Part shown: piece by piece, positions 1-64,000 of the stretch
Layout: every line of letters starts with the position of its first letter
How positions within the stretch are numbered: position 1 is the stretch's first letter
Source of the DNA: Acidobacteriota bacterium
GTDB lineage: Bacteria > Acidobacteriota > UBA6911 > JACQSX01
DNA: 64,000 nt
Direction of reading: 5' to 3'
Assembly (NCBI GenBank): GCA_036507075.1
Contig: DASXQR010000083.1
Coordinates: forward strand, 32,001 to 96,000
The notes under the pieces: generated by a model
Database searches by the model: none
The model's input: only the letters and a program-made list of their open reading frames with translations
Told to the model about the DNA's origin: nothing
Program-made: the position numbers and the translations under genes

Positions 1-985
1 AGGGCTGGATCCGGTGCGTGACAAGCTTCGCGCCAGCCGGCATCTGATCATTGTTTCGTGCGGCACTTCCTATTATGCGGGCCTGATCGGCCGTTACATT
101 ATTGAAAGAAACACTGACATCGCAGTAGAGGTGGAGCTGGCCAGCGAGTTTCGTTATCGCAAGCTCAATCTGCAGCCCGGCACGATTGTCCTGGCGATCA
201 GCCAGTCAGGTGAAACAGCCGACACACTGGGCGCCTTGCGCGAAGCAAAACGAAAGGGTGTTCCGGTACTCGGGTTAGTGAATGTGGTGGGAAGCACCAT
301 CGCGCGCGAAACCGACGCGGGTATTTACAATCATGCCGGGCCTGAAATCGGGGTCGCTTCCACGAAGGCCTTCGTTTCACAACTCAGCATCCTCTATCTG
401 CTCAGTCTTCTTCTCGGCCGGGAACGGGGTGTTTCATTGAATGAAGGACAGCAGTTTATCCGGTCGCTCCAGTCAATTCCCGACAAGATCCGCCGCATTC
501 TTGACATGAACGACCAGATCCGGAAACTGGCGGAAAAGTATGCCCGCTACTCGAATTTTATGTTCATTGGAAGGAAGTACAATTTTCCTATCGCTCTGGA
601 GGGGGCGTTAAAGCTCAAAGAAATATCCTATCTTCATGCGGAAGGATACGCGGCTGGAGAAATGAAGCATGGTCCGATCGCGCTTATCGATCCTCAGTTT
701 CCCACCGTGTGCATCACGCCCAGGGGGAATTCCTACGAAAAGGTGGCGTCTAATCTTCAGGAGATCAAAGCGCGCAGCGGCCCAGTCCTGGCAATTGCAA
801 CCGAAGGAGATCAGGGAATCGCATCACTCTGTGATGATGTGATCTACATCCCCGAAATAGCGGAAACGTTCACGCCATTGTTGACCGTCATTCCACTGCA
901 ACTGTTCGCCTACCACGTGGCCAATCACCGGGGCTGCGAAATCGACAAACCCCGCAACCTGGCAAAAAGCGTGACAGTCGAATAA
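1..985 (+). CDS. glmS: Glutamine-fructose-6-phosphate aminotransferase, C-terminal SIS domains (5'-truncated by window)
   Basis: CGTSYYAG, SQSGETADT, ALKLKEISY, GEMKHGP and terminal PRNLAKSVTVE motifs. Confidence 0.97.
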   Translation, partial: GLDPVRDKLRASRHLIIVSCGTSYYAGLIGRYIIERNTDIAVEVELASEFRYRKLNLQPGTIVLAISQSGETADTLGALREAKRKGVPVLGLVNVVGSTIARETDAGIYNHAGPEIGVASTKAFVSQLSILYLLSLLLGRERGVSLNEGQQFIRSLQSIPDKIRRILDMNDQIRKLAEKYARYSNFMFIGRKYNFPIALEGALKLKEISYLHAEGYAAGEMKHGPIALIDPQFPTVCITPRGNSYEKVASNLQEIKARSGPVLAIATEGDQGIASLCDDVIYIPEIAETFTPLLTVIPLQLFAYHVANHRGCEIDKPRNLAKSVTVE

Positions 986-1047
986 TCTAAAAATCCCTAC
1001 CGTGAGCGTTAGCCCGCGCCTGGAGTTTCCACATTTTTGGGAGCGGA

Positions 1048-1113
1048 GAGACGGCCTGAGGGCCGTCTCAGCTTGGCAGTTACATGGCCAAGAGACGGCC
1101 CTCAGGCCGTCTC
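1048..1113. repeat. REPIN-like pair of inverted 22-bp palindromes between convergent genes
   Basis: GAGACGGCCTGAGGGCCGTCTC (1048-1069) and its exact reverse complement (1092-1113); each is itself a hairpin. Confidence 0.85.
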
Positions 1114-1140
1114 TTCTGGGCGCGATTTTAGTCTACGTCT

Positions 1141-1896
1141 TCAGACCTTCGACTTTGTTTTCGTCTGCCGAAATTCACGACATAAGGCGACGAAGTGTTC
1201 GAAAAGTCTTTTACTGAACTGATCTTCTGAAAAACTTCTCTCCGGGTGCCACTGAACCGCAATCATCGGACGGCCGGAGCGGTGTACTGCCGCCTCTATG
1301 ACTCCGTCGGGGGAAAGCGCCGCCAAAGTCAGGTCTTCGGCCAGACGGTCAACAGCCTGATGGTGTGTGCTGTTCACCTGGGCGGTGTGGTCTCCGGCGA
1401 GCTTTTCAAGCACTGTGCCCGGGCTCAACGCAACCGCATGCTGCGGTATTGGCTGGCTGGAATCCTCGCGATTGTGACGGATTCCGCCCGGTCGCTGCGG
1501 CAAATCCTGGATGAGCGAACCTCCCAGGGCCACATTCAGCATCTGAAAGCCATAGCAGATGCCGAAAACCGGCATATCCATCTGCATCGCTTCCCGGGCC
1601 AGATGCATATCCACAGAATCCCGAAGCGGATTTACTATTCCCAAACCCTGCGCCGGCTGCTGGCCGTACCGCTCAGGATCCACATCGGTTCTGCTGCCTG
1701 AGAAGATCATTCCGTCCAGTGATCGCATCACAGAATTGAGATACGCCGGGTCCTCGATCAGGGGAATAAGCAGCGGCAGGCCGCCGGCCTGGTAGACGGC
1801 TTCCGGGTAATGCCTCTGCAGATAAAAATCAATTCGACCCGGTTCGTGCCGGGTGGTGATGCCGATCAAAGGCCGTGAATTATCCATTGTGGCCAT
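1141..1896 (-). CDS. Gamma-glutamyl-gamma-aminobutyrate hydrolase family (peptidase C26, class I glutamine amidotransferase)
   Basis: RPLIGIT, GICYGFQMLNVALGG, VNSTHHQAV, AVQWHPE; start chosen at MATMDN. Confidence 0.9.
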   Translation of the reverse strand: MATMDNSRPLIGITTRHEPGRIDFYLQRHYPEAVYQAGGLPLLIPLIEDPAYLNSVMRSLDGMIFSGSRTDVDPERYGQQPAQGLGIVNPLRDSVDMHLAREAMQMDMPVFGICYGFQMLNVALGGSLIQDLPQRPGGIRHNREDSSQPIPQHAVALSPGTVLEKLAGDHTAQVNSTHHQAVDRLAEDLTLAALSPDGVIEAAVHRSGRPMIAVQWHPERSFSEDQFSKRLFEHFVALCREFRQTKTKSKV

Positions 1897-1943
1897 TTTA
1901 ACATTTACTCTGCGAATCCACAGACACAGGTCCAAATGAGTAC

Positions 1944-2110
1944 AAATGCGGATTGTGGAATGCGGAATGCGGAATAAAAGCTGTCTGTCGGTCCGTGGTC
2001 AGTTGTTCGTGGTCCATTGCTCCTTAACCGATCACGTAGCCATGCACAACTGACCACGGACAACTGACAACGGACAATTATTCCGCATTCCGCATTCCGG
2101 ACTCCGCATT
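1944..2110. repeat. Nested heptamer inverted-repeat element, copy 1
   Basis: (GGAATGC)n ... (GCATTCC)n outer arms, TGTCNGT/ACNGACA inner arms, core shared with 12708-12896. Confidence 0.85.
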
Positions 2111-2148
2111 CGAGTGAGGCCCTGTTTCTGCGCTACAATGAAAACAGC

Positions 2149-3078
2149 ATGGTACGAAAACTTTTCCAGATTCGAACCGGCCAAAGCCGTAAGTCAGTGT
2201 TCGTCAATGCCTTTCGGAGCATGCTGCATAACGAGTCGCCGGCTACGGCGGCCGCATTGGCCTATTTTACGCTGTTTACGCTTTTCCCCCTGCTGCTGGT
2301 CATCATTGCCGCCAGCGATCAATACTTCAATTTGTTTGACGTGCGCTCTACGGCCCTGAGGACGGTGATCCGTTTCTTTCCGGGCGGCCGGGCGTTCATC
2401 GAAAACAACATCGCATCCGTCAGGCCGTCGCGTGGAATCGTGATCTCAAGCGTTGTGGTTTGCACCTGGACCAGTTTCTGGCTGGTCGCCCTGCTGGAAA
2501 ACGCTCTCAACAAGGCCTGGCAGGTTCGGACACCAAGGCATTTCCTGCACAGCCGGCTGATCGCCTTGCTGATGATCGTCGTGTGCGCTTTGTTTTTGGG
2601 AACTTCGGTGCTGCTGACCACCGTGCTCACTGTGATCCAGCAGAAAATCGACACATACGGTTTCGCGCATTGGTCGACCGGGATGGGACTGTTTTGGAGA
2701 ATTACATTTGGAGTCACTGCTTTTGTGCTCACTATTCTGGTTTTCACCATGATCTACAAGCTGGTCCCGAACGCGCGCGTCAAAATGACTGAGGCGCTGA
2801 CGTCAGGCATCGTCGCGGGATGCCTGTGGCAGACCGCTGCGGGAATATTCACAATACTGGCCCGGCATTTGGACTATGCCGCTATTTACGGCTCGGTGGG
2901 AGCCGTCGTCCTGCTGCTTAGCTGGGTTTACACTTCAAGCTACATCTTCTTGTTCGGCGCCAACCTTTCCGCGCAAATGCACCGCATCACTCCTGTAACC
3001 GAAATTGAGGTTGATGATTCCGCGCCGGCTTCCCGCGCCCGTTTTGCAGACCAGACAACGGTGACCAGAAATCTCTGA
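2149..3078 (+). CDS. YihY/virulence factor BrkB family inner membrane protein
   Basis: AAALAYFTLFTLFPLLL, NALNKAWQV, IYKLVPN, YGSVGAVVLLLSWVY; multiple TM segments. Confidence 0.9.
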   Translation: MVRKLFQIRTGQSRKSVFVNAFRSMLHNESPATAAALAYFTLFTLFPLLLVIIAASDQYFNLFDVRSTALRTVIRFFPGGRAFIENNIASVRPSRGIVISSVVVCTWTSFWLVALLENALNKAWQVRTPRHFLHSRLIALLMIVVCALFLGTSVLLTTVLTVIQQKIDTYGFAHWSTGMGLFWRITFGVTAFVLTILVFTMIYKLVPNARVKMTEALTSGIVAGCLWQTAAGIFTILARHLDYAAIYGSVGAVVLLLSWVYTSSYIFLFGANLSAQMHRITPVTEIEVDDSAPASRARFADQTTVTRNL

Positions 3079-3086
3079 AACCGCCG

Positions 3087-4172
3087 GTGAAGATTTCCGA
3101 TCTCGACTACGACCTTCCTGAGGAATTGATCGCGCAGGAACCGCTGCCGAATCGCGATGCTTCGCGCCTGATGCTCGTAGACAAGGGCAGCGGGGTGATT
3201 CAGGATCTGCATTTCCGCGAGCTGCCGGCCATCCTTCATCCAGCGGACTTCCTTGTGCTGAATGATTCTGCCGTCTTTCCGGCCCGACTGCTTGGCCGGC
3301 GCCCCGGTGGCGGACGGGTGGAACTGTTGTTACTGAGACCGGATTCAGAGCAGGCTACCGGGGCGCTCAATTCCCGTTCGGGGGGCGAGCTGCCCGCTGA
3401 AAACCACGATCATGCCTTGTGGGAGGCGCTGGCCAGACCGAAACGGAAGTTGAGAAGAAACATGGAATTGATCTTTTCGGATGATCTGCGCGGGCGCGTG
3501 GCGGATGTGTCCGACGAAACAGTGAAGATTCAGTTCCGGTTTTCGGGGGATTTTTCAAGCGTGCTGGACAGAACCGCGCGCGTTCCACTGCCGCCTTACA
3601 TCCGCCGCCCTGATACAGAACGCGACCGGGACCGCTACCAGACCGTATACGCCGCCAGGCGCGGATCCATCGCCGCTCCCACCGCGGGACTGCATTTTAC
3701 CCCCGGGATTCTCAATGATCTCCGAAGGCGCGGTATTCACTGTTTTTTCGTGACGCTGCACGTCGGATACGGCACTTTTCGACCCGTGAAAAGCGCTTCG
3801 ATTGAGCAACACAGGATCGATGCGGAGAGCTTTTCCATATCAGCGAACGATGCTGCCGGAATCCGGGAAGCCCTGCAGTCGGGACGCCGGATGATCGCGG
3901 TGGGCACGACAACTACGCGCATGCTGGAACATTGGAAAAGATCCTCGCCCAAGCTGCGGGCGATCGCGGGCCAGACGGATCTTTTCATCTATCCGCCCTT
4001 CGATTTCAAATTGGTGAAGGGTCTGCTTACTAACTTTCACCTGCCGCGGTCCAGTTTGTTTGCGCTGGTATGCGCATTCCTGGGAACTGAGCTTGCGCGG
4101 CAGTGCTACAGACACGCCGTCGAGCGCCACTACCGGTTTTACAGCTACGGCGATTGCATGCTGATTGTTTAG
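3087..4172 (+). CDS. queA: S-adenosylmethionine:tRNA ribosyltransferase-isomerase
   Basis: DYDLPEELIAQEP, PLPPYIRR, YQTVYA, AAPTAGLHFT, TNFHLPRS, YSYGDCM. Confidence 0.97.
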   Translation: MKISDLDYDLPEELIAQEPLPNRDASRLMLVDKGSGVIQDLHFRELPAILHPADFLVLNDSAVFPARLLGRRPGGGRVELLLLRPDSEQATGALNSRSGGELPAENHDHALWEALARPKRKLRRNMELIFSDDLRGRVADVSDETVKIQFRFSGDFSSVLDRTARVPLPPYIRRPDTERDRDRYQTVYAARRGSIAAPTAGLHFTPGILNDLRRRGIHCFFVTLHVGYGTFRPVKSASIEQHRIDAESFSISANDAAGIREALQSGRRMIAVGTTTTRMLEHWKRSSPKLRAIAGQTDLFIYPPFDFKLVKGLLTNFHLPRSSLFALVCAFLGTELARQCYRHAVERHYRFYSYGDCMLIV

Positions 4173-4204
4173 AACTCACTTCCAGAAGCCTGCATATGAA
4201 ATTC

Positions 4205-4287
4205 TCACCACAAAGACACGAAGGACACAAAGCCGGCTCCGTCTGCCGCGCGAGTCACCTTTTGTGCCCTTCGTGCCTTTGTGGTGA
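4205..4287. repeat. Periodic (about 9-bp) inverted-repeat element
   Basis: TCACCACAAAGACACGAAGGACACAAA ... TTTGTGCCCTTCGTGCCTTTGTGGTGA. Confidence 0.85.
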
Positions 4288-4373
4288 AAAAGCTCAACGT
4301 ACCGAGGCCCGGCCTTTGGGAGTCGTTGAGGCTTTCTGATAAACTTCGGGAAATTCGCCATCTCAGGGTGCTC

Positions 4374-5546
4374 ATGAGAAAAGCTGCTGTTTGTCTGATT
4401 CCATTCGCGATCCTTCTCTGCCTCGGCGCCGATACGCAATCCGACCGGGCCTTGCGGATTCACCATAAGGCGATTGTCATCGACACTCATGCCGACACGC
4501 TGCAGCGGGTGCTGATGGGAAAGCAAAATATTTCCCAACGCACACAAGCGGGACACATCGACCTGCCGCGCATGCGCGAGGGCGGCCTGGATGCTGAATT
4601 CTTTGCGTTGTGGATCGACTCTCCTTTTGTGGGGCCGGTCGCCGTGAAGCGGACGCTGGACCTGGCTGATGCAATGAATCAGGTCATCGGGCAGAGCGGC
4701 GGACAAATGCGTTTGGCGACTACCGCGTCCGATATCGAGAATAACGCGCGTGACGGAAAACTCTCCGCGCTCATGGGAATTGAAGGAGGCCATGCGATCG
4801 ATGACGATCTGGGGGTGCTGCGCATGTACCAGCGAATGGGTGTCCGGTACATGACCCTGACATGGTCGAACGCGAATAACTGGGCGGACTCTTCGGGCGA
4901 GGCGCCCAAGCACAACGGTCTCACAGATTTTGGCAGGGATGTGGTGCGTGAGATGAACCGCATCGGCATGATCGTGGATATTTCCCATGTGTCCGATAAA
5001 ACTTTCTGGGACACCATGAAGGTGACAACCAAGCCGGTTATCGCGTCGCACTCTTCTGCGCGGGCTCTGAACGACGTGGCCCGAAACATGCGGGACGACA
5101 TGCTGCGCGAAGTGGCAAAGAACGGCGGGGTCGTGGGAATCAACTTTTATTCCGGTTTTCTGAGCCCTGATTTTGCCAGGGCTTCCGCTGCGAGCCGCGC
5201 TACGCGCCCGTCGGTCCAGGATCTGATCAAGAAGTACAATGGGGATCTTAATCGTGTGGCGGTGGAGCGTTATCTCCAGTATGAAACGATGTCGTCGCTC
5301 ACGCCGCCGCCGTTCAAAGTGCTCATTGACCACATCGATCATGTCGCCAAGGTCGCCGGCGTGGAACATGTGGGCCTGGGTTCGGATTTTGACGGCGTTG
5401 ATTCTCTCCCTGAGGGAATCCACGATGTGACCGATCTTCCGAAGATAACACAGGCACTGCTGGACCGCGGCTACACGGAACGCGACGTTGGCAAGATTCT
5501 GGGAGGCAACTTTTTGCGCGTGCTGCGGACGGTAACCGGAAAATGA
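4374..5546 (+). CDS. Membrane dipeptidase (peptidase M19), exported
   Basis: IDTHAD, GIEGG, YMTLTW, VDISH, ASHS, GLGSDFDG; signal-like N-terminus from ATG 4374. Confidence 0.92.
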   Translation: MRKAAVCLIPFAILLCLGADTQSDRALRIHHKAIVIDTHADTLQRVLMGKQNISQRTQAGHIDLPRMREGGLDAEFFALWIDSPFVGPVAVKRTLDLADAMNQVIGQSGGQMRLATTASDIENNARDGKLSALMGIEGGHAIDDDLGVLRMYQRMGVRYMTLTWSNANNWADSSGEAPKHNGLTDFGRDVVREMNRIGMIVDISHVSDKTFWDTMKVTTKPVIASHSSARALNDVARNMRDDMLREVAKNGGVVGINFYSGFLSPDFARASAASRATRPSVQDLIKKYNGDLNRVAVERYLQYETMSSLTPPPFKVLIDHIDHVAKVAGVEHVGLGSDFDGVDSLPEGIHDVTDLPKITQALLDRGYTERDVGKILGGNFLRVLRTVTGK

Positions 5547-5624
5547 GCCGCGAGAGCTGAGAAAAAATCAGTACCGCGACCGTCAGAGCGTGTGAAAAAA
5601 TCGAAATTCTCTGTAGGAGGAGTT

Positions 5625-6047
5625 GTGAAACGCACACTTTCATTGGTCTTTCTCTTGAGCCTTATGCTGGCAGCTTGTCAGAACCGGGCGGATTCCTCCG
5701 CTGAAAGGGCCGCAACGCCGGCGTCTCCAGCGAGCTCACAAATCCAATTAAGCGGCCAGGAACACCTGGCCAAGGCAAAAGAACACCTGCACGAAGCCAA
5801 AGAGATTCTGGACAAACAGGGCACTTACGACTGCTGCATTGAACCGGATTGTGACTGGTGCGCGCTCAAAGAAGGCTCCTGTCCCTGCGCCAGGCTGCTC
5901 AAGGGTCGCAAACCGGTGTGCCCTGACTGTAAATTCGGATGGGACCACGGCAAAGGGCACCTTGAAGGAATACGACCGGAGCAGGTTACCACTACAATTT
6001 CACATACACACGGAACGGAAGATACAGGAAAGCCGCACAAACACTGA
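5625..6047 (+). CDS. Cys-rich lipoprotein, unknown function
   Basis: AGGAGG RBS, GTG start, lipobox LAAC, CC-x4-CxxC-x6-CxC-x10-CxxC, His-rich tail. Confidence 0.75.
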   Translation: MKRTLSLVFLLSLMLAACQNRADSSAERAATPASPASSQIQLSGQEHLAKAKEHLHEAKEILDKQGTYDCCIEPDCDWCALKEGSCPCARLLKGRKPVCPDCKFGWDHGKGHLEGIRPEQVTTTISHTHGTEDTGKPHKH

Positions 6048-6073
6048 GGCGACAAGGAGTGTGAAAAACTGGA

Positions 6074-6212
6074 ACCGCGAAGGCGCGAAAGCGCGAAAGC
6101 AATGAGACTGCTTGGCTGCTTGAATGGGACTAAGAATTGAAATGTTCGCGGTTTTGGCCACACAGGAAATCGTGGAGTGAATCTTGTTTTCGCGCTTTCG
6201 CGACTTCGCGGT
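6074..6212. repeat. Periodic inverted-repeat element
   Basis: ACCGCGAAGGCGCGAAAGCGCGAAA ... TTTCGCGCTTTCGCGACTTCGCGGT. Confidence 0.85.
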
Positions 6213-6272
6213 GGATTTTTTTCACAGGTTCCAAGGCGGACATTTTTTTAACAGAAACCAAGGGAGACTCTT

Positions 6273-7208
6273 ATGAAAGCAACTTTTCAATGGATGCTGA
6301 TGCTGCTGTTGATGTTCGGGGGAACGCTTGCGGCACAGCAGGAACATGACCATACATCCGCGGCGGTCCAAAACCAGGCTGCAAGTCCTTTGCCGGCCCA
6401 AAGTGTCCAGATGCGGCTCCTTCTGCAGGACACTACTCGTGACGAAAATCTTCCCGCTTCTGAAACTACGGCAAAGGCAGCCCTGGACCGTTCGTCGCGG
6501 CATGGCGATTGGATCGATGTCAAAGTGGAAGGAAGTGAAACGCCCGTGAAGACCTGGATCGTGTACCCGGAAAGAAAGGACAAAGCCCCGGTTATCATCG
6601 TCATTCACGAGATCTTCGGGCTCACCGATTGGATTCGGGCCGTCGCCGACCAGTTGGCCAAAGAGGGATTCATTGCTGTCGCTCCCGACCTGATTTCAGG
6701 CAAGGGACCGGGCGGGGGAAACACCGACTCGGTTGCCAGCCGCGATGACGTCGTAAAACTGGTGCGCGGCCTTACTCCGGAAGAAGTGACCTCGCGGTTA
6801 AACGCCGTTCGCCAATATGCGGTCTCACTGCCTGCAGCCAACGGAAAGAGCGCCAGCATCGGATTCTGCTGGGGCGGTTCAACCAGCTTTGCTTATGCCG
6901 TCGCGCAACCGAAGTTGAATGCTGCTGTGGTGTATTACGGAACGGCCCCGTCGGATCCGTCAAAACTCGCCTCGATTAAAGCATCGGTACTCGGGCTGTA
7001 TGGAGGCGATGACGCGCGCGTGACAGCCACTGTCGATCCGACAGCCGCTGAAATGAAAAAGCTGAATAAGTCGTACGATCCGAATGTTTTTGCCGGCGCC
7101 GGTCACGGCTTCCTTCGTGCCCAGGAGGGAAAGGACGGCGCGAATTTGAAAGCAACGCAACAGGCCTGGCCCAAGACGATCGCCTTCCTGCGGGCCAATA
7201 CGAAGTAG
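6273..7208 (+). CDS. Dienelactone hydrolase family protein, exported
   Basis: IHEIFG, GFCWGG, GGDD, GAGHGF; signal peptide. Confidence 0.92.
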   Translation: MKATFQWMLMLLLMFGGTLAAQQEHDHTSAAVQNQAASPLPAQSVQMRLLLQDTTRDENLPASETTAKAALDRSSRHGDWIDVKVEGSETPVKTWIVYPERKDKAPVIIVIHEIFGLTDWIRAVADQLAKEGFIAVAPDLISGKGPGGGNTDSVASRDDVVKLVRGLTPEEVTSRLNAVRQYAVSLPAANGKSASIGFCWGGSTSFAYAVAQPKLNAAVVYYGTAPSDPSKLASIKASVLGLYGGDDARVTATVDPTAAEMKKLNKSYDPNVFAGAGHGFLRAQEGKDGANLKATQQAWPKTIAFLRANTK

Positions 7209-7253
7209 GAGAAATTCACCGCGAAGGCGCGAAAGCACGAAGCAATAAAACTG

Positions 7254-7910
7254 ATGTTGTTTGCCAATCGAGCTCAGGCGGGACGTGCGCTGGCTTCGCA
7301 ACTCACCGGCTATGCGGGGCGCCCGGATGTGGTGATCCTGGCATTACCCAGGGGTGGAGTTCCGGTGGCCTATGAGGTGGCTTTGCAGCTTCACGTCCCC
7401 ATGGACGTGTTTGTGGTGCGCAAGCTGGGAGTGCCGGGACATTCCGAGCTGGCTATGGGCGCATTGGCGTCCGGCGGCGTCCGTGTTTTGAACAAGGACG
7501 TTCTCGACAGCCTGGGAATCCCCGGCGAAATGATCGACGCCGTAACCGAGCGCGAGCGGCCGGAATTGGAACGTCGCGAACACCTTTATCGCGCCGGCCG
7601 GCCGCTGTTGCCCGTCGAAGGCCGAATCATCATTCTTATCGACGACGGCCTCGCCACCGGCTCGACAATGCGCGCCGCGGCGTCAGCTCTTCGCCGCCAG
7701 GCGCCGCAGAAAATCGTCGTCGCAGTTCCTGTGGCGCCGCGTTCCGTGCGCGAGGAGTTTGTGCGGGAAGTCGATGAAGTTGTATGCGCGGAAACGCCCG
7801 AACCTTTCCACGCCGTGGGGAACTGGTACCGGGACTTTGCGCAAACCACCGACAAGGAAGTGCGTGAGCTGCTGGAACGCGCCGAAGCTCTGAGCCGGGC
7901 AGGTGCCTGA
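7254..7910 (+). CDS. Phosphoribosyltransferase-like protein (Rv0571c/Rv2030c N-domain type)
   Basis: LALPRGGVPV, VRKLGVP, IDDGLATGSTM, WYRDFAQTTD. Confidence 0.9.
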   Translation: MLFANRAQAGRALASQLTGYAGRPDVVILALPRGGVPVAYEVALQLHVPMDVFVVRKLGVPGHSELAMGALASGGVRVLNKDVLDSLGIPGEMIDAVTERERPELERREHLYRAGRPLLPVEGRIIILIDDGLATGSTMRAAASALRRQAPQKIVVAVPVAPRSVREEFVREVDEVVCAETPEPFHAVGNWYRDFAQTTDKEVRELLERAEALSRAGA

Positions 7911-7974
7911 AGCAATCATCAGACTTCACTCGTGAGACCGGAGAAGGCCACAGACCGTAACCGAAACTTTCTTC

Positions 7975-8068
7975 AAATGTGGATTTCGGAATGCGGAATG
8001 TGGAATCGGGCGTAAACGGGCCCGGCTTCGAAGGATCTGACTTGGATATATTCCGCATTCCGCATTTG
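7975..8068. repeat. Heptamer (GGAATGC) inverted-repeat element, simpler variant
   Basis: AAATGTGGATTTCGGAATGCGGAATGTGGAAT ... ATTCCGCATTCCGCATTT. Confidence 0.75.
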
Positions 8069-8129
8069 AAAGTACGTTAGGGCATCTTGGCAAAAAAGTG
8101 GAATGAACGGTTCTTCCAAGGGAGGGATT

Positions 8130-11096
8130 ATGCGGTGTGGTCTAAAGAAAAACCACTTCAGCTTTGTATTCTGCGTCTTTTTGCTGTTTGTTGCCTTGGA
8201 CACCTCTCAGGCGCAGAACAATGCCGGTTCCGATGCCGGTTCGCGCGCGCTGGATGACGCTTACTCAAAGAAGATTCGCGAGTACACCACAGAGCTTTTT
8301 TTTCTGACTGAGCTCGTGGATCACCTTCCGGCATCGGACAAAGTTCCTTCCCCGGAAAAGATACTGGGTTACGTCATCGGGACCCCGAACAAGCTCACCT
8401 ACACCAGGGACATGTACCGCTACTACCGGGAACTGGAGAAGGCCTCTCCGCGGGTGCGTGTATTTACCGCCCCCGAGCGCAGCGAGGACGGCAAGGAACA
8501 ACTGCTGGTAATCGTGGGCGATCAAGAAAACATCGCCAGGCTGGATCAGTACAAAGAGATTACGCGAAGGCTTGCCGATCCGCGGGGCTTGAGCGAGACA
8601 GACGCCAGGCGTCTGGTATCGGAAGGGAAGCCTTTCTACTGGGCTTCGGGCTCCATCCATTCTCCAGAAACCGGATCGCCCGAAATGTTGATGGAGCTGG
8701 CGTACCGGCTGGCCGTCGACGAAAGTCCCTTCATACAGGCGATTCGAAAGAATGTGATTGTCATGATTACGCCCACTCTGGAAGTGGATGGACGAGATCG
8801 ATCCGTGGACCTTTACAACTATCGCAAGGCCAATCCGAAGAACGCGCCGCCTTCTCTTGTCTACTGGGGGAAATACGTGGCGCACGATAACAATCGCGAC
8901 GGTCTGGGAATGGCGCTGGCCCTGACGCGCAACATGATGAAGACCTTCCTTGAATATCACCCGACCATTCTCCACGACCTGCACGAGTCGGTGCCTTTCC
9001 TTTACACTTCCACCGGCACGGGCCCGTACAACGCATGGCTCGATCCACTGGTGATTGACGAATGGCACCTGCTCGCCTACCACGAAATCGAAGAGATGAC
9101 CAAGCGCGGAGTGCCGGGTGTTTGGACGCATGGCTTTTACGACGGATGGGCGCCCAACTATATGTTTTACGTCGCCAATGGGCACAACGCCATCGGCCGT
9201 TTCTACGAGACGTTTGGCGGCCGCGGAGCCGACACTGAGGAGCGCAGCGTGGGAGCCCAGGCACAGCGCGCCTGGTTCCGGCCCAATCCTCCTCTTTCCC
9301 GTGTAAAGTGGTCGATCCGCAACAACATCAATCTGCAGCAGTCGGCCATTTTGCTGGCAATGAGCTTTGTTGCCGACAACAAAGACCGCTTCCTCAATAA
9401 TTTTTATCTTAAGAGTGCGCGTTCCGTGGCGAAAGCAAAGAATGAGGGACCGGCGGCCTACGTTATACCCGGCGACGTGGCGCGGCCGGTGGAAGCCGCC
9501 GACATGGTAAACCTGCTTCGCCTGATGGGCGTCGAAGTGCACACCGCATCTCAGGAGTTTGTGGTCAAGGATCAGAAGTTTCCATCGGGCTCCTACATCA
9601 TCCGCATGGATCAGCCCTATTCGCGCATGGCCGACATGCTGCTGGACACGCAGTTTTACAACGTCAACGATCCGCGGCCCTACGACGACACAGGTTGGAC
9701 GCTGGGCGCGCTGCGAAACGTCAAAACCGTGCGTGTTACCGACGCCGGCGTCCTGACCGCGCCGATGAAACTGATCGCATCCGACGTCAAGGTCCCCGGA
9801 AAGATCCATGGTTCTGCTTCCACGGCCGGCTATGTCATCAACCACAATACGGAAAACCCGTTGGCGACTCTCCGCTTCAAACTGAAGGACATAAAGATTT
9901 CGGCTGCCGAAGAGGCGTTCAAGATCGGAGATCAGTCCTTCAATGCAGGTTCCTTCATCATCCGCACCGAGGGGAATCCATCCGACCTGCGTTCGCGTCT
10001 GGAGCAGGTTGTGCGTGAGCTGGGCCTGGCCGCGCACGCGCTCGACAAACTCCCGTCGGTGAAGAGTCACGACCTGTCGGCCCCCCGCATCGCCATACTG
10101 CACACCTGGACAAACACCCAGAATGAGGGGTGGTTTCGCATCGAGTTTGATCGACTGCAGATTCCCTACTCCTACATTTCCGACCAGGTTGTCCGAAATA
10201 CTCCCGACCTGCGAAGCAAGTATGACGTGATAATTTTCCCGCCGCTGGGCGGGTCCGCTCAGAGCATCGTGAACGGAATTCCGAAACGAGGTGAAGCCAT
10301 TCCCTGGAAGGCCTCCGACCTGACGCCGAATTTCGGCTCCTCGCCGGACCAGACCGACGACATGCGGGGCGGGATGGGAATAGCGGGAGTGGCCAACCTG
10401 CAGAAGTTTATCGAAGAGGGCGGGCTGTTTGTCACCATCACCAACATGGCTCGAGTTCCAATCGACTACGGGATCACTTCGGGCGTCAGCGTGGATGAAG
10501 CAAGACAGTTGCAGGCACGTGGTTCCGTTTTTAACGCTACCGTTTCTGACCGGGGAAGCCCGATCGCTTACGGTTATGACGAGAAGCTTTCCATTTATTT
10601 TGACCAGGCGCCGCTGTTGCGCGTCAGCATTCTTCCCGGGGGTTTTGGAGGTGGAGGGCAGCAACCTGACTCGGGCCAGCGGGCGTCGGGCCGCGGCGGA
10701 CTCAATGATCCTGACATCCCGCAAGGCAGGCCGCAAGCGGGCGCCCAACCGGCTCCGCAGCGAGGCCGCCCGGGCGAAGAACAGATCACCGACGAGCAGC
10801 GCCAGGCATTCAGTGCTTTCATCCCGCCCCCGGAGATGAGACCGCGTGTAGTGCTGCGATTTAACTCGGATGAAAAGAATCTGCTGCTCAGCGGAATGCT
10901 GGCAGGCGGGTCGGAACTGGCCAACAGACCGGCCGTGGTGGATGTTCCGGTGGGGCGAGGGCATGTGGTGATGTTTGCCACCAACCCAATGTGGCGTCAC
11001 CAGACCCAGGGGGAATTCTTCCTGCTGTTCAACGCGGCCCTGAATTATGACAATTTGGGAGCAGGCCGCGCCGCGCCGCCGGAACGGACGCAATGA
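8130..11096 (+). CDS. M14 family zinc carboxypeptidase, exported
   Basis: GSIHSPE, HDNNRD, HDLHE motifs; signal peptide; GGAGG RBS before ATG 8130. Confidence 0.88.
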   Translation: MRCGLKKNHFSFVFCVFLLFVALDTSQAQNNAGSDAGSRALDDAYSKKIREYTTELFFLTELVDHLPASDKVPSPEKILGYVIGTPNKLTYTRDMYRYYRELEKASPRVRVFTAPERSEDGKEQLLVIVGDQENIARLDQYKEITRRLADPRGLSETDARRLVSEGKPFYWASGSIHSPETGSPEMLMELAYRLAVDESPFIQAIRKNVIVMITPTLEVDGRDRSVDLYNYRKANPKNAPPSLVYWGKYVAHDNNRDGLGMALALTRNMMKTFLEYHPTILHDLHESVPFLYTSTGTGPYNAWLDPLVIDEWHLLAYHEIEEMTKRGVPGVWTHGFYDGWAPNYMFYVANGHNAIGRFYETFGGRGADTEERSVGAQAQRAWFRPNPPLSRVKWSIRNNINLQQSAILLAMSFVADNKDRFLNNFYLKSARSVAKAKNEGPAAYVIPGDVARPVEAADMVNLLRLMGVEVHTASQEFVVKDQKFPSGSYIIRMDQPYSRMADMLLDTQFYNVNDPRPYDDTGWTLGALRNVKTVRVTDAGVLTAPMKLIASDVKVPGKIHGSASTAGYVINHNTENPLATLRFKLKDIKISAAEEAFKIGDQSFNAGSFIIRTEGNPSDLRSRLEQVVRELGLAAHALDKLPSVKSHDLSAPRIAILHTWTNTQNEGWFRIEFDRLQIPYSYISDQVVRNTPDLRSKYDVIIFPPLGGSAQSIVNGIPKRGEAIPWKASDLTPNFGSSPDQTDDMRGGMGIAGVANLQKFIEEGGLFVTITNMARVPIDYGITSGVSVDEARQLQARGSVFNATVSDRGSPIAYGYDEKLSIYFDQAPLLRVSILPGGFGGGGQQPDSGQRASGRGGLNDPDIPQGRPQAGAQPAPQRGRPGEEQITDEQRQAFSAFIPPPEMRPRVVLRFNSDEKNLLLSGMLAGGSELANRPAVVDVPVGRGHVVMFATNPMWRHQTQGEFFLLFNAALNYDNLGAGRAAPPERTQ

Positions 11097-12742
11097 ATCT
11101 GGTCAATTTCATTTTCGAGGCCGCCTCGAAGCTGAAGCGATGGCCACATCCGGCCGTCCTTTATGGTTCCTCCCGGTACAGTTATCAGCATCTGCTTTCG
11201 CGGGTTCGTCAATCGGCATCGGTAATTCGGCAGTGCGGCGTGCTTCGCGGGGACCGCGTGGCGATTGTATGCTGCGACTGTCCTGATTTCATTTGTGGCT
11301 TTCTTGGAAGCATTGCGGCGCGTTCGATTGCCGTGCCCATCAGCACCATGCTTCCCGCCGGCGAGCTGGAATTCATACTCGCGGACTGCGGCGCAAAAGC
11401 AGTCCTGCTCTCTCCCGATCAACTGGAGAAGGTGTCGCCGGTACTTGGCAATCTTCCCGATCTGAAAACCGTATTCATGACCTGCAGGTTGCGTGCGAAC
11501 CAAATCCCAGACCCAAACATTCCACCGCCTGAGATTACTAGGCATTCAAACGCTCCCTTCGTGCCTTCGTGGCTTCGTGGCGTCTCTCAGACCGTGATTG
11601 ATTTCGACCAGGCCATTTCGGAATCGCCACCGGCCGCCATCGACGATGCGCCGGACGACGAGCTTGCCTTCATTCTTTACACGTCGGGCAGCACCGGGAA
11701 GCCTAAAGGGGCAATGCATCTGCATCGAAACTTACCATGGACCGTCAACACTTATTGCCGCCACATCTTGAACGTTCAGCCTGAGGACCGGTTGTTTTCC
11801 TCTTCCAGACTTTTCTTTGCCTATGGTCTGGGCAACAGCCTGTCTTTTCCGCTCAGTTCCGGCGCCGGCGCGATTCTTTGCAGCGAGCGGCCGACTCCTC
11901 CTGTTATTTCCGATGTATTCAGACGTCACAGGCCGACGATCTTCTTTGGCGTGCCGGCCGTCTTTCGGGCGCTGATTGAGTATCGGGAAGCGGGAAATCC
12001 CCTGGACACGGAATCGATTGTTTTCTGCGTTTCTGCCGGCGAAAAGCTTCCGAAACGCGTTTACCACGACTGGAAGGCGATCACCGGTCTGGAAATTCTC
12101 GACGGGATCGGCTCGACCGAAATGCTGCACATGTTCATGTCCAACAGCCGCGATTCGGTAACACCGGGCTCCAGCGGCAAGCCGCTTCCCTGTTACGAAG
12201 CAAAACTGCTGGATCCTGCGGGCAATGAAATACCGGGAACCGGGACGGGAGATCTTCTGATCAAAGGAGGCAGCGCCAGCCCGGGCTATTGGCGCAATCC
12301 TGAAAAGACGGCTTCCACGATGCTTGGAGAATGGATGCGCACGGGGGACATCTACCGCCGCGACAGTGAGGGAAATTACTGGTTTGACGGGCGGAGTGAC
12401 GATCTGTTCAAAGTCAAGGGCCTGTGGATCTCTCCTGTTGAAGTTGAAGAGGCGCTGCTGAATGCTCCAGAGGTGAGCGAAGCGGCTGTCGTGGCGGCTT
12501 ACGATCCTGATGGGTTAAGCCGGGTGGTCGCTTTTGTGGTGTTGAGAAATGATCATCTAAAGGACGCTGCCGCCGTTGAGAGAATAAAATCGGCGGCATG
12601 CCAGCGCCTGCAGCCATACAAATGTCCGTCGGAGATTTACTTCCTGGACAAACTCCCGCGCACAGCCACAGGCAAACTGCAGCGGTTCAAACTCAGGGAA
12701 GCTCGTCAAAATGCGGATTTCGGAATGCAGAATGCGGAATAA
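11093..12742 (+). CDS. Benzoate-CoA ligase family acyl-CoA synthetase
   Basis: YTSGSTGKPKG, LFFAYGLGNS, DGIGSTEMLHMF, RTGD, PRTATGK. Confidence 0.88.
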   Translation: MNLVNFIFEAASKLKRWPHPAVLYGSSRYSYQHLLSRVRQSASVIRQCGVLRGDRVAIVCCDCPDFICGFLGSIAARSIAVPISTMLPAGELEFILADCGAKAVLLSPDQLEKVSPVLGNLPDLKTVFMTCRLRANQIPDPNIPPPEITRHSNAPFVPSWLRGVSQTVIDFDQAISESPPAAIDDAPDDELAFILYTSGSTGKPKGAMHLHRNLPWTVNTYCRHILNVQPEDRLFSSSRLFFAYGLGNSLSFPLSSGAGAILCSERPTPPVISDVFRRHRPTIFFGVPAVFRALIEYREAGNPLDTESIVFCVSAGEKLPKRVYHDWKAITGLEILDGIGSTEMLHMFMSNSRDSVTPGSSGKPLPCYEAKLLDPAGNEIPGTGTGDLLIKGGSASPGYWRNPEKTASTMLGEWMRTGDIYRRDSEGNYWFDGRSDDLFKVKGLWISPVEVEEALLNAPEVSEAAVVAAYDPDGLSRVVAFVVLRNDHLKDAAAVERIKSAACQRLQPYKCPSEIYFLDKLPRTATGKLQRFKLREARQNADFGMQNAE

Positions 12743-12896
12743 AAGCTGTCTTTGGTCAGGTGTCAGTTGTCCGTTGTCCATTGTTCGTGGTCCATTGTTC
12801 CTTAACCGATCACGTAGCCATGCTCAACTGACAACGGACAACTGACAACGGACAATTATTCCGCATTCCGCATTCCGCATTCCACATTCCGCATTT
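12708..12896. repeat. Nested heptamer inverted-repeat element, copy 2 (supplies CoA-ligase stop codon)
   Basis: Same arms and core CCTTAACCGATCACGTAGCCATGC as 1944-2110. Confidence 0.85.
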
Positions 12897-12901
12897 GGCC
12901 A

Positions 12902-13432
12902 TCAGCCCAGGTCCGGGACAACCTGCAGCGCGTCGTTGAACCGGTTTGTGAAATTTGCGACACAGATAGTAAGGGTCAGTTCTACGATTTGATCTTCACT
13001 GAAGTATTTCCGCAGATCCTCAAGAGTTCCTTCGCGGATTGCAGCCGCGCCGCGCGTGACACGTTCCGCATAAAGCAGGGCTGCCTTTTCCTTTTCATCA
13101 AACAATCGGCTGCGATTGTAAAACGGAAGTGCTTTGATCTGGTCTTCCGTCAGGCCGTTCCGCTTCGCCGAAGCGGTGTGGGCGCGCGTTCAATACTCGC
13201 AGGCGTTCACAATCGATGTCTCAAGATAAGCAAGCTCCTTATATTTTGGTTCCAGAGTTCCTTCATTGATCACCGCACCGTACAGATCAAGAAGGCTTTT
13301 CAGCGCGCTAGGACGGTGAGCCATAACGGCGAAGATGTTAGGCATGTGGCCAAAGACGCCGGATAACTTGTCGTAAATTGGCTTTACTTCGGGAGCGGCC
13401 TTCTCTTTGGTGAGCGGACTGACAGCGGGCAT
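12902..13432 (-). CDS. AhpD/carboxymuconolactone decarboxylase family peroxidase-related protein, probable selenoprotein (CxxU)
   Basis: Two ORF-track fragments are in one frame; readthrough of TGA 13190-13192 gives NACEYUTRAH in a 176-aa protein ending ANFTNRFNDAL; AAGGAGG RBS. Confidence 0.85.
13160..13176 (-). promoter_or_regulatory. Candidate bacterial SECIS hairpin
   Basis: CCGCUUC-GGC-GAAGCGG; loop begins 20 nt after the in-frame UGA with G first. Confidence 0.7.
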
Positions 13433-13565
13433 CGGAATTCCTCCTTGTGAGTAAGAGCCCAGTCTAACATTTGTCCGGGCCAGTGAAGCGTGGCGCCTGC
13501 AAATTGCAGGCAAAAAAAATTCTGCAACCATCAAGGGACAGCCATTGGTCACGGGTCATCAGCCA

Positions 13566-14657
13566 TCATTGGTCATAACTCGTCTTTGTCTTCTTCGTGT
13601 CTTTGTGGTGAAACCGATCCAATTCGGGCGACAGGATTTCACGCGCTAAGATTTCACTAAACCGAATGCGCCCAGCTTCATCGACGTGGTGACTGTCCGA
13701 AAACTCTGAATCGGGTACGCTGCTCCGCAAATCAATGAAAGCGCATCCGTACTTCTGGTTTAGATCGCGCATGTAGACGCCAAAGGACTCCTCAATTTGT
13801 GGTGTGTACAAAGCCCGGTGCGAACTCGACAGTGGAGCACCGACCAGCAAGGCTCGAATGTTTCGGTCGCGGCACAAACGCAGCAGATCGCCAAGGAAAA
13901 GCGCCGGGCCACCGCCAATCTCATAGTCTTGAAGCCATTTTCTATAACCCCGCAGATTCGTTCTTGTCGCCTCCAGCGCGGCCATGTCGTGGGGATGTGA
14001 AGGTGCAATCCAGTCGGATCGCATCCACGGGAGGATTACCCTCTGGCTGGGTGAAGGCGATCCACTAACGCACTCGACAAGCCATTCGCGGAAGTGGCTG
14101 CGATGGCGGTACCATGGAACCAGACGCGATGAAGCAAATCGTGAGAGCGCGCCGGACGAAATCACGTCCGGCAGGAAAGGCGCGATGCCGCGCCACGTGA
14201 GTTCCCTTGTCAGATGAATTGCAAGCCAACGGTTTTTCCGGCAGATGTATTCGGGAGTTATCTCGATTACGACGATCCGCGGCGTGCCGGCGGAAACCAG
14301 ATGGGAAAGAATTAACGCAGAGGTGACCAGATCACCTCCTGCAACACTGGCGTTAAACGCCTGCACCGATGCGTCGCCGGTAAGGCTGCGCAGGTGTCCC
14401 TGCACTCGGCGATCGTCGATGCTGCAACCAAAACGAGAACTGCCAAGGCAGACGATCTCCGCCGGACGTTGCGGCGCCTTGAATGCTTCGACTACCGTGG
14501 CCGCGTGCGGAAAGCGCACATCGAGCGGGCACCAGTCGATCAGAATCGCCCCAATCACCTCCAGGATGCAAATTGCAAAAAAAGCCCAGACAGTGGCGTT
14601 CCGGGCGTCTCGGCAATGACGCCGCAGTTTATCTTCCCGGTGTTTTGCGTTTTCCAT
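13566..14657 (-). CDS. SGNH-like (AlgJ/DltD-type) membrane-anchored protein
   Basis: N-terminal TM, LGSSR block, FSDSHH (DxxH); abuts MBOAT gene. Confidence 0.7.
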   Translation of the reverse strand: MENAKHREDKLRRHCRDARNATVWAFFAICILEVIGAILIDWCPLDVRFPHAATVVEAFKAPQRPAEIVCLGSSRFGCSIDDRRVQGHLRSLTGDASVQAFNASVAGGDLVTSALILSHLVSAGTPRIVVIEITPEYICRKNRWLAIHLTRELTWRGIAPFLPDVISSGALSRFASSRLVPWYRHRSHFREWLVECVSGSPSPSQRVILPWMRSDWIAPSHPHDMAALEATRTNLRGYRKWLQDYEIGGGPALFLGDLLRLCRDRNIRALLVGAPLSSSHRALYTPQIEESFGVYMRDLNQKYGCAFIDLRSSVPDSEFSDSHHVDEAGRIRFSEILAREILSPELDRFHHKDTKKTKTSYDQ

Positions 14658-16046
14658 TTAGAACTGAAAATAAATAAACAACTTCCCGTCGTCCGGCATC
14701 AACAGTTGTGCAATCACAAACGTCGTGGCCATCGCCACTCCCCAAGCGGGCGCCGGCAGGATGCGACCCAGCCGAATGAATTTGCCGAATATGCCGGCGC
14801 CGATCGCATGACCGACGCAAACAATCAGAATCAGGCTGGCGGCGCCTATCAGAAGCATCCCATCCTGTATGCGGCCGTCGGCAGGCACAAACATTCGCGT
14901 CAGAACAGTGAGTGCCGTGGAGAAGGAGTCAGCCCGGAAGAAAACCCATCCGACAGAGACGGCCAGAAGAGTCAACAAGCCTGCGAGCATGCGCGGAAGC
15001 CCAACTCTGCCCCGCAGTGCCCGGTTTATGCTCAGCAGCGTTCCGTGGTAGAAGCCCCAGAAAACAAAAGTCCATCCAGCTCCGTGCCATAGACCTCCCA
15101 GCGTCATAGTGAGCAGGAGATTGCGATACGTTTTCAACCGTCCCTCGCGGCTGCCGCCCAGAGGAAAATAAAGATAATCGCGCAGCCAGCTAGACAGTGT
15201 GATGTGCCACCGTCTCCAGAACTCCGAGATATCCAAAGACAGGTACGGCATGCGAAAGTTGACCGGCAGCTTGAACCCGAATGAATGCGCCAAACCGATC
15301 GCCATGTCAGAGTAGCCTGAAAAATCGCAGTAGATCTGCACTGTGTAGCAGACAACGGCCCACCAGATGGCCCTGGAAGCAAAACTCGCGGGGTCGGCAA
15401 ATACCGGATCGACTGCGGCAGCCAGGTGATCAGCGATCACCGCCTTTTTGAACAGCCCGCGTAGAAACAATTCGCATCCGAGCTGAATGCGGATCCAATC
15501 GAAGCGCTTCTGCCGGCGCACCTGAGGGAAAAAGAATCCCGGTCGGACGATCGGGCCGGCAATCAGGTGAGGAAAGAAAAGGATAAAAAGCGCATAGTCC
15601 GCCGGGTTTCGAACCGGCTCTATCCTTCGCCGGTAAACGTCGACGACGTAGCTGATGGCCTCAAACGTATAAAACGAAATGCCGAGCGGCAGGACGACGT
15701 GGAAGACGGGAGCAGCACGCTCGGAGCCGACCAGATTCAGGAAGTTTATCGTGAGGAAATTGCCGTACTTGAAAAAAGCAAGCAGCCCCAGGTTGACGCT
15801 GAGACTCAGCCACAGCAAAATTTTTCGCAATCGCTGCGCTTGCAAAGCTGCCATTTTCAAGGCGACCATATAGTCGACTGAAGTCGAAGCAAAAATCACC
15901 AGCAAATACCACGGACTCCAAAAGGCATAAAAGATGATGCTTGCTGCCAGCAGGCAGAGCATTCGCAGCCGATGATCACGCAGCGACCAGTAGATGCCGA
16001 AAGCTGCCACAAAGAGGCAGAGAAAGGCGAAGGAGTGGAAGAGCAT
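14658..16046 (-). CDS. MBOAT family O-acyltransferase (AlgI/DltB type)
   Basis: LPLGISFYTF, FFPHLIAGPI, DFSGYSDMA, FWRRWHITLS, GLWHGA. Confidence 0.95.
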   Translation of the reverse strand: MLFHSFAFLCLFVAAFGIYWSLRDHRLRMLCLLAASIIFYAFWSPWYLLVIFASTSVDYMVALKMAALQAQRLRKILLWLSLSVNLGLLAFFKYGNFLTINFLNLVGSERAAPVFHVVLPLGISFYTFEAISYVVDVYRRRIEPVRNPADYALFILFFPHLIAGPIVRPGFFFPQVRRQKRFDWIRIQLGCELFLRGLFKKAVIADHLAAAVDPVFADPASFASRAIWWAVVCYTVQIYCDFSGYSDMAIGLAHSFGFKLPVNFRMPYLSLDISEFWRRWHITLSSWLRDYLYFPLGGSREGRLKTYRNLLLTMTLGGLWHGAGWTFVFWGFYHGTLLSINRALRGRVGLPRMLAGLLTLLAVSVGWVFFRADSFSTALTVLTRMFVPADGRIQDGMLLIGAASLILIVCVGHAIGAGIFGKFIRLGRILPAPAWGVAMATTFVIAQLLMPDDGKLFIYFQF

Positions 16047-16106
16047 TTGCGGCCGAAGGATATCAGGTTGCGACCGGGCGGTTCAAAGGACCAAAATACT
16101 GCCATT

Positions 16107-16541
16107 GTGGACAATTTCATGCGCGCAGCCATTGATGAAGCTCTCAAGGGAAGGGCGGAGGGAGGAATTCCTATCGGTTCCGTGTTGGTAAAGAACGGAA
16201 AGATTATCGGAAGAGGACGGAACAAGCGGGTACAGGAGGGAAATCCCGTTCTCCACGCCGAGATTGATTGTCTGCAGAACGCAGGAAGGATCGGGCGGTA
16301 CAACGATACGGTCCTTTATTCCACGCTGATGCCCTGCTATTTGTGCGCCGGAGCGGCAGTGCAGTTTCAAATCGGCAAAGTAATCGCGGGCGAATCAAAA
16401 ACTTTCGCCGGCGCCAGGGAGTTTCTGGAGTCACGCGGGATTGAGGTCGTCGATTTGGATCTGGCCGAGTGCAAACAGATGATGGCCGACTTTATCCAAA
16501 AGAATCCTGAACTATGGAATGAAGATATTGGAGAACTTTAA
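16107..16541 (+). CDS. Cytosine/nucleoside deaminase (Fcy1-like)
   Basis: HAEIDCL and PCYLC zinc motifs, WNEDIGE end. Confidence 0.92.
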   Translation: MDNFMRAAIDEALKGRAEGGIPIGSVLVKNGKIIGRGRNKRVQEGNPVLHAEIDCLQNAGRIGRYNDTVLYSTLMPCYLCAGAAVQFQIGKVIAGESKTFAGAREFLESRGIEVVDLDLAECKQMMADFIQKNPELWNEDIGEL

Positions 16542-16620
16542 AACCGGGGCTGCCGCCTTCCCTTTGGCGGCAAGGCTCTGGAGAGTTTCTCAAAACTCAC
16601 AAATCTCCATTTGTTACGAA

Positions 16621-16713
16621 TGGGTTTGTCACTCTTAGGCCGCTGCAAGCGGCCTGCAGAGACGCGACCTGCAAGCCGGACGGAAAGGTTTCGGGCACTT
16701 CGCCGGCATGCCA
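16621..16713 (-). pseudogene. Degenerate duplicate of the erythromycin-esterase-like gene 3' end plus hairpin (direct repeat of 20188-20280)
   Basis: 79/93 ungapped identity by eye; encodes WHAGEVPETFPSGL versus WKSGEVPETFPSGM. Confidence 0.8.
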
Positions 16714-16859
16714 TTTGAGAAAGAATGGTTCAAAATTATAATGAATGCTACCGTCAGGAAGATTCTTTACCTGGGCGCGCGGAAACTAGAGCTAAATACA
16801 GCTTTCGCGTTCTACGCGCCTTCGCGGTGAATTTTTCGCACCTTCCGGGGGAATGAACT

Positions 16860-19800
16860 ATGAAATCAATCTCTCGCATTTTCGTGGCCTTCAGTCTGTC
16901 GCTCTGCGTGACACTGTGGGCTCAGGCTCAGGTGACTACAGGAAGCATCACCGGCGCGATCAAAGACGCCAGTGGCGCCGCTATCCCGGGCGTGGAAGTG
17001 ACCGCGCTCCATGTTGAAACGTCAACCACGCGCAAGGTGGTATCGGCCGGAGATGGCGCGTATACATTTTCCTCCCTTCCTATCGGCGCCTACGAGATTT
17101 CGGCTGTCCTGCCGGGCTTCAAAAAGAGCGTGCGGGGCGGCGTGGAACTGCACCTCGGCGACCATCTCAGCGTCGATATCACGCTCGAAGTGGGAGAGAT
17201 CGCGGAACAAATCTCGGTTGTCGCCGGCGCGATGCAAGTGCAAATGGAAAGCTCCGAGCAAAGCAGCCTGATCTCGGGCGAGCAGGTGCGTGAGTTGCAA
17301 CTGAACGGACGATCCTTCATGACCCTGCTGGAAATGCTTCCAGGGGTGGCTTCGGAGATGCCTGATCGGGCGGATCCGAATACCAATCCTGCACTGTCCA
17401 TCAACGGGGCACGCAGCTCGCAGTCAAATTTCAACATTGACGGCAGCAGCAACATGGACGTGATCGTGGGCAGCAGCTCGCTCAATACCTTCACGTCAGT
17501 GGACACCATCGCCGAGGTCAAGGTGATTACCTTGATTGCGCCCGCCGAATACGGTAAGGGAGGATTTTCGCAGGTCAATGTCGTCACGCGCGGTGGGACA
17601 AAGCACTGGCGCGGCTCAATTTACGAATTCTTCCGCAATGACGCATTGGACGCCAGAGACTGGCTGACCCACCTGGTTCTGCCGCTCAAGCTCAACAACT
17701 TTGGCTATACGCTTGGAGGACCGCTACTGCTTCCAGGCGGTTACAATCGCGCGCGCAACAAGACTTTCTTCTTCCTTACCCAGGAATTCAACCATATCAG
17801 CACCCGAGGCGCCGCCGTCAACACCAGGGTGCCCACGGCGGATGAGCGACGCGGAAATTTCAGCGCCCTTGGACCGGGCGCGGACGGGTTGTTCGGAACC
17901 GCTGACGACCCGGTCATCGATCCGGTCGCCGGATCAGGTTTTCCAAACGGGATCATTCCTTCCGAACGAATGGATTCGACTGCCGCCAAGCTGCTCACCC
18001 TTTACCCGCTGCCGAATTTTCGCGGCCCGGGGAATATCAATTTCACCTCGGCCGCCCCCAGTCTGCAGCGCTGGCGCGAGGAACTGATAAGAATCGACCA
18101 CAACCTCTCGCCTTCCTGGAAGATCTTCGGCCGCTGGGCTCAGGACAGCGCGTTCATCCGCAATCCCTATGGCGGCTCATCGGTTAGCTCGATTGCAACC
18201 AACTTTCCGGGAATCGGGACAACGCGAGCGGGCAGGCCGGGAAAAAACCTTGTGGTCAGCATGACCAATATCTTCAATCCGTCCCTGCTGAATGAGTTCA
18301 TGTTTACCTACTCAGGGCGCGAGATCACGCAGAATCCGCTGAGAGATGACGCGAACAGGGATGAGTTGGGAATCAGTATTCCGGAGATTTTCCCCGAGAA
18401 CATCGGAAACATAATCCCCACCATCAATCTCGGTTCCGGTTACGCTGCGCTCAATGTTTCACGCGTGTGGCTAAAACAACTTTTCAACCTGGAGTTCTCC
18501 GACAACTTGACCAAGATTGCCGGCCGCCACGCCCTCAAAACGGGTTTTCTTTACTCGTTCGGAGGCAATCGCGAAAACCCGACGGGTCCGAATACCAACG
18601 GCTCTTACACGTTTACCACGGGCTTTTCCCGCAATCCGGTCGCCAACATGCTGCTGGGTTTGCCCTTCAGTTACACGGAATCTGAAAGGCTGGTGGTTTC
18701 GCACGCGCGATTCGGTTTTCTTGAAGCCTACGTTCAGGATGACTTTAAGGCCACTGGCCGCCTGACGCTAAATCTTGGCATTCGATACTCGGCTTTCTTC
18801 AACCCCTACGACACCGAGAATGTGATGACCAATTTTCTTATCTCGGCATGGGACCCGGCGCGAGCCCCCCGGATCAATCCGGCCCCCGGCAGCGGCCTTC
18901 CGGTGGCGGGGACGGGGGATCCACTCAACGGCGTCATCATCGCCGGTAAGAATTCTCCCTTTGGCAAACGGGTTACCGGCAATAGTGTCGACTTGATCGG
19001 TCCGCGTTTCGGTTTTGCCTGGGTGCCCTTCAAAAGGGGAAAATTTGCGATTCGTGGAGGCTACGGAGTCTTCTACACGCGACCGCTCATCGGTACGTTT
19101 ATCAACAACGCCTTTGACAATCCTCCGTTTTCGCGATCGGTAACGATTCAACAGCCCGCGTTCAACAACCCCGGCGGAGGCCGTGAAGCCGCAGCAGGCG
19201 TGCCGAGCCTCACCGCCCTGAGCACTCCCATGCTGGCGCCCACAGTCCAGCAGTGGGGACTGGGCATCCAGCACGAGGTGTTCCGGCGCGCAATACTGGA
19301 TCTGTCCTACGTAGGCTCGCACGGTACCCACCTCATGAGACCCTATAACCTCAACAACCCGCTGCCCAGCGTCGACGTAGTGGAACGGCGCGTCCATGTC
19401 AACGCGCTCCGCCCTTTTCCCGGGTACGGCAGCATCACGGAGAGACAAAGCTCTGCTTCGAGCATTTATCATTCGCTTCAGGTCAAATTTGATCGCCGCG
19501 TTTCAAACAAGCTCTCACTCGGGGCCGCATATACCTTTTCCAAGAGTATTGACGACGCGTCAAGTGACCGGGGGGGAAGCGATGTACCGCCCGACAGCCG
19601 CAATACGCGCGCAGAACGAGGGCCTTCTGATTTTGATCGCGCGCACATCTTCACGACCAATTACATCTGGTACCTCCCCAGCATTGCGCGCCGTCCCGGC
19701 CTGGGACTGCTGCTCAACGGGTGGCAATTGTCCGGTATTACCCGCATCTGGTCCGGGAGACCGTTTGACGTAGCGCTCAGCACCGATGTCGCCGGGATCG

Positions 19801-20177
19801 GCGCAGTCCAGAATCAGCGGCCCAACGTCATAGCCGACACGGGCGGGCCGCGCAAACCTGACGAATGGTTCAACCGTGCTGCCTTCGCCCGCCCGGCCAA
19901 CGGCGCATTCGGCGATATGGGGCGAAACAGCATACAGGGCCCGGGGGTCCATAAATGGGACCTGGCCTTGTTCAAAAATTTCCGAGTCAGGGAGAATGCG
20001 CGGCTCCAGTTCCGTTCGGAAGCCTTCAATGCTTTCAACCATCCTTCGTTTTCAGCCGTGGGAAGGACTTTGAGAACCACCGCGACTACGGTGAATCCCA
20101 ACGTGGATAGCTTTGGGATCGTCACCGATACACGCGACGCGCGCGTAATGCAGTTTGCGCTGAAGTTGACGTTCTAG
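16860..20177 (+). CDS. TonB-dependent receptor (Oar-like, N-terminal carboxypeptidase-regulatory-like domain)
   Basis: Signal peptide, GSITGAIKDASGA, YEFFRND, NLGIRY, PRFGFAW, C-terminal QFALKLTF. Confidence 0.93.
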   Translation: MKSISRIFVAFSLSLCVTLWAQAQVTTGSITGAIKDASGAAIPGVEVTALHVETSTTRKVVSAGDGAYTFSSLPIGAYEISAVLPGFKKSVRGGVELHLGDHLSVDITLEVGEIAEQISVVAGAMQVQMESSEQSSLISGEQVRELQLNGRSFMTLLEMLPGVASEMPDRADPNTNPALSINGARSSQSNFNIDGSSNMDVIVGSSSLNTFTSVDTIAEVKVITLIAPAEYGKGGFSQVNVVTRGGTKHWRGSIYEFFRNDALDARDWLTHLVLPLKLNNFGYTLGGPLLLPGGYNRARNKTFFFLTQEFNHISTRGAAVNTRVPTADERRGNFSALGPGADGLFGTADDPVIDPVAGSGFPNGIIPSERMDSTAAKLLTLYPLPNFRGPGNINFTSAAPSLQRWREELIRIDHNLSPSWKIFGRWAQDSAFIRNPYGGSSVSSIATNFPGIGTTRAGRPGKNLVVSMTNIFNPSLLNEFMFTYSGREITQNPLRDDANRDELGISIPEIFPENIGNIIPTINLGSGYAALNVSRVWLKQLFNLEFSDNLTKIAGRHALKTGFLYSFGGNRENPTGPNTNGSYTFTTGFSRNPVANMLLGLPFSYTESERLVVSHARFGFLEAYVQDDFKATGRLTLNLGIRYSAFFNPYDTENVMTNFLISAWDPARAPRINPAPGSGLPVAGTGDPLNGVIIAGKNSPFGKRVTGNSVDLIGPRFGFAWVPFKRGKFAIRGGYGVFYTRPLIGTFINNAFDNPPFSRSVTIQQPAFNNPGGGREAAAGVPSLTALSTPMLAPTVQQWGLGIQHEVFRRAILDLSYVGSHGTHLMRPYNLNNPLPSVDVVERRVHVNALRPFPGYGSITERQSSASSIYHSLQVKFDRRVSNKLSLGAAYTFSKSIDDASSDRGGSDVPPDSRNTRAERGPSDFDRAHIFTTNYIWYLPSIARRPGLGLLLNGWQLSGITRIWSGRPFDVALSTDVAGIGAVQNQRPNVIADTGGPRKPDEWFNRAAFARPANGAFGDMGRNSIQGPGVHKWDLALFKNFRVRENARLQFRSEAFNAFNHPSFSAVGRTLRTTATTVNPNVDSFGIVTDTRDARVMQFALKLTF

Positions 20178-20235
20178 GCAGCGTCTGTGGGTTTGCCACT
20201 ATTAGGCCGCTTACAGCGGCCTGGAGAGACGCGAC

Positions 20236-21579
20236 CTACATCCCGGACGGAAAGGTCTCGGGCACTTCGCCGCTTTTCCAATGCGAACCGTATTCGAGCG
20301 GCACGACGGCGCGGGTCTGATCGAAGTGAAGAACCGCATCGAATTGGGACGGAAGTTTGGCGTAAAAGTAATGACTGGCGCGCTCCGTGTCGGGGCGATA
20401 AATGACGCCGATCGCTCTCTCCAGTCGCGGTTCTTGCAGCTCTTCCACCCAATCGCCCCGAATTCCCCTGAACCGCAGTAGAAACCGCGGCGCGCCGGCA
20501 GCATGAAAGAGAAACTCATACGACTCTGGGAGCGCGGGAAGAACGCGCTTACGCTCCGCCGGCCCATCCCAGTTGCTGGCGGCCGTTACCGTCCCGCCGT
20601 AGGTGGTGAAGCCGACCAACACGGCAGCGCTTCCGTAGCGATCACGCACCAATTGGCCGACATTGAACTCGCCTCTGCCGCCCACTTCTGTGGCGCGCGC
20701 ATCGCCCAGGTGAGAATTGTGTTCCCACACCACAATTCTGGCCGGGCTCTGGGCACTCAGGTATCGAAACAGCGCGTCGAGTGTTTCCGTCATATGCGAA
20801 TCACGCAGGTTCCAGGAACTCGCTTCGCCCCGAAACATGGTGCGGTAGTAGTGTTCGGCGTTTTTCACCAGCCGCGCGTTCTGCTCGGCAAAGAAGTACT
20901 CATCGGCAGCGACGCGGCCATCGCGCCTGGCATATTCGGCCGCTCGCTGTCGCAGTTCGATCAGTTGTTTGACAACTGCCTGCTCGCACGATTGTGTCAA
21001 TCCAAGGCCGGTCGCATAGCCGTAAGCTTGGGTATCCTGGCCGAAGTGTTCAAAACATGAATAACGATGACGGGCGCGCGCTGCGGCATCCGGATCCACT
21101 TTGTCCAGATACTGAAGAACGGCTTGAATGGAGGCGTGCAGACTGTAAAGATCCAGGCCGTAAAAACCCACCCTGCGCTCGACAGGTCGAGCATCATTGT
21201 ATTGCCGCAACCAGTCGACAAAGTCGAGCACGTCGGCGTTGCGCCACATCCACTCGGGAAAGCGCCTGAAGCCGGACAGCGAATCTGCGGCGGTCTTGTC
21301 GTCGCTCTCATCTCGCACGAAACGATTCACGCGGTAGGCATCCGGCCAGTCGGCTTCCACGGCGACCGCCGCGAACCCTTTCTCTTCGATCAATCGCCGC
21401 GTGATAAGGGCGCGCTCCCGATAAAATTCATGGGTCCCGTGGCTCGCCTCACCGAGTAGTACGAATCTCGACTCGCCAATCAGCTCTAGAAGCGGGTCGT
21501 AATCCTGTCGCGAACCACTCAGCCGGTGGCACTGGGAACCAATTTTTTCCGAAAGCTGAGACTCCAATGCTCGGGCCAT
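20236..21579 (-). CDS. Erythromycin esterase family protein (Rv2030c C-domain type)
   Basis: LGEASHGTHEFY, VEADWPD, WNLRDSHM, WEHNSHLGDARA, ERAIGVIYRP. Confidence 0.92.
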   Translation of the reverse strand: MARALESQLSEKIGSQCHRLSGSRQDYDPLLELIGESRFVLLGEASHGTHEFYRERALITRRLIEEKGFAAVAVEADWPDAYRVNRFVRDESDDKTAADSLSGFRRFPEWMWRNADVLDFVDWLRQYNDARPVERRVGFYGLDLYSLHASIQAVLQYLDKVDPDAAARARHRYSCFEHFGQDTQAYGYATGLGLTQSCEQAVVKQLIELRQRAAEYARRDGRVAADEYFFAEQNARLVKNAEHYYRTMFRGEASSWNLRDSHMTETLDALFRYLSAQSPARIVVWEHNSHLGDARATEVGGRGEFNVGQLVRDRYGSAAVLVGFTTYGGTVTAASNWDGPAERKRVLPALPESYEFLFHAAGAPRFLLRFRGIRGDWVEELQEPRLERAIGVIYRPDTERASHYFYAKLPSQFDAVLHFDQTRAVVPLEYGSHWKSGEVPETFPSGM

Positions 21580-21910
21580 GCTGCGGACCTCCTGCGGCTT
21601 TGGGCTAATAATTATTTAAGATCCGGTCCCGAGGAATGGCAACCGGCCCACACTTGTAGAGACGCCCCAGGCGCAGCACCGCTGCCTTGCGGCGCCATGT
21701 CTGGTTTGCCGCGCAGAAAAGACTTGATCTCAGGGGTGTAATCTTTGTAAAAAGACCAAAACGGGGTGGAAAACGCTTTCCAAGAGTTTGCGTAGCGGCA
21801 GGGAAAGCCTTTGCGAGGCAACCGCGTCGACGGGAATGGGATGGCCACAGACTCAGTTCCACCAGAATTTAATCTGAAATAGGAAAACGTTTTCATGCGG
21901 GAGGTGATAC

Positions 21911-24900
21911 GTGAAAAGGGATACGCAGAAAGCAGCATCTGTGTTTGCGTTGCTGGTTTGCACTGTTCTGGCTTTGTACCCTGTGACGGTGAGCGGTCAG
22001 GAAGCTCGAGGCACCATCACGGGCAGGATCACGGACGCTAACAAAGCCGTGGTTCCCGGAGCCTCCGTGACAATCACAAACGTGGCGATGGGCATACCCA
22101 GCTCCGTGCTGAGCAACGATGTCGGCTGGTTCCAGGCGCCTTATCTGATTCCCGGAGGTTACCAGGTGGTGGTGGAGGTGCCCGGGTTCAAGAAGTACAT
22201 CCGCGATGGCATCGTTCTCCGCGTCAACGACACTCTGGAAGTGAATGTTCAGCTCGAAGTGGGTGAGATGGCTGACTCAATAACAGTCACTGCCAATACA
22301 CCGCTGCTTGAGTCAACTTCTGCATCCATGGGCCAGGTGGTGGATGAGCGGCGGGTGGCGGAACTTCCGATTCCACACGGTGAGCCCTACGCGCTCATAG
22401 GACTTGCCGGCGGCGTGGCGTTCGCGCGCGATCAACGGCTGGACCGGCCCTTCGAGCCGACCCATATTGTCGGCTACACGATGGATGGCACTCGAGCTAA
22501 CCGCAGCGACATTACCATTGACGGCGCGCCCGCCACGGCAACGGCCAACGCCAACGAAGTGATCTCTTCGTATGTTCCTCCGGCAGACATCGTCCAGGAA
22601 TTCAAAGTACAGACAGCCACGTTCGATGCCAGCTTTGGCAATACCGAAGGCGGCGTTACCAACCTGAGTCTGAAATCGGGAACGAACGCGTTTCACGGCA
22701 CGGCCTACTACACAAAAATGCTGCCGGGCCTTTTTGCGAATGATTTTTTTGCCAACGCCAACAAGATTCCGCGTCCGGATTTTAACTACAACCGGTGGGG
22801 TGGATCGCTGGGCGGCCCTGTGATCCTGCCAAAGCTGTATGACGGGCGCAACAAGACATTCTTCATGTGGGGTTACGAGGGCATAAAGGAAGCGCGGCCT
22901 CGAAATAACGGCACGCCCACAATACCGACTGAGAAGATGAAGAACGGCGATTTTTCCGAGTTGCTGGCAGTTGGTTCGCAGTACCAGATTTACAACCCCT
23001 TCACGCGCCGCGCCGTAGCCGGCGGCCGCTTCCAGCAGGATCCGTTCCCGGGCAATATCATCCCCGCAAACTTGGTTAATCCCGTTTCGAGAAAGCTTCT
23101 CGAGTATTTTCCCAAACCGCTGACGGCCGGAAACCCAGACGGCACAAATAACTTTCAGAATCCGAGCCTGAAGGAGCGGGCAAACTATTACACTCACACG
23201 GTTCGAGTGGATCACGCCCTGGGCGACAAGCAGAGGCTGTTTATACGCGGCAGTGTGTATCCGAGAAACAGCGACTACAACAATTTCTTCGGCAACATCG
23301 CCACCGGTGAGTGGTTCCAGTTCCTGTCGCGAGCCGCCACGATTGACGACGTATACACGCTCAACGCCACTACAGTGTTGAATGTGAGATACGGCTACAA
23401 CAGGTTCATACGAGTCACCAATTCGAATCCCGGCAACCGTGGAATGGACCTGACGACATTGGGATTTCCGGCTTCGTACGCGAGCTCGATACCCGAAGAT
23501 ATCCGGCGATTCCCGCGTCTTGACATCACAGGGTATCAGGGCACCGGCCAGGGAGGCGAGTTCAGGCCGAATGATACTCACTCCTTCGTCGCGACAATTA
23601 ATAAAGTGCTGGGCGTGCATTCTCTCAGGAGCGGCTTGGAATTTCGCTCCTACCGCGAGACGGATTCCTTTTTTGCCAACAACCAGACCGGCCAGTTCAA
23701 TTTCGACGCCACCTGGACGCGCGGGCCCCTGGACAATTCGCCTACTGCACCGGGCTCACTGGGACAGTCATTTGCCTCCTTTCTTCTGGGATTGCCATCC
23801 TCGGGCCTGGTCGTCCGGGCGGCAAGCTATGCAGAACAGTCGACATCGTGGGGCTTGTTCATTCAGGACGACTGGAAAGTCAGCTCGAAACTTACTTTGA
23901 ACATCGGGCTGCGATATGAGCTGGAAGGCCCGCTCACGGAGCGGTTTAACCGGACCGTGCGGGACTTTGATTTCAACGCCGCGCAACCGATCGAGTCACA
24001 GGTCAAAGCCAAGTACGCGCTCAGCCCTACTCCGGAAATTCCGGTAGACCAGTTCAGGGTGCGAGGCGGATTGCGGTTTGTGGCAGTAGGAGGGCAGCCT
24101 CGAGGGGCGTACGACACACCCAAGGAAAACTTCATGCCGCGGTTCGGTTTCGCCTGCAAACTGGACAACAGGACGGTAGTGCGCGGCGGTTACGGAATTT
24201 TCTTCGGCTTCCTCGGCCAGCGCCGCGGTGACGTAATTCAGAGCGGATTCAGCGCAACCACAAATCTGGTTCCGACTCTGGACAATGGCTTGACGTTCAT
24301 TGAAACGCTGTCGAAACCGTTTCAGAATGGGATCCAGGAACCGGTAGGAGCGGCTCTTGGCCCGCAGACTTTTCTAGGGCAGGGGATAACATTTTTCTAT
24401 CCCAGCCCGTTGTCGCCGTATATGCAGCGATGGGAACTTGGGTTCCAGCGCGAATTACCCGGCGGCTTTGTTGCCGGGGCAAGTTACGTTGGCAACCGTG
24501 GAACGCACATCGAGATCAGTCGAAATCTGAATGTGACACCCCAGAAGTATCTCAGCAAAAGCCCGGTGAGGGATCAGACGACAATTAACTATCTGTCGGC
24601 CAACGTACCCAATCCGTTCTTTCAACTTCTTCCGGCGACCGCTGTCACAGCTCTGAGGGGAACGAACATTGCGCGCGAGAGGCTGCTGCGCCCTTATCCT
24701 GCATTTGATTCGGTGACTTCGACGACCAACGACGGATATTCCTGGTATCACTCGCTGCAGGCAGGGATCGAGAAGAGATTTTCGAAGGGCTACACGTTGA
24801 TGGCGAATTACACCCTCTCGAAGTTCATGCAGGCGACCGAGCTCTTGAATGCGGATGATCCGCGACCGACCGAAGTAATCTCAGACATGGACTATCCGCA

Positions 24901-25432
24901 CCGGTTGTCGGTAAGCGGCATATACGAATTGCCCTTCGGCAAAGCCCGCCAGTTCCTTCACGGCGTTAACCCGTTTGTGTCGAAGATCGTCAGCGGCTGG
25001 CAGGTGTCCGGCATCTACGCCTATCAGAGCGGGCCGCCGATCAACTGGGGCAACATAATTTTTACTGGGAAAGTGAAGGACATCCGACTCCCCTCGGACC
25101 AGCAGGCGGCACAGCGCTGGTTTAACACCAATGCCGGTTTCGAGAAAGATTCGGCAAAACAGCTTGCCAGCAACGTCCGGACATTCCCTCAGAGATTCGG
25201 ATCGATTCGCGCCGACAACATCAGCAACTATGACCTTTCGATCATCAAGAACACGGAGATTGCCGAAGGAAAGAAGCTGCAGTTCAGGAGTGATTTCATA
25301 AATGCGTTCAACCACCCTCTGTTCCCCGCGCCCAACGTCACCCCCACGGCTGTTGCCTTCGGCTCGATCAGCCCCTCCAACCAGTCCAACTACCCGCGGC
25401 GCATCCAGCTAACCGCGAAGTTTTTGTTCTGA
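21911..25432 (+). CDS. TonB-dependent receptor (Oar-like)
   Basis: Signal peptide, [29 protein letters not shown]-terminal IQLTAKFLF. Confidence 0.93.
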
Positions 25433-25521
25433 ATGCTCTTCGTGTCCTTTGTGTCTTTGTGGTGGCAATAAATGCACCACGAAGGCACAGAGGCACCGAC
25501 AAGCCGTCACTTCCAGGGGTT

Positions 25522-25740
25522 CTGCACGCGAAGCACGGAGCCACATCCCGCAAAGGCGTGGTGGAAACCATGTAAGTTTGTGCGTTCCAAGCGAAATTCG
25601 CCGCCGAGCCATTATGAGGTTCGCCACGCTGGAGCAGTTGAAACCAACGGGCGATGGAAAAACGTAATGCCAGGGTCCGAGCCGACTCACCTGGTACCCA
25701 CCACGCCCTCGCGGGACGTGGCTCTGTGCTTCGCGTGCAG
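25522..25740. mobile_element. MITE/REPIN-like element with 49-bp imperfect terminal inverted repeats
   Basis: 25522-25570 is the near reverse complement of 25692-25740, flanking about 120 bp. Confidence 0.65.
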
Positions 25741-25867
25741 GCCCGGTCGATCAGCGAGCGCCAGGCTTCAATTTTCAGTCCTCGCCTTTTGCGTTATTCT
25801 TAGCGCTCTTGGCGTTCTTGGCGGTTAAGATTTTGGGAGTCCAATTTTCGTAAAAGAGAGAGATATT

Positions 25868-27013
25868 ATGAACTGGTCCCGCGGGTTCTATTTTGCTTTG
25901 GCACTGGGTATGGGATTCCTCCTGCCGTGCGGCGAGGGGATGGCGGTGGCAAAGAAGGCGCACATCCAAAAACAGCTCTTCAGAAAGACCGCCGAAGGAG
26001 AATCGGTGGATCTTTATACCTTAACGAATGCCAATGGTGTCGAAGCGAGGATCATGACCTTTGGCGGCATTGTGGTTTCTCTCAAGGCGCCCGATCGCAA
26101 GGGCAAGCTGGAGGATATCGTGCTCGGCTACGACAATCTGGAGGGCTACCTGAAAAATAACAGGCCCCATTTTGGCGCCCTCATCGGCCGGTACGGCAAT
26201 CGCATCGGGAAGGGCAGGTTCATCCTGAATGGCCGCGAATACAAGCTCGCACAGAACAACGGCGAAAATCACCTCCATGGCGGAATCAAAGGTTTCGACA
26301 AGGTGATTTGGAAAGCCCGAGAGGTCAAAAGCAAGGATGGCGTTGGGCTTGCGCTCAACTATGTCAGCAAGGATGCCGAGGAAGGCTATCCGGGGAATCT
26401 GTCGGTCACGGTGGTCTACACGTTGACCCATAAGAACGGGTTAAGAATCGACTACAGTGCGACAACGGACAAGGAGACAATTGTCAACCTGACCAACCAT
26501 TCGTATTTCAATCTGGCCGGCCGCGGAAGCATCCTCAATCATGAGGTGATGATCAATGCCGAAAGGTTCACGCCGGTCGATCAGGGGCTGATTCCGACAG
26601 GCGAGCTGCGAAGCGTCAGAGGAACGCCGATGGATTTTACGCAACAGACGGCCATCGGCGCCAGAATCGAGCAGCGCGACGAGCAACTGATCCTCGGCAA
26701 AGGCTATGACCACAACTGGGTGCTGAACAAGCGCAACGGCGAGCTTTCGCTGGCCGCCAGAGCTTATGAGCCGACGAGCGGGCGCATCCTGGAAGTCTAC
26801 ACCACCGAGCCGGGCGTACAGTTCTATACCGGAAACTTCCTGGATGGGAGCATCAGAGGGAAGGCGGGACAGACCTATCAAAAGCGTTATGGTTTCTGTC
26901 TTGAGACCCAGCATTTTCCAGATTCTCCCAACAAATCAAATTTCCCCTCAACAGTTCTCAAGCCGGGCAGGAAGTATACAACCACGACAATCTATGAGTT
27001 TTCTGCGAAATAG
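25868..27013 (+). CDS. galM: Aldose 1-epimerase (mutarotase), with signal-like N-terminus
   Basis: GRYGNRI, HLHGG, NLTNHSYFNL, GYDHN, CLETQHFPD. Confidence 0.95.
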   Translation: MNWSRGFYFALALGMGFLLPCGEGMAVAKKAHIQKQLFRKTAEGESVDLYTLTNANGVEARIMTFGGIVVSLKAPDRKGKLEDIVLGYDNLEGYLKNNRPHFGALIGRYGNRIGKGRFILNGREYKLAQNNGENHLHGGIKGFDKVIWKAREVKSKDGVGLALNYVSKDAEEGYPGNLSVTVVYTLTHKNGLRIDYSATTDKETIVNLTNHSYFNLAGRGSILNHEVMINAERFTPVDQGLIPTGELRSVRGTPMDFTQQTAIGARIEQRDEQLILGKGYDHNWVLNKRNGELSLAARAYEPTSGRILEVYTTEPGVQFYTGNFLDGSIRGKAGQTYQKRYGFCLETQHFPDSPNKSNFPSTVLKPGRKYTTTTIYEFSAK

Positions 27014-27228
27014 CCTTTCAAACCCGGTAAATGTTCTCAGAGATACAGCCGGCAGAACCGCAACCAGATGCGGCCGGCGCGCCTCAATTGCCACGATGAC
27101 CCGATGACACCAAGGCGGCACAGGGAGCTTACTCGAAGTTTCGGCGATGCGGATTGCGGCTTCAGCCCGTAATCGACTTCGAGTCATCGTGGCTTCGCGG
27201 CAGGTAAGAACTTTGCTAAAAGAGAACT

Positions 27229-28272
27229 ATGACCTGGGAACAGCGATGGCACCCGTTGCGCGAGGAATGGATTATTGTCGCCGCGCATCGGCAGAACCGT
27301 CCTTGGATCGGCAAGACAGTCGAGCATAAGGAGGCGGCCTTGCCCGATTACCTGCCCGATTGCTACCTTTGTCCCGGCAATACCCGCATCAGTGGCCAGC
27401 GCAACGCGCATTACACAAGCACGTTTGTTTTTGACAACGATCACCCGTGCGTAGGCCTTGATGCACCCCAGGATGTCGTCACGCCAAACGGGATTTACCG
27501 CAGCGGGCCCGCGACCGGCATTGCGCGGGTAGTTTGCTACAGCCCGAAGCACAATCTGGCGCTCGCCGAGCTGGAAATCTGTGAGATTGCGGAACTGCTG
27601 GGCGTCTGGCGGGAGCAATACATTGATCTGGGGAGCCACGATGAGATCCGCCACGTGCTGATCTTTGAGAACAAGGGCGAGGTTGTCGGTGTCTCCAACC
27701 CGCATCCGCACTGCCAGATTTACGCCACCAATTTTGTCTTCAAAACGATCGAGACGGAAGCGCGGGTTTCTCAAAAGCATTTGGCCGAAACAGGGCGGAT
27801 TCTTTTCCAGGACATCCTCAAAGCAGAACGCGACGAGGGGAAGCGGATCATCTCTGAGAATGAATCGGCGATTGCTTTCCTGCCTTATTTCGCGCGCTAC
27901 GCCTACGAGGCGTTTGTAGCGGCCAAACATACGCACCCGAGTCTTGCGACACTCTCCGAAGCCGAGGTGCGCGACTTGGCCGCAGTGCTCAAATGCCTGC
28001 TGGTAAAGTTTGACAATCTGTGGCGCATGCCATTCCCTTACGTCATGACGCTGCATCAGGCGCCGACCGATGGCGGCGACTACCGCGGTTTTCATTTTCA
28101 CATCGAGTTTCATCCGCCTCTGCGGCAGCCGAATCTGCTGAAATACCTGGCGGGTCCTGAGATCGGCGGCGGCAATTTCCTGAGTGATACCGCGCCCGAG
28201 GAAAAGGCCGCCGAATTGCGCGCCCAATCGGATATTCACTACAGGCAGGCAAGGCAGGAGGACAAGCCATGA
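27229..28272 (+). CDS. galT: Sugar-1-phosphate uridylyltransferase (GalT family)
   Basis: [35 protein letters not shown]. Confidence 0.9.
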
Positions 28273-29312
28273 GACGGACCTCGCGCGCACCTGCTGTGTA
28301 TGAAGTGCAGGTATTGCTTGCGCCGCTGCGTCGTTTGCACGAGAAGATCAGAGACGCGGTAGTCGCGGCCTGCGAGCGGGCGGCACTTGAAGATCTGGCG
28401 CGTGTTGAGGATGACTGCTCAGAAGGCGACACCATTTATGCCGTCGATCGCATCAGTGAGGATTTACTGATTGAATTATTCGAGAGCGAGATTGCCCCGG
28501 TTGCCCCGCTTGTTCTAATCGGCGAAGGCCTGGCGGGCGGCAAGGTGGCCCTGCCTCGCGGGACGGTCGAATCGAATGCGCTTTGGCGCGTTATAGTTGA
28601 TCCGATAGACGGCACGCGGGGTTTGATGTATCAGAAACGAAGCGCCTGGGTTTTGACGGGTGTGGCGCCGAATCGCGGAAGCGAAACCAATCTGCAGGAC
28701 ATCGAGCTCGCCCTGCAGACTGAGATTCCGCTCGTCAAACAGCACCTGTGCGATGCGCTTTGGGCCATCCGCGGCAGGGGAGCCAATGCCGAGCGGTACA
28801 ACCGTCTAAGCGGTGAACGCCGGCTGCTGCGACTGCAGCCTTCACAAGCGCGCAGCATTCGCCATGGTTTTGCCGGCCTGGCGCGTTTTTTCCCCGGCGC
28901 TCGCGAAGAACTGGCGGCAATTGACGAGGAGATCGTGCGCGGCGCGCTCGGTGATGCAACGCAGGGCAAGGCGCATTGTTTTGAGGATCAATACCTGTCC
29001 AGCGCCGGACAGATTTACGAACTGATGGCAGGTCATGATCGTTTTGTGGCCGATTTGCGTCCGCTGATGGAGCCATTGCTCAGGCGGCGCGGGCAGGCGC
29101 TGGGCATCTGCTGCCACCCTTACGACCTCTGTACCGAGCTGATCGCACGCGAAACAGGCGTTATCGTCACCGATGAGAATGGCAATGCTCTGCGCGCGCC
29201 GCTCAATGCGGAAGCCGATCTCGCGTGGGCGGGTTATGCAAACAAGTACATTCGAGAAGAAATCGAACCTTTGCTCCAGCGTGCTCTTAAAAGTCGCGGC
29301 CTCACTTTGTGA
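28269..29312 (+). CDS. Inositol-monophosphatase/FIG-superfamily phosphatase-like protein
   Basis: [24 protein letters not shown] motifs; overlaps galT stop. Confidence 0.75.
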
Positions 29313-29378
29313 TCTTTGTGTTACAAGTCGGCAACTTCTCGCTTTCTTTAACAGAGTTTTGTCTGGCGCCTACAATCC

Positions 29379-29472
29379 TTCACCGCAGAGGCGCAGAGGA
29401 CGCAGAGAATGCGCAGAGTTTCGTTTGCATGTCTCTGCGTAACCTCTGCGTTCTCTGCGCCTCTGCGGTGAA
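29379..29472. repeat. Periodic inverted-repeat element
   Basis: TTCACCGCAGAGGCGCAGAGGACGCAGAG ... CTCTGCGTTCTCTGCGCCTCTGCGGTGAA. Confidence 0.85.
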
Positions 29473-29615
29473 GGAATGTGACTTCCCACATCAGCATATG
29501 ACGATCAGGCTGCCAAGCGGGAACATCCTATTTTTGGTTGCGGCTTTGCCGGGCCGCGTCTTTGTGGTGAAAATTCATAGGTAATCCAAGTACCAGCCCC
29601 CGGGTGTGCAATCGC

Positions 29616-31109
29616 ATGAAGCAACAGGCAGGAATGTATCAGATCATTCGCGGCGCCACACATAACCTGCCCGATGTCGAACAATTTATTGCGACTCTGA
29701 ACAGGCTCGAGCAGAGCCCGGTGCCTGAGGCGCACTGGCTTTTTGATCCCGACAGGGAACTCATCGTTACGCGAGCGCCGGGGCGGTTGGACGTGATGGG
29801 CGGCATCGCGGACTACTCCGGCTCGCTGGTCCTGGAGCTGCCCATTCAGGAAGCCACACTGGTGGCCCTCCAGCATGATTCCTCTCGCCGGCTCAAGATT
29901 GTCAGCTTGTCGGAAGATTCCAGCCAGGGTTTGGTCTTTGAGATGCCGCTGGCGGATTTTGAGAGCGAAGGGACGCCCATAGATTACGAAATTGCCCGCG
30001 CCTGCTTTCAGCGCGACCCGGCGCGGCACTGGGCGGCGTATGTGGCGGGTGTGTTTCTGGCGCTGATGCGCGAACGCCGCATCCATTTTCAAGACGGGGC
30101 ACGAATGCTGATTGCCTCACGCGTTCCACCGGGAAAGGGAGTAAGCTCGTCAGCCGCGCTCGAGGTCGCCGTCATGCAGGCGGTTGCCACGGCATTCGAG
30201 GTCCAGATCCAATCGCGCGAGATGGCACTGCTGTGCCAGAAGGTTGAGAATCTGGTGGCTGGTGCGCCATGCGGCGTTATGGATCAAATGACAGCCGTCT
30301 GCGGACAAACCAACCGCCTGCTCGCCCTGTTTTGTCAGCCTGCAGAACTGCGCGAAATGATCGTGCTTCCGGACAAGATCTCGTTCTGGGGCTTGGATTC
30401 CGGAATGCGCCACGCGGTCAGCGGCTCCGACTATGAGTCTGTGCGCGTTGGAACATTCATGGGCTATCGAATCATCGCTGAGCTGGCGGGTCTGAAGGCC
30501 CGGATAACAGCGCCTGGCGAATCTGTTCGCATTGACGATCCGTATTGGGGAGGCTATCTGGCGAACCTGACGCTGTCGGAGTTCGAGCAACACTACGCTA
30601 TGCACCTGCCAGAACAAATCCGCGGCTCGGATTTCCTGTCGCGCTATCATGGCACGACCGATTCGGTGACCCGGGTTGCGCCTGATCGAAGCTACGCGGT
30701 GCGGGTCCCGACTGCTCACGCCATCTACGAGCACTGGCGCGTGAGCCGCTTTGCGGCGTTGATCGGCGGCGCGGCGCATGCGCAGACCTTAGAGTCGTTG
30801 GGCGAGCTGATGTATCAGTCACATGCAAGTTACTCGGCATGCGGGCTGGGTTCGGCGCGCACGGACCGACTGGTCCAACTGGTTCGCGAAGCCGGGCCGG
30901 CTCAAGGGCTTTACGGCGCCAAGATCACTGGCGGAGGCAGCGGCGGCACGGTCGCCATCCTCGCCCGCCCCGACGCGGACGAGTTGATAGCACGCGTGGC
31001 TGAACAGTACGCCACAGAGACAGGCCACCAGCCGCAGATTTTCTCCGGCTCCTCGCCCGGCAGCGCCGCCTTCGGACATTTGAAGCTGATCCGAGACGCT
31101 TCAAAGTAG
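29616..31109 (+). CDS. GHMP sugar kinase resembling the kinase domain of plant L-arabinokinase
   Basis: RAPGRLDVMGGIADYSGSLVL, PPGKGVSSSAA, CGVMDQM, GAKITGGGSGG. Confidence 0.85.
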   Translation: MKQQAGMYQIIRGATHNLPDVEQFIATLNRLEQSPVPEAHWLFDPDRELIVTRAPGRLDVMGGIADYSGSLVLELPIQEATLVALQHDSSRRLKIVSLSEDSSQGLVFEMPLADFESEGTPIDYEIARACFQRDPARHWAAYVAGVFLALMRERRIHFQDGARMLIASRVPPGKGVSSSAALEVAVMQAVATAFEVQIQSREMALLCQKVENLVAGAPCGVMDQMTAVCGQTNRLLALFCQPAELREMIVLPDKISFWGLDSGMRHAVSGSDYESVRVGTFMGYRIIAELAGLKARITAPGESVRIDDPYWGGYLANLTLSEFEQHYAMHLPEQIRGSDFLSRYHGTTDSVTRVAPDRSYAVRVPTAHAIYEHWRVSRFAALIGGAAHAQTLESLGELMYQSHASYSACGLGSARTDRLVQLVREAGPAQGLYGAKITGGGSGGTVAILARPDADELIARVAEQYATETGHQPQIFSGSSPGSAAFGHLKLIRDASK

Positions 31110-31227
31110 CGCCTGGGCCGCAGCTCCGCTGCCCCCAACGTAGCGACGCGGCATGCCGCGTCAGAGTCAGGCCGCGACATGTCGCGGCCAGGAAAGGATG
31201 CAGCCTTGCTCATCGTGTTGGAAAAAG

Positions 31228-31372
31228 AGCCCGCCGTTTTTTTTGGCGGGCGCCAGCATGTGGCCCATGGCGAAGCGAAGCGGAGCCGTGGGATTGCGAC
31301 TCTCTCAAAATGAGATCAGTCCGCCCGCTTTTCAGTGCGGGCGGCAGGCGCCCGCCCTGAAAAGCGGGCGGG
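31228..31372. repeat. Cluster of GC-rich palindromes (REP-like)
   Basis: GCCCGCC-(G,T9)-GGCGGGC hairpin; CCGCCCGCTTTTCAG ... CTGAAAAGCGGGCGG inverted pair. Confidence 0.6.
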
Positions 31373-31435
31373 CTGCTTTGCAGCGCTTGGGACGGCATGG
31401 CGCGTCTCTACGGCTGAAAATTTACGATAGAGGCA

Positions 31436-33901
31436 ATGATGAAAATCACGAGAAAACAGCTCGCCATCGTCACATCAATAACACTCTGTTTCAGCGCGAT
31501 TAGCTCCATCGGCGAACAAAAACAGGTCCCTGAAGCGCGACCCGCCGCGCCTCGAGACGATTACCCCGTCAAGCCGGTGCCATTTACGGCCGTCCACTTC
31601 AACGACGTCTTCTGGGCGCCACGCATCGAGATCAATCGGACAGTCACGATCCCCTTCGCATTTCAGAAATGTGAGGAGACGGGACGCGTCGACAACTTCC
31701 TGCGCGCCGCCGCCGCGCTCAGGGGTGAAGTCTCCGGGGATAAGAAACTGCCGGGCTATCCTTTCGACGACACCGATTTATATAAAGTGATCGAAGGAGC
31801 TTCCTACGCGCTGAGCGTTCATCCAGATCCTAAGCTTGAGGCCTATGTCGATGGCCTGATTGAAAAGATTGCTGCCGCGCAGGAGAAAGACGGTTACCTC
31901 TACCCCGCTCGCACCATCGATCCGGAACATCCCCATCGGTGGGCGGGCGCCAAACGCTGGGAGTTGGAAAGGGTGGACAGCCATGAACTTTATAACCTCG
32001 GCCACCTTTATGAAGCCGCCGCCGCCCACTATCAAGCCACGGGGAAGAAATCGCTGCTTGAGATTGCTCTCAAGACCGCTGAGTTACTCGACAGGACCTT
32101 CGGCCCTGGCAAGGAATCCATTTGGCCCGGCCATCAAATTACCGAGATGGGTCTGGTCAAGCTCTACCGCGTCACGGGCGACGAGCGTTACCTGACCCTG
32201 GCCAGGTTCCTGCTTGATGCGCGCGGACCGGACGGCACCCGGGGCAGTGGCCGCACATACAATCAATCGCACGCGAAAGTGGTGGATCAAACCGAAGCGG
32301 TCGGGCATGCCGTTCGCGCTACTTACATGTATTCAGGCATGGCTGATGTGGCGGCGCTGACGGGCGACGCGTCTTACATTAATGCCATAGGCAAAATCTG
32401 GGAGAATGTCGCGGGCAAAAAACTTTACATTACCGGAGGTATCGGCGCTACCGGTTCGGGCGAGGCCTTCGGCATCAACTACCAGTTGCCCAACATGAGC
32501 GCCTACAACGAGACGTGTGCCGCCGTGGGCAATGACTTTTGGAATCACCGCCTATTCCTGCTTCATGCCGACGCCAGGTACATTGACGTCATGGAGCGGA
32601 CGCTTTTCAACGGCTTGATTTCGGGCGTGTCGCTCGACGGCAAAACATTTTTCTATCCCAACCCGCTGGAGTCTAAAGGTCAGCACCAACGCAGCCCCTG
32701 GTTTGGCGTCGCCTGTTGTCCCGGCAATATCACGCGCTTCCTGGCCTCGCTTCCCGGGTATGTCTACGCCCAGCGGGGTGACACGCTCTATGTCAATCTT
32801 TACGTGAGCAGCACGGCCGACATAAGCCTGGACAAGGACCGCACAGTGAAATTAATCCAGGAGACGCGCTACCCGTGGGAGGGTGCTGTCAAGATAACGG
32901 TCAACCCGGACAAGATTGAGAAATTCACGATCAACATGCGTGTGCCCGGCTGGGCGCGAAATGAAGTTGTACCCAGCGACCTGTACCGCTTCGTGGATAA
33001 GGTCGAAGAGCCGGTTGTGCTCAAGATCAACGGCAAATCCGTCGCCTTCAGACTTGAAAAGGGTTATGCCGGTTTGACTCGCCAATGGAAAAAGGGCGAC
33101 GTGATCGAGCTTGCATTGCCGATGCCGGTCCGCCGGGTCGCGGCCAACGAACAGGTAGCAGCCGACCGCGGGCGCGTGGCGCTGCAGCGCGGCCCGATTG
33201 TTTACTGCGCCGAGTGGCCTGACAATCTGGACAGCCACGTCCGCAATCTGGTGCTGCCCGACACGACGAAGCTGATGGCCGAATACAGACCGGACCTTTT
33301 GAACGGCGTTGTAGTCATCAAAGGCAGGGCGCTGGGTCTGGCTTATGATGGCCAGGGTAAAGCCATTAAGAAGGAGCAGGATTTCACGGCGATTCCCTAT
33401 TACGCCTGGGCGAACCGCGGGCAGGGAGAAATGACTGTCTGGATTCCCAACGACGAGGCAAGCGCCAGACCCTTGCCATTCCCGACGATCGCGACCACCA
33501 GCAAAGTGACCACCTCAGGTCGGAAGAACCCTCGAGCAATCAACGACGGCGAGGAACCTCGCTCATCTGGGGACCCGGATTCCTTCTTCGACTGGTGGCC
33601 CAGGAAAGGCACTACGGAATGGGTCGAGTACGTCTTTGAGAAACCGGCCATGGTTTCGCAAGTCGAGCTTTATTGGTTTGACGACACGGGCCGCGGCGAG
33701 GTTCGAGTGCCCAAGTCCTGGCGCATCCTCTACAAGGATGGCGACGAGTGGAAGCCCGTCGAGAATAACGAACCCTACGGCATCGAGAAAGACCGCTACA
33801 ACAAAACCACCTTCAAGCCTGTCACGACAAGCACCCTCCGCCTTGAGGTCACCCTGCAGCAAACCTGGTCTGCCGGAATCCAGGAGTGGAAAGTAAAGTA
33901 G
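31436..33901 (+). CDS. Glycoside hydrolase family 127 (beta-L-arabinofuranosidase-like) with C-terminal discoidin-like domain, exported
   Basis: HELYN, GHAVRA, YNETCAAV, ACCPGN, RGPIVYC, IPYYAWANRG. Confidence 0.9.
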   Translation: MMKITRKQLAIVTSITLCFSAISSIGEQKQVPEARPAAPRDDYPVKPVPFTAVHFNDVFWAPRIEINRTVTIPFAFQKCEETGRVDNFLRAAAALRGEVSGDKKLPGYPFDDTDLYKVIEGASYALSVHPDPKLEAYVDGLIEKIAAAQEKDGYLYPARTIDPEHPHRWAGAKRWELERVDSHELYNLGHLYEAAAAHYQATGKKSLLEIALKTAELLDRTFGPGKESIWPGHQITEMGLVKLYRVTGDERYLTLARFLLDARGPDGTRGSGRTYNQSHAKVVDQTEAVGHAVRATYMYSGMADVAALTGDASYINAIGKIWENVAGKKLYITGGIGATGSGEAFGINYQLPNMSAYNETCAAVGNDFWNHRLFLLHADARYIDVMERTLFNGLISGVSLDGKTFFYPNPLESKGQHQRSPWFGVACCPGNITRFLASLPGYVYAQRGDTLYVNLYVSSTADISLDKDRTVKLIQETRYPWEGAVKITVNPDKIEKFTINMRVPGWARNEVVPSDLYRFVDKVEEPVVLKINGKSVAFRLEKGYAGLTRQWKKGDVIELALPMPVRRVAANEQVAADRGRVALQRGPIVYCAEWPDNLDSHVRNLVLPDTTKLMAEYRPDLLNGVVVIKGRALGLAYDGQGKAIKKEQDFTAIPYYAWANRGQGEMTVWIPNDEASARPLPFPTIATTSKVTTSGRKNPRAINDGEEPRSSGDPDSFFDWWPRKGTTEWVEYVFEKPAMVSQVELYWFDDTGRGEVRVPKSWRILYKDGDEWKPVENNEPYGIEKDRYNKTTFKPVTTSTLRLEVTLQQTWSAGIQEWKVK

Positions 33902-33978
33902 GCCTAACGCTTCTTCGCGAGTTCCCGAATGCAGGCTACCAGTTCGTCCGGATTTTGTTTCAAATTAGCATTCCACTC

Positions 33979-35994
33979 TTAAAATCCGCGCGTCCATCGC
34001 AGCGTGAGCAGATTGGCCTGAAAATTATCTCCCCGTATGAGCTCTTCAATATAGTAAGTGCGCTGCATATCGATCGCGATGCGGCCCGCCCGCGGTAAAT
34101 CATAATAAACGGTTCCCGTCACCAGCGGCCAGGTAATGGGACCATACTTCGGGGGCTCGCCGCTGATTTCTCCCGCACCTGTGGTCCTGACGAAGTTTCC
34201 CGTCAAGTTGATGCCCAGACGCCGCATCGGGTTAGCGGCCACTCCCGCCCGCCATACACGGTTCAGCGTTTGATCCCGCCACAGCGTGGTCAAAGGGGCC
34301 GTGCCCCGCAGGAACGTAACCGACGCGGTGGCAAAAAAACTGTCATAAGCAAATCCGCCATGGACCGCGATGCGGTCGTTGAGCGCGTAGGATACGGCTG
34401 CGGCATTGGAGCGCACATTGTTCCGATAAGCCGTATCGTGCAGCTCGCGGTCACGAACTACGAGGTTATCCTCCACCGAGATTTTTTCCGAAGGCTGAAA
34501 GCGCAGCACCACGCGCGTTCCCCGGTCGACGTGCGGGCTGATGCGCGTGTAAGAACCGCTGCTCACGATGTTATGGAAATCCGCCCGCACGCTCCACAGG
34601 CTGGACGGACGGTAATAGACGCTGGCGATCGGCCAAACGCTCTTGACACGCCGCGTGCGTTGGGGATCGATCCGATTGTCCTCAAGCGCTTTCGTGTCGC
34701 GATTCAAATAGCGAATGCCCGGTCGGATCACGAGCGAGTGCAGCGGAAGAAATTCCAACGCCAGATCGACTTGATGCGTACCCTGCCGCCATTCTGTCTC
34801 CACTTCCTCCGAAGCCGAAGTAGTTGTGTCGCGCAGGCTCTGAAAATGACCCACGCTGTCGACATGAAATCGGGAATAGCGATAATCGGCGTGGAAGTTC
34901 ACCCACTCATTAAGGCTCAGCGAAAGGCCCTGGTCGATGACGTGATTTGGCTCGCTCACCTGGCCTCGTCCCGACATGGAGATGGCATAGGGCGCAAATG
35001 TCGTGCCGGAGCTGTTGGTCCGCGCCGTTCCGATAAATGATGCATCCAGGGTCGCGGGTCCTCGATAGCGATAAAAGATATAACCGCCGCGCAGCTCGGT
35101 ACGCGGGTTCAATTTCCCCGTGTAGGAGAACTCACTCAAGGGGGTCTTCAGTCGCCGAAATTCCGACCATGAAATATTGGTGGCTTGTTCGCGCGCCGTG
35201 GCCGTTTCGTCGACATTGATGCTTCGCTCCGGGGAAGTGAAATTGCGCCCGCTTGAGTTCTGTTCGAAGGTCTGGTAACCGGTACGGTAGTGAAAATTCC
35301 AATCGCGCCATGTATAGCTGGCGCCGGCTGCGAAGCGATTTGCGATTTCATCGAGCGGCACTTCGACGTAATAGGGATTGGCCCTGAGAAACGATCCCCA
35401 GAGGGTCGGAGCTCCGAAATATTCCAGCGTTCGCGTAGTGAAATTAACCCCATCGCGACTGCTGCGGTCGTACTCCAACTCAAATCGAAGATTGTCAGTT
35501 GCGTGGAGCACCAGGCTGGCAGAACCAAAGCGCCGCACGGTCGCCCAGTCATGATTGTTGGTGAGGCTATGCAGTCCCGGCGGCGCCAACACGTTGTCAT
35601 TACGATCCCAGTAAAAGTAGCTTTGGCGGAAGTTGACGCGCAGATCATAAAGGCCGTTCTTTCGCAACGTTAATTGACCGCCGGGATAGGGATCGCCGCC
35701 CAGACCGCTGAGCGTGAGCGTGAAACTGTCGGCAAAGCGCGATGACGAAGTTTCCTTACGCTGACCTGAGAAATCGACATCCAGCAGCCGGAACCCCTTT
35801 TGCAGTCCGAATAACTCCAGAAACTTCTCTCGGCGCCCCCCGACATCGACAAACCGGTATCCGACGGTGACTGACCCCTGCAGATCAAAATCACTCGCCG
35901 CGGGTTGCGCCGGTTCTTGAGCCTGCGCAGAGGCAGAGAGCAGAAGCAGCAGGGCCAGAGTGAGCGAAAAGGGAGCAACAGTTCGCAGTTTCAT
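33979..35994 (-). CDS. Outer-membrane beta-barrel, MtrB/PioB-type partner of the decaheme cytochrome
   Basis: Signal peptide, amphipathic beta-strand pattern, terminal F (RWTRGF), directly downstream of decaheme gene. Confidence 0.75.
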   Translation of the reverse strand: MKLRTVAPFSLTLALLLLLSASAQAQEPAQPAASDFDLQGSVTVGYRFVDVGGRREKFLELFGLQKGFRLLDVDFSGQRKETSSSRFADSFTLTLSGLGGDPYPGGQLTLRKNGLYDLRVNFRQSYFYWDRNDNVLAPPGLHSLTNNHDWATVRRFGSASLVLHATDNLRFELEYDRSSRDGVNFTTRTLEYFGAPTLWGSFLRANPYYVEVPLDEIANRFAAGASYTWRDWNFHYRTGYQTFEQNSSGRNFTSPERSINVDETATAREQATNISWSEFRRLKTPLSEFSYTGKLNPRTELRGGYIFYRYRGPATLDASFIGTARTNSSGTTFAPYAISMSGRGQVSEPNHVIDQGLSLSLNEWVNFHADYRYSRFHVDSVGHFQSLRDTTTSASEEVETEWRQGTHQVDLALEFLPLHSLVIRPGIRYLNRDTKALEDNRIDPQRTRRVKSVWPIASVYYRPSSLWSVRADFHNIVSSGSYTRISPHVDRGTRVVLRFQPSEKISVEDNLVVRDRELHDTAYRNNVRSNAAAVSYALNDRIAVHGGFAYDSFFATASVTFLRGTAPLTTLWRDQTLNRVWRAGVAANPMRRLGINLTGNFVRTTGAGEISGEPPKYGPITWPLVTGTVYYDLPRAGRIAIDMQRTYYIEELIRGDNFQANLLTLRWTRGF

Positions 35995-36003
35995 ACCTCC
36001 GCC

Positions 36004-37032
36004 TCATTGTAGAAAGAATGGACTGATATTGGAGCCGTGAATTGTCGCGTGGCAGCGTACACACTCGCCCCGAGTTGCAAAACCCAAGCGGCCGTGCGGC
36101 ACATTAACCGCAAACGGATCGACGTGACACTGCAGGCAGAGAAAACGTCCTTCGCGGCGCAGCAGCATATTTCGTGTCACTGTTCCATGGGGACTGTGAC
36201 AGGCGACGCAGCCTTCCACTTTAACGGCGGCATGCTCGTGGATAAACGGACCCCGCTTTTCCACGTGGCAGCTGACACAGGCCTCCCAATTCGTTTTTCT
36301 CAGTTGCGGCCGGTTCGCGCTGCCGTGAGCGTTATGGCAATCGGTGCATTTCATCAGACCCTCGGGGACTCGATGATGCGTGGGAAGCGCAAACTGTGCC
36401 TGGATAGTACGGTGACAGGTGACGCAAAGCTCCGACTGCGGCTTGCGCAGCAGGCTCTCACTGAGCCAGCGTCGTTCTTCAGGGAGTACAGGTGAACGGA
36501 AAAAGTGCGCCTGCGCTACCGGAGATTCCAAACGCTCGGAATGTTTTTTCTCTTCAATCTGCAAATGCGGGGCATGACACTGTTCGCACGACACCCCGTG
36601 CACCTTGTGTTCCGAGCGCGAGAAGAAATTCTGGTCTTTGTTCGTTGTATGGCACCGGATGCACCGTTCCGCGTTTTCTGTCGGCTTCCCATGAAAAGCA
36701 AAGATCAGCTTCTTCGCCTGCAGAATTTTTGTGTCGTCGGTGCCGGCATCCGTCATGCCATCTGCGTGCGCCTTACCCGGCCCATGGCATGACTCGCAGC
36801 CGGTTCCCGGACCCGTCGCTTTGGCGGATGCGTGGACAGTTTTTGCAAATTGCGCGGCTTCAAGCGCGTGGCAATTCGCACAGGTCTCGGCGCCTGCATA
36901 GTCCGCCGGTTTTCCCGCCAGTGGGGCTTTCCAGGCTGTTGAAGAAGGATGTGCCGTCGCCGGCTGCTTTTGAGGCAGCACCGGCCAGGTCAGCGCGCAC
37001 AGGAGAACGCCGGTGACAATGACTAGCTTCAC
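36004..37032 (-). CDS. Periplasmic decaheme cytochrome c (DmsE/MtrA/PioA/MtoA family)
   Basis: Ten CxxCH motifs, CESCHGPG, RGPFIHEH, CHATIHGSN; signal peptide. Confidence 0.92.
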   Translation of the reverse strand: MKLVIVTGVLLCALTWPVLPQKQPATAHPSSTAWKAPLAGKPADYAGAETCANCHALEAAQFAKTVHASAKATGPGTGCESCHGPGKAHADGMTDAGTDDTKILQAKKLIFAFHGKPTENAERCIRCHTTNKDQNFFSRSEHKVHGVSCEQCHAPHLQIEEKKHSERLESPVAQAHFFRSPVLPEERRWLSESLLRKPQSELCVTCHRTIQAQFALPTHHRVPEGLMKCTDCHNAHGSANRPQLRKTNWEACVSCHVEKRGPFIHEHAAVKVEGCVACHSPHGTVTRNMLLRREGRFLCLQCHVDPFAVNVPHGRLGFATRGECVRCHATIHGSNISPFFLQ

Positions 37033-37394
37033 AGCCGTCGCTCCTCGTCAAGTTCCTTGATGGTTCTGCGCAGCCAGCTTCCTAGAGCCTCTTCCAATTC
37101 CTCCTGTGTTCCCCATCGGTAAAGCGCGTGTATCGTCTGACCTGCATCGTTCAATCTGATGAAACGACAAGGGGCGCTTGCCAACCGGCGTTCGCGTGGG
37201 ACGAATCTCATTAACAGACAGTCCACGCAAGGACGGGACCGCATCGGATCGCCGAAGTTCAAACACGTGGGAGAGTCTTCAAAAGTCAGTGCCGGCTTCC
37301 AAGGCGTACGCACCGATCGGCCGTAACCTCCATCCTCAAGGAATCGGAGTTCAAACTTGAGCACGTCCAGGATATCGCGATCGTCTTTTTGCAT
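37029..37394 (-). CDS. Hypothetical protein with four Cys, first gene of the cytochrome operon
   Basis: ATG with GGAAGG upstream; stop overlaps decaheme GTG start; DSPTCLNF, PCVDC. Confidence 0.7.
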   Translation of the reverse strand: MQKDDRDILDVLKFELRFLEDGGYGRSVRTPWKPALTFEDSPTCLNFGDPMRSRPCVDCLLMRFVPRERRLASAPCRFIRLNDAGQTIHALYRWGTQEELEEALGSWLRRTIKELDEERRL

Positions 37395-37424
37395 TTGAAT
37401 CTTCCTTCCCCGGCATGCTGAGAG

Positions 37425-37439
37425 GCAATTTCTATACCA
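37425..37439 (-). promoter_or_regulatory. Sigma54 -24/-12 promoter
   Basis: TGGTATAGAAATTGC (GG-N10-GC) upstream of the hyp-decaheme-porin operon. Confidence 0.7.
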
Positions 37440-37634
37440 GGCATTTTTGTGCCATAGATCAGAATCAATCGGCGTAGTTCGCATAAATCGGCGCTAGTTC
37501 TTCGATTCGCGGGTCTTAAGATCCACAAGTGGGTCAAAAGGCGCACACAAATAGGGAGAATTTCAGGTCGCGGCCAACTCGCTTGAAAATGTCCAGGAGG
37601 CTTCGCACCCTCCGCGCCCTCGCGGTAGATTCTT

Positions 37635-38294
37635 TCACGCATGACAGGCGGCGGATTCTTCGCATGCCTGCTCAAGCAGATGGCGCGCCTCTTCATCCGT
37701 AACTACCGGAAGGTGCTCATACCATCGCTCCGCGCCGAACGAAACAGGCGGAATGACGGTAACGACTCCGTCAACGTCCGACCGAAACTCGTCCAGAGCA
37801 TCTTGGGAGATCACGGGCGCGGCCACAATCATCCGCGCCGGGGCGCGCTGGCGCAGTGCGGCGATTGCTGCGGCAATGCTCGAGCCATCCGTGAGCCCGT
37901 CATCGACCATTATCACGGTGCGGTCTGCTAGATTGAGCGGTTTTCGGTCGCCGCGGTAAAGTTTTTCACAACGCTCAATCTCCTTCAGTTCATGATTCGC
38001 CACCAAGTCAATCAAACCTTCGGATAACCTGAACATGTAAACGGTGTTGTTCAAAATCCGCGCACCTCCGGTGGCAACGGCACCGAATACAATTTCCTGA
38101 CATCCTGGAAGTCCAAGTTTGCGAACGAGGAAGAAGTCGAGCGGAAGTTCAAGCTTACGCGCCACTTCGTAACCGACAGGCACGCTTTCCGGCGTCAGCG
38201 TGATTGCGACCGCATCTGTGTAATTTATTTCCTGCTTTAGTTTGCGAGCTAGCTTCGTGCCCGCTTCGCGTCGATTGCGGAATTTTTCAGACAT
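37635..38294 (-). CDS. Phosphoribosyltransferase-like protein, divergent paralog
   Basis: FRNRREAG, VRKLGLP, VDDGLTDG. Confidence 0.85.
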   Translation of the reverse strand: MSEKFRNRREAGTKLARKLKQEINYTDAVAITLTPESVPVGYEVARKLELPLDFFLVRKLGLPGCQEIVFGAVATGGARILNNTVYMFRLSEGLIDLVANHELKEIERCEKLYRGDRKPLNLADRTVIMVDDGLTDGSSIAAAIAALRQRAPARMIVAAPVISQDALDEFRSDVDGVVTVIPPVSFGAERWYEHLPVVTDEEARHLLEQACEESAACHA

Positions 38295-38307
38295 GGAAAG
38301 CCTCCTT

Positions 38308-38811
38308 TCAATTTCGCGTCCACCAAACGTGGGCGAACTTGTTTTCGTGCGAAAACAGGTACACGACGTCGCCCCCGAAGCTCTTCTGAAGCGCTCCTCC
38401 CAGTCGTTGCGCCAGGTGTTCTGTGGTGGTGGCCACTGTCCACCCCAGCGGACCGGAAAGCTTCCAAGACATCACGCGCGCCAGCGGATTATCCTCCGAT
38501 GCCCTCTCTGCTTCATTTCGCAGCAACGTTTCAACTTCTGCACCATGATCGATCAAAAACATGCCCTGGACGTACAACAGTCCCGAAGGTGTTCCCGATT
38601 TCATTTGGTGGCATGCCGGGCAGACGGTTGCTTTCAGTTCCCGGTCCAGGTGCGGCGCGTGCCTCGCGGGGGTCCAGCGCTGAGCTGAGTAGACTGCCTG
38701 GCAGATCCTGCAAATCAGTGGTTCGCTCGGGTGGCGTACTGGTCTGAGCCCTTCCCCATGGTCCACTCGCTTGGTAAAAGTCGTGTTCGTGTATCGCTTG
38801 GCTGCGTTCAT
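38308..38811 (-). CDS. BCAM0308 family protein
   Basis: CRICQAVY..RW, CPAC, NPLARVM, TTEHLAQRLG. Confidence 0.8.
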   Translation of the reverse strand: MNAAKRYTNTTFTKRVDHGEGLRPVRHPSEPLICRICQAVYSAQRWTPARHAPHLDRELKATVCPACHQMKSGTPSGLLYVQGMFLIDHGAEVETLLRNEAERASEDNPLARVMSWKLSGPLGWTVATTTEHLAQRLGGALQKSFGGDVVYLFSHENKFAHVWWTRN

Positions 38812-38853
38812 AGTGTTGATCTCTCCCTGGCTTTTGACCTCCAGTGATTCGGT

Positions 38854-38869
38854 AGCACGAACCGTGCCC
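38854..38869 (-). promoter_or_regulatory. Sigma54 -24/-12 promoter
   Basis: GGGCACGGTTCGTGCT upstream of the BCAM0308-like gene. Confidence 0.6.
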
Positions 38870-38990
38870 TAAGTTTTCAGGTAAAATGTGAGGGAATCCA
38901 GCCGGTCAGTGGGTGTAATCGCGCATCTCTGGTTGGGAATGCGCAAGAACGGAGCGAACCCGCATCAGTTATTGAAGGCGGCTACGTTGT

Positions 38991-39086
38991 TTTCACCGCA
39001 GAGTCGCAGAGTGCGCCGAGGCATCGCAGAGGCGGGATTGCGGACTCTGCGCGGACTCGGCGAATCTCGGCGTCTCGGCGGTGAAA
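38991..39086. repeat. Periodic inverted-repeat element
   Basis: TTTCACCGCAGAGTCGCAGAG ... CTCGGCGTCTCGGCGGTGAAA. Confidence 0.75.
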
Positions 39087-39138
39087 GCAATGTGCCGATT
39101 CAAGCATTCCAGAGATTTCAGACCATGACTCTTAACTC

Positions 39139-39888
39139 TCACGAAGACCGCACCGCAAGAACCAGCATGATGACGATACCGGCGGTGACCCACCAGGCGG
39201 CCTGCCGCGGTCCGCACGACCCGTCGTCCAGGGTTTCAGGCAGTAATTCGGCAAAGACCAGGAAGATCATAGCTCCTGCGGCAAAACCTAGTCCTGCCGG
39301 AAGAAGCGGCTGGAAGAAGGAGACTGCGATTACGGCGGGAACAGCGGCAAGAGGCTGGGGAAAACTGGAGAGCACTGCATAATAAGCGCAACGCGACACG
39401 GAAACTCCTTGCGCCCGAAGCGGGAGCGCGATCGCCATCCCTTCAGGAATATTGTGTACTGCGATGGCCAGGGTAATCAGCAGTCCAAATCCGAGCTCGC
39501 CGGTTGCGTAACTAACACCGATGGCGACTCCCTCCGGAAAACTATGAATCGCCATGGCAACGAAGACCAGGATTCCCTTGCGCGAAGCTTCGGCGCTCAG
39601 CCCGGATATTTTCCAGTGGTGACCCTGGAGGGTTCTTGCGGTAAATGACAGGAAGGCCGCTCCCGCCACGATTCCAACAGCCAGTTCCAAAGGGGATCCG
39701 CGTTTCAGCGCTTCTCCGGAAAGACCGAACACGGAAGCCGAAAGCATCATACCTCCCGCAAGGGCAGCAAAGCGCCCCTGCCACTGAGAGGAAGGATTCC
39801 TGACAAACACAAAGGGAAGAGCTCCCAAGCCGGTTGCCAGGTCGGTCAGGATCGCCGCAATGAGAGTCTGGACGATAAGGTCGTTCAT
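39139..39888 (-). CDS. ZIP family (ZupT/GufA-like) divalent metal transporter
   Basis: HSFPEG and HNIPEG motifs, FAAGAM, ELLPE. Confidence 0.92.
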   Translation of the reverse strand: MNDLIVQTLIAAILTDLATGLGALPFVFVRNPSSQWQGRFAALAGGMMLSASVFGLSGEALKRGSPLELAVGIVAGAAFLSFTARTLQGHHWKISGLSAEASRKGILVFVAMAIHSFPEGVAIGVSYATGELGFGLLITLAIAVHNIPEGMAIALPLRAQGVSVSRCAYYAVLSSFPQPLAAVPAVIAVSFFQPLLPAGLGFAAGAMIFLVFAELLPETLDDGSCGPRQAAWWVTAGIVIMLVLAVRSS

Positions 39889-39966
39889 GGGAGCAGTCCG
39901 TTGGACCTGCGTGGCTCTTCAACACGGCCACATTGAAACCGGACGACGTTGATTCGTTCAACCATT

Positions 39967-40662
39967 TTACGCGACCGTGCCGAACAGGGAGCCGACAGCC
40001 GCCGTCAGCCCCATCGCAAGTGCACCCCAGAATGTCACGCGCACGGCGGCCGGCCTCACACGGGCACCATCGGTGCGAGCAGCCAGCCCTCCCAGGAGCG
40101 CAAGGAACATCAGCGAAGTTGCGGCCACGACAGGGACTAAGTTCACCAGGGGCGTCATGAAAACGGTTAGCAGGGGCATGGCCGCGCCGAGAGCGAATGT
40201 ACCTGCCGAGGCAAGCGCCGCCTGAACCGGCCGTGCATTGAGAGATTCATATATCCCCAGCTCATCGCGCGCGTGGGCGGCAATTGCGTCGTGAGCCATG
40301 AGTTGCTCAGCAACCTGTTTCGCGAGGGGCGGATCAAGGCCGCGATCGACGTAGATTGCTGCCAATTCCTCTCGCTCGTTCTCCTCGTCAGCATCGAGTT
40401 CCCTACGCTCTCGCTCGAGGTCGGCGTGTTCGGTGTCTGCCTGTGAGGAAACCGACACATACTCGCCTGCAGCCATGGACATTGCTCCAGCGACTAGACC
40501 TGCAACCCCGGCGACCAATACTTCACCACGAGTCGCATGAGCGGCCGCGACACCGACCACCAGGCTCGCAGTCGACACAATACCGTCGTTTGCACCCAGC
40601 ACCGCGGCCCGGAGCCAACCGATACGTTCTGTGCGGTGTTTCTCCTGGTGGTGTCTAAGCAT
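39967..40662 (-). CDS. VIT1/CCC1 family Fe/Mn transporter
   Basis: LRAAVLGANDG, SMAAGEYVSVSSQ, HARDELG. Confidence 0.93.
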   Translation of the reverse strand: MLRHHQEKHRTERIGWLRAAVLGANDGIVSTASLVVGVAAAHATRGEVLVAGVAGLVAGAMSMAAGEYVSVSSQADTEHADLERERRELDADEENEREELAAIYVDRGLDPPLAKQVAEQLMAHDAIAAHARDELGIYESLNARPVQAALASAGTFALGAAMPLLTVFMTPLVNLVPVVAATSLMFLALLGGLAARTDGARVRPAAVRVTFWGALAMGLTAAVGSLFGTVA

Positions 40663-40840
40663 TCTGTTTCTCCCGTGCGCAAATCCCGCAGATGATTCGA
40701 TCACCGCCCCCAAGAATGCGGTAGCAGATTCCGCTCCTGATTTCAATGACGTGTCGAGGAAACGGATCGTCTTTGAGTTGTCGACGGGTGTCTTCGGATG
40801 CGCAGAATACCTCCATCCAGCGAAACTCACCTGGCAATGA

Positions 40841-40855
40841 GCAACTTGCATACCA
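40841..40855 (-). promoter_or_regulatory. Sigma54 -24/-12 promoter
   Basis: TGGTATGCAAGTTGC upstream of VIT1. Confidence 0.65.
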
Positions 40856-40882
40856 AGCCGTCCGGAAGGAATGTCGGAAATG

Positions 40883-40897
40883 TGGAACACCAGTTGC
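40883..40897 (+). promoter_or_regulatory. Sigma54 -24/-12 promoter
   Basis: TGGAACACCAGTTGC upstream of the 40928 gene. Confidence 0.65.
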
Positions 40898-40927
40898 TTC
40901 AGATATGGATGAAAAGGGAGGTGGCTA

Positions 40928-41296
40928 ATGTTGAACCCTCAAGAAATCGAAGAACTGAATAATCGGCTACATCAGGCAGTGTGTAACATCTGTACCGACC
41001 ACAAGCCGGACGGAAGTTGCTGCTATCCCGACAGATCCAAGTCTCCCCTGTTTGCTCACGTTGAAAGGCTCGTTGATTTGGCACGCGAAGTTCACAGCGA
41101 CCGGATGAAGCCGTACGTGGAGCGGCTCCGCAGCGACGTCTGTACGGTCTGTAATGCGCCGCGCTGGCGCGGTAACTGTCAAGTGACCAGTGAAGGCCTC
41201 TGCGCTGTGGATGCCTATCTCCCGGTGATCATCGAAGAGATTGAGGCATTTCTTGCCGAGAAAGGCAAAAAAGAGAGTCAGGGCTCCAGTGGGTGA
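40928..41296 (+). CDS. Small Cys-rich protein with two internal VCxxC-containing repeats
   Basis: GGAGG RBS; AVCNIC...GSC and DVCTVC...GNC. Confidence 0.75.
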   Translation: MLNPQEIEELNNRLHQAVCNICTDHKPDGSCCYPDRSKSPLFAHVERLVDLAREVHSDRMKPYVERLRSDVCTVCNAPRWRGNCQVTSEGLCAVDAYLPVIIEEIEAFLAEKGKKESQGSSG

Positions 41297-41645
41297 TATT
41301 ACCCACAACGCTGGGTGGGAAACACCAGGAAGAGAAGCTTGGCAGGAGGCAATTTTGGTTTTATGAATCCAGCAACACTGATCGTCATTCACATCGTCGG
41401 CATATTGGGAATTTTCATTCTCGGTTACATGGTCGGCTCGCGGGATAGTTGAAGAAAATCGAAAAGCTTGAACCGCGAAGCCGCCGCGCGCGTCAGCAAG
41501 CGGACACTCGATGTGACACTTCAAATCAACGCGCAATGACCTGTCCTCCACTTTCAGACAAAACTGAAATTTATTTCATTGAGTGGTATTTGCTAGCTGG
41601 GAGTGTCCGCTTGCTCACGCGCGCGGCTCGGCTGGCGGCTGCGAT

Positions 41646-41691
41646 CCCTTCCTTCCCCTTCATAACCCTTCCTTCCCCTTCATAACCCTTC
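41646..41691. repeat. 20-bp pyrimidine-rich tandem repeat
   Basis: CCCTTCCTTCCCCTTCATAA about 2.3 copies. Confidence 0.7.
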
Positions 41692-41719
41692 TTCCCACCA
41701 CCTAATCCTTCCTTCCTCT

Positions 41720-43090
41720 TTAATCCGGAATCTTGTACTTCCTAACCTTATATCTCAGCGTGTCGCGCGAGATGTGGAGCAGTTTGGCTGCGTTTGTCTT
41801 GTTGCCTCGTGCCATCTGCAGCGACTGCTGGATGAGCCGCTTTTCCACATCGTATAGAGAGGCGCCGCCCGGCGGAAGGCGCCACTCCCCATCCCCTTCT
41901 TCGCCCAGCGGGGCGTTGGCCAAAACGCGGATCGGAAACTGTTCTACATCGAGCTGGTCAGAGTCGGCCAGTATCATGGCGCGCTCGACTGCGTTCTTCA
42001 GTTCGCGAACATTCCCCGGCCAAGAGTACTCGGCCAGTATTTTCTCGGCGCTTCGGGTGAGACCCCGGATCGATTTCTTGAAGGTGCTATTGTAGTGAGC
42101 GATGAAGTGCTTTAAAAGCACAGGTATGTCTTCTTTGCGCTCGCGCAGCGGCGGCAGGCGAATCGGGACAATCGAAAGCCGGTAAAAGAGGTCTTCCCGA
42201 AACGCCTTCTTTCTTACCATCGATTCCAGTTCTCTGTTGGAAGCGGCGACGACGCGCACGTCAATAGGGATGTCCTTGACCCCTCCGATGCGGCGCAGCG
42301 ATCGATCTTCCAGGATCCGCAGCAGTTTTGACTGCAGATGAAGCGGGAGTTCTCCGATTTCATCCAGGAAAATCGTGCCGCCATCCGCCAGCTCGAACAG
42401 TCCCTTCTTGCTGGCTCGGGCGTCGGTGAAGGCTCCCTTCTCATGCCCGAACAGCTCGCTTTCCATCAGCGTCTCGGGAAGGGCCGCGCAGTTTTGAATC
42501 ACCAGCGGGTTGGAGGCGCGGCGGCTGTGATAATGCAATGCCCTGGCGGCAAGATCTTTTCCCGTTCCGCTCTCTCCCTCAATCAGAAGGGTGTGGGTCT
42601 CGCTTGCCGCCAGCTTCCTGATCAAATCTTTGGCCTTGCGAATCTCGGGTGAGTTACCGACGATGTTCTCAATCGAGTATTCCGACTTGATCTCCGAGGT
42701 GACGCGGCCTACCGCCGCTCTCAGGTGCTGCGCTTCGAGCGCGTTCTTCAGTGTGTTCTCGAGCCGCTCGAAGTTGATCGGTTTCTCCAGGAAATCAAAA
42801 GCTCCGAGCTGCAAGGCGCGCACGGCGTCCTCGACGGAACCATGCCCGGTAATCATCACAACGGGGAGGTCGGGCCACTGTTTTTTGATCTTGATGAGCA
42901 ATTCCAGGCCGCGCAGGTCAGGCAGGCGCATATCCAGTGTGAGACCATCGACGGGTTGTGCTTCCAAAGTCTGCAGAGCCGCAACGCCGCTTTCCGCCTC
43001 CAAAACGCCATAGCTCCACGATTCCAGTTTCTGCCGGAGCGACCAGCGCAAGAGCCGCTCGTCGTCAACAATCAATATTGTCTTTGCCAT
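41720..43090 (-). CDS. Sigma54-dependent response regulator (NtrC/AtoC/ZraR family)
   Basis: Receiver domain, [28 protein letters not shown], Fis-type HTH. Confidence 0.96.
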
Positions 43091-43094
43091 TGGC

Positions 43095-43772
43095 TTATCC
43101 CTTGACCAGAGTGATTTCAAATCCCTTCCGGCCGGGTAGCACTCGAATCGAGCCCTTCATAGCTGCCAGCCGGCGCGCCACAATGCACAAACCCAACCCG
43201 GCCCGGCCTGAAACGGTTGAGAAGAAGGGCCGGAACAGGTTTGAAACAACCTCTGGTTCCATCACGCGCCTTTTGTTCCGAATCTCTATTTGTACCTTAT
43301 TCCCTCCAGAGTTGACTCGTAACTGCACGGGTCCTCCACCATGCTCGACGCCGTTTTGCAGCAGCTCGAAAAGCACAGATTGCAACATTGCAGCGTCGCA
43401 TCGGAGCTGCAGAGATGCAGGAAGGCGCGACACTCGAATATTTTCTGCGCCATCGGGAAGCATTTCGCGGACCGCGTCCACCACAACGTCCAAGAAAACC
43501 GGTTCCATGTTAGGTGCCGGCTCAGTCGTAAAATCGAGAAACTGTTGCAAGACGCGGTCCACTTTCCGGATCTCCGCATCTATCTCGAAAGTGATCTCTC
43601 GGCCTTCGTTCGAGAAGTGTTCGGTATCCCGGAGCACTTCGACGGCCGCCTTGACTGCCGCAAGCGGACTGCGAATCTCATGAGCCAGTCCTGCTGCCAT
43701 TTCTCGGTCCACCAGCCGGGATTTGCGTGTTCTCTTCCTTCCAGCGGATAACGGGTCGACCCGTCCTCTCAT
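43095..43772 (-). CDS. Sensor-less histidine kinase (HisKA + degenerate HATPase)
   Basis: LAHEIRSPL, ELLQNG, LFRPFFST, GLGL; in-frame stop 4 codons upstream of ATG. Confidence 0.75.
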   Translation of the reverse strand: MRGRVDPLSAGRKRTRKSRLVDREMAAGLAHEIRSPLAAVKAAVEVLRDTEHFSNEGREITFEIDAEIRKVDRVLQQFLDFTTEPAPNMEPVFLDVVVDAVREMLPDGAENIRVSRLPASLQLRCDAAMLQSVLFELLQNGVEHGGGPVQLRVNSGGNKVQIEIRNKRRVMEPEVVSNLFRPFFSTVSGRAGLGLCIVARRLAAMKGSIRVLPGRKGFEITLVKG

Positions 43773-43864
43773 CGGCCCATCTTAACAACTCCGGCGGCGG
43801 CTCCTGTACGTTTTTGGGTGTTTTGAACGATGCGCAGTCCTCCCCGCAGCGAACATCACCTAAC

Positions 43865-44012
43865 TCAGTACCGCGGGCGTCAGCCTGCGCCAGGAGGACG
43901 AAACTATCTCCGCCAACGTCAGAACCGCGGGCGTCAGCCCGCGTCGAAACGCAAGAAATCTGAACCAATTTTATCTTGATGATTAAGCGCGGGCTGACAC
44001 CGGCGGTACTGA
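43865..44012. repeat. REP-like 20-mers (two direct copies, one inverted)
   Basis: TCAGWACCGCGGGCGTCAGC at 43865 and 43919; GCTGACACCGGCGGTACTGA at 43993. Confidence 0.7.
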
Positions 44013-44050
44013 CTTGGGTAAATACCGCTAAGTGTTAGAATCGCATCCGC

Positions 44051-45295
44051 ATGAACACGGAAATGGTGACTTTTTACGAAATCAAGAACTACCTCCATTT
44101 CTCTGAGCTGGATATTGACACCCTTAAACAGCTCGGTCCCATGTTCCGTCCGCATTTGAAGGAAATGGCAGATCGTTTTTATGCGGAGATTCCTGACCAT
44201 CCGGATGCCTATAAGGTATTCAGCGGTCCTGCGCAAATTGAAAGGCTGAAGGAATCGCTGCAGGTGTGGGGCGCCGGTTTGTTCTCCGGAGATTACGGCG
44301 AGGATTACGCGCGGCAACGCTATCAGATCGGCTATACGCACGTGCGCATCCAGCTTGCGCAAAAATATGTCATCAGCGCCATGGCAGTAGTGCGCGAGTT
44401 CCTGCATGAAAAAATAAACGAGCAGGTCGATGACGCGCTCCTTCGCATGCAAGCTCATATCAGTATCGACAAAGTTCTGGATCTGGATCTGAACCTGATG
44501 TGCGAGGCCTACTTCGCAGCCAGCCTGCAGGCGCTGACCGATATCAACCGTCGGCTGGAAGAAATGAATCAGAAGCTGCGTGAATCCAGCCAGGTGAAAA
44601 GTGAATTCCTGGCCAGGACATCGCACGAATTGCGTACCCCTCTAAGCTCGATACTCGGTTTTATCCGGCTTGTGCTGGACGGCCTTTGTGAGACACGGGA
44701 AGAGGAAATGGATTTGCTTAACGATGCGTTTCAAGCCGCCGAGCATCTGCTTTCCATTGTCAACGACTTGCTGGACGTGGCGCGCATTGAAGCCGGCAAG
44801 CTGCAGGTTCAGGGCAGGCCTGTGGACCTTCGACCCATCCTGGACCAGGTTATTTCGCTGACTGCATTGCAGGCCCAGCAGAAAGGCATCAAGTTGTTAG
44901 ATGAAACGCACGATAAAGACCTGCCAAGAGTCTGGGCCGATCCGGAACGCTTGAAACAGGTAATCATCAACATTGTCGGAAATGCAGTTAAATTTACAGA
45001 CTATGGCTATGTAACCGTGCGTGCTCGATCGGATGATTCCTTCGTGCGTTTTGAAGTGATTGATACAGGGATTGGCATCGAAAGAGAGAGGCAGAGGGAG
45101 CTGTTCGAAAAATTCAAGCAGGTCGACAGTTCGCTGACACGCAGGCACGGCGGGAGCGGGTTGGGACTGGCCATCAGCAAGCATTTGATAGAAACAATGG
45201 GCGGAGCGATCGAATTGTATAGCGAGGGCTTAGGCCGCGGGACCCACCTGCACTTCACCGTTCCTGTTTGGCGAGAGCCTTCGGATGACAAATGA
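44051..45295 (+). CDS. Globin-coupled (protoglobin) sensor histidine kinase
   Basis: N-terminal globin (DRFY, IGYTHVRI), SHELRTPL, GNAVKFT, DTGIG, GSGLGL. Confidence 0.92.
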   Translation: MNTEMVTFYEIKNYLHFSELDIDTLKQLGPMFRPHLKEMADRFYAEIPDHPDAYKVFSGPAQIERLKESLQVWGAGLFSGDYGEDYARQRYQIGYTHVRIQLAQKYVISAMAVVREFLHEKINEQVDDALLRMQAHISIDKVLDLDLNLMCEAYFAASLQALTDINRRLEEMNQKLRESSQVKSEFLARTSHELRTPLSSILGFIRLVLDGLCETREEEMDLLNDAFQAAEHLLSIVNDLLDVARIEAGKLQVQGRPVDLRPILDQVISLTALQAQQKGIKLLDETHDKDLPRVWADPERLKQVIINIVGNAVKFTDYGYVTVRARSDDSFVRFEVIDTGIGIERERQRELFEKFKQVDSSLTRRHGGSGLGLAISKHLIETMGGAIELYSEGLGRGTHLHFTVPVWREPSDDK

Positions 45296-45702
45296 AAACA
45301 GTGCTGGTAGTCGAAGACAACCCGCTGATCCTGAAGTTCTATCGCATGGCTCTGGAGCGTCAGGGTGGATTTAGAGTGCGCACCACCGAGAATGTAAACG
45401 AGATAGTTACCCTGGCGCGGTCCAAGAGTGTGGACGCCGTGATTCTGGACATCTCGCTTTCCAATGCCGAGTATCAGGGTAAGAAAATCGATGGCATCCA
45501 AATCGCGAGGATCTTACGCGAGGATCCCGCGTCTGCTGATATTCCGATCCTGGTGATTACTGCGCATGCGATGGAAGGAGACCGCGAGCGCATTATTCTG
45601 GCCACCGGCGCCGACGATTATCTGCAGAAGCCGATCTACGACACACAGAAACTGGTGGCGAAAATCAATGAGTTGATCCGTTCGCGCAACGAGCAGCCTT
45701 AA
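45292..45702 (+). CDS. Single-domain response regulator
   Basis: VLVVEDN, ILDISL, ITAHAM, YLQKP. Confidence 0.93.
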   Translation: MKTVLVVEDNPLILKFYRMALERQGGFRVRTTENVNEIVTLARSKSVDAVILDISLSNAEYQGKKIDGIQIARILREDPASADIPILVITAHAMEGDRERIILATGADDYLQKPIYDTQKLVAKINELIRSRNEQP

Positions 45703-45902
45703 AGCACTCCACGCGAGTGTAAATCAAGGATGACGTAGGCAAGGTACAACACAAGCCCGGCGATGCCGCAAGTCAGGCCAAGTCCCAGGAACAGCGTGAC
45801 GGTGCGTGGCGTGAACCAGATCAGGGACACAACCATGGTGGCCAGGGCGATCGTGATCAGGATGGCTGAGATTTGCAAGGTAACGGCAGTTAAGGTTTTC
45901 AT
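45699..45902 (-). CDS. Small two-TM membrane protein
   Basis: Two hydrophobic helices; start overlaps stop of the tetraheme gene. Confidence 0.7.
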   Translation of the reverse strand: MKTLTAVTLQISAILITIALATMVVSLIWFTPRTVTLFLGLGLTCGIAGLVLYLAYVILDLHSRGVL

Positions 45903-46492
45903 CGGTTCTGCGCCTGTTTTTGCTCTGGATGCACCGGTCCGTGACATTGCAGGCAGTCGGTCTCTTTAGCGGCAATCTGCTTTTGCAGATCTGCGTCATG
46001 TTTCTCCAGAAAACGTCGAGATTCTCCGTGGCAGTGGAGGCAATTCTGGAAATTGTAGGTCCCGCGTAACTTAATGGGGAGCCCGTAAGTGCCGGTTTCG
46101 TACTTCCAAACATGCCGAATCCCCGCCATTTTCGCTTTCACGGGACCGAATACTGTGTAATCGGTATGGCACGAGTAGCACTGATTTTCGAGAATGAACC
46201 GATTCTGATAGTGCCTGGAAGCCAGCGTTTCGCTTTTGGGGTTTTTCAGGTCATTAATAAACGGCCCCATTACATGACATGAACCGCAGAACTCCGGGCT
46301 CTTGGCGTTCTCCATTGTCGTATGTGCGCCCAGCCACAGTGACAGTGTAGGAAACACCGCAACTCCAAATAGAAGAAGCCAGTGTCGCTCGGGCGAATTG
46401 GGCCTTTTTGCCACTCGCACCATCCCCACCAGAATCGCCAGCGAGACCAAGCCCACTACCAGAGAGATGGAATGCAGGTTGAGAGTAGTCAT
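45899..46492 (-). CDS. NapC/NirT family membrane-anchored tetraheme cytochrome c
   Basis: Two N-terminal TMs, PEFCGSCHVM, CYSCH, CLHCH, CLQCH. Confidence 0.88.
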   Translation of the reverse strand: MTTLNLHSISLVVGLVSLAILVGMVRVAKRPNSPERHWLLLFGVAVFPTLSLWLGAHTTMENAKSPEFCGSCHVMGPFINDLKNPKSETLASRHYQNRFILENQCYSCHTDYTVFGPVKAKMAGIRHVWKYETGTYGLPIKLRGTYNFQNCLHCHGESRRFLEKHDADLQKQIAAKETDCLQCHGPVHPEQKQAQNR

Positions 46493-46969
46493 AAGGAAAT
46501 GGCAGCAGTTTTCGGACCAGATTCTCACTGGCACTCGGTCTTTATTCGAAACGGCGGAGTTACTCGGCGGTTCTACCTGCTTCACAATCTGACGTCTGGG
46601 ATGATTATCTTCAGTTTCCCATTGCTGGCCAACGGTTAATGTAGTCTCTGGTCAGGGTTTCTTCACTACAGCGAAAAACTTCGCGCGCTCATGGGGCCAA
46701 TCGGGCACGGTCGCATGCGTTGGCCGCCGCGTTCTCCCGAGCGGGTCTTTTCGCGCAGAGTCTGGGTGAATTGCCAAAATGGACGGCTGTCAGGATTCAC
46801 TTTTCTGAAAGCTTTGGCCCCCTTGCCGGCTGGGCCGAGTGCCGAATTGCGAGTTTAGGTGCTTCCACACTCGTCGAGCACTGGCCGCCCATGGCTTCTA
46901 TCGCCCTCTGCGTTTTCCGCAATGCGCAATTACTCCCACTGGTGTGAGAAAACACGCGGTTTTTTTTGA

Positions 46970-46984
46970 GCTAAAAAAGTGCCA
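46970..46984 (-). promoter_or_regulatory. Possible sigma54 promoter toward the NapC/NirT gene
   Basis: TGGCACTTTTTTAGC. Confidence 0.45.
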
Positions 46985-47072
46985 GGCACCACCCACAATT
47001 TCCCGGTGCCGATGATGATCTGTTTTCAGTCAGTTAGTCAGCCCGGGCGGAGGTCGATTCTGTGGTCGCTTC

Positions 47073-47087
47073 TGGCACATGAGTTGC
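47073..47087 (+). promoter_or_regulatory. Sigma54 -24/-12 promoter (consensus-like)
   Basis: TGGCACATGAGTTGC. Confidence 0.7.
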
Positions 47088-47464
47088 TCTCTAAAAAGTG
47101 GCTAGTGAATCTGCTTCACAGCAGAGGCGTAATGAACGCAAAGTTTCCGCTGAGCTTGCGATGGAAACTCTGCGGAAACTCTGCGCTCTTCACACGTGAA
47201 GGACATGTGCACCTCTGAGGCCGCTTCCAGCGGCCTTTCCCGCAGGGGTTTCAGCCCCGGCCTTCCCAGGCCGGGGGTTAAACGCGACCTAAAATTATCC
47301 GAGGCCGTTTTAACGGCCTTTTTCCTTCTGTCCGCCGGCCTTGAGGCCGGCCGACTGCTCCGTCGGATCCTGGGTGCATTCCAATCTACGGATCAAAGTG
47401 CCTTGAGCATGGTGTTCTTTTTTCCTCCGGATGTAGTCACAAACAACAGATTGATCCATAGAAT

Positions 47465-47633
47465 CTGCAGCGGCGTGAAGCTGGTTTCCCGCATTTCGGA
47501 CGAATCTATGACCTGAAAAAGGTCCTGAAATCACTTCCTCGACCGGTGCTTATTGGCCCCGCTGCGTTAGGCGGGTTTTCTTGAGCGTTAAGTGCGCCTT
47601 TTCATCCATCCTGAAGGCAAATTACGCGCGTTG
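47465..47633 (+). repeat. Degenerate direct repeat, copy 1 (pairs with 49608-49776)
   Basis: Shared blocks such as CTTATTGGCCCCGCTG and AGTGCGCCTTTTCA. Confidence 0.8.
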
Positions 47634-48112
47634 GGACTGCAACATCAGCACCACCAAGGACCAGAAGCATGGATCCGATGTCGACCCGTTGAAAGCGGCG
47701 ACAGTCCTGGCGAGGACTGCCATGACTTCAGACGTAAAGCCGGAAACCCTCGAGGCGCAGATCAGAGCCGAAATTGCCAATTAATTTGAATTGCCGGCGG
47801 GGCGGCGACGAGTAACGAGACAGAGTCGATCTCCCCTTGATTCGTATCAGCTGACGGAACGCTCGGAGAAATATGACCGGCTTTCCCAACGAATGTTCTT
47901 CTGATAAAGTTGATGATCATGATGCCTTCTTGTGTTGCTTGGCGTAAGAAACATCTAGGCCTTAGCGCTGAGAACACGGACCCTCCTTCGGCCGAACCGA
48001 CGCCTTTTTAGTCTCCTTTTACTTTCAGCTTTAGTTGAACTTATTTCTGGCGCAGCAGCCGTTTTCCAGTCTCATACCCGGCCGAGGTGCCTGGAGAGTT
48101 GTGGAGGATTCC

Positions 48113-48211
48113 GTGGATCTAGCAACGATAATTGTGATCGTTCTTGGCGTTGCCTTTCTTTGCTTTGTGTTTTGGCTCGCGACTGTGAGCAGGAGGGATC
48201 CGAAGCAATAA
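48113..48211 (+). CDS. 32-aa single-pass membrane protein (below ORF-track cutoff)
   Basis: GGAGG RBS, GTG start, MDLATIIVIVLGVAFLCFVFWLATVSRRDPKQ. Confidence 0.6.
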   Translation: MDLATIIVIVLGVAFLCFVFWLATVSRRDPKQ

Positions 48212-48370
48212 GGAATAAAGCGAGAACACTCCGGCAGTATCTGTGAGAAAACTCAAGAGGGACCAGCCTGCTATGACCTGTCAGCCTGATCCCCGAGGTT
48301 GGTGAATGTTTACGTTTATCGAAGAGCAGGGAAAAGAGGCACACTGCAATCGTCCCCAAAGTATCAAAAA

Positions 48371-49519
48371 ATGGGTTGTCTACTAAGACTGGCACTGGAT
48401 AATTCGCTGCCTCTGCTGGCCGGAACATCGGCGGCCCTTCTATGGGCAAATCTCGACCCCGGAGTCTACCAATCGGTGTCGGAACCGTTGCATTTTGTCG
48501 TAAACGAAATCGGAATGGTATTCTTCTTCGCCCTGGCCGCAAAGGAAGTCTGCGAAGCGTTGTTGCCCGCAGGACCCTTGGCGTCGTTGAGCCGAGCCGC
48601 CCTGCCGTTGATGGCGACAGTGGGAGGAATGGTCGGCCCCGCCAGCCTCTATCTTCTCGGTGCCTGGTTCTTCGGACATAATGAGTTAGCAAGGGGCTGG
48701 GCGATTCCTTGCGCGACTGATATCGCATTCAGCTACTTGACAACGCGAGCAATATTTGGGGCGAAGCATCCGGCAGTCATTTTCCTGCTGTTGCTGGCAC
48801 TTGCTGACGACGCATTGGGACTCGTCATTCTCGCCTCGTTTTATCCGACTTCCAGCATCAATCTGTTCTGGCTCGCTCTGCTCGCAGGCGGAGGAGTCGG
48901 GCTCGGTCTGCTCCTAAAAAAGACCGGATGGCAATCCTTTTGGATCTATCTATTCGGGCCGGGTGTACTAACCTGGATCGGCTTCTATCTTGGTGGAATT
49001 CATCCAGCGCTGGCTCTTGTCCCAGTTGTATTTTGCATGCCGCATGAGTCCAGGGATCTCGGGATCTTTGACGACCGCGAGGTTGGTCAGAGCGATACAC
49101 TCAGCAGATTAGAGCGCTGGTGGAAAGATCCCGTCCAGGTCATATTAGGCCTTTTCGGCTTTGCCAACGCGGGAGTAGAGCTGACTGCTACCGGGCCCGC
49201 GACATGGCTTGTGCTGGGCGGACTGCTGCTCGGCAAACCTCTTGGCATTCTTCTAGCGACGCGGCTCGGAGCATTATTCGGATTGCGTCTGCCGGACGGG
49301 ATCGGTTGGAAAGATCTGAGCGTGGTTTCTGCTGCGGCAAGCATTGGGTTCACTGTCGCGCTTTTTGTCTCCACGGTGGCGTTTGCATTCGGTACGGCGC
49401 TGGACCACGCAAAAATGGGCGCGCTGCTGAGCCTTGTTGCAGCACCTCTTTCCATAATTCTGGCAAAAATTCTGGGAGTGAAAAAAAGGAGACTTCATCG
49501 TCTTTTTCAATTCTCATAA
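48371..49519 (+). CDS. nhaA: Na+/H+ antiporter NhaA family
   Basis: GWAIPCATDIAF, LALADDALG, FGFANAGV, GKPLGI, IGFTVALF. Confidence 0.92.
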   Translation: MGCLLRLALDNSLPLLAGTSAALLWANLDPGVYQSVSEPLHFVVNEIGMVFFFALAAKEVCEALLPAGPLASLSRAALPLMATVGGMVGPASLYLLGAWFFGHNELARGWAIPCATDIAFSYLTTRAIFGAKHPAVIFLLLLALADDALGLVILASFYPTSSINLFWLALLAGGGVGLGLLLKKTGWQSFWIYLFGPGVLTWIGFYLGGIHPALALVPVVFCMPHESRDLGIFDDREVGQSDTLSRLERWWKDPVQVILGLFGFANAGVELTATGPATWLVLGGLLLGKPLGILLATRLGALFGLRLPDGIGWKDLSVVSAAASIGFTVALFVSTVAFAFGTALDHAKMGALLSLVAAPLSIILAKILGVKKRRLHRLFQFS

Positions 49520-49607
49520 TGCTCCACACCGCTTTCGGCGCTTTACTGACATGGCGAGCGACCGCCTGAAGCAACGCAAATCAGATGCCAGGATTTCCGT
49601 CGGAGTG

Positions 49608-49776
49608 CTACAGAGGCGGGAAACAGGTTTTCCAGCATTGCGGGCGAATCTACAACCTTGAAAAAGGCCTGAATCACGGCCTCAACCGGTCCTTATTGGC
49701 CCCGCTGTGTCAGGCGGATTTTCATGAGCGTTCAGTGCGCCTTTTCACCCATGCTGGAGGCAAATCACACGCGTTG
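49608..49776 (+). repeat. Degenerate direct repeat, copy 2
   Basis: Aligns to 47465-47633. Confidence 0.8.
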
Positions 49777-49863
49777 CGGCCCGTTGACCGATCCCACAGC
49801 GCGGAATCTCCTTGCCCGAAGCGTGAATAGAAGCTAATTTTCACACGGGGTAAAGTCCCGTAT

Positions 49864-49878
49864 TGGATCGCGAGTTGC
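49864..49878 (+). promoter_or_regulatory. Sigma54 -24/-12 promoter
   Basis: TGGATCGCGAGTTGC upstream of the hemerythrin-oxidoreductase operon. Confidence 0.55.
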
Positions 49879-49901
49879 GTTACTGTAGTGTCGAAAAATC
49901 T

Positions 49902-50333
49902 ATGAAACGAAGCGAAAAGCTAAGAAAGTTGTCCGAAGATCACCATCATGGTCTGGTGGTGGCGATGGTCCTAAAGGGTGAAAGAAAGCTTCCCGAGGCG
50001 CTCGGCTGGAATGGGCCTCTGCGCACGATCCGTGCCCGCCTGCTGTCCTTTTGGGATACAGACCTGCAAAAACATTTTCGGCAGGAGGAAGAGGAAGTAT
50101 TTCCCGCCGCCGATTTAATCTCACCCGCCGCGCATGCACTTTGCGAGTCTCTCCGCTCTGAGCATCAGGTAATCAGGCAGCAGATCGGTAATATCCGAGC
50201 TGCTAACGAAAAGGATCTGGCGCCGTTACTGGCCGGTCTGGGAAATATTCTGGAACAGCACATCCGAAAGGAAGAGCGCGAGCTGTTTGAGCTGATAGAA
50301 GCAGCGGGTGTGGAGGATATGAAGGACAGCTGA
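49902..50333 (+). CDS. Hemerythrin-like (HHE) domain protein
   Basis: SEDHHH, HFRQEEEEVFP, EH, HIRKEERELF. Confidence 0.85.
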   Translation: MKRSEKLRKLSEDHHHGLVVAMVLKGERKLPEALGWNGPLRTIRARLLSFWDTDLQKHFRQEEEEVFPAADLISPAAHALCESLRSEHQVIRQQIGNIRAANEKDLAPLLAGLGNILEQHIRKEERELFELIEAAGVEDMKDS

Positions 50334-51370
50334 TGTTCAGGACGATCAATATCCGCGCATTGGCAGTCGCTGCGCTGACAACACTTATTCTGGTGCTGAT
50401 GATCGTCGCCGGTTCGCGCAATCTTCAGAACTTCGACGCAGCGCTTGTCGGTTATCTGTTCGCCACGATTTTTGCGGTTTTTGGAATCACCTACCGATAT
50501 GCGGTCTGGCTGCAAAGACCCCCTACACGCTTGTACTGGCGCCGCGGTTGGCAACTGCTGTTTTCGCGGCATCTGGTCGGCGGCGTCAAAGCTATTATCC
50601 GAAGCATAACGACCGACTACATAGCACAGCGGTTCATCGCCAGAAGATCGTGGCCCCGGTGGGCGGTTCATTTTCTGCTCGCTTGGGGATGTATCATCGC
50701 GTTCGCGGTCACCTTTCCGCTTGTTTTCGGGTGGATTCATTTTGAGACTCTCCCAGGATCTCCGATTCAATATCGGACCTTCATCTTTGGGTTTCCAGCG
50801 ATGCGTTTCTATGTTCAATCGGTGCTGGCGTGGAACATATTCCACGCTCTCGACTGGGCGGCCGTGATGGTGGTTGCCGGCGTCGTTTTCGCCGTCAGAA
50901 GACGACTCGTCGACCCCGGCCTGCTTGCAACGCAGACATTTTCTCGTGACTGGCTGCCACTCATAATTCTGTTTGCGGTCTCGATCACGGGTCTTCTTCT
51001 GACGGCGAGCGCGATGTGGATGAAAGGGGCGCACTACAGCTTTCTGGCGCTGACGCACGAAATTACAGTGATTTTCTTCTTAATCTGGCTGCCCTTCGGG
51101 AAGTTCTTTCATATTTTCCAGCGCCCGGCTCAATTGGGAGTTTCCGTCTACAAGCAGGCAGGCAGTGATCTGCCTGCAGCACGGTGCGCGCGCTGCGGAA
51201 CAGAATACGCCTCAACCCTGCATGTGAACGATCTTAAACAAGTAACAAAAGAACTTGGGATGGATTACGAATATTCCTCAAACGACCATCATCTTGATCT
51301 CTGCCCTGCCTGCAAGAGGGCTCGCTATGCCGAGTCTCACATGCAGGCGAAGAGAGGGCAAGCGTTCTAA
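50333..51370 (+). CDS. NarI-like polytopic membrane protein with C-terminal CxxC...CxxC
   Basis: Multiple TMs, conserved His ([21 protein letters not shown]), CARC and CPAC. Confidence 0.75.
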
Positions 51371-51377
51371 ATCACTT

Positions 51378-53549
51378 ATGGCAAAACTGCCTCAGACCGG
51401 AGACGAATTAATCAAGATTTACGGACCCCACCTGAATTACCCGCGCAAGGAGTCGGGCGTCGCTTCCGATGTACCTGACCATCTGGTTCAAACTCATTGC
51501 TGCTTCTGCGGAATGCAGTGCGGTATCCAGCTCAAGGTTAAGGACAATCGCGTTGTCGGTTTTGAACCCTGGGAAGAATTCCCATTCAACGAGGGGCGGT
51601 TGTGCCCGAAAGGTGTGCAGCGTTATTTGCAGAACGAGCACCCGGACAGGCTGCTGCACCCGCTGATCCGCTCTGACGCGGGATTCCGGCCTGGAAGCTG
51701 GGACGAAGCGATGACAAAGACGGCGGCTGAAATCCGCCGCATCCAGGACAAATACGGCAAGAACGCTTTCGCGATGCTTTCCGGTGTGTCGCTGAATAAT
51801 GAGAAATCTTATCTGGTCGGCAAGTTTGCCCGCGTGGCACTGCAAACCGCCAATCTTGATTATAACGGCAGGCTCTGCATGGTGAGCGCAGGGGCGGGAA
51901 ACAAGAAAGCCTTCGGCATCGACCGCGCCGCCAACCCCTGGAGCGACTTGCTGCACAGTAATCTGATTTTCATCGCCGGCAGCAACGTGGGCGAGTGTTT
52001 TCCCACTTTGACCGATTACATCTGGAAGGCGCGCGATCGCGGCGCTCGTCTCATTGTTGTAGATCCGCGCGAGACCCCGGTAGCGCGCACCGCCGATCTT
52101 CATGTGGCGATCCGTCCGGGAAGAGACCTGGCCCTGATGAATGCAATCCTGAGCCTGCTTATTCAGTGGAACCGCCTGGACCACGAGTTCATCGCTCATC
52201 ACACCACCGGATTTGAAAGCGTGCGCCAGGCGGCCACTGAAATGAGCCTCTCGGACGCGGCTCACCTGTGCGGCGTTCCCGAGGGCCAGATAATCAAGGC
52301 TGCACAAATGTGGTCGGATGCCAAAAACTCCATCCTGCTGCATGCGCGCGGGATCGAACACCATACCAAGGGCGTGGACAACGTACTCAGTTGCATCAAC
52401 CTGGTCCTGGCAACCGGCCGGCTTGGACGTAAGGGATGCGGCTACGGAACGATCACCGGCCAGGGCAATGGACAGGGAGGCCGCGAGCACGGCCATAAGT
52501 GTGACCAGCTTCCTGGAAACCGCGACATAGAGAACCCCGAACACCGCAAATACATCTCTGACGTCTGGGGCATTCGGGAAGAAGACCTTCCGCGTAAGGG
52601 ACTGAGTGCGCAGGAAATCGTGGATGCGATACATAAAGGCGAGATCCGCGGCCTGCTCTCCATCTGTTTTAACCCGCTCGTATCGCTTCCCGACACCAGC
52701 CACACGCGCCAGGCACTGGAGAAACTCGAGTTCTATGCCGCAATCGACTTTTTCCTGAATGAGACGGCGCATCATGCCGACGTGGTTTTCCCGGGTTCGC
52801 TGCACGAGGAGGACGATGGCACCAGCACCAGCGCTGAGGCGCGCGTGATTCGCTGCCGTAAAGCCGTCGATCCTCCCGGTGAGGCGCGCCAGGATTGGAA
52901 GATTCTCTGCGAGATAGCCGATCGACTCGGCCGTGGAAAGCATTTTGATTACCAGTCATCGGAGCGGATTTTTGAGGAACTGAGAATCGCCTCGCGCGGC
53001 GGAACGGCAGATTATTACGGCATCACTTATGACAAGATTGAGAAAAACTACGGAGTCTTCTGGCCCTGTCCTTCGGAAGATCATCCCGGCACTCCGCGCC
53101 TGTTTGAGGACCGGCGCTCGTATCATCCGGACGGAAAGTTTCATTTTCAAGCCGTCCGTTACCGTCCATCGGCGGAAGAGACTGACGCCGAATTTCCGGT
53201 TGTTCTAACTACCGGCCGCGTAGTGTCGCAGTATCTCAGCGGAACGCAAACGCGTCGCATCGGGATGCTCGTAGATCAGTATCCTGAGCCCAGGCTGGAG
53301 ATACATCCTCATCTGGCGGCGCGCTATGGAATCGCCACGGGCGACTTGGTCAGAGTGACCAGCCGGCGCGGCAGCATGGAGCTGCCGGCCCTGGTCACAG
53401 AGACCATTCGAGCCGATACGGTCTTCATTCCATATCATTGGCCTGGAAAGCAGGCGGCCAATCAGTTGACGCAGCGCGCGCTCGATCCTGTTTCCAAAAT
53501 CCCTGAATTCAAGGTTTCCGCAGTCCGGTTGCAGAAGGTGGCGCGATGA
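51378..53549 (+). CDS. Molybdopterin oxidoreductase, Nas/Nap-like nitrate reductase catalytic subunit
   Basis: CCFCGMQC...LCPKG 4Fe-4S, RLCMVSA Mo-Cys, [25 protein letters not shown]; no Tat signal. Confidence 0.88.
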
Positions 53550-54112
53550 GCGAAGCGGAATTCTTCGTTGACCCGCAACGCTGCATCGGGTGCCACGCGT
53601 GCGAAACGGCATGTGCGGAATGCGGCACGCACAAAGGTCTGCCGATGATCCACGTCGACTATGTAGACCGGTCGAGATCGACACAGACCGTTCCAATGGT
53701 CTGCATGCATTGCGAAGACCCCGCCTGTGCTCAGGTATGTCCTGCGTACGCCATTCAAAAAACCGCCGATGGGGTAGTGCACTCAGCGACGACGCCGCGC
53801 TGCATCGGGTGCTCAAACTGCGTGCTCGCTTGTCCGTTTGGAGTACCGAAGTACATGGCAGGAATGGACCTGATGATGAAATGCGACATGTGTTATGACC
53901 GCACTTCGATAGGAAAGCGGCCGATGTGTGCGACGGTCTGTCCCACGGGCGCGCTCTGGTACGGTTCGCGTGAACAGCTTCAGAAGGAGCGCAGGAGCGT
54001 TCCAGTGAATCAGTTCCGGTTCGGCGGTCAGTTGGTACGTACAAGAGTTCATGTGATGGTCCACTCAGGCGAGACGCTGGTGCAGATAAAGGGAGTGAAT
54101 TTGCGAGGGTAG
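53546..54112 (+). CDS. 4Fe-4S dicluster protein (DmsB/NrfC-like)
   Basis: [44 protein letters not shown]. Confidence 0.93.
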
Positions 54113-54637
54113 GTGACGGATATGAGACCCCAATCGGTTGAGACTCCCAGGTCGGCGGAGCCCAAATGGAAAAATGATTTTCCGCTGGATTACGGCGAAG
54201 ATGAACACGTTAGTCGCCGCGAGTTTGCCAAGTTTCTGGTACTCACAAGTTTGGGTCTCTTTGTCGGAAATTGCTGGATTGCGTTAAAGCAATGGTTCGG
54301 CCCGTCGAAAGGCGGCTTTCCTCAAATACGGATTGCCGCATTGGATCAGATTCGCATTGGAGAAATGCTTCAGTTCCGATACCCCGATGAAAAGTCACCG
54401 GCCATTCTGATCAGGCTTTCGGAAACAGAACTAGTCGCCTATGGGCAGAAGTGCACCCACCTGTCCTGCGCGGTTTACTGGGAACCGGGGGATGGAAGGA
54501 TCGCCTGTCCCTGCCATCACGGCTTTTTCGATGTGCGCGATGGCCATGTTTTGGCCGGCCCGCCGCCCCGTTCCCTGCCGCGCATTCCGCTCAGAATCCA
54601 GGGAGCAGACATCTTTGCCACGGGAGTGGAAATATGA
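54113..54637 (+). CDS. Rieske 2Fe-2S protein with Tat-like anchor
   Basis: SRREF followed by TM; CTHLSC and CPCHHG. Confidence 0.92.
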   Translation: MTDMRPQSVETPRSAEPKWKNDFPLDYGEDEHVSRREFAKFLVLTSLGLFVGNCWIALKQWFGPSKGGFPQIRIAALDQIRIGEMLQFRYPDEKSPAILIRLSETELVAYGQKCTHLSCAVYWEPGDGRIACPCHHGFFDVRDGHVLAGPPPRSLPRIPLRIQGADIFATGVEI

Positions 54638-54864
54638 GTGATATTAAGGACGCGCAGAAGAACATTACTGCCCAGAAGCGCAATGCCATTCTGGCTGGAA
54701 TCATCAGCATTCTTTGCATATTCGTGATCGCCCAGGTGTGGTTGCTAACCGCCGCTCTGGAAGCTTACCTGGCTGGAAACCCGGACGTTGCCATACCTGC
54801 GGCACTGGTCGCGGCAGGTTGCTTTGCGCTTGCCGCAGGATTGCTTCGGTACCTGCCTGATTAG
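54634..54864 (+). CDS. Small two-TM membrane protein
   Basis: QVWLLTAALEAYLAG; overlaps Rieske stop. Confidence 0.75.
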   Translation: MSDIKDAQKNITAQKRNAILAGIISILCIFVIAQVWLLTAALEAYLAGNPDVAIPAALVAAGCFALAAGLLRYLPD

Positions 54865-54886
54865 CTAGTTGCTAATGAAGGTTGTG

Positions 54887-56065
54887 ATGAAAGACTCGAA
54901 CAGGAACTTGACGCTCTCCACGCTTGCCTTTGCTGTGACCTTTTCCTGTTGGGGCTTGATCGCTGCGCTGGCGCCTCTCTTCAAGACCTCATTCGGTTTG
55001 AGTGCGACACAGGTTGGAATAATGGTGGCGATACCGGTCCTTCTCGGGTCTGTAGGGAGGTTGGGCGCAGGGTGGCTTGCGGACCGTTTCGGAGCAAGAA
55101 GCGTTATGGCGTTCCTGCTGATTTTTGGAACGATCCCACCGCTTGCGCTGAGCTTTGTTCGTTCTTACGAAGCGGTCCTCTTCTGGGGTTTTTTCCTCGG
55201 CGCGGCGGGAACTTCGTTCCCCGTCGGAGTCGCGCTTGTGTCGCGTTGCTTCCCAAAGGAGCGGGCCGGGTTTGCCCTGGGTGTTTACGGGGCAGGTAAC
55301 ATCGGGCAGTCGATCGCCGTGTTTTTTGCGCCGGTGCTGGCGCGCGGCGTCGGTCCGGATTGGACTTTCCGGGCATTTGCGCTGCTATCGGCCCTCGGCG
55401 GGATGCTGGTCTGGCTCCTGATGAAAGAACCTGACCACGGTCGTCCTCAAATGAACTGGCGTGAAACGGCGGCTGTTTTTCGCGAGAGGAAAACCTTTAT
55501 TCTGAGTCTGTTCTATTTTTTGACTTTTGGCGGCTTTATCGCGCTTGGGATCTTTCTGCCCACATTGTTGCGTGAAATGTTCAGCCTTTCAGCCGCTGAC
55601 GCCGGCGCGCGAACCGCAGGGTTTGTGCTTGTCGCCACACTTGCGCGTCCTCTGGGTGGATGGCTCAGCGACAGTTGGGGAGGTCAGCGGATGCTCATGT
55701 TCGTCTTCGGAGGACTTGCAGCCATAGCGTGGTTGATGTTCAGTCACAACATAGTCCTTTTCACCTTTTCGGCCCTCGGCTCCGCCCTGTTGCTGGGCCT
55801 GGGCAATGGTGCCGTTTTTAAACTGGTGCCCGAGTACTTTCCGGTACGCACCGGCACGGTAACCGGCATCGTGGGCGCAACGGGTGGATTGGGCGGGTTC
55901 TTCCCACCACTGGTGCTGGGCATGTTCCGAGACCAGTTTGGAAGTTACGGCCCTGGATTTTTGCTGCTCAGTGCGTTCGCCGCGGCATGTCTGTTGATCA
56001 ACTGGACTGCAACATCAACACCGGCAAGGACCAGAAACATGGATCCGATGTCGGCGCGGCGATGA
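54887..56065 (+). CDS. narK: NarK/NasA family nitrate/nitrite MFS transporter
   Basis: GSVGRL..GWLADRFG, GAGNIG, YFLTFGGF, GNGAVFK, GGLGGFFPP. Confidence 0.9.
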   Translation: MKDSNRNLTLSTLAFAVTFSCWGLIAALAPLFKTSFGLSATQVGIMVAIPVLLGSVGRLGAGWLADRFGARSVMAFLLIFGTIPPLALSFVRSYEAVLFWGFFLGAAGTSFPVGVALVSRCFPKERAGFALGVYGAGNIGQSIAVFFAPVLARGVGPDWTFRAFALLSALGGMLVWLLMKEPDHGRPQMNWRETAAVFRERKTFILSLFYFLTFGGFIALGIFLPTLLREMFSLSAADAGARTAGFVLVATLARPLGGWLSDSWGGQRMLMFVFGGLAAIAWLMFSHNIVLFTFSALGSALLLGLGNGAVFKLVPEYFPVRTGTVTGIVGATGGLGGFFPPLVLGMFRDQFGSYGPGFLLLSAFAAACLLINWTATSTPARTRNMDPMSARR

Positions 56066-56375
56066 TTAGAACCACAATCATGGTGCTGGTAACCTGATCC
56101 CTCATCCTGCGTGGCCGCCGGCAGCCATCACCAGAGTTGGGATCGCATTCCTGGTGGGTAAGGCACCGGCAGCGGGCTTTCGGGGAAGCTCTTGCCAAAC
56201 GGGAGGAGCGTGGGCGGCATCAGTGATTCCATACGAGCATCATGCCCTCGATCAATGCCATTATTGCAATGCCGGCGGCGAAATGCGCTGAGGCGCGATC
56301 TGCCGCCGGTATTTTTTGAGAGAAGGCGGCCGGATGGAGAAAGTACTAAAGATTCTCCTCAGGTAAATCGTCATC

Positions 56376-56792
56376 TCAGAAGACGTGTTTCACGTTCTCG
56401 CCTTGAATCATTACCTCCTCGATTGTCGTCTCCTTTGCCGGATTGGTGCCAAACCGAACTTCGGTGGCCTTTGCTTTTATCTCCAGAGGCTGGACATGAC
56501 ACTTCAGTCTCGTGATCTCCTTGTCTGTGGGTTTCTCCCACCCGGCGTGACGGCGCTCAACGATCGGCTTAAAGATGATACTGTGGCTCTCACCGACCGA
56601 TTTGTGCTGAAGCTGATAGAGACCCGGTTGTAACAGGACTTCTCCTACGCGGACTGGCGAGCTGAAAGTGATCTCGCCCTTATTTCCCACGCGCACGGTC
56701 CCGGGCCGCTCGGCTAACAGTGGAATACAAAAGCTTCCCAGAAGAGTCATAAGCAAAGCCCCTTTTGAAAAGTATTTCTTTCCGTAATTCAT
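56376..56792 (-). CDS. Small exported beta-rich hypothetical protein
   Basis: Signal peptide, AGAGG RBS, GEITFSSPVRVG..LQPGLY. Confidence 0.7.
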   Translation of the reverse strand: MNYGKKYFSKGALLMTLLGSFCIPLLAERPGTVRVGNKGEITFSSPVRVGEVLLQPGLYQLQHKSVGESHSIIFKPIVERRHAGWEKPTDKEITRLKCHVQPLEIKAKATEVRFGTNPAKETTIEEVMIQGENVKHVF

Positions 56793-56842
56793 GAATCCTC
56801 TCTTTCCTTTCTGTGTATCACCTTGCTTCATCCGGATGAATA

Positions 56843-56857
56843 GCAATCGCGATGCCA
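56843..56857 (-). promoter_or_regulatory. Sigma54 -24/-12 promoter
   Basis: TGGCATCGCGATTGC. Confidence 0.7.
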
Positions 56858-56978
56858 GTTTGGTCCGCGGTTGTTTGCCCGGGAATTTCGGATAGAGGGT
56901 CTGGAGTGCCGAAGGAAAGTACTGCGTGAAATCGCGCATCACTGCGTGTTTTCCAGCAGGCACCCGAAAAGCGCGGCG

Positions 56979-59342
56979 TTAATACGGCCACTTCCAGTCG
57001 CGAATCTCAGGCATGTCGTCGCCGTATTTACAAATGTACTGCTTATGTTCGAGGAGCTTGTCACGCATGGCTTGCTTGACATAGGCAGCCTTTGAACCTA
57101 ACTTCGGTAGGCGCTCTATAACGTCTTCAACCAGGTGGAAGCGGTCGAGGTCGTTAAGAACCGTCATGTCAAACGGCGTCGTGGTCGTGCCCTCCTCTTT
57201 GTATCCACGCACGTGAAGGTTGCGGTGATTTGTGCGACGGTAGGCCAGCCGGTGAATCAACCAGGGATAACCATGAAAGGCGAACACGACAGGCCTGTCA
57301 GTTGTAAAGAGCGAATCGAAATCTTTGTCAGACAACCCGTGCGGATGCTCCCGCGCGGGTTGGAGTGTCATCAAATCGACGACGTTGACCACGCGAACCC
57401 GTAGTTCCGGAAAGCGGTGACGGAGGATATCCACCGCCGCAAGTGTTTCCAGCGTCGCAATGTCGCCGGCACACGCCATCACAACGTCCGGCTCTGCACC
57501 TTCGTCGTTGCTTGCCCATTTCCAAATGCCTATACCTGCGGTGCAGTGTTTGATGGCGGCATCCATATCGAGATATTGCAGCGCAGGTTGCTTGCCCGCC
57601 ACAATGACATTCACGTAGTGGCGGCTCCTCAGGCAATGGTCCGTCACGGAGAGGAGCGTGTTGGCGTCGGGCGGAAAATAGACACGAACGATTTCCGCCT
57701 TCTTGTTGACGACATGATCGATAAAGCCGGGATCCTGGTGGCTGAAGCCGTTGTGATCCTGCCGCCAGACATGCGAGGTGAGCAGATAGTTGAGAGAAGC
57801 AATCGGACGGCGCCACGGAATATGACGCGTCACTTTCAGCCACTTGGCATGCTGGTTGAACATGGAATCAACGATGTGAATAAACGCCTCGTAACAGGAG
57901 AAAAAGCCATGCCGACCGGTGAGCAGGTAACCTTCCAGCCAGCCCTGGCACATATGTTCGCTCAAGACCTCCATTACCCGCCCGTCAGGTGAGATATGGT
58001 CGTCGCCGGGCGAAATACTGCCGGTGAAAACTCGGTCGGTCACCTCAAACACTGCACCCAAGCGGTTTGAGGCTGTTTCGTCCGGGCCCATCAAGCGGAA
58101 ATTACGACTTTCGGCGTTACACTTGATAACGTCGCGAAGGAATCGTCCCATCACGCGTGTGGCTTCTGCCTCCAGGGTGCCTGGGTTCGGGACATCGACG
58201 GCGTAGTCGCGAAAATCCGGCAGCTTTAAATCCTTAAGGAGCAGCCCTCCATTGGCGTGGGGGTTGGCACCCATGCGAAGCCTTCCTCGGGGCGCAAGTT
58301 CTGCAAGCTCCGGCACAAGCCGCCCGTTTTCATCGAATAGTTCTTCGGGCTTGTAGCTGCGCATCCACTGTTCAAGCATCTTTAGATGTTCCGGCTTGCT
58401 TGCCAGCTCTGCCAGCGGAACCTGGTGGGAGCGGAACGAATTCTCTGTTGGCAAACCATCAACGATCTTTGGCCCGGTCCAACCTTTTGGCGTACGCAGC
58501 ACGATCATCGGCCACCGCTGACGGCGGAAGAAGCCATTGGTTCGGGCGTCTCTCTGAATTGCCTGGATCTCGGCGAGCACTGAGTCGAGTGTGTGCGCCA
58601 TGAGTTGATGCATCTTTTCCGGCTCGTTGCCCTCGACAAAGTATGGCGTGTAGCCATAACCGACAAAAAGGCTTGTCAGCTCTTCGTCGTTGAGCCGCGC
58701 CAGGAGGGTGGGATTGGCAATCTTGTAGCCATTCAAATGCAGAATGGGCAAAACGGCGCCGTCATGCACCGGATTGAGGAACTTGTTGGAATGCCAGCTC
58801 GCGGCCAGGGGGCCTGTCTCCGCTTCACCGTCGCCGATGACGCAAGCTGCCAGTAAGTCGGGATTGTCGAACACGGCACCGTAGGCGTGAACCAGCGCGT
58901 AACCAAGTTCGCCACCTTCATGGATTGATCCGGGGGTTTCCGGTGCCACGTGGCTCGGAATGCCGCCGGGGAATGAAAACTGTGTAAAAAGCTTTTTCAG
59001 CCCCTCGGTATCCTGCGAGATGCTGGGATAAACCTCGCTGTATGTTCCCTCCAGGTAAGTGTTGGCGACCAGACCGGGGCCGCCATGGCCCGGGCCGGTG
59101 ATGTAGAGAACATTCAGATCATGCGCCTTAATCAGGCGATTAAGATGCGCGTAAATGAAATTAAGCCCCGGCGTCGTCCCCCAGTGGCCAAGCAGTCTCG
59201 GCTTGATGTGGCAAAGCTCCAGGGGCTTACGCAGCAGAGGATTGTCGTACAGGTAAATTTGACCAACCGAAAGATAATTCGCCGCTCGCCAGTAGGCATT
59301 TATCTTCCGTACTTCCTCTGCAGTTAAGGGTGTTTCTTTCAT
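56979..59342 (-). CDS. xfp: Xylulose-5-phosphate/fructose-6-phosphate phosphoketolase
   Basis: [46 protein letters not shown]. Confidence 0.97.
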
Positions 59343-59381
59343 CTCACGATAACGCTCTGCTGGAGCCGATGTAAATCTTAC

Positions 59382-59396
59382 GCAACTTTCCTGCCA
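59382..59396 (-). promoter_or_regulatory. Sigma54 -24/-12 promoter
   Basis: TGGCAGGAAAGTTGC upstream of xfp. Confidence 0.65.
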
Positions 59397-59521
59397 GAAA
59401 CGCCGCCTACGAACTGGTCCTCTGCCGAATGCTTTCAGCCTGCGCAAGAATTACGAGTGTATTCCTTACGGTTGGGTTACATCACCTAACTTCTGGCGGG
59501 AAAGAAAAGGAAAAAGGGAGA

Positions 59522-59594
<73 letters not shown>

Positions 59595-59751
59595 ATAGAT
59601 GAGTACAACCTGGACGACGAAAAAGTTTGATCATACCCAAAGCGAAACGCAGTCGCAAGGGGCCGAACGCGCATTAGGTTGACCGCTGTCAAGTTGAGCC
59701 GCTAAACTTAGCCGCGGTTTAACACGAATTGCACGGATCTTTGAGCCTTAT

Positions 59752-60423
59752 ATGAGTACACGAGTGCTACTGGTTCGACATGGTGCTACCGAGTTGAGCC
59801 CGGAAGATCGCTTTGCGGGTTCCACCGATGTTCTTCTTTCCGAAGAAGGGCAGCGCCAGGCATCGGAGCTGGCGGCGCGATTGTCCGGCCTTCGGCTGGC
59901 TGCGGTGTATTCCAGCCCTCTGCAGCGCTCCCTCCGGACCGCGGAGATTCTGGCGGCACCCCACAGTCTGGCTGTGACGCAGATCAAGGACTTCCGTGAG
60001 ATTTCTCATGGCCGATGGGAGGGTCTGACTCGCGGGGAAGTGGAGAAGAGCTTTGCTCAGGAATACTTGTCCTGGGATGCAGATCCGTTCACTTTTGCGC
60101 CTCTCGGAGGGGAAACCGGTCTCAGTGTTCTGGCTCGGGCCCTCCCTGCGCTTCGCGAAGTAGTTCTAAAACACGAGCGCCAAACCGTGCTGATCGTGTC
60201 GCACAAGTCCACGATTCGGCTTCTTATCGGAAGTTTCCTCGGATTTGATTTACGAGAGTATCGCGACCGCCTGGATCAGCAGCCCTGTTGCTTGAACGTA
60301 TTGGACTTCAAGGATCCGGCGCGCATGCGCCTGATGCTCTTCAATGACATTTCGCACTACCATGACCATCCCAAAACTCCCAAAGCTGTGCTCTCCAAAT
60401 CGTGGGATGCGCTCAAAAAATGA
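59752..60423 (+). CDS. Histidine phosphatase (phosphoglycerate mutase family)
   Basis: LVRHG, SSPLQR, GRWEG, IVSH. Confidence 0.92.
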   Translation: MSTRVLLVRHGATELSPEDRFAGSTDVLLSEEGQRQASELAARLSGLRLAAVYSSPLQRSLRTAEILAAPHSLAVTQIKDFREISHGRWEGLTRGEVEKSFAQEYLSWDADPFTFAPLGGETGLSVLARALPALREVVLKHERQTVLIVSHKSTIRLLIGSFLGFDLREYRDRLDQQPCCLNVLDFKDPARMRLMLFNDISHYHDHPKTPKAVLSKSWDALKK

Positions 60424-60672
60424 ATGGAGTTAAAACATCACCACAAAGGCACAACGGGGCAGAGCCGCAACCAAACACGTCATCGGTCATTAGTCATTAG
60501 TTCGTCGGTTAAAGAATCTTGCTAAAAAAACAAGAAGATCGCCAACTTGTTACACAAAGGGCACAAATATTCTTTCGAAACTTCTGGACGATTCGTTCGT
60601 ATTAATTTGGATGAATCACGTTCTACTGATCGGGATGGCCGGGTTGGCAGGAACGTGGAAAAGGAGCTCAAG

Positions 60673-62607
60673 GTGAAGCTTTTTTCCCGAATTCTTATCT
60701 GCTCTTTCCTGTTCTCGGCCGCCGCCGCCCAGGTGCAGGAAATCATTCCCGGTGACAATCTGGTCTTGGACGGAATTCCAAAAATTCCGGCCAGTCTGAC
60801 CGAGTCAGTAGATCGTTATACGCAGGCGCGCTCAGCCACGCTGGTCGACTGGCACCCCGTGCGCCGGGAAATGCTGATCCGCACGCGATTTGCTGATACC
60901 TTCCAGATTCACCTGGTGAAAATGCCCGGCGGAGCCCGCACGCAGATGACGTTTTTTGCTGAGCCGGTCAATGTCGCCTCCTTCCAGCCCAGGCAGGGTG
61001 ACTACTTCGTTTACTTAAAAGATGCCGGCGGAAACGAGTTCTACCAGATCTACCGTCTCGATCTGTCCACGGGAAAAAGCGCTCTGCTCACCGATGGGCG
61101 CTCCCGGAACATATTGGGACGCTGGTCTTCTGGCGGCGATAGAGTGGCGTACACGTCCACCCGGAGAAACGGAAAGGATCTTGATATTTATGTCGTAACC
61201 CCCACCGATCCGAAGAGCGATCGGAAGCTGGTCGAATTGCAAGGCGGCGGTTGGGACGTGCTTGACTGGTCGCCCGACGATCGCAAACTCCTGGTGATGG
61301 AGCTCGTCTCCGCCAATGAGAGTTATCTCTGGTTGTTCGATTCCTCATCTGGTGAAAAAACACTCCTCACGGCCAGGGAGCAGGGGGAAAAGGTAATGTA
61401 CCGAGCCGGTCGTTTTTCCACGGACGGCAAGGGGATTTACGCGGCGACAGATTTCGGTTCGGACTTCCAACGCCTCGCTTACATCGATCTGGCGACAAAA
61501 AAGCCGTCGTTCTTGACGACGCATATCCCGTGGGACGTTGAAGAATTCGATCTGTCTTCGGACGGGAAATGGATTGTATTTGCAACCAATGAAGATGGCG
61601 CCAGCGTGCTGCGGCTGCTGGATACGGCGAACCGCCGTGAGAAACCGCTGCCCAAACTTCCCAACGGGATGATAACGGACATCAAGTTTCATCCGAACGG
61701 AAAGGAATTCGGTTTCAGTTTTTTGTCTGCGCAGGCGTCGGATGTTTATTCCGTGGACATCCGCATAGGAAAGCTGGAGCGCTGGACGTCGAGCGAAATG
61801 GGTGGCTTGAATCCGGAAAATTTTCACAATCCGGAGCTGGTCCGATGGAAGAGCTTCGACGGCAAAATGATTTCCGGATTTGTTTACAAGCCGATGCAGG
61901 GCTTTACCGGCAAGCGGCCCGTGATGATCGAAATACATGGCGGTCCCGAGGATCAGTTCCGTCCTCGCTTCCTCGGCAGGCGAAACTATTTCATCAATGA
62001 GATGGGGGTTGCTCTGATTTACCCCAATGTTCGAGGCTCTTCCGGTTACGGAAAGAGCTTCCTGAAACTCGATAATGGGACGCTGCGCGACAACTCATAC
62101 AAGGACATTGCGGCGCTTCTGGACTGGATTCGAACACAGCCGGATCTGGATGCCGACAGAGTTCTGGTGACAGGCGGAAGCTATGGCGGTTTCATGACGC
62201 TGGCAGTGGCGACAAACTACAGCGATCGGATCCGATGCGCTTTGGATATTGTCGGGCCTTCAAATCTGGTTACGTTCCTGGAAAGAACGGAGAGCTATCG
62301 GAGAGATCTGCGGCGCGCCGAGTATGGCGACGAGAGGGATCCTTCGATTCGGGAGTACCTTGAAAAAATCGCCCCGATGAATCATGCCTCCGATATCAGG
62401 AAGCCTCTCTTTGTCATTCAGGGAAAGAATGATCCCCGCGTTCCGGCAAGTGAGTCAGAGCAGATCGTTCAGACGGTAAAAAAGAATGGCACGCCGGTCT
62501 GGTACCTGATGGCTAAAGACGAAGGTCACGGATTTGCGAAAAAGAAGAACGTGGATTTTCAGTTCTACGCAACGATCCTGTTCATGCAGGAGTACTTGCT
62601 AAAGTAA
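60673..62607 (+). CDS. S9 family (prolyl oligo)peptidase, exported
   Basis: Beta-propeller repeats, IHGGPE, GGSYGG, NDPRVP, EGHGF; AAGGAG RBS. Confidence 0.93.
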   Translation: MKLFSRILICSFLFSAAAAQVQEIIPGDNLVLDGIPKIPASLTESVDRYTQARSATLVDWHPVRREMLIRTRFADTFQIHLVKMPGGARTQMTFFAEPVNVASFQPRQGDYFVYLKDAGGNEFYQIYRLDLSTGKSALLTDGRSRNILGRWSSGGDRVAYTSTRRNGKDLDIYVVTPTDPKSDRKLVELQGGGWDVLDWSPDDRKLLVMELVSANESYLWLFDSSSGEKTLLTAREQGEKVMYRAGRFSTDGKGIYAATDFGSDFQRLAYIDLATKKPSFLTTHIPWDVEEFDLSSDGKWIVFATNEDGASVLRLLDTANRREKPLPKLPNGMITDIKFHPNGKEFGFSFLSAQASDVYSVDIRIGKLERWTSSEMGGLNPENFHNPELVRWKSFDGKMISGFVYKPMQGFTGKRPVMIEIHGGPEDQFRPRFLGRRNYFINEMGVALIYPNVRGSSGYGKSFLKLDNGTLRDNSYKDIAALLDWIRTQPDLDADRVLVTGGSYGGFMTLAVATNYSDRIRCALDIVGPSNLVTFLERTESYRRDLRRAEYGDERDPSIREYLEKIAPMNHASDIRKPLFVIQGKNDPRVPASESEQIVQTVKKNGTPVWYLMAKDEGHGFAKKKNVDFQFYATILFMQEYLLK

Positions 62608-62761
62608 GACTGGTTTTCTTTGAAACGCCAAGACACCAACATATTGGGTCCGGACAGAGACCGCGGCGGTTTGATGCCGAGTGATAGTGCCTTGGTGGTT
62701 GGTTCGTGAATGGGGTCCGCGGACCCTGGGAATTCCGCGGCGTTACGAAAACGGATAAGAA

Positions 62762-62968
62762 TCAAATCTTCACGACGTTTTCGGCCTGGTCACCCTTGGG
62801 ACCACGTGTCACCGTGAACTCAACTGCCTGACCTTCCGCCAGGGTCTTGAATCCGGACCCTTGAATAGCGGTGTGGTGAACGAACACGTCTTCGCCAGAC
62901 GCACGTTTGATAAAGCCATAGCCTTTTGCGTCGTTAAACCACTTCACTGTTCCTTGTTCTCTGCTCAT
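62762..62968 (-). CDS. Cold-shock protein
   Basis: [24 protein letters not shown]. Confidence 0.96.
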
Positions 62969-63045
62969 GTTATTTCCTTTGCTACCTGTTACGGTGGTTC
63001 TTGTTGGTTGAAACTTACTTCTTGTCCGTTTTCGTAAGATCAGGC

Positions 63046-63087
63046 AAACAAAAAAGAGCTGCGAAACTCCCAGGGTTTCGTAGCTCT
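63046..63087 (-). terminator. Intrinsic terminator-like hairpin upstream of the cold-shock gene
   Basis: AGAGCTACGAAACCC-TGG-GAGTTTCGCAGCTCT followed by a T-rich tract. Confidence 0.65.
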
Positions 63088-63258
63088 CGTGTGTTATCCT
63101 TACAAAAACCTGACCAAGACGGCACCAGTCTAGGCAAATCGTCAATCACAGGTCAATCGAAATCTGCCAGATTTTCTTCGCGTTGTTCAGCCAAAAAAAT
63201 GTGAACGTCGTCACGACACGCTGCCGCATTGCCAAACGCGCAGCGGTGAAAAATGGGA

Positions 63259-63425
63259 CACGAATTAGCACGAATTTCACGAATTTCACGAAGTCACCTT
63301 AGCGATCAGGAAATTAATTAGAAGGATCTCGAACTTAATGCAGAGCGATACAAGGTCATCGAAATAATGATTCCTGCAGTGATTCAAAGAGATTCGTGGA
63401 ATTCTTGGAATTCGTGAAATTCGTG
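63259..63425. repeat. Periodic 9-10-bp inverted-repeat element
   Basis: (CACGAATTT)n ... (AATTCGTG)n. Confidence 0.8.
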
Positions 63426-63433
63426 CTCAACTC

Positions 63434-64000
63434 TCACCGGCCCATCAACAAACCGTAGATCCGATCCAGGTCATCGTTGTTGAAATAAAAAATTTCGACT
63501 TTTCCTCCTTTGCCTTTCTTTTTGATTGCCACTTTGGTTCCGAATCGGATTCGCAGCTTTTCTTCTGCTGCTTTTACGTTGGGATCCATGTGAATGCGTC
63601 GCTGGGGCTCCTTGTCGGACGCTCCCAGAAGCTGACGAACCAACCTCTCGGTATTACGGACCGACAGCTCTTTTTCGATAATCTGCTGTGCCGCCTGGAC
63701 CTGGGCTTTCGGGTCTTCCAAAGCCAACAGGGCGCGGGCGTGGCCCATTGTTAACTTGTTTTCTATCAACAACTTACGCACCTTTTCAGCCAGCTTCAGA
63801 AGCCGCAGTGCGTTGGCCACAGTGGCCCGATTCTTCCCTACTCTTTGTGCAATGTCCTCTTGAGAGAGTCCAAAATGCTCCCAAAGATATTGGTAGGCCT
63901 TCGCCTCTTCAATGGCATTGAGCTCGTCGCGTTGAATGTTCTCGATCAGCGCGATTTCCAGGCTTTTTTCCTCGTCAACATTTTTGAGAATCGCCGGCAG
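63434..64000 (-). CDS. parB: ParB/Spo0J partition protein, C-terminal part (5'-truncated by window)
   Basis: ALIENIQRDELNAIEEA, VANALRLL, MGHARALL, LSVRNTE. Confidence 0.93.
   Translation of the reverse strand: MPAILKNVDEEKSLEIALIENIQRDELNAIEEAKAYQYLWEHFGLSQEDIAQRVGKNRATVANALRLLKLAEKVRKLLIENKLTMGHARALLALEDPKAQVQAAQQIIEKELSVRNTERLVRQLLGASDKEPQRRIHMDPNVKAAEEKLRIRFGTKVAIKKKGKGGKVEIFYFNNDDLDRIYGLLMGR

Follow-up and report, generated by a model that had tools for sequence, protein, structure and literature searches.

Analysis of a 64,000-nucleotide stretch of a contig from an Acidobacteriota bacterium (the window) points to a three-gene module, coding for a GalT-like uridylyltransferase, a phosphatase of the IMPase/FBPase superfamily and a sugar kinase of the plant ARA1 type, which probably constitutes a Leloir-type cycle converting L-arabinose to D-xylose for catabolism. 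L-arabinopyranose corresponds to D-galactose lacking C6, as D-xylopyranose does to D-glucose, and the proposed route would lead from arabinose through arabinose-1-P, UDP-arabinose, UDP-xylose, xylose-1-P and D-xylose to xylulose-5-P. A GH127 glycosidase and a TonB receptor encoded in the same locus would assist the release and import of arabinose, and a mutarotase would set its anomer. The kinase would then form beta-L-arabinose-1-P, and the GalT would move UMP onto it from UDP-xylose, giving UDP-arabinose and xylose-1-P. UDP-xylose would be regenerated from UDP-arabinose by a GalE-family 4-epimerase, encoded here on another contig, and the UDP-xylose synthase beside galE could prime the cycle. 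Xylose-1-P, which offers no C6 hydroxyl to a phosphoglucomutase, would be hydrolysed by the IMPase-fold enzyme, pulling the cycle forward, and XylA and XylB would yield xylulose-5-P, at a cost of 2 ATP per pentose versus 1 for AraABD.

The locus comprises six genes, all on the forward strand, and both open reading frames and family matches confirm the co-oriented TonB receptor, mutarotase, GalT, IMPase-like protein, GHMP kinase and GH127 that an earlier sequence-only reading had placed at the same coordinates. That reading treated all six as one pathway; comparison with related loci (the best 80 of 569, chiefly from related Blastocatellia, so that locus counts are not independent) upholds a conserved core of galT, phosphatase and kinase, with the other three genes as variable accessories. 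The core genes are contiguous and in the same order in 50 of the 80 loci, as the proposed conservation of the trio would have it, and their grouping is hence not due to chance; galT is present in 64 and the phosphatase in 55. The accessory genes are much sparser in the same best 80 of 569 loci. The TonB-dependent-type outer-membrane receptor (21911..25432; 1173 aa; PF25183 E 1e-199, PF13620, PF00593), likely an oligosaccharide importer, has counterparts in 15, which are just 25-33% identical. The GalM-family aldose 1-epimerase (25868..27013; 381 aa; PF01263 E 2e-100), which scores below the galM_Leloir cut-off (339 vs 398 bits) and by eye has an N-terminus resembling a signal peptide, recurs in 10. 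Best-matching copies of the GH127 glycosidase (31436..33901; 821 aa; PF07944 E 2e-110) occur in only 3. This protein, with a signal-like N-terminus and a C-terminal F5/8-type module, shows the three-domain core and the ETC and CC motifs, presumably the zinc/catalytic motifs; its nearest structures are 6EX6 (805 bits) and the GH127 beta-L-arabinofuranosidases 4QJY and 3WKW, and it is likely a beta-L-arabinofuranosidase. It falls below the aceric acid hydrolase model (488 vs a cut-off of 950).

Among the six genes only galT and the phosphatase gene are coupled, by a 4-nt overlap. The remaining intergenic gaps measure 215-435 nt, with long hairpins in three of them, and a single transcript for all six genes is therefore not established; a promoter and terminator scan of the cluster gave signals at chance level. 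A perfect 12-bp palindrome (21883..21894), 16 nt upstream of the TonB gene start, is a possible operator with a resemblance to LacI-type sites and has 2 exact copies in the genome against 0.2 expected. It was rejected as a regulon marker since it is not conserved: no copy with up to 2 mismatches was seen in 5 of the 6 other promoter regions scanned, and no exact copy in related loci.

The sequence-only reading had proposed salvage or catabolism of arabinose, and the gene context in relatives (galE, xylA, xylB, importers and degradative enzymes, with no glycosyltransferases) favours catabolism via D-xylose. In the best 80 of 569 loci, an arabinofuranosidase is found in 38, galE in 30 and xylA or xylB in 26, and in 10 loci no more than 1.2 kb separates the end of the kinase gene from the start of xylA; the xyl genes lie near the module in several gene orders, and also at a Chloroflexota locus (L070). 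Salvage, which we regard as unlikely, would have the kinase and GalT make UDP-arabinose, with UDP-glucose as UMP donor, for surface glycans, as ARA1 does together with USP, the phosphatase being a valve for toxic sugar-1-phosphates. The known role of ARA1 is indeed salvage, and surplus UDP-arabinose is toxic in plants (PMC12281597); a detoxifying phosphatase has a precedent in B. subtilis AraL (PMC3207120), and in one genome (G251), where the kinase was not found, an ortholog of the phosphatase precedes araD. Moreover, the one galE of the present genome lies unlinked beside uxs, the UDP-xylose synthase gene, which suggests that UDP-pentoses are made; this pairing fits UDP-pentose biosynthesis or salvage too and counts against the catabolic reading. 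However, the 110 other neighbour ORFs scanned include several degradative enzymes and no glycosyltransferase, a uxs-like gene is absent from all cluster loci, and the neighbours of the module are importers, hydrolases and xylAB. In the catabolic reading the phosphatase would be an obligatory exit step acting on xylose-1-P and not a valve.

Salvage would also leave this GH51/GH127-rich genome, which is 95.7% complete, with no other arabinose catabolic route that we could find. It has no AraA and no AraB or AraD over cut-off, as had been anticipated, although this absence is weaker evidence than was implied because araA is rare across the phylum (13 of 301 genomes). An oxidative (Weimberg/Dahms-type) L-arabinose route was likewise not found in this genome, its single IlvD/Edd-family gene scoring best as dihydroxy-acid dehydratase. 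The genome has two GH51 genes and, elsewhere than at this locus, xylA-xylB. In a phylum sample of 301 genomes, 13 carry the kinase, 12 the phosphatase and 10 both; GH51 is present in 13/13 kinase carriers versus 48/288 others, and xylA in 10/11 module carriers versus 50/290 others. The latter co-occurrence may reflect general pentose use, as xylA is common in GH51-positive AraA users as well (8/11). The AraA search at the related loci covered 50 of the 80 genomes, of which 49 have a xylA-family match and one has AraA. Mutual exclusion of module and araA was not retained, since their zero overlap is not significant (p 0.10, 61 GH51-positive genomes); 37 of these 61 genomes have neither.

The kinase (29634..31109; 491 aa) most likely starts at ATG 29634 rather than GTG 29604, in agreement with its database copy (P0001) and the starts of homologs. 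Its identification as ARA1-type rather than GalK, first suggested by the motif, is borne out by identity, pocket motifs and phylogeny. It is 43-51% identical to plant L-arabinokinase-type proteins over 92-100% of its length and 25-26% to GalK (about 26% to that of E. coli), and it reaches the cut-off of no curated GalK model, scoring far below (e.g. 145 vs 227 for TIGR00131). A quick IQ-TREE phylogeny with 50 rows places it together with ARA1 in one clade apart from canonical GalK, with support of 100. The sugar-binding motif PGRLDVMGGIADYSG was confirmed at 29778..29822 of the forward strand, with GGIADY in place of the GalK signature GEHTDY and the catalytic residues kept. The Gly is found in 92/92 bacterial and 16/16 plant sequences and the Ile in 93% and 100% respectively, whereas 27/27 GalKs have Glu-His, a pair with a role in binding the sugar C6 hydroxyl. 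The ARA1 pocket motifs GGIADY, GVMDQ and DYxxV are all present, and every pocket residue checked equals that of ARA1. Homologs also occur in Chloroflexota, Planctomycetota, KSB1 and Latescibacterota. The quick tree nests plant ARA1 within the bacterial clade; such an origin was dropped, since an AU test on 23 rows does not reject bacterial monophyly (p 0.60), and we claim no direction of transfer.

As ARA1 produces L-Ara-1-P (PMC12281597), L-arabinose is our best guess for the substrate, and the protein is likely an L-arabinose 1-kinase. A kinase that now prefers, or also accepts, another sugar (D-fucose, D-galactose or D-xylose) is distinctly unlikely, with the module serving that sugar or a mixture from arabinogalactan or arabinoxylan. 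Such a shift would accord with identities to ARA1 below 51%, with a solved relative bearing only the name 'AbGHMP', with the GH42, GH2 and pectin enzymes near some loci, and with the capacity of GHMP sugar kinases to accept varied C5 substituents (FKP, PMC11982464). Against it stand the ARA1-like pocket, the GH51 in all 13 kinase carriers and the separate presence of a canonical GalK, found apart from the module in 43 of 47 kinase-carrying genomes and here as a galT-galK pair on contig C177. The Asp that we take to select the galacto configuration is kept, which speaks against xylose.

The cluster GalT (27229..28272; 347 aa) is a clear family member by TIGR00209 (305.7 vs a cut-off of 102.1) and lies below PRK11720 (332.6 vs 448). 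It retains the HPH nucleophile, Gln168, Arg28/Arg31, Asn77/Asp78, the Zn ligands and the UMP-transfer residues, as well as the Glu that follows the 4'-OH. At the glucose-1-P/hexose-1-P site, defined from the human enzyme (K311, F312, V314, Y316, E317, Q323, N153 and Q168; PMC5081055), a comparison of 68 cluster GalTs shows 4 of the 8 residues kept and the other 4 replaced (F>Y, V>A, Y>P and Q>L, Q323 adjoining an alignment gap). We predict that it exchanges UDP-xylose with arabinose-1-P. A galE match is missing in 4 of 30 carrier genomes. An attempt to distinguish the cluster GalE as a UDP-xylose epimerase compared scores against two S. meliloti pSymB paralogs: 31/32 cluster GalEs score higher with the uxs-linked one, presumably Uxe, than with the other, presumably ExoB, but 10/10 other GalEs do likewise, so that the comparison is non-discriminating.

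The phosphatase (28269..29312; 347 aa) belongs to an uncharacterised subfamily. Its Pfam match is weak (28.1 bits), but its AlphaFold model (pLDDT 90.3) superposes on IMPase/FBPase-fold structures with Z 27.8, rmsd 2.1 and 250 aligned residues, the best match being an archaeal IMPase/FBPase at 19% identity; all listed fold matches lie at 14-21% identity and Z 24.5-27.8. With respect to the SuhB, HisN, FBPase IV and CysQ subfamilies, it shows just this 14-21% identity to the fold matches and is below the NF009321 cut-off. Together with the fold it carries the metal-binding acidic residues and DPIDGT of the superfamily, and E86, D111, I113, D114, T116 and D286 are invariant in 63 sequences. Among 25 genomes lacking it at the locus, 6 have no match, and most others have only a 37-54% identical paralog elsewhere. 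A ComB-family phosphatase near galT (L043/L052) was dropped as a replacement, as both genomes hold a 53-54% identical IMPase-type homolog elsewhere. We predict a xylose-1-phosphate phosphatase. It is improbable that arabinose is catabolised with an exit other than free xylose, the IMPase-fold protein being mutase-like or using a different intermediate, and xylAB lying nearby only since arabinoxylan yields both sugars: the distinctive CHPYD motif, the ~20% identity to characterised enzymes, the prevalence of xylA among pentose users and one module-bearing genome (G285; ~100% complete, 230 contigs) with no xylA match would fit this, but the invariant residues include all of what we take to be the metal-binding and nucleophile-activating positions of an IMPase-type hydrolase, and no further enzyme family recurs in the related loci.

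The sequence-only reading thus holds for the ARA1-type kinase, the trio, the absence of araABD and, as the likely sugar, arabinose, and it had left the fate of UDP-arabinose unsettled. The module would, we believe with somewhat better than even confidence, represent a further bacterial route of L-arabinose catabolism spread across Acidobacteriota, with epimerisation of C4 on a UDP-sugar, a dedicated xylose-1-phosphate phosphatase that feeds D-xylose to XylAB, and a kinase shared with plant arabinose salvage. If so, it would explain the use of a major plant-wall sugar by araA-less Acidobacteriota and other environmental bacteria, give roles to two enzyme subfamilies as yet uncharacterised, one as a pentose GalT and the other as a xylose-1-P phosphatase, place plant ARA1 in a bacterial context, and offer small single-domain enzymes for producing UDP-arabinose or UDP-xylose and for channelling arabinose into strains that use xylose.

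The constituent parts belong to known families, and our literature search found no description of the predicted arabinose-to-xylose route via UDP-sugars. A close, structurally solved relative of the kinase, 'AbGHMP' (PDB 9ULX/9ULY; 715 bits over residues 11-495, ~70% identity by reading of the alignment), has the same motif; a literature search found no paper on it, '9ULX' giving unrelated matches, but as it is already crystallised a characterisation may exist and publication may be under way. Plant ARA1/ARA2 (EC 2.7.1.46) with USP share with the module the 43-51% identical kinase domain, the pocket motifs and the clade apart from GalK. They differ in the N-terminal glycosyltransferase-like domain (the first 360 aa of plant ARA1 have no match in this genome or related loci at E 1e-3), in having a UTP pyrophosphorylase rather than GalT as partner, and in lacking the degradative context. 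Sinorhizobium meliloti Uxs/Uxe, as cited in PMC8196924, shows that UDP-xylose and UDP-arabinose can be interconverted by a GalE-family enzyme in bacteria, and the galE-uxs pair of the present genome is similar, but that system runs in the biosynthetic direction, with no kinase, GalT or phosphatase. The Leloir pathway (E. coli galETKM) has in common the mutarotase, a GHMP sugar-1-kinase, an HPH uridylyltransferase, GalE in many relatives and the predicted logic of UMP exchange. The module departs from it in its ARA1-type kinase, the altered sugar site of GalT, the IMPase-fold phosphatase in place of the phosphoglucomutase exit and the linkage to arabinofuranosidases and xylAB, and it coexists with canonical galT-galK. 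The oxidative (Weimberg/Dahms-type) L-arabinose routes share its predicted purpose and none of its enzymes; the same is true of AraABD, which also ends at xylulose-5-P but epimerises C4 on ribulose-5-P, whereas the module would do so on the UDP-sugar.

All six co-oriented genes proposed for the cluster are present, with profile matches to a TonB-type barrel, aldose 1-epimerase, GalT, an IMPase-family protein, a GHMP kinase and GH127. For the kinase, the ATG at 29634 is the most probable start codon and gives 491 residues. The galT and phosphatase genes overlap by 4 nt; the remaining intergenic gaps are 215-435 nt, three of them with long hairpins, and the layout thus does not establish a single transcript. 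These hairpins are REP- or MITE-like inverted repeats (25522-25740, 29372-29479 and 31317-31375), whose related words occur 139-1252 times across the genome. A perfect palindrome directly before the TonB gene (21883-21894), with a second exact copy on contig C65 and a weaker one some 115 nt upstream, is a possible repressor site. Upstream (16860-20177) lies another TonB-type receptor from the same Pfam family, with an opposite-strand erythromycin-esterase-family gene between it and the cluster. On the minus strand (33979-37032), a multiheme cytochrome c gene is followed by one for a 671-residue protein with no Pfam match and the look of an outer-membrane barrel, a pair that we take to resemble MtrA/MtrB.

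The affinity of the kinase to plant L-arabinokinase (ARA1) rather than galactokinase (GalK), suspected in the sequence-only reading, is borne out by phylogeny: in a quick IQ-TREE run on 50 rows, 32 bacterial and 9 plant sequences formed one group against 9 GalKs with a support of 100. The kinase falls under the cut-off of all five galactokinase models and is 25-26% identical to the GalKs of E. coli and its own genome. Its best 120 longer homologs share 43-51% identity with it across 92-100% of its length; the named ones are plant or algal, mostly annotated as L-arabinokinase. Overall, its nearest named homologs come from Acidobacteriota, which suggests that the host belongs to this phylum. In a comparison of 92 bacterial, 16 plant and 27 GalK sequences, the residues corresponding to E. 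coli GalK R28, D37, Y38, D174 and Y223 are conserved, and E34-H35 of GalK is replaced by Gly-Ile in bacterial and plant sequences alike, as claimed for the non-GalK motif. This Glu-His pair of GalK contacts the C6 hydroxyl, which arabinose does not have. Our literature search found no paper giving the pair this role, and the accessible part of PMC8056384 holds nothing on the roles of residues. According to the available portions of two reports, ARA1 is the known arabinose 1-kinase (PMC2823444), and this L-arabinose-phosphorylating enzyme has an additional N-terminal domain (PMC12281597), which has no match anywhere in the genome under study. A close relative, AbGHMP, has been crystallised (PDB 9ULX, 9ULY; 715 bits to the cluster kinase); fold libraries dated to April 2026 do not contain it, the literature search found no paper naming it, and the entries suggest an existing study. 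The family is large, with at least 8000 scored candidates and 1436 50%-clusters at E 1e-30, among which there may be GalKs; a separate GalK is present in 43 of 47 kinase-carrying genomes. Three divergent lone ARA1-like kinases (38-40%; loci L098, L099 and L100 in genomes G213, G267 and G095) occur without galT, phosphatase or xylA; two adjoin an EamA transporter, one of these also a DeoR regulator, and they possibly serve a different sugar or role.

We think it probable, with moderate confidence, that the module is catabolic and takes the following route. The kinase would convert L-arabinose to arabinose-1-phosphate, GalT would exchange UMP between UDP-xylose and arabinose-1-phosphate, GalE would epimerise at C4, the phosphatase would hydrolyse xylose-1-phosphate, and XylA then XylB would complete the route. 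The phosphatase would be needed because the phosphoglucomutase exit is closed to xylose-1-phosphate. If so, the kinase should be inactive on xylose and the phosphatase should leave arabinose-1-phosphate untouched, since ATP would otherwise be cycled futilely. Bacteria are known to have a UDP-xylose 4-epimerase (Gu et al. 2011, as cited in the available part of PMC8196924); a literature search, with most subscription papers outside its scope, found no bacterial arabinose-1-kinase pathway or xylose-1-phosphate route.

Of 569 confirmed GTDB stretches, the best 80 were compared; they come mostly from related Blastocatellia and hence are not independent. Of these, 64 have galT, 55 have the phosphatase and 50 have the contiguous galT-phosphatase-kinase trio, in line with the conservation proposed for it. 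The same best 80 include GH51 (32), any arabinofuranosidase family (38), galE (30), sugar ABC binding proteins (23), xylA (21), xylB (13) and mutarotase (10). In the 31 trio loci flanked by 5 kb or more on each side, an arabinofuranosidase occurs in 23, xylA or xylB in 19 and galE in 16. Gene orders vary, with kinase-galE-xylA, kinase-xylA (locus L045), kinase-xylB (L039) and, in a Chloroflexota genome, xylA-galT-phosphatase (L070). Counts over the 80 loci or their 50 genomes include G333, flagged as unpublished (L033; trio and xylA present, AraA not found); leaving it out gives a contiguous trio in 49/79, xylA in 48/49 genomes and AraA in 1/49, with conclusions unaffected. Among 110 neighbour ORFs scanned, part of 119 representative others from 60 trio loci, none matched glycosyltransferase families at E 1e-15, and there were matches to GH2, GH42, GH43, GH115, PL4 and esterases. 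Salvage of arabinose with the phosphatase as a valve, for which AraL offers a precedent (available part of PMC3207120), is in our judgement unlikely.

The genome, 95.7% complete, has no AraA match and just weak aldolase-like and FGGY matches for AraD and AraB, which agrees with the anticipated absence of araABD; the N-terminal domain of its one IlvD/Edd gene scores best as dihydroxy-acid dehydratase. Elsewhere it carries canonical galT-galK (contig C177), xylB-xylA (C145), two GH51 genes and a second GH127/146-like gene. Its sole galE is followed immediately (C144, 7475-9484 for the pair; locus L083) by a UDP-xylose synthase-like gene that shares 64% identity with a UDP-glucuronate decarboxylase-like gene on S. 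meliloti pSymB; genome G335 has the same pairing and likewise a cluster without galE. This pair fits both salvage and catabolism. Of 301 genomes sampled evenly from the phylum, 13 have the kinase, 12 the phosphatase and 10 both; G252, whose kinase is a fragment at the end of a contig, is additional. GH51 is present in 13/13 kinase carriers versus 48/288 others, and xylA in 10/11 module carriers versus 50/290 others, or 9/10 versus 20/51 among GH51-positive genomes (nominal p 0.004); AraA was found in none of the 11. The kinase occurs in just one of 20 relatives of the genome under study, making the distribution patchy. In one module carrier (G204, contig C4, 2844034-2845031) xylA is in two pieces, by frameshift or assembly error.

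In the cluster GalT, the HPH motif and the residues for UMP transfer are conserved. Human GALT has eight residues listed for its glucose-1-phosphate site (available part of PMC5081055); the cluster GalT retains four, among them the Glu following the 4'-hydroxyl; the other four are substituted in 97-100% of 68 cluster GalTs and in none of five canonical ones. This pattern fits an altered sugar still supplied as two C4 epimers, and the substitutions may be tied to the loss of C6. That the kinase or module serves another sugar or a sugar mix, for which the accessible part of PMC11982464 is cited in support, seems less likely still than salvage. A third, more distant GalT-family gene (contig C187, about 34980-35987) is 28% identical to the cluster GalT.

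The phosphatase model (pLDDT 90.3) shows the IMPase/FBPase fold; its best structural match reaches Z 27.8 with 19% identity, and no subfamily is ahead of the others. DPIDGT, E86 and D286 do not vary across 63 sequences, and structural look-alikes in the Atlas are annotated just as 'inositol monophosphatase family'. In 19 of 25 genomes without the phosphatase at the locus a homolog lies elsewhere, two at 65-67% and the others at 37-54%; an unlinked paralogous subfamily (44-54%; L172-L184) occurs in genomes without the cluster phosphatase. In genome G251 an ortholog (63%) precedes araD and is divergent from a sodium:solute symporter (L185, 9628-11402); this genome gave no match for the kinase, AraA or xylA. 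A ComB-family (2-phosphosulfolactate) phosphatase lies upstream of galT-kinase, directly in L043 (4142-4870) and one gene farther in L052 (1888-2616).

Several results count against a catabolic reading, among them the galE pairing, the loci without the phosphatase and the G251 ortholog described above. AraA is rare in the phylum regardless (13/301), and its mutual exclusion with the module is not significant (p 0.10); 37 of 61 GH51-positive genomes have neither, and xylA is common in AraA users too (8/11). Genome G285 has the module and no xylA match found, a galE match is missing in 4 of 30 carriers searched, and comparison of cluster GalEs gave no sign setting them apart as pentose-specific. 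A catabolic route with a different exit is, of all these alternatives, the one we find most doubtful.

Under the favoured route through xylose-1-phosphate, the module is predicted to work like the Leloir pathway, but it is not the galactose pathway; and its kinase is an ortholog of plant ARA1, yet not a full ARA1.

Follow-up and report, generated by a model that had tools for sequence, protein, structure and literature searches.

The window analysed here, 64,000 nucleotides of an Acidobacteriota genome, holds a 26-kb stretch that is the densest cluster of sigma54 motifs in that genome, and most of its promoters share an upstream palindromic dyad almost confined to this locus within the genome. 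We propose that these promoters answer to an activator encoded among them and are switched on at low oxygen through a four-step relay from a globin-coupled kinase, a reading to which we give a probability of roughly one half. The earlier note's picture of a self-contained O2-sensing circuit is partly supported, with clustered motifs, a genomic rpoN, a globin kinase, an activator and the dyad all in its favour.

All nine -24/-12 motifs listed previously were recovered with zero to two mismatches to TGGCAC-N5-TTGC (site 38854 begins at 38855 when scanned as a 15-mer), and a tenth, with one mismatch, had been overlooked at 49576 (-). Enrichment over shuffled DNA held in non-coding DNA but not across the whole window, where the pattern occurred 88 times against 76.9 +/- 8.8 in shuffles (14 of 100 reached 88). 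The intergenic scan used the 17-nt sigma54 consensus YTGGCACR-N4-TTGCW, with GG and GC fixed, on 4,671 bases of hand-curated intergenic DNA from 37.4-59.5 kb, with 1000 approximate dinucleotide shuffles as control. It returned 6 sites at up to two mismatches and 11 at up to three, where shuffles averaged 0.33 and 1.8, and 0 of 1000 shuffles reached either count. As had been claimed, the left half lacks comparable motifs: between 1 and 33.9 kb, 4,073 bases of non-coding DNA contained no site at up to two mismatches and one at up to three. When 22-kb windows were compared genome-wide, with non-coding DNA defined by a separate gene caller, the region had 5 non-coding sites at up to two mismatches against 0.56 expected, and each of 1,329 other overlapping windows had at most 3; at up to three mismatches it had 10, and the runner-up 9 in 2.6 times more non-coding DNA.

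Because the genome encodes 21 sigma54 activators, the claim of locally encoded control needed a test of its own. A palindrome new to this analysis, TG(G/C)G-N2-WWWW-N2-C(C/G)CA, mostly doubled 20-21 bp apart, provides it and supports the claim by linking the promoters to one activator. De novo palindromic Gibbs sampling of 14 promoters from relatives only yielded this 16-bp dyad (score 193 versus 149-158 in shuffles). With a matrix trained on relatives' promoters and this genome held out, 7 of the region's 11 sigma54-like sites had a pair scoring at least 10 in the 250 bp above them (6 distinct pairs), versus 4 of 378 elsewhere; at a score of at least 12 the counts were 5 of 11 and 1 of 378. 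This test is not fully blind, since the 20-22 bp spacing was picked by eye once the window and relatives had been inspected, and the training set includes some orthologues of window promoters. One of the four outside pairs is a contig-edge artefact. When the matrix was refined, the region took the top 4 places among 10,360 sigma54-like sites and the top 5 among those labelled non-coding. Across 13 new module loci, pairs occurred at 3 of 83 sigma54-like sites, compared with 4 of 591 in 117 unrelated kinase loci.

The motifs had been said to face most transcription units; seven of the nine do, sitting 24-179 nt before a start codon, and 46970 and 47073 do not. The leftmost site, 37424..37440 (-), has its GC 31 nt before the 37394 start and a pair with 20-bp spacing 69 bp above it (37510..37545; score 17.1, relatives-only matrix). 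It precedes a cytochrome operon whose first gene encodes a conserved Cys-containing hypothetical protein without a Pfam family (37029..37394, -; tblastn places a homologue beside the module in 5 of 28 loci), followed by a decaheme c-type cytochrome of the DmsE/MtrA family (36004..37032, -; TIGR03508 213.6 bits, cut-off 192.2; 10 CxxCH). The neighbouring 671-aa signal-peptide protein (33979..35994, -; weak Porin_4 match below cut-off) is predicted to be the cytochrome's outer-membrane beta-barrel partner, and a distant homologue adjoins a decaheme gene in module locus L085. Site 38854..38870 (-), its GC 44 nt before the 38811 start, stands before genes for a BCAM0308 family protein (38308..38811, -; NF040826 105 bits, cut-off 100) and a phosphoribosyltransferase-like protein (37635..38294, -; PF00156); its pair (38889..38925; 21-bp spacing, score 16.9) is unusually near the -24 box, at 18 bp. 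Three of the nine named sites, 40841, 40883 and 46970, have no paired dyad within 250 bp. The first (40840..40856, -) lies 179 nt before the gene for a VIT1-family Fe/Mn transporter (39967..40662, -; PF01988), with a ZIP-family metal transporter beyond (39139..39888, -; PF02535), and the second (40882..40898, +) 31 nt before 40928, the start of a 122-aa Cys-rich hypothetical protein (40928..41296, +; no family, homologues in the G001 and G002 loci). A perfect single dyad at 41290..41305, the highest-scoring single site of the window (18.7), may serve the 40840 (-) promoter from 434 bp off.

Further right, a tetraheme NapC/NirT-like cytochrome (45899-46492; PF03264, 4 CxxCH) and a small membrane protein (45699-45902) form a gene pair (45699..46492, -) that recurs in locus L065. 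Upstream lies a dyad pair with 21-bp spacing (46742..46778; score 19.2) whose promoter is not securely identified; an uncertain, weak sigma54-like motif lies 13 nt before the cytochrome start (46504..46520, -). Three sites fit poorly. The doubtful 46969..46985 (-) is 478 nt from the next gene and has no upstream pair. The perfect motif at 47072..47088 (+), with a pair 113 bp above it (46923..46958; score 11.8), faces no gene for 1,284 nt, only repeats and a relic duplication (47465..47683, +). In this relic, sequence copied from the 49608-49776 promoter region with its dyad pair (84%) abuts sequence copied from the 3' end of narK (92%). The third poorly fitting site, 49575..49591 (-), runs antisense into nhaA, whose NhaA-like antiporter (48371..49519, +; PF06965) is of unclear regulon membership, and uses the pair at 49736..49771 (score 16.7). 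That pair also lies 91 bp above site 49863..49879 (+), 24 nt before the hemerythrin gene. The operon begun there (49902..56065, +) encodes hemerythrin, a membrane protein, a Nas-like molybdoenzyme with the RLCM motif (NasC 846 bits, under the cut-off of 1100), 4Fe-4S and Rieske proteins, DUF6755 and NarK (NarK model 222 bits, under the cut-off of 312). The highest-scoring promoter of the genome is 56842..56858 (-) with its pair 64 bp above (56923..56958); it lies 51 nt before 56792, the start of a secreted hypothetical protein (56376..56792, -; weak DUF2911 match below cut-off). Finally, site 59381..59397 (-), with a pair 55 bp above (59453..59488; score 10.3), precedes the phosphoketolase gene xfp (56979..59342, -; NF003619 above cut-off) by 40 nt. 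Cargo near relatives' modules includes USPs, hemerythrins, RIC, PFOR and multiheme cytochromes.

The conserved core comprises four genes, not three. The NtrC-type activator (41720..43090, -) has a receiver (Asp53), an AAA+ domain with GAFTDA and an HTH with the helix ISRDTLRY, an ISRD type found in no other of this genome's 21 activators. It belongs to a clade of 21 rows (SH-aLRT 97 in a quick tree) with the common helix ISRD(T/A/R)LR(Y/W), and the dyad recurs near activators of the ISRD(T/A)LRY clade. Three loci outside training, G004, G006 and G322, each have a paired sigma54 site adjoining such an activator. In G219 and G322 the gene immediately before the activator encodes a globin kinase. 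The dyad marks the activator and not a gas, because in G004 and G006 the same clade is partnered with PAS or V4R kinases and no globin. On sequence grounds the local activator is predicted to bind the dyad pairs, and we consider a regulon under this shared activator highly probable. The protoglobin-coupled histidine kinase (44051..45295, +; PF11563 E 3.7e-34) is the sole protoglobin detected in the genome and retains its heme ligands (Tyr44, His97; phospho-His192). Overlapping it is a single-domain receiver (45292..45702, +; PF00072, Asp53) with a highly conserved surface; 20 of 24 related loci have an orthologue at least 50% identical to it. Neither the kinase/receiver operon nor that of the activator has its own sigma54 site here. 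The alpha-1 surfaces of this receiver and the activator's receiver differ by eye at several positions, on what we take to be the right residue mapping, and so a DHp domain shared by both is not favoured.

The fourth component, left out by the earlier note, is a sensorless DHp+CA protein co-transcribed with the activator (43095..43772, start 43772 or 43700, -); its His is conserved, whereas its N, G1 and G2 boxes are altered. Its model has a kinase-core fold (pLDDT 85.9; top match the ZraS core, TM 0.81), with ordinary kinase cores as nearest matches. Across loci, the gene upstream of the activator takes three forms: an intact kinase (7 loci), a DHp-only protein without ATP domain (9) and a sensorless protein with altered ATP boxes (3). 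The His is kept in 14 of 14 aligned. The DHp-only form has lost the acidic residue after the His and kept Asn at +4, the usual phosphatase residue. We predict that the 43095 protein is a phosphotransferase to the activator; since it is the activator's likely phosphodonor, direct transfer from 44051 to 41720, as previously suggested, is not the expected route. As some active kinases have Asn for Asp in the G1 box, it may still autophosphorylate.

Computation shows the motifs, the dyad and its confinement, four conserved core genes, the heme-ligand residues and four phospho-acceptors; the mechanism built on them is conditional. The activator would bind pairs of TG(G/C)G-N8-C(C/G)CA sites spaced by two helical turns and open the promoters below. 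Phosphate would pass from His192 to Asp53 of 45292, to the His of 43095 and to Asp53 of 41720, an exact path that we hold only tentatively. A globin input of some kind is probable, and low oxygen as the ON state is somewhat favoured, a polarity drawn from gene content only. Outputs would be alternative outlets for electrons, through a nitrate reductase with NarK, a decaheme-barrel conduit and a tetraheme quinol cytochrome, plus hemerythrin, metal transport and phosphoketolase. If true, low O2 would turn on nitrate-reduction, electron-export and stress genes through a local activator. The kinase AfGcHK works when O2 is bound and is off in the deoxy Fe(II) state (PMC8697598), and a plain relay of that polarity would be O2-ON; in the proposed scheme the kinase here has the opposite polarity, net active with deoxy heme, which its sensor-to-His linker, 12 residues longer, would make possible.

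An unlikely alternative is a split-NmpS inversion: a globin kinase that is O2-ON, like AfGcHK and NmpU, would phosphorylate the lone receiver, which would then bind 43095 and silence its kinase activity or make it an activator phosphatase. Low O2 would free this brake, with an ATP-incompetent 43095 leaving the activator to be charged by acetyl phosphate from the co-regulated phosphoketolase. This preserves AfGcHK polarity together with low-O2 cargo, and the conserved receiver surface and the residues kept and lost in the DHp-only form suit it, as does NmpRSTU, where phosphorylated REC silences a second kinase (PMC6211767, in part). However, a separate phosphodonor must be invoked for the 9 loci with the DHp-only form, which has no means of autophosphorylation, and receiver-43095 binding found no support in this analysis. 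Rather improbable is the same regulon with another signal or sign, the globin sensing NO, CO or heme redox, or O2-ON protection in a mostly anaerobic cell. AfGcHK is active as Fe(III), Fe(II)-O2 and Fe(II)-CO, and hemerythrin, VIT, and the RIC and ferritin-like protein of G002 suit O2 or NO stress; yet low oxygen is the typical setting for BCAM0308, USPs, PFOR, multiheme conduits and a nitrate reductase with NarK, and the lxa locus, namesake of BCAM0308, is induced by low O2 (PMC3721108).

That two unlinked circuits lie side by side, with 43095/41720 driving the regulon from a different input while the globin kinase and receiver control, e.g., motility or c-di-GMP, is quite improbable. The two operons are divergent, non-globin kinases adjoin the same activator clade in G004 and G006, and in L089 the globin kinase adjoins an activator of a different clade. 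Against this, the clade adjoins a globin kinase in 16 of 24 loci, 7 of the other 8 reaching a contig edge on that side; 43095 lacks a sensor domain; and in G001 and G002 the kinase operon has its own sigma54 site below a dyad. That the motifs are chance matches or targets of several activators, as the 21 activators, the unenriched whole window and the badly placed 46969, 47072 and 49575 might suggest, is largely refuted computationally by the non-coding enrichment and the single dyad confined to the locus, and is very improbable.

Among known systems, the PRTase-like and NarK genes presumably compare with those of mycobacterial DosR. With DosR and Burkholderia lxa (PMC3721108, in the portion available) the locus shares clustered cargo with local regulators, a BCAM0308 family gene here and USPs in relatives. 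Since lxa is controlled, in that same portion, through a TGA-N6-TCA Anr/Fnr-type motif, the lxa parallel drawn previously holds as a precedent for cargo and not for mechanism; FNR boxes are not enriched here (29 versus 25.1), and BCAM0308 is absent by name from the main text of that paper. Kinase, lone receiver, a kinase-derived His phosphotransferase with a degenerate ATPase domain and output regulator resemble Pak-SdrG-PhyT-PhyR of Sphingomonas melonis, a relay that has been demonstrated (PMC5898713, in extract), as well as ChpT and Spo0B, but the domain here is HisKA and not HWE/HisKA_2, the output is a sigma54 activator, transfer is predicted, and the 43095 model is nearest to ordinary kinase cores. 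AfGcHK of Anaeromyxobacter sp. Fw109-5 (PDB 5ohe; PMC8697598) matches in the globin domain (E 1.2e-16), its distal Tyr45 and proximal His99 aligning with Tyr44 and His97, whereas the last globin Tyr lies 38 residues from the phospho-His here versus 26 there, and the kinase core here scores best with BarA-type hybrid kinase models. The nearest known circuit is NmpRSTU of Myxococcus xanthus. The locus differs from it in having no REC-HisKA-CA hybrid (NmpS), the second protein lacking a receiver and having its ATP domain eroded or missing; in one receiver domain instead of two; in dyads of TG(G/C)G-N8-C(C/G)CA 20-21 bp apart instead of GCGCA-N5-TGCGC, a site that shows no enrichment here (68 versus 71.5); in cargo of nitrate reduction, multiheme cytochromes and Xfp instead of cbb3 and HemN; and in the lack of sigma54 autoregulation in this genome. 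The two nevertheless share a protoglobin His kinase at the top, a free receiver, a second kinase-type protein, an NtrC-like sigma54 activator whose upstream sites come in pairs, hemerythrin cargo (PMC6211767, PMC11841059), USP cargo in relatives of this locus, and a proposed low-O2 output.

Judged from sequence comparison, we consider three features of the region between 37.4 and 59.5 kb to be real: a locally clustered sigma54 regulon, an activator site first defined here and a core of four components around a globin kinase. All nine -24/-12 motifs claimed in an earlier note are present (37424, 38854, 40840, 40882, 46969, 47072, 49863, 56842 and 59381), together with a tenth on the reverse strand at 49576 (49575 in our site list) which that note had overlooked. 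Its expectation of a motif density above that of shuffled intergenic DNA held in the non-coding DNA of the region; over the whole window a loose pattern is not enriched (88 matches versus 76.9 in shuffles). Within the 4,671 curated intergenic bases of the region, six sites lie within two mismatches and 11 within three mismatches of a 17-nt consensus; the shuffle means were 0.33 and 1.8, and none of 1000 shuffles equalled either count. The left half (1-33.9 kb) was rightly described as poor in comparable sites, with 0 at up to two mismatches and 1 at up to three in 4,073 non-coding bases. Using our own gene calls, with genome-wide non-coding labels from a self-trained gene caller, the region holds five non-coding sites at up to two mismatches, against a maximum of three in 1,329 other overlapping 22-kb windows. 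The genome searched comprises 6.1 Mb in 233 contigs and is 96% complete, the window being part of contig C83; it carries rpoN as a single copy and 21 full sigma54-activator domains. Mismatch counts replaced a self-trained sigma54 matrix, which was discarded because it had drifted onto tandem repeats of an intergenic GGAATGC-like heptamer. These repeats occur in the window at 1947-2108, 7978-8009, 12712-12893 and 30392-30416, and in hundreds of copies genome-wide.

Seven of the nine named sites are non-coding and gene-facing, combining GG-N10-GC with a TGGCAC/TTGC-like context 24-179 nt before a start codon. Site 46969 is 478 nt from its gene, site 47072 points into a relic duplication and repeats that occur throughout the genome, and site 49575 is antisense to nhaA. 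A search for an sRNA below 47073 gave no Rfam match at gathering score. The relic (47465-47683) joins duplicated promoter DNA of the hemerythrin operon to the 3' end of narK and looks as if it were the remnant of a deleted duplicate of the whole nitrate operon. Short dispersed REP/MITE-like repeats of several families, each with many genomic copies, lie at 38973-39105, 41575-41716, 43865-44019 and 47114-47446; one of them sits between two signalling operons, at a spot which in the relatives' genomes G001 and G002 holds a sigma54 promoter and an SRPBCC-like gene.

In a genome with 21 activators, the proximity of promoters to an activator gene tells little by itself; most of the promoters share an upstream dyad. 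A palindromic Gibbs search of 14 relatives' promoters, run without window sequence, returned TG(G/C)G-N2-WWWW-N2-C(C/G)CA (width 16) with a score of 193 versus 149-158 for shuffles; the 14 were kept from 22 sigma54-like sites listed in related loci, the other eight being judged intragenic, unlikely, or divergent partners of a region already taken in. Pairs of dyads 20-22 bp apart and scoring at least 10 were found within 250 bp above 7/11 region sites versus 4/378 other non-coding sites of the same genome, and pairs scoring at least 12 above 5/11 versus 1/378, the one being a contig-edge artefact (Fisher p 4e-8), in a test that is only partly blind because the dyad had been seen by eye beforehand and the spacing was set by eye. 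In these counts, site 56842 was hand-labelled as non-coding because the gene caller had over-extended its gene, and sites 49575 and 49863 have one pair in common. Six of the nine named sites have a pair (37424, 38854, 47072, 49863, 56842 and 59381), and for four of these (37424, 47072, 56842 and 59381) the genes or DNA downstream had no promoter in the training set. No pair lies within 250 bp above sites 40840, 40882 and 46969; the best single dyad of the window, at 41290, is 434 bp above site 40840. Palindrome and 7-mer counting on the window promoters alone gave nothing convincing.

With a matrix refined on 13 pairs taken from relatives, region promoters rank 1-4 among 10,360 sigma54-like sites. 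By a pattern that was partly a by-eye choice, the genome has 26 exact dyads, six of them within the region. Since pairs and top ranks are concentrated here, the regulon appears to be restricted to this locus, as far as a 96% complete assembly can tell. As possible distal members we considered the other PRTase genes, which obtained no rank in the refined-matrix scan, and a second cytochrome cluster on contig C39, where no pair above a sigma54 site scores more than 4.7. The C39 cluster (genome G000, 16.3-21.7 kb) contains a decaheme-like match, in a frame missed by the gene finder used here, along with a large barrel-like gene, a cytochrome c and a NapC-like protein, and has no dyad pair. A single dyad (score 10.2) also occurs beside an extended -10-like element at 44014-44050, just before the start of the globin kinase gene, where it may possibly reflect autoregulation of a sigma70 promoter; the leader of this gene is very short and its RBS is not clear.

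The protein most likely to read these dyads would be the activator encoded at 41720, which has an NtrC-type layout of REC, AAA+ with a GAFTGA-type loop, and Fis-type HTH. Its loop reads GAFTDA in 9/9 aligned orthologues, a variant listed among those that preserve activity in PMC4641369. A quick tree was built from 40 AAA+-HTH regions, excluding 3 of this genome's 21 activators as having no Walker A match. In it the local activator clusters with 20 relatives (SH-aLRT 97), and the helix ISRD(T/A/R)LR(Y/W) is common to all of these and absent from every other activator of this genome. A sigma54 site with a pair stands beside clade activators in G002, L018, L023, L084, L085 and G219, all of which are training loci of the refined matrix, and again in the genomes G004, G006 and G322, which lie outside the training. 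Pairs scoring at least 12 accompany 3/83 sigma54-like sites in 13 new loci holding the module versus 4/591 in 117 unrelated kinase loci. The same activator clade occurs in G004 and G006 with PAS or V4R kinases, with USPs alongside. In L166 (G219, 9880-13088) and L167 (G322, 10119-12679), a globin kinase is directly upstream of the clade activator and a USP follows; the Tyr-to-His distance of the G322 kinase is 32 residues by a by-eye count.

The globin kinase gene at 44051, the sole protoglobin gene in the genome, encodes a protoglobin-HisKA-HATPase protein whose Tyr44 and His97 align with Tyr45 and His99 of AfGcHK, the O2-recognising and proximal residues according to PMC8697598. Tyr44, His97 and His192 are kept in 120/120 homologues. 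The Tyr-to-His distance is 38 residues in 114/120 homologues (the pattern missed the other 6) versus 26 in AfGcHK, and linker changes are able to invert kinase output (PMC11164954); with a linker of 38 rather than 26 residues, the O2 polarity of AfGcHK is therefore not transferable to 44051. The lone receiver (45292) recurs at 50% identity or more in 20/24 related loci; in the other four the contig ends on that side. The activator clade is present in 16/24; of the other eight, seven are likewise cut off by a contig end, and L089 has another activator. A full-length orthologue was found in 2/40 relatives, the sensor part was matched at E<=1e-25 in 4/401 phylum genomes, and 362 database proteins match this part; on such matches the distribution of the module is patchy. 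In the clade of L018-L023 and L037, a C-terminal receiver is fused to the globin kinase, two further receiver-like proteins come after it, and the second kinase is a stub of ~105 aa.

The earlier note had left out the gene upstream of the activator gene (43095-43772), which here forms the fourth core component and exists in three states. In this slot, seven loci encode a membrane kinase that is intact and has canonical boxes (HAMP match in 2/3 scanned), and nine a HAMP-like plus DHp stub of ~105 aa without an ATP domain. The third state, a DHp+CA protein that has no sensor and whose N, G1 and G2 boxes are altered, is that of the window, G001 and G002. The histidine is conserved in 14/14 aligned slot proteins, and the 43095 model has an ordinary kinase-core fold with CA intact (pLDDT 85.9; ZraS TM 0.81).

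The predicted outputs include two cytochromes, one a DmsE-family decaheme protein with a predicted barrel partner and the other a tetraheme protein of NapC-like type. PRTase and BCAM0308 are further outputs, as are VIT, ZIP and phosphoketolase. The remaining set is a hemerythrin with NarK, Fe-S proteins and a Nas-like molybdoenzyme (RLCM; under the NasC cut-off). Relatives vary the cargo within one theme: USPs, hemerythrins, RIC, PFOR and cytochromes of multiheme and b-type kinds. This theme favours low O2, short of proof. Families like PRTase, dienelactone hydrolase and erythromycin esterase are found in hypoxia loci. Outside the regulon, 6273-7910 and 20236-21579 hold a second PRTase-like gene together with one resembling dienelactone hydrolase, and a gene of the erythromycin-esterase family (PF05139, far under the Ere cut-offs). 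Two small proteins rich in Cys, encoded at 37029-37394 and 40928-41296, belong to no known family and recur beside the module in relatives; they are candidate metal or Fe-S proteins. ESM Atlas searches with both returned unnamed clusters only. The right border of the regulon is tRNA-Phe (59520-59595), and an island integrated there was rejected, as neither a second copy of the tRNA 3' end nor any att-like repeat was found on the contig.

How these parts might work together is a question of wiring and sign, both of which we infer. Phosphate would pass from the globin kinase His to the lone receiver Asp, on to the second-protein His and finally to the activator Asp, a proposed relay and the only wiring that suits all three second-protein states; a relay of like shape has been shown in Sphingomonas (PMC5898713). 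Its chief alternative is inversion in the manner of NmpS, split over two separate proteins. Low-O2 output via the proposed relay would need a kinase active without O2, the reverse of the polarity given for AfGcHK in PMC8697598. A bolder reading, to which we assign a probability of roughly 0.3, is tentative: an undescribed O2 phosphorelay of uncultured Acidobacteriota in which a deoxy-ON globin kinase would drive a sigma54 activator by way of a phosphotransferase. The latter would have arisen on two occasions as the activator's own membrane kinase decayed, and the relay would govern, via the new tandem dyad, a switch to nitrate reduction and porin-cytochrome electron export. Decay, in this same doubtful scenario, would have led from the intact kinase either to an eroded ATP site or to a cut-down HAMP-DHp stub of 105 residues.

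Acidobacteriota abound in soils, peat and groundwater where oxygen shifts, and no O2 regulon of this phylum is described in the literature searched. The region supplies a defined sensor, an activator, a predicted binding motif and a target list, and could be reconstituted in E. coli or in vitro. The 44051 kinase is a natural case for testing whether linker length reverses the sign of a globin kinase, while the second-protein states form a graded series of how a kinase may turn into a phosphotransferase. Additionally, the dyad motif could let low-O2-linked genes, several of them of unknown function, be called from metagenomes.

Among known systems, the lxa locus relies on an Anr/Fnr-like motif (PMC3721108), and boxes of that kind (TTGAT-N4-ATCAA-type) are not enriched here. 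Our literature search found no acidobacterial system of such kind and gave two relevant papers, PMC6211767 and PMC11841059, both on Nmp; their supplements (e.g., S2 Fig of PMC6211767, which deals with how widely nmpSTU occurs) were outside its scope, and their main texts do not contain the string 'Acidobacteri'. NmpRSTU, compared by its published description in the same two papers, is alike in the manner of working predicted here. It differs in having the NmpS hybrid, an N-terminal receiver joined to an active kinase core, of which the region has no counterpart, since no receiver domain occurs in 43095-43772 or across the 14 aligned slot proteins, and in NmpT, which has two receiver domains where 45292-45702 has one. 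The paired NmpR site GCGCA-N5-TGCGC has no exact match and no enrichment here, and a near match at 47172 was set aside as it sits in a genome-wide repeat. The kinase at 44051 is built like the AfGcHK/NmpU type, its protoglobin (proximal His, distal Tyr) being fused to HisKA-HATPase. The protein at 43095 may be a kinase-derived phosphotransferase of the ChpT/Spo0B/PhyT type: it has the DHp histidine and no sensor, and its boxes are altered, yet its CA fold is intact in the model.
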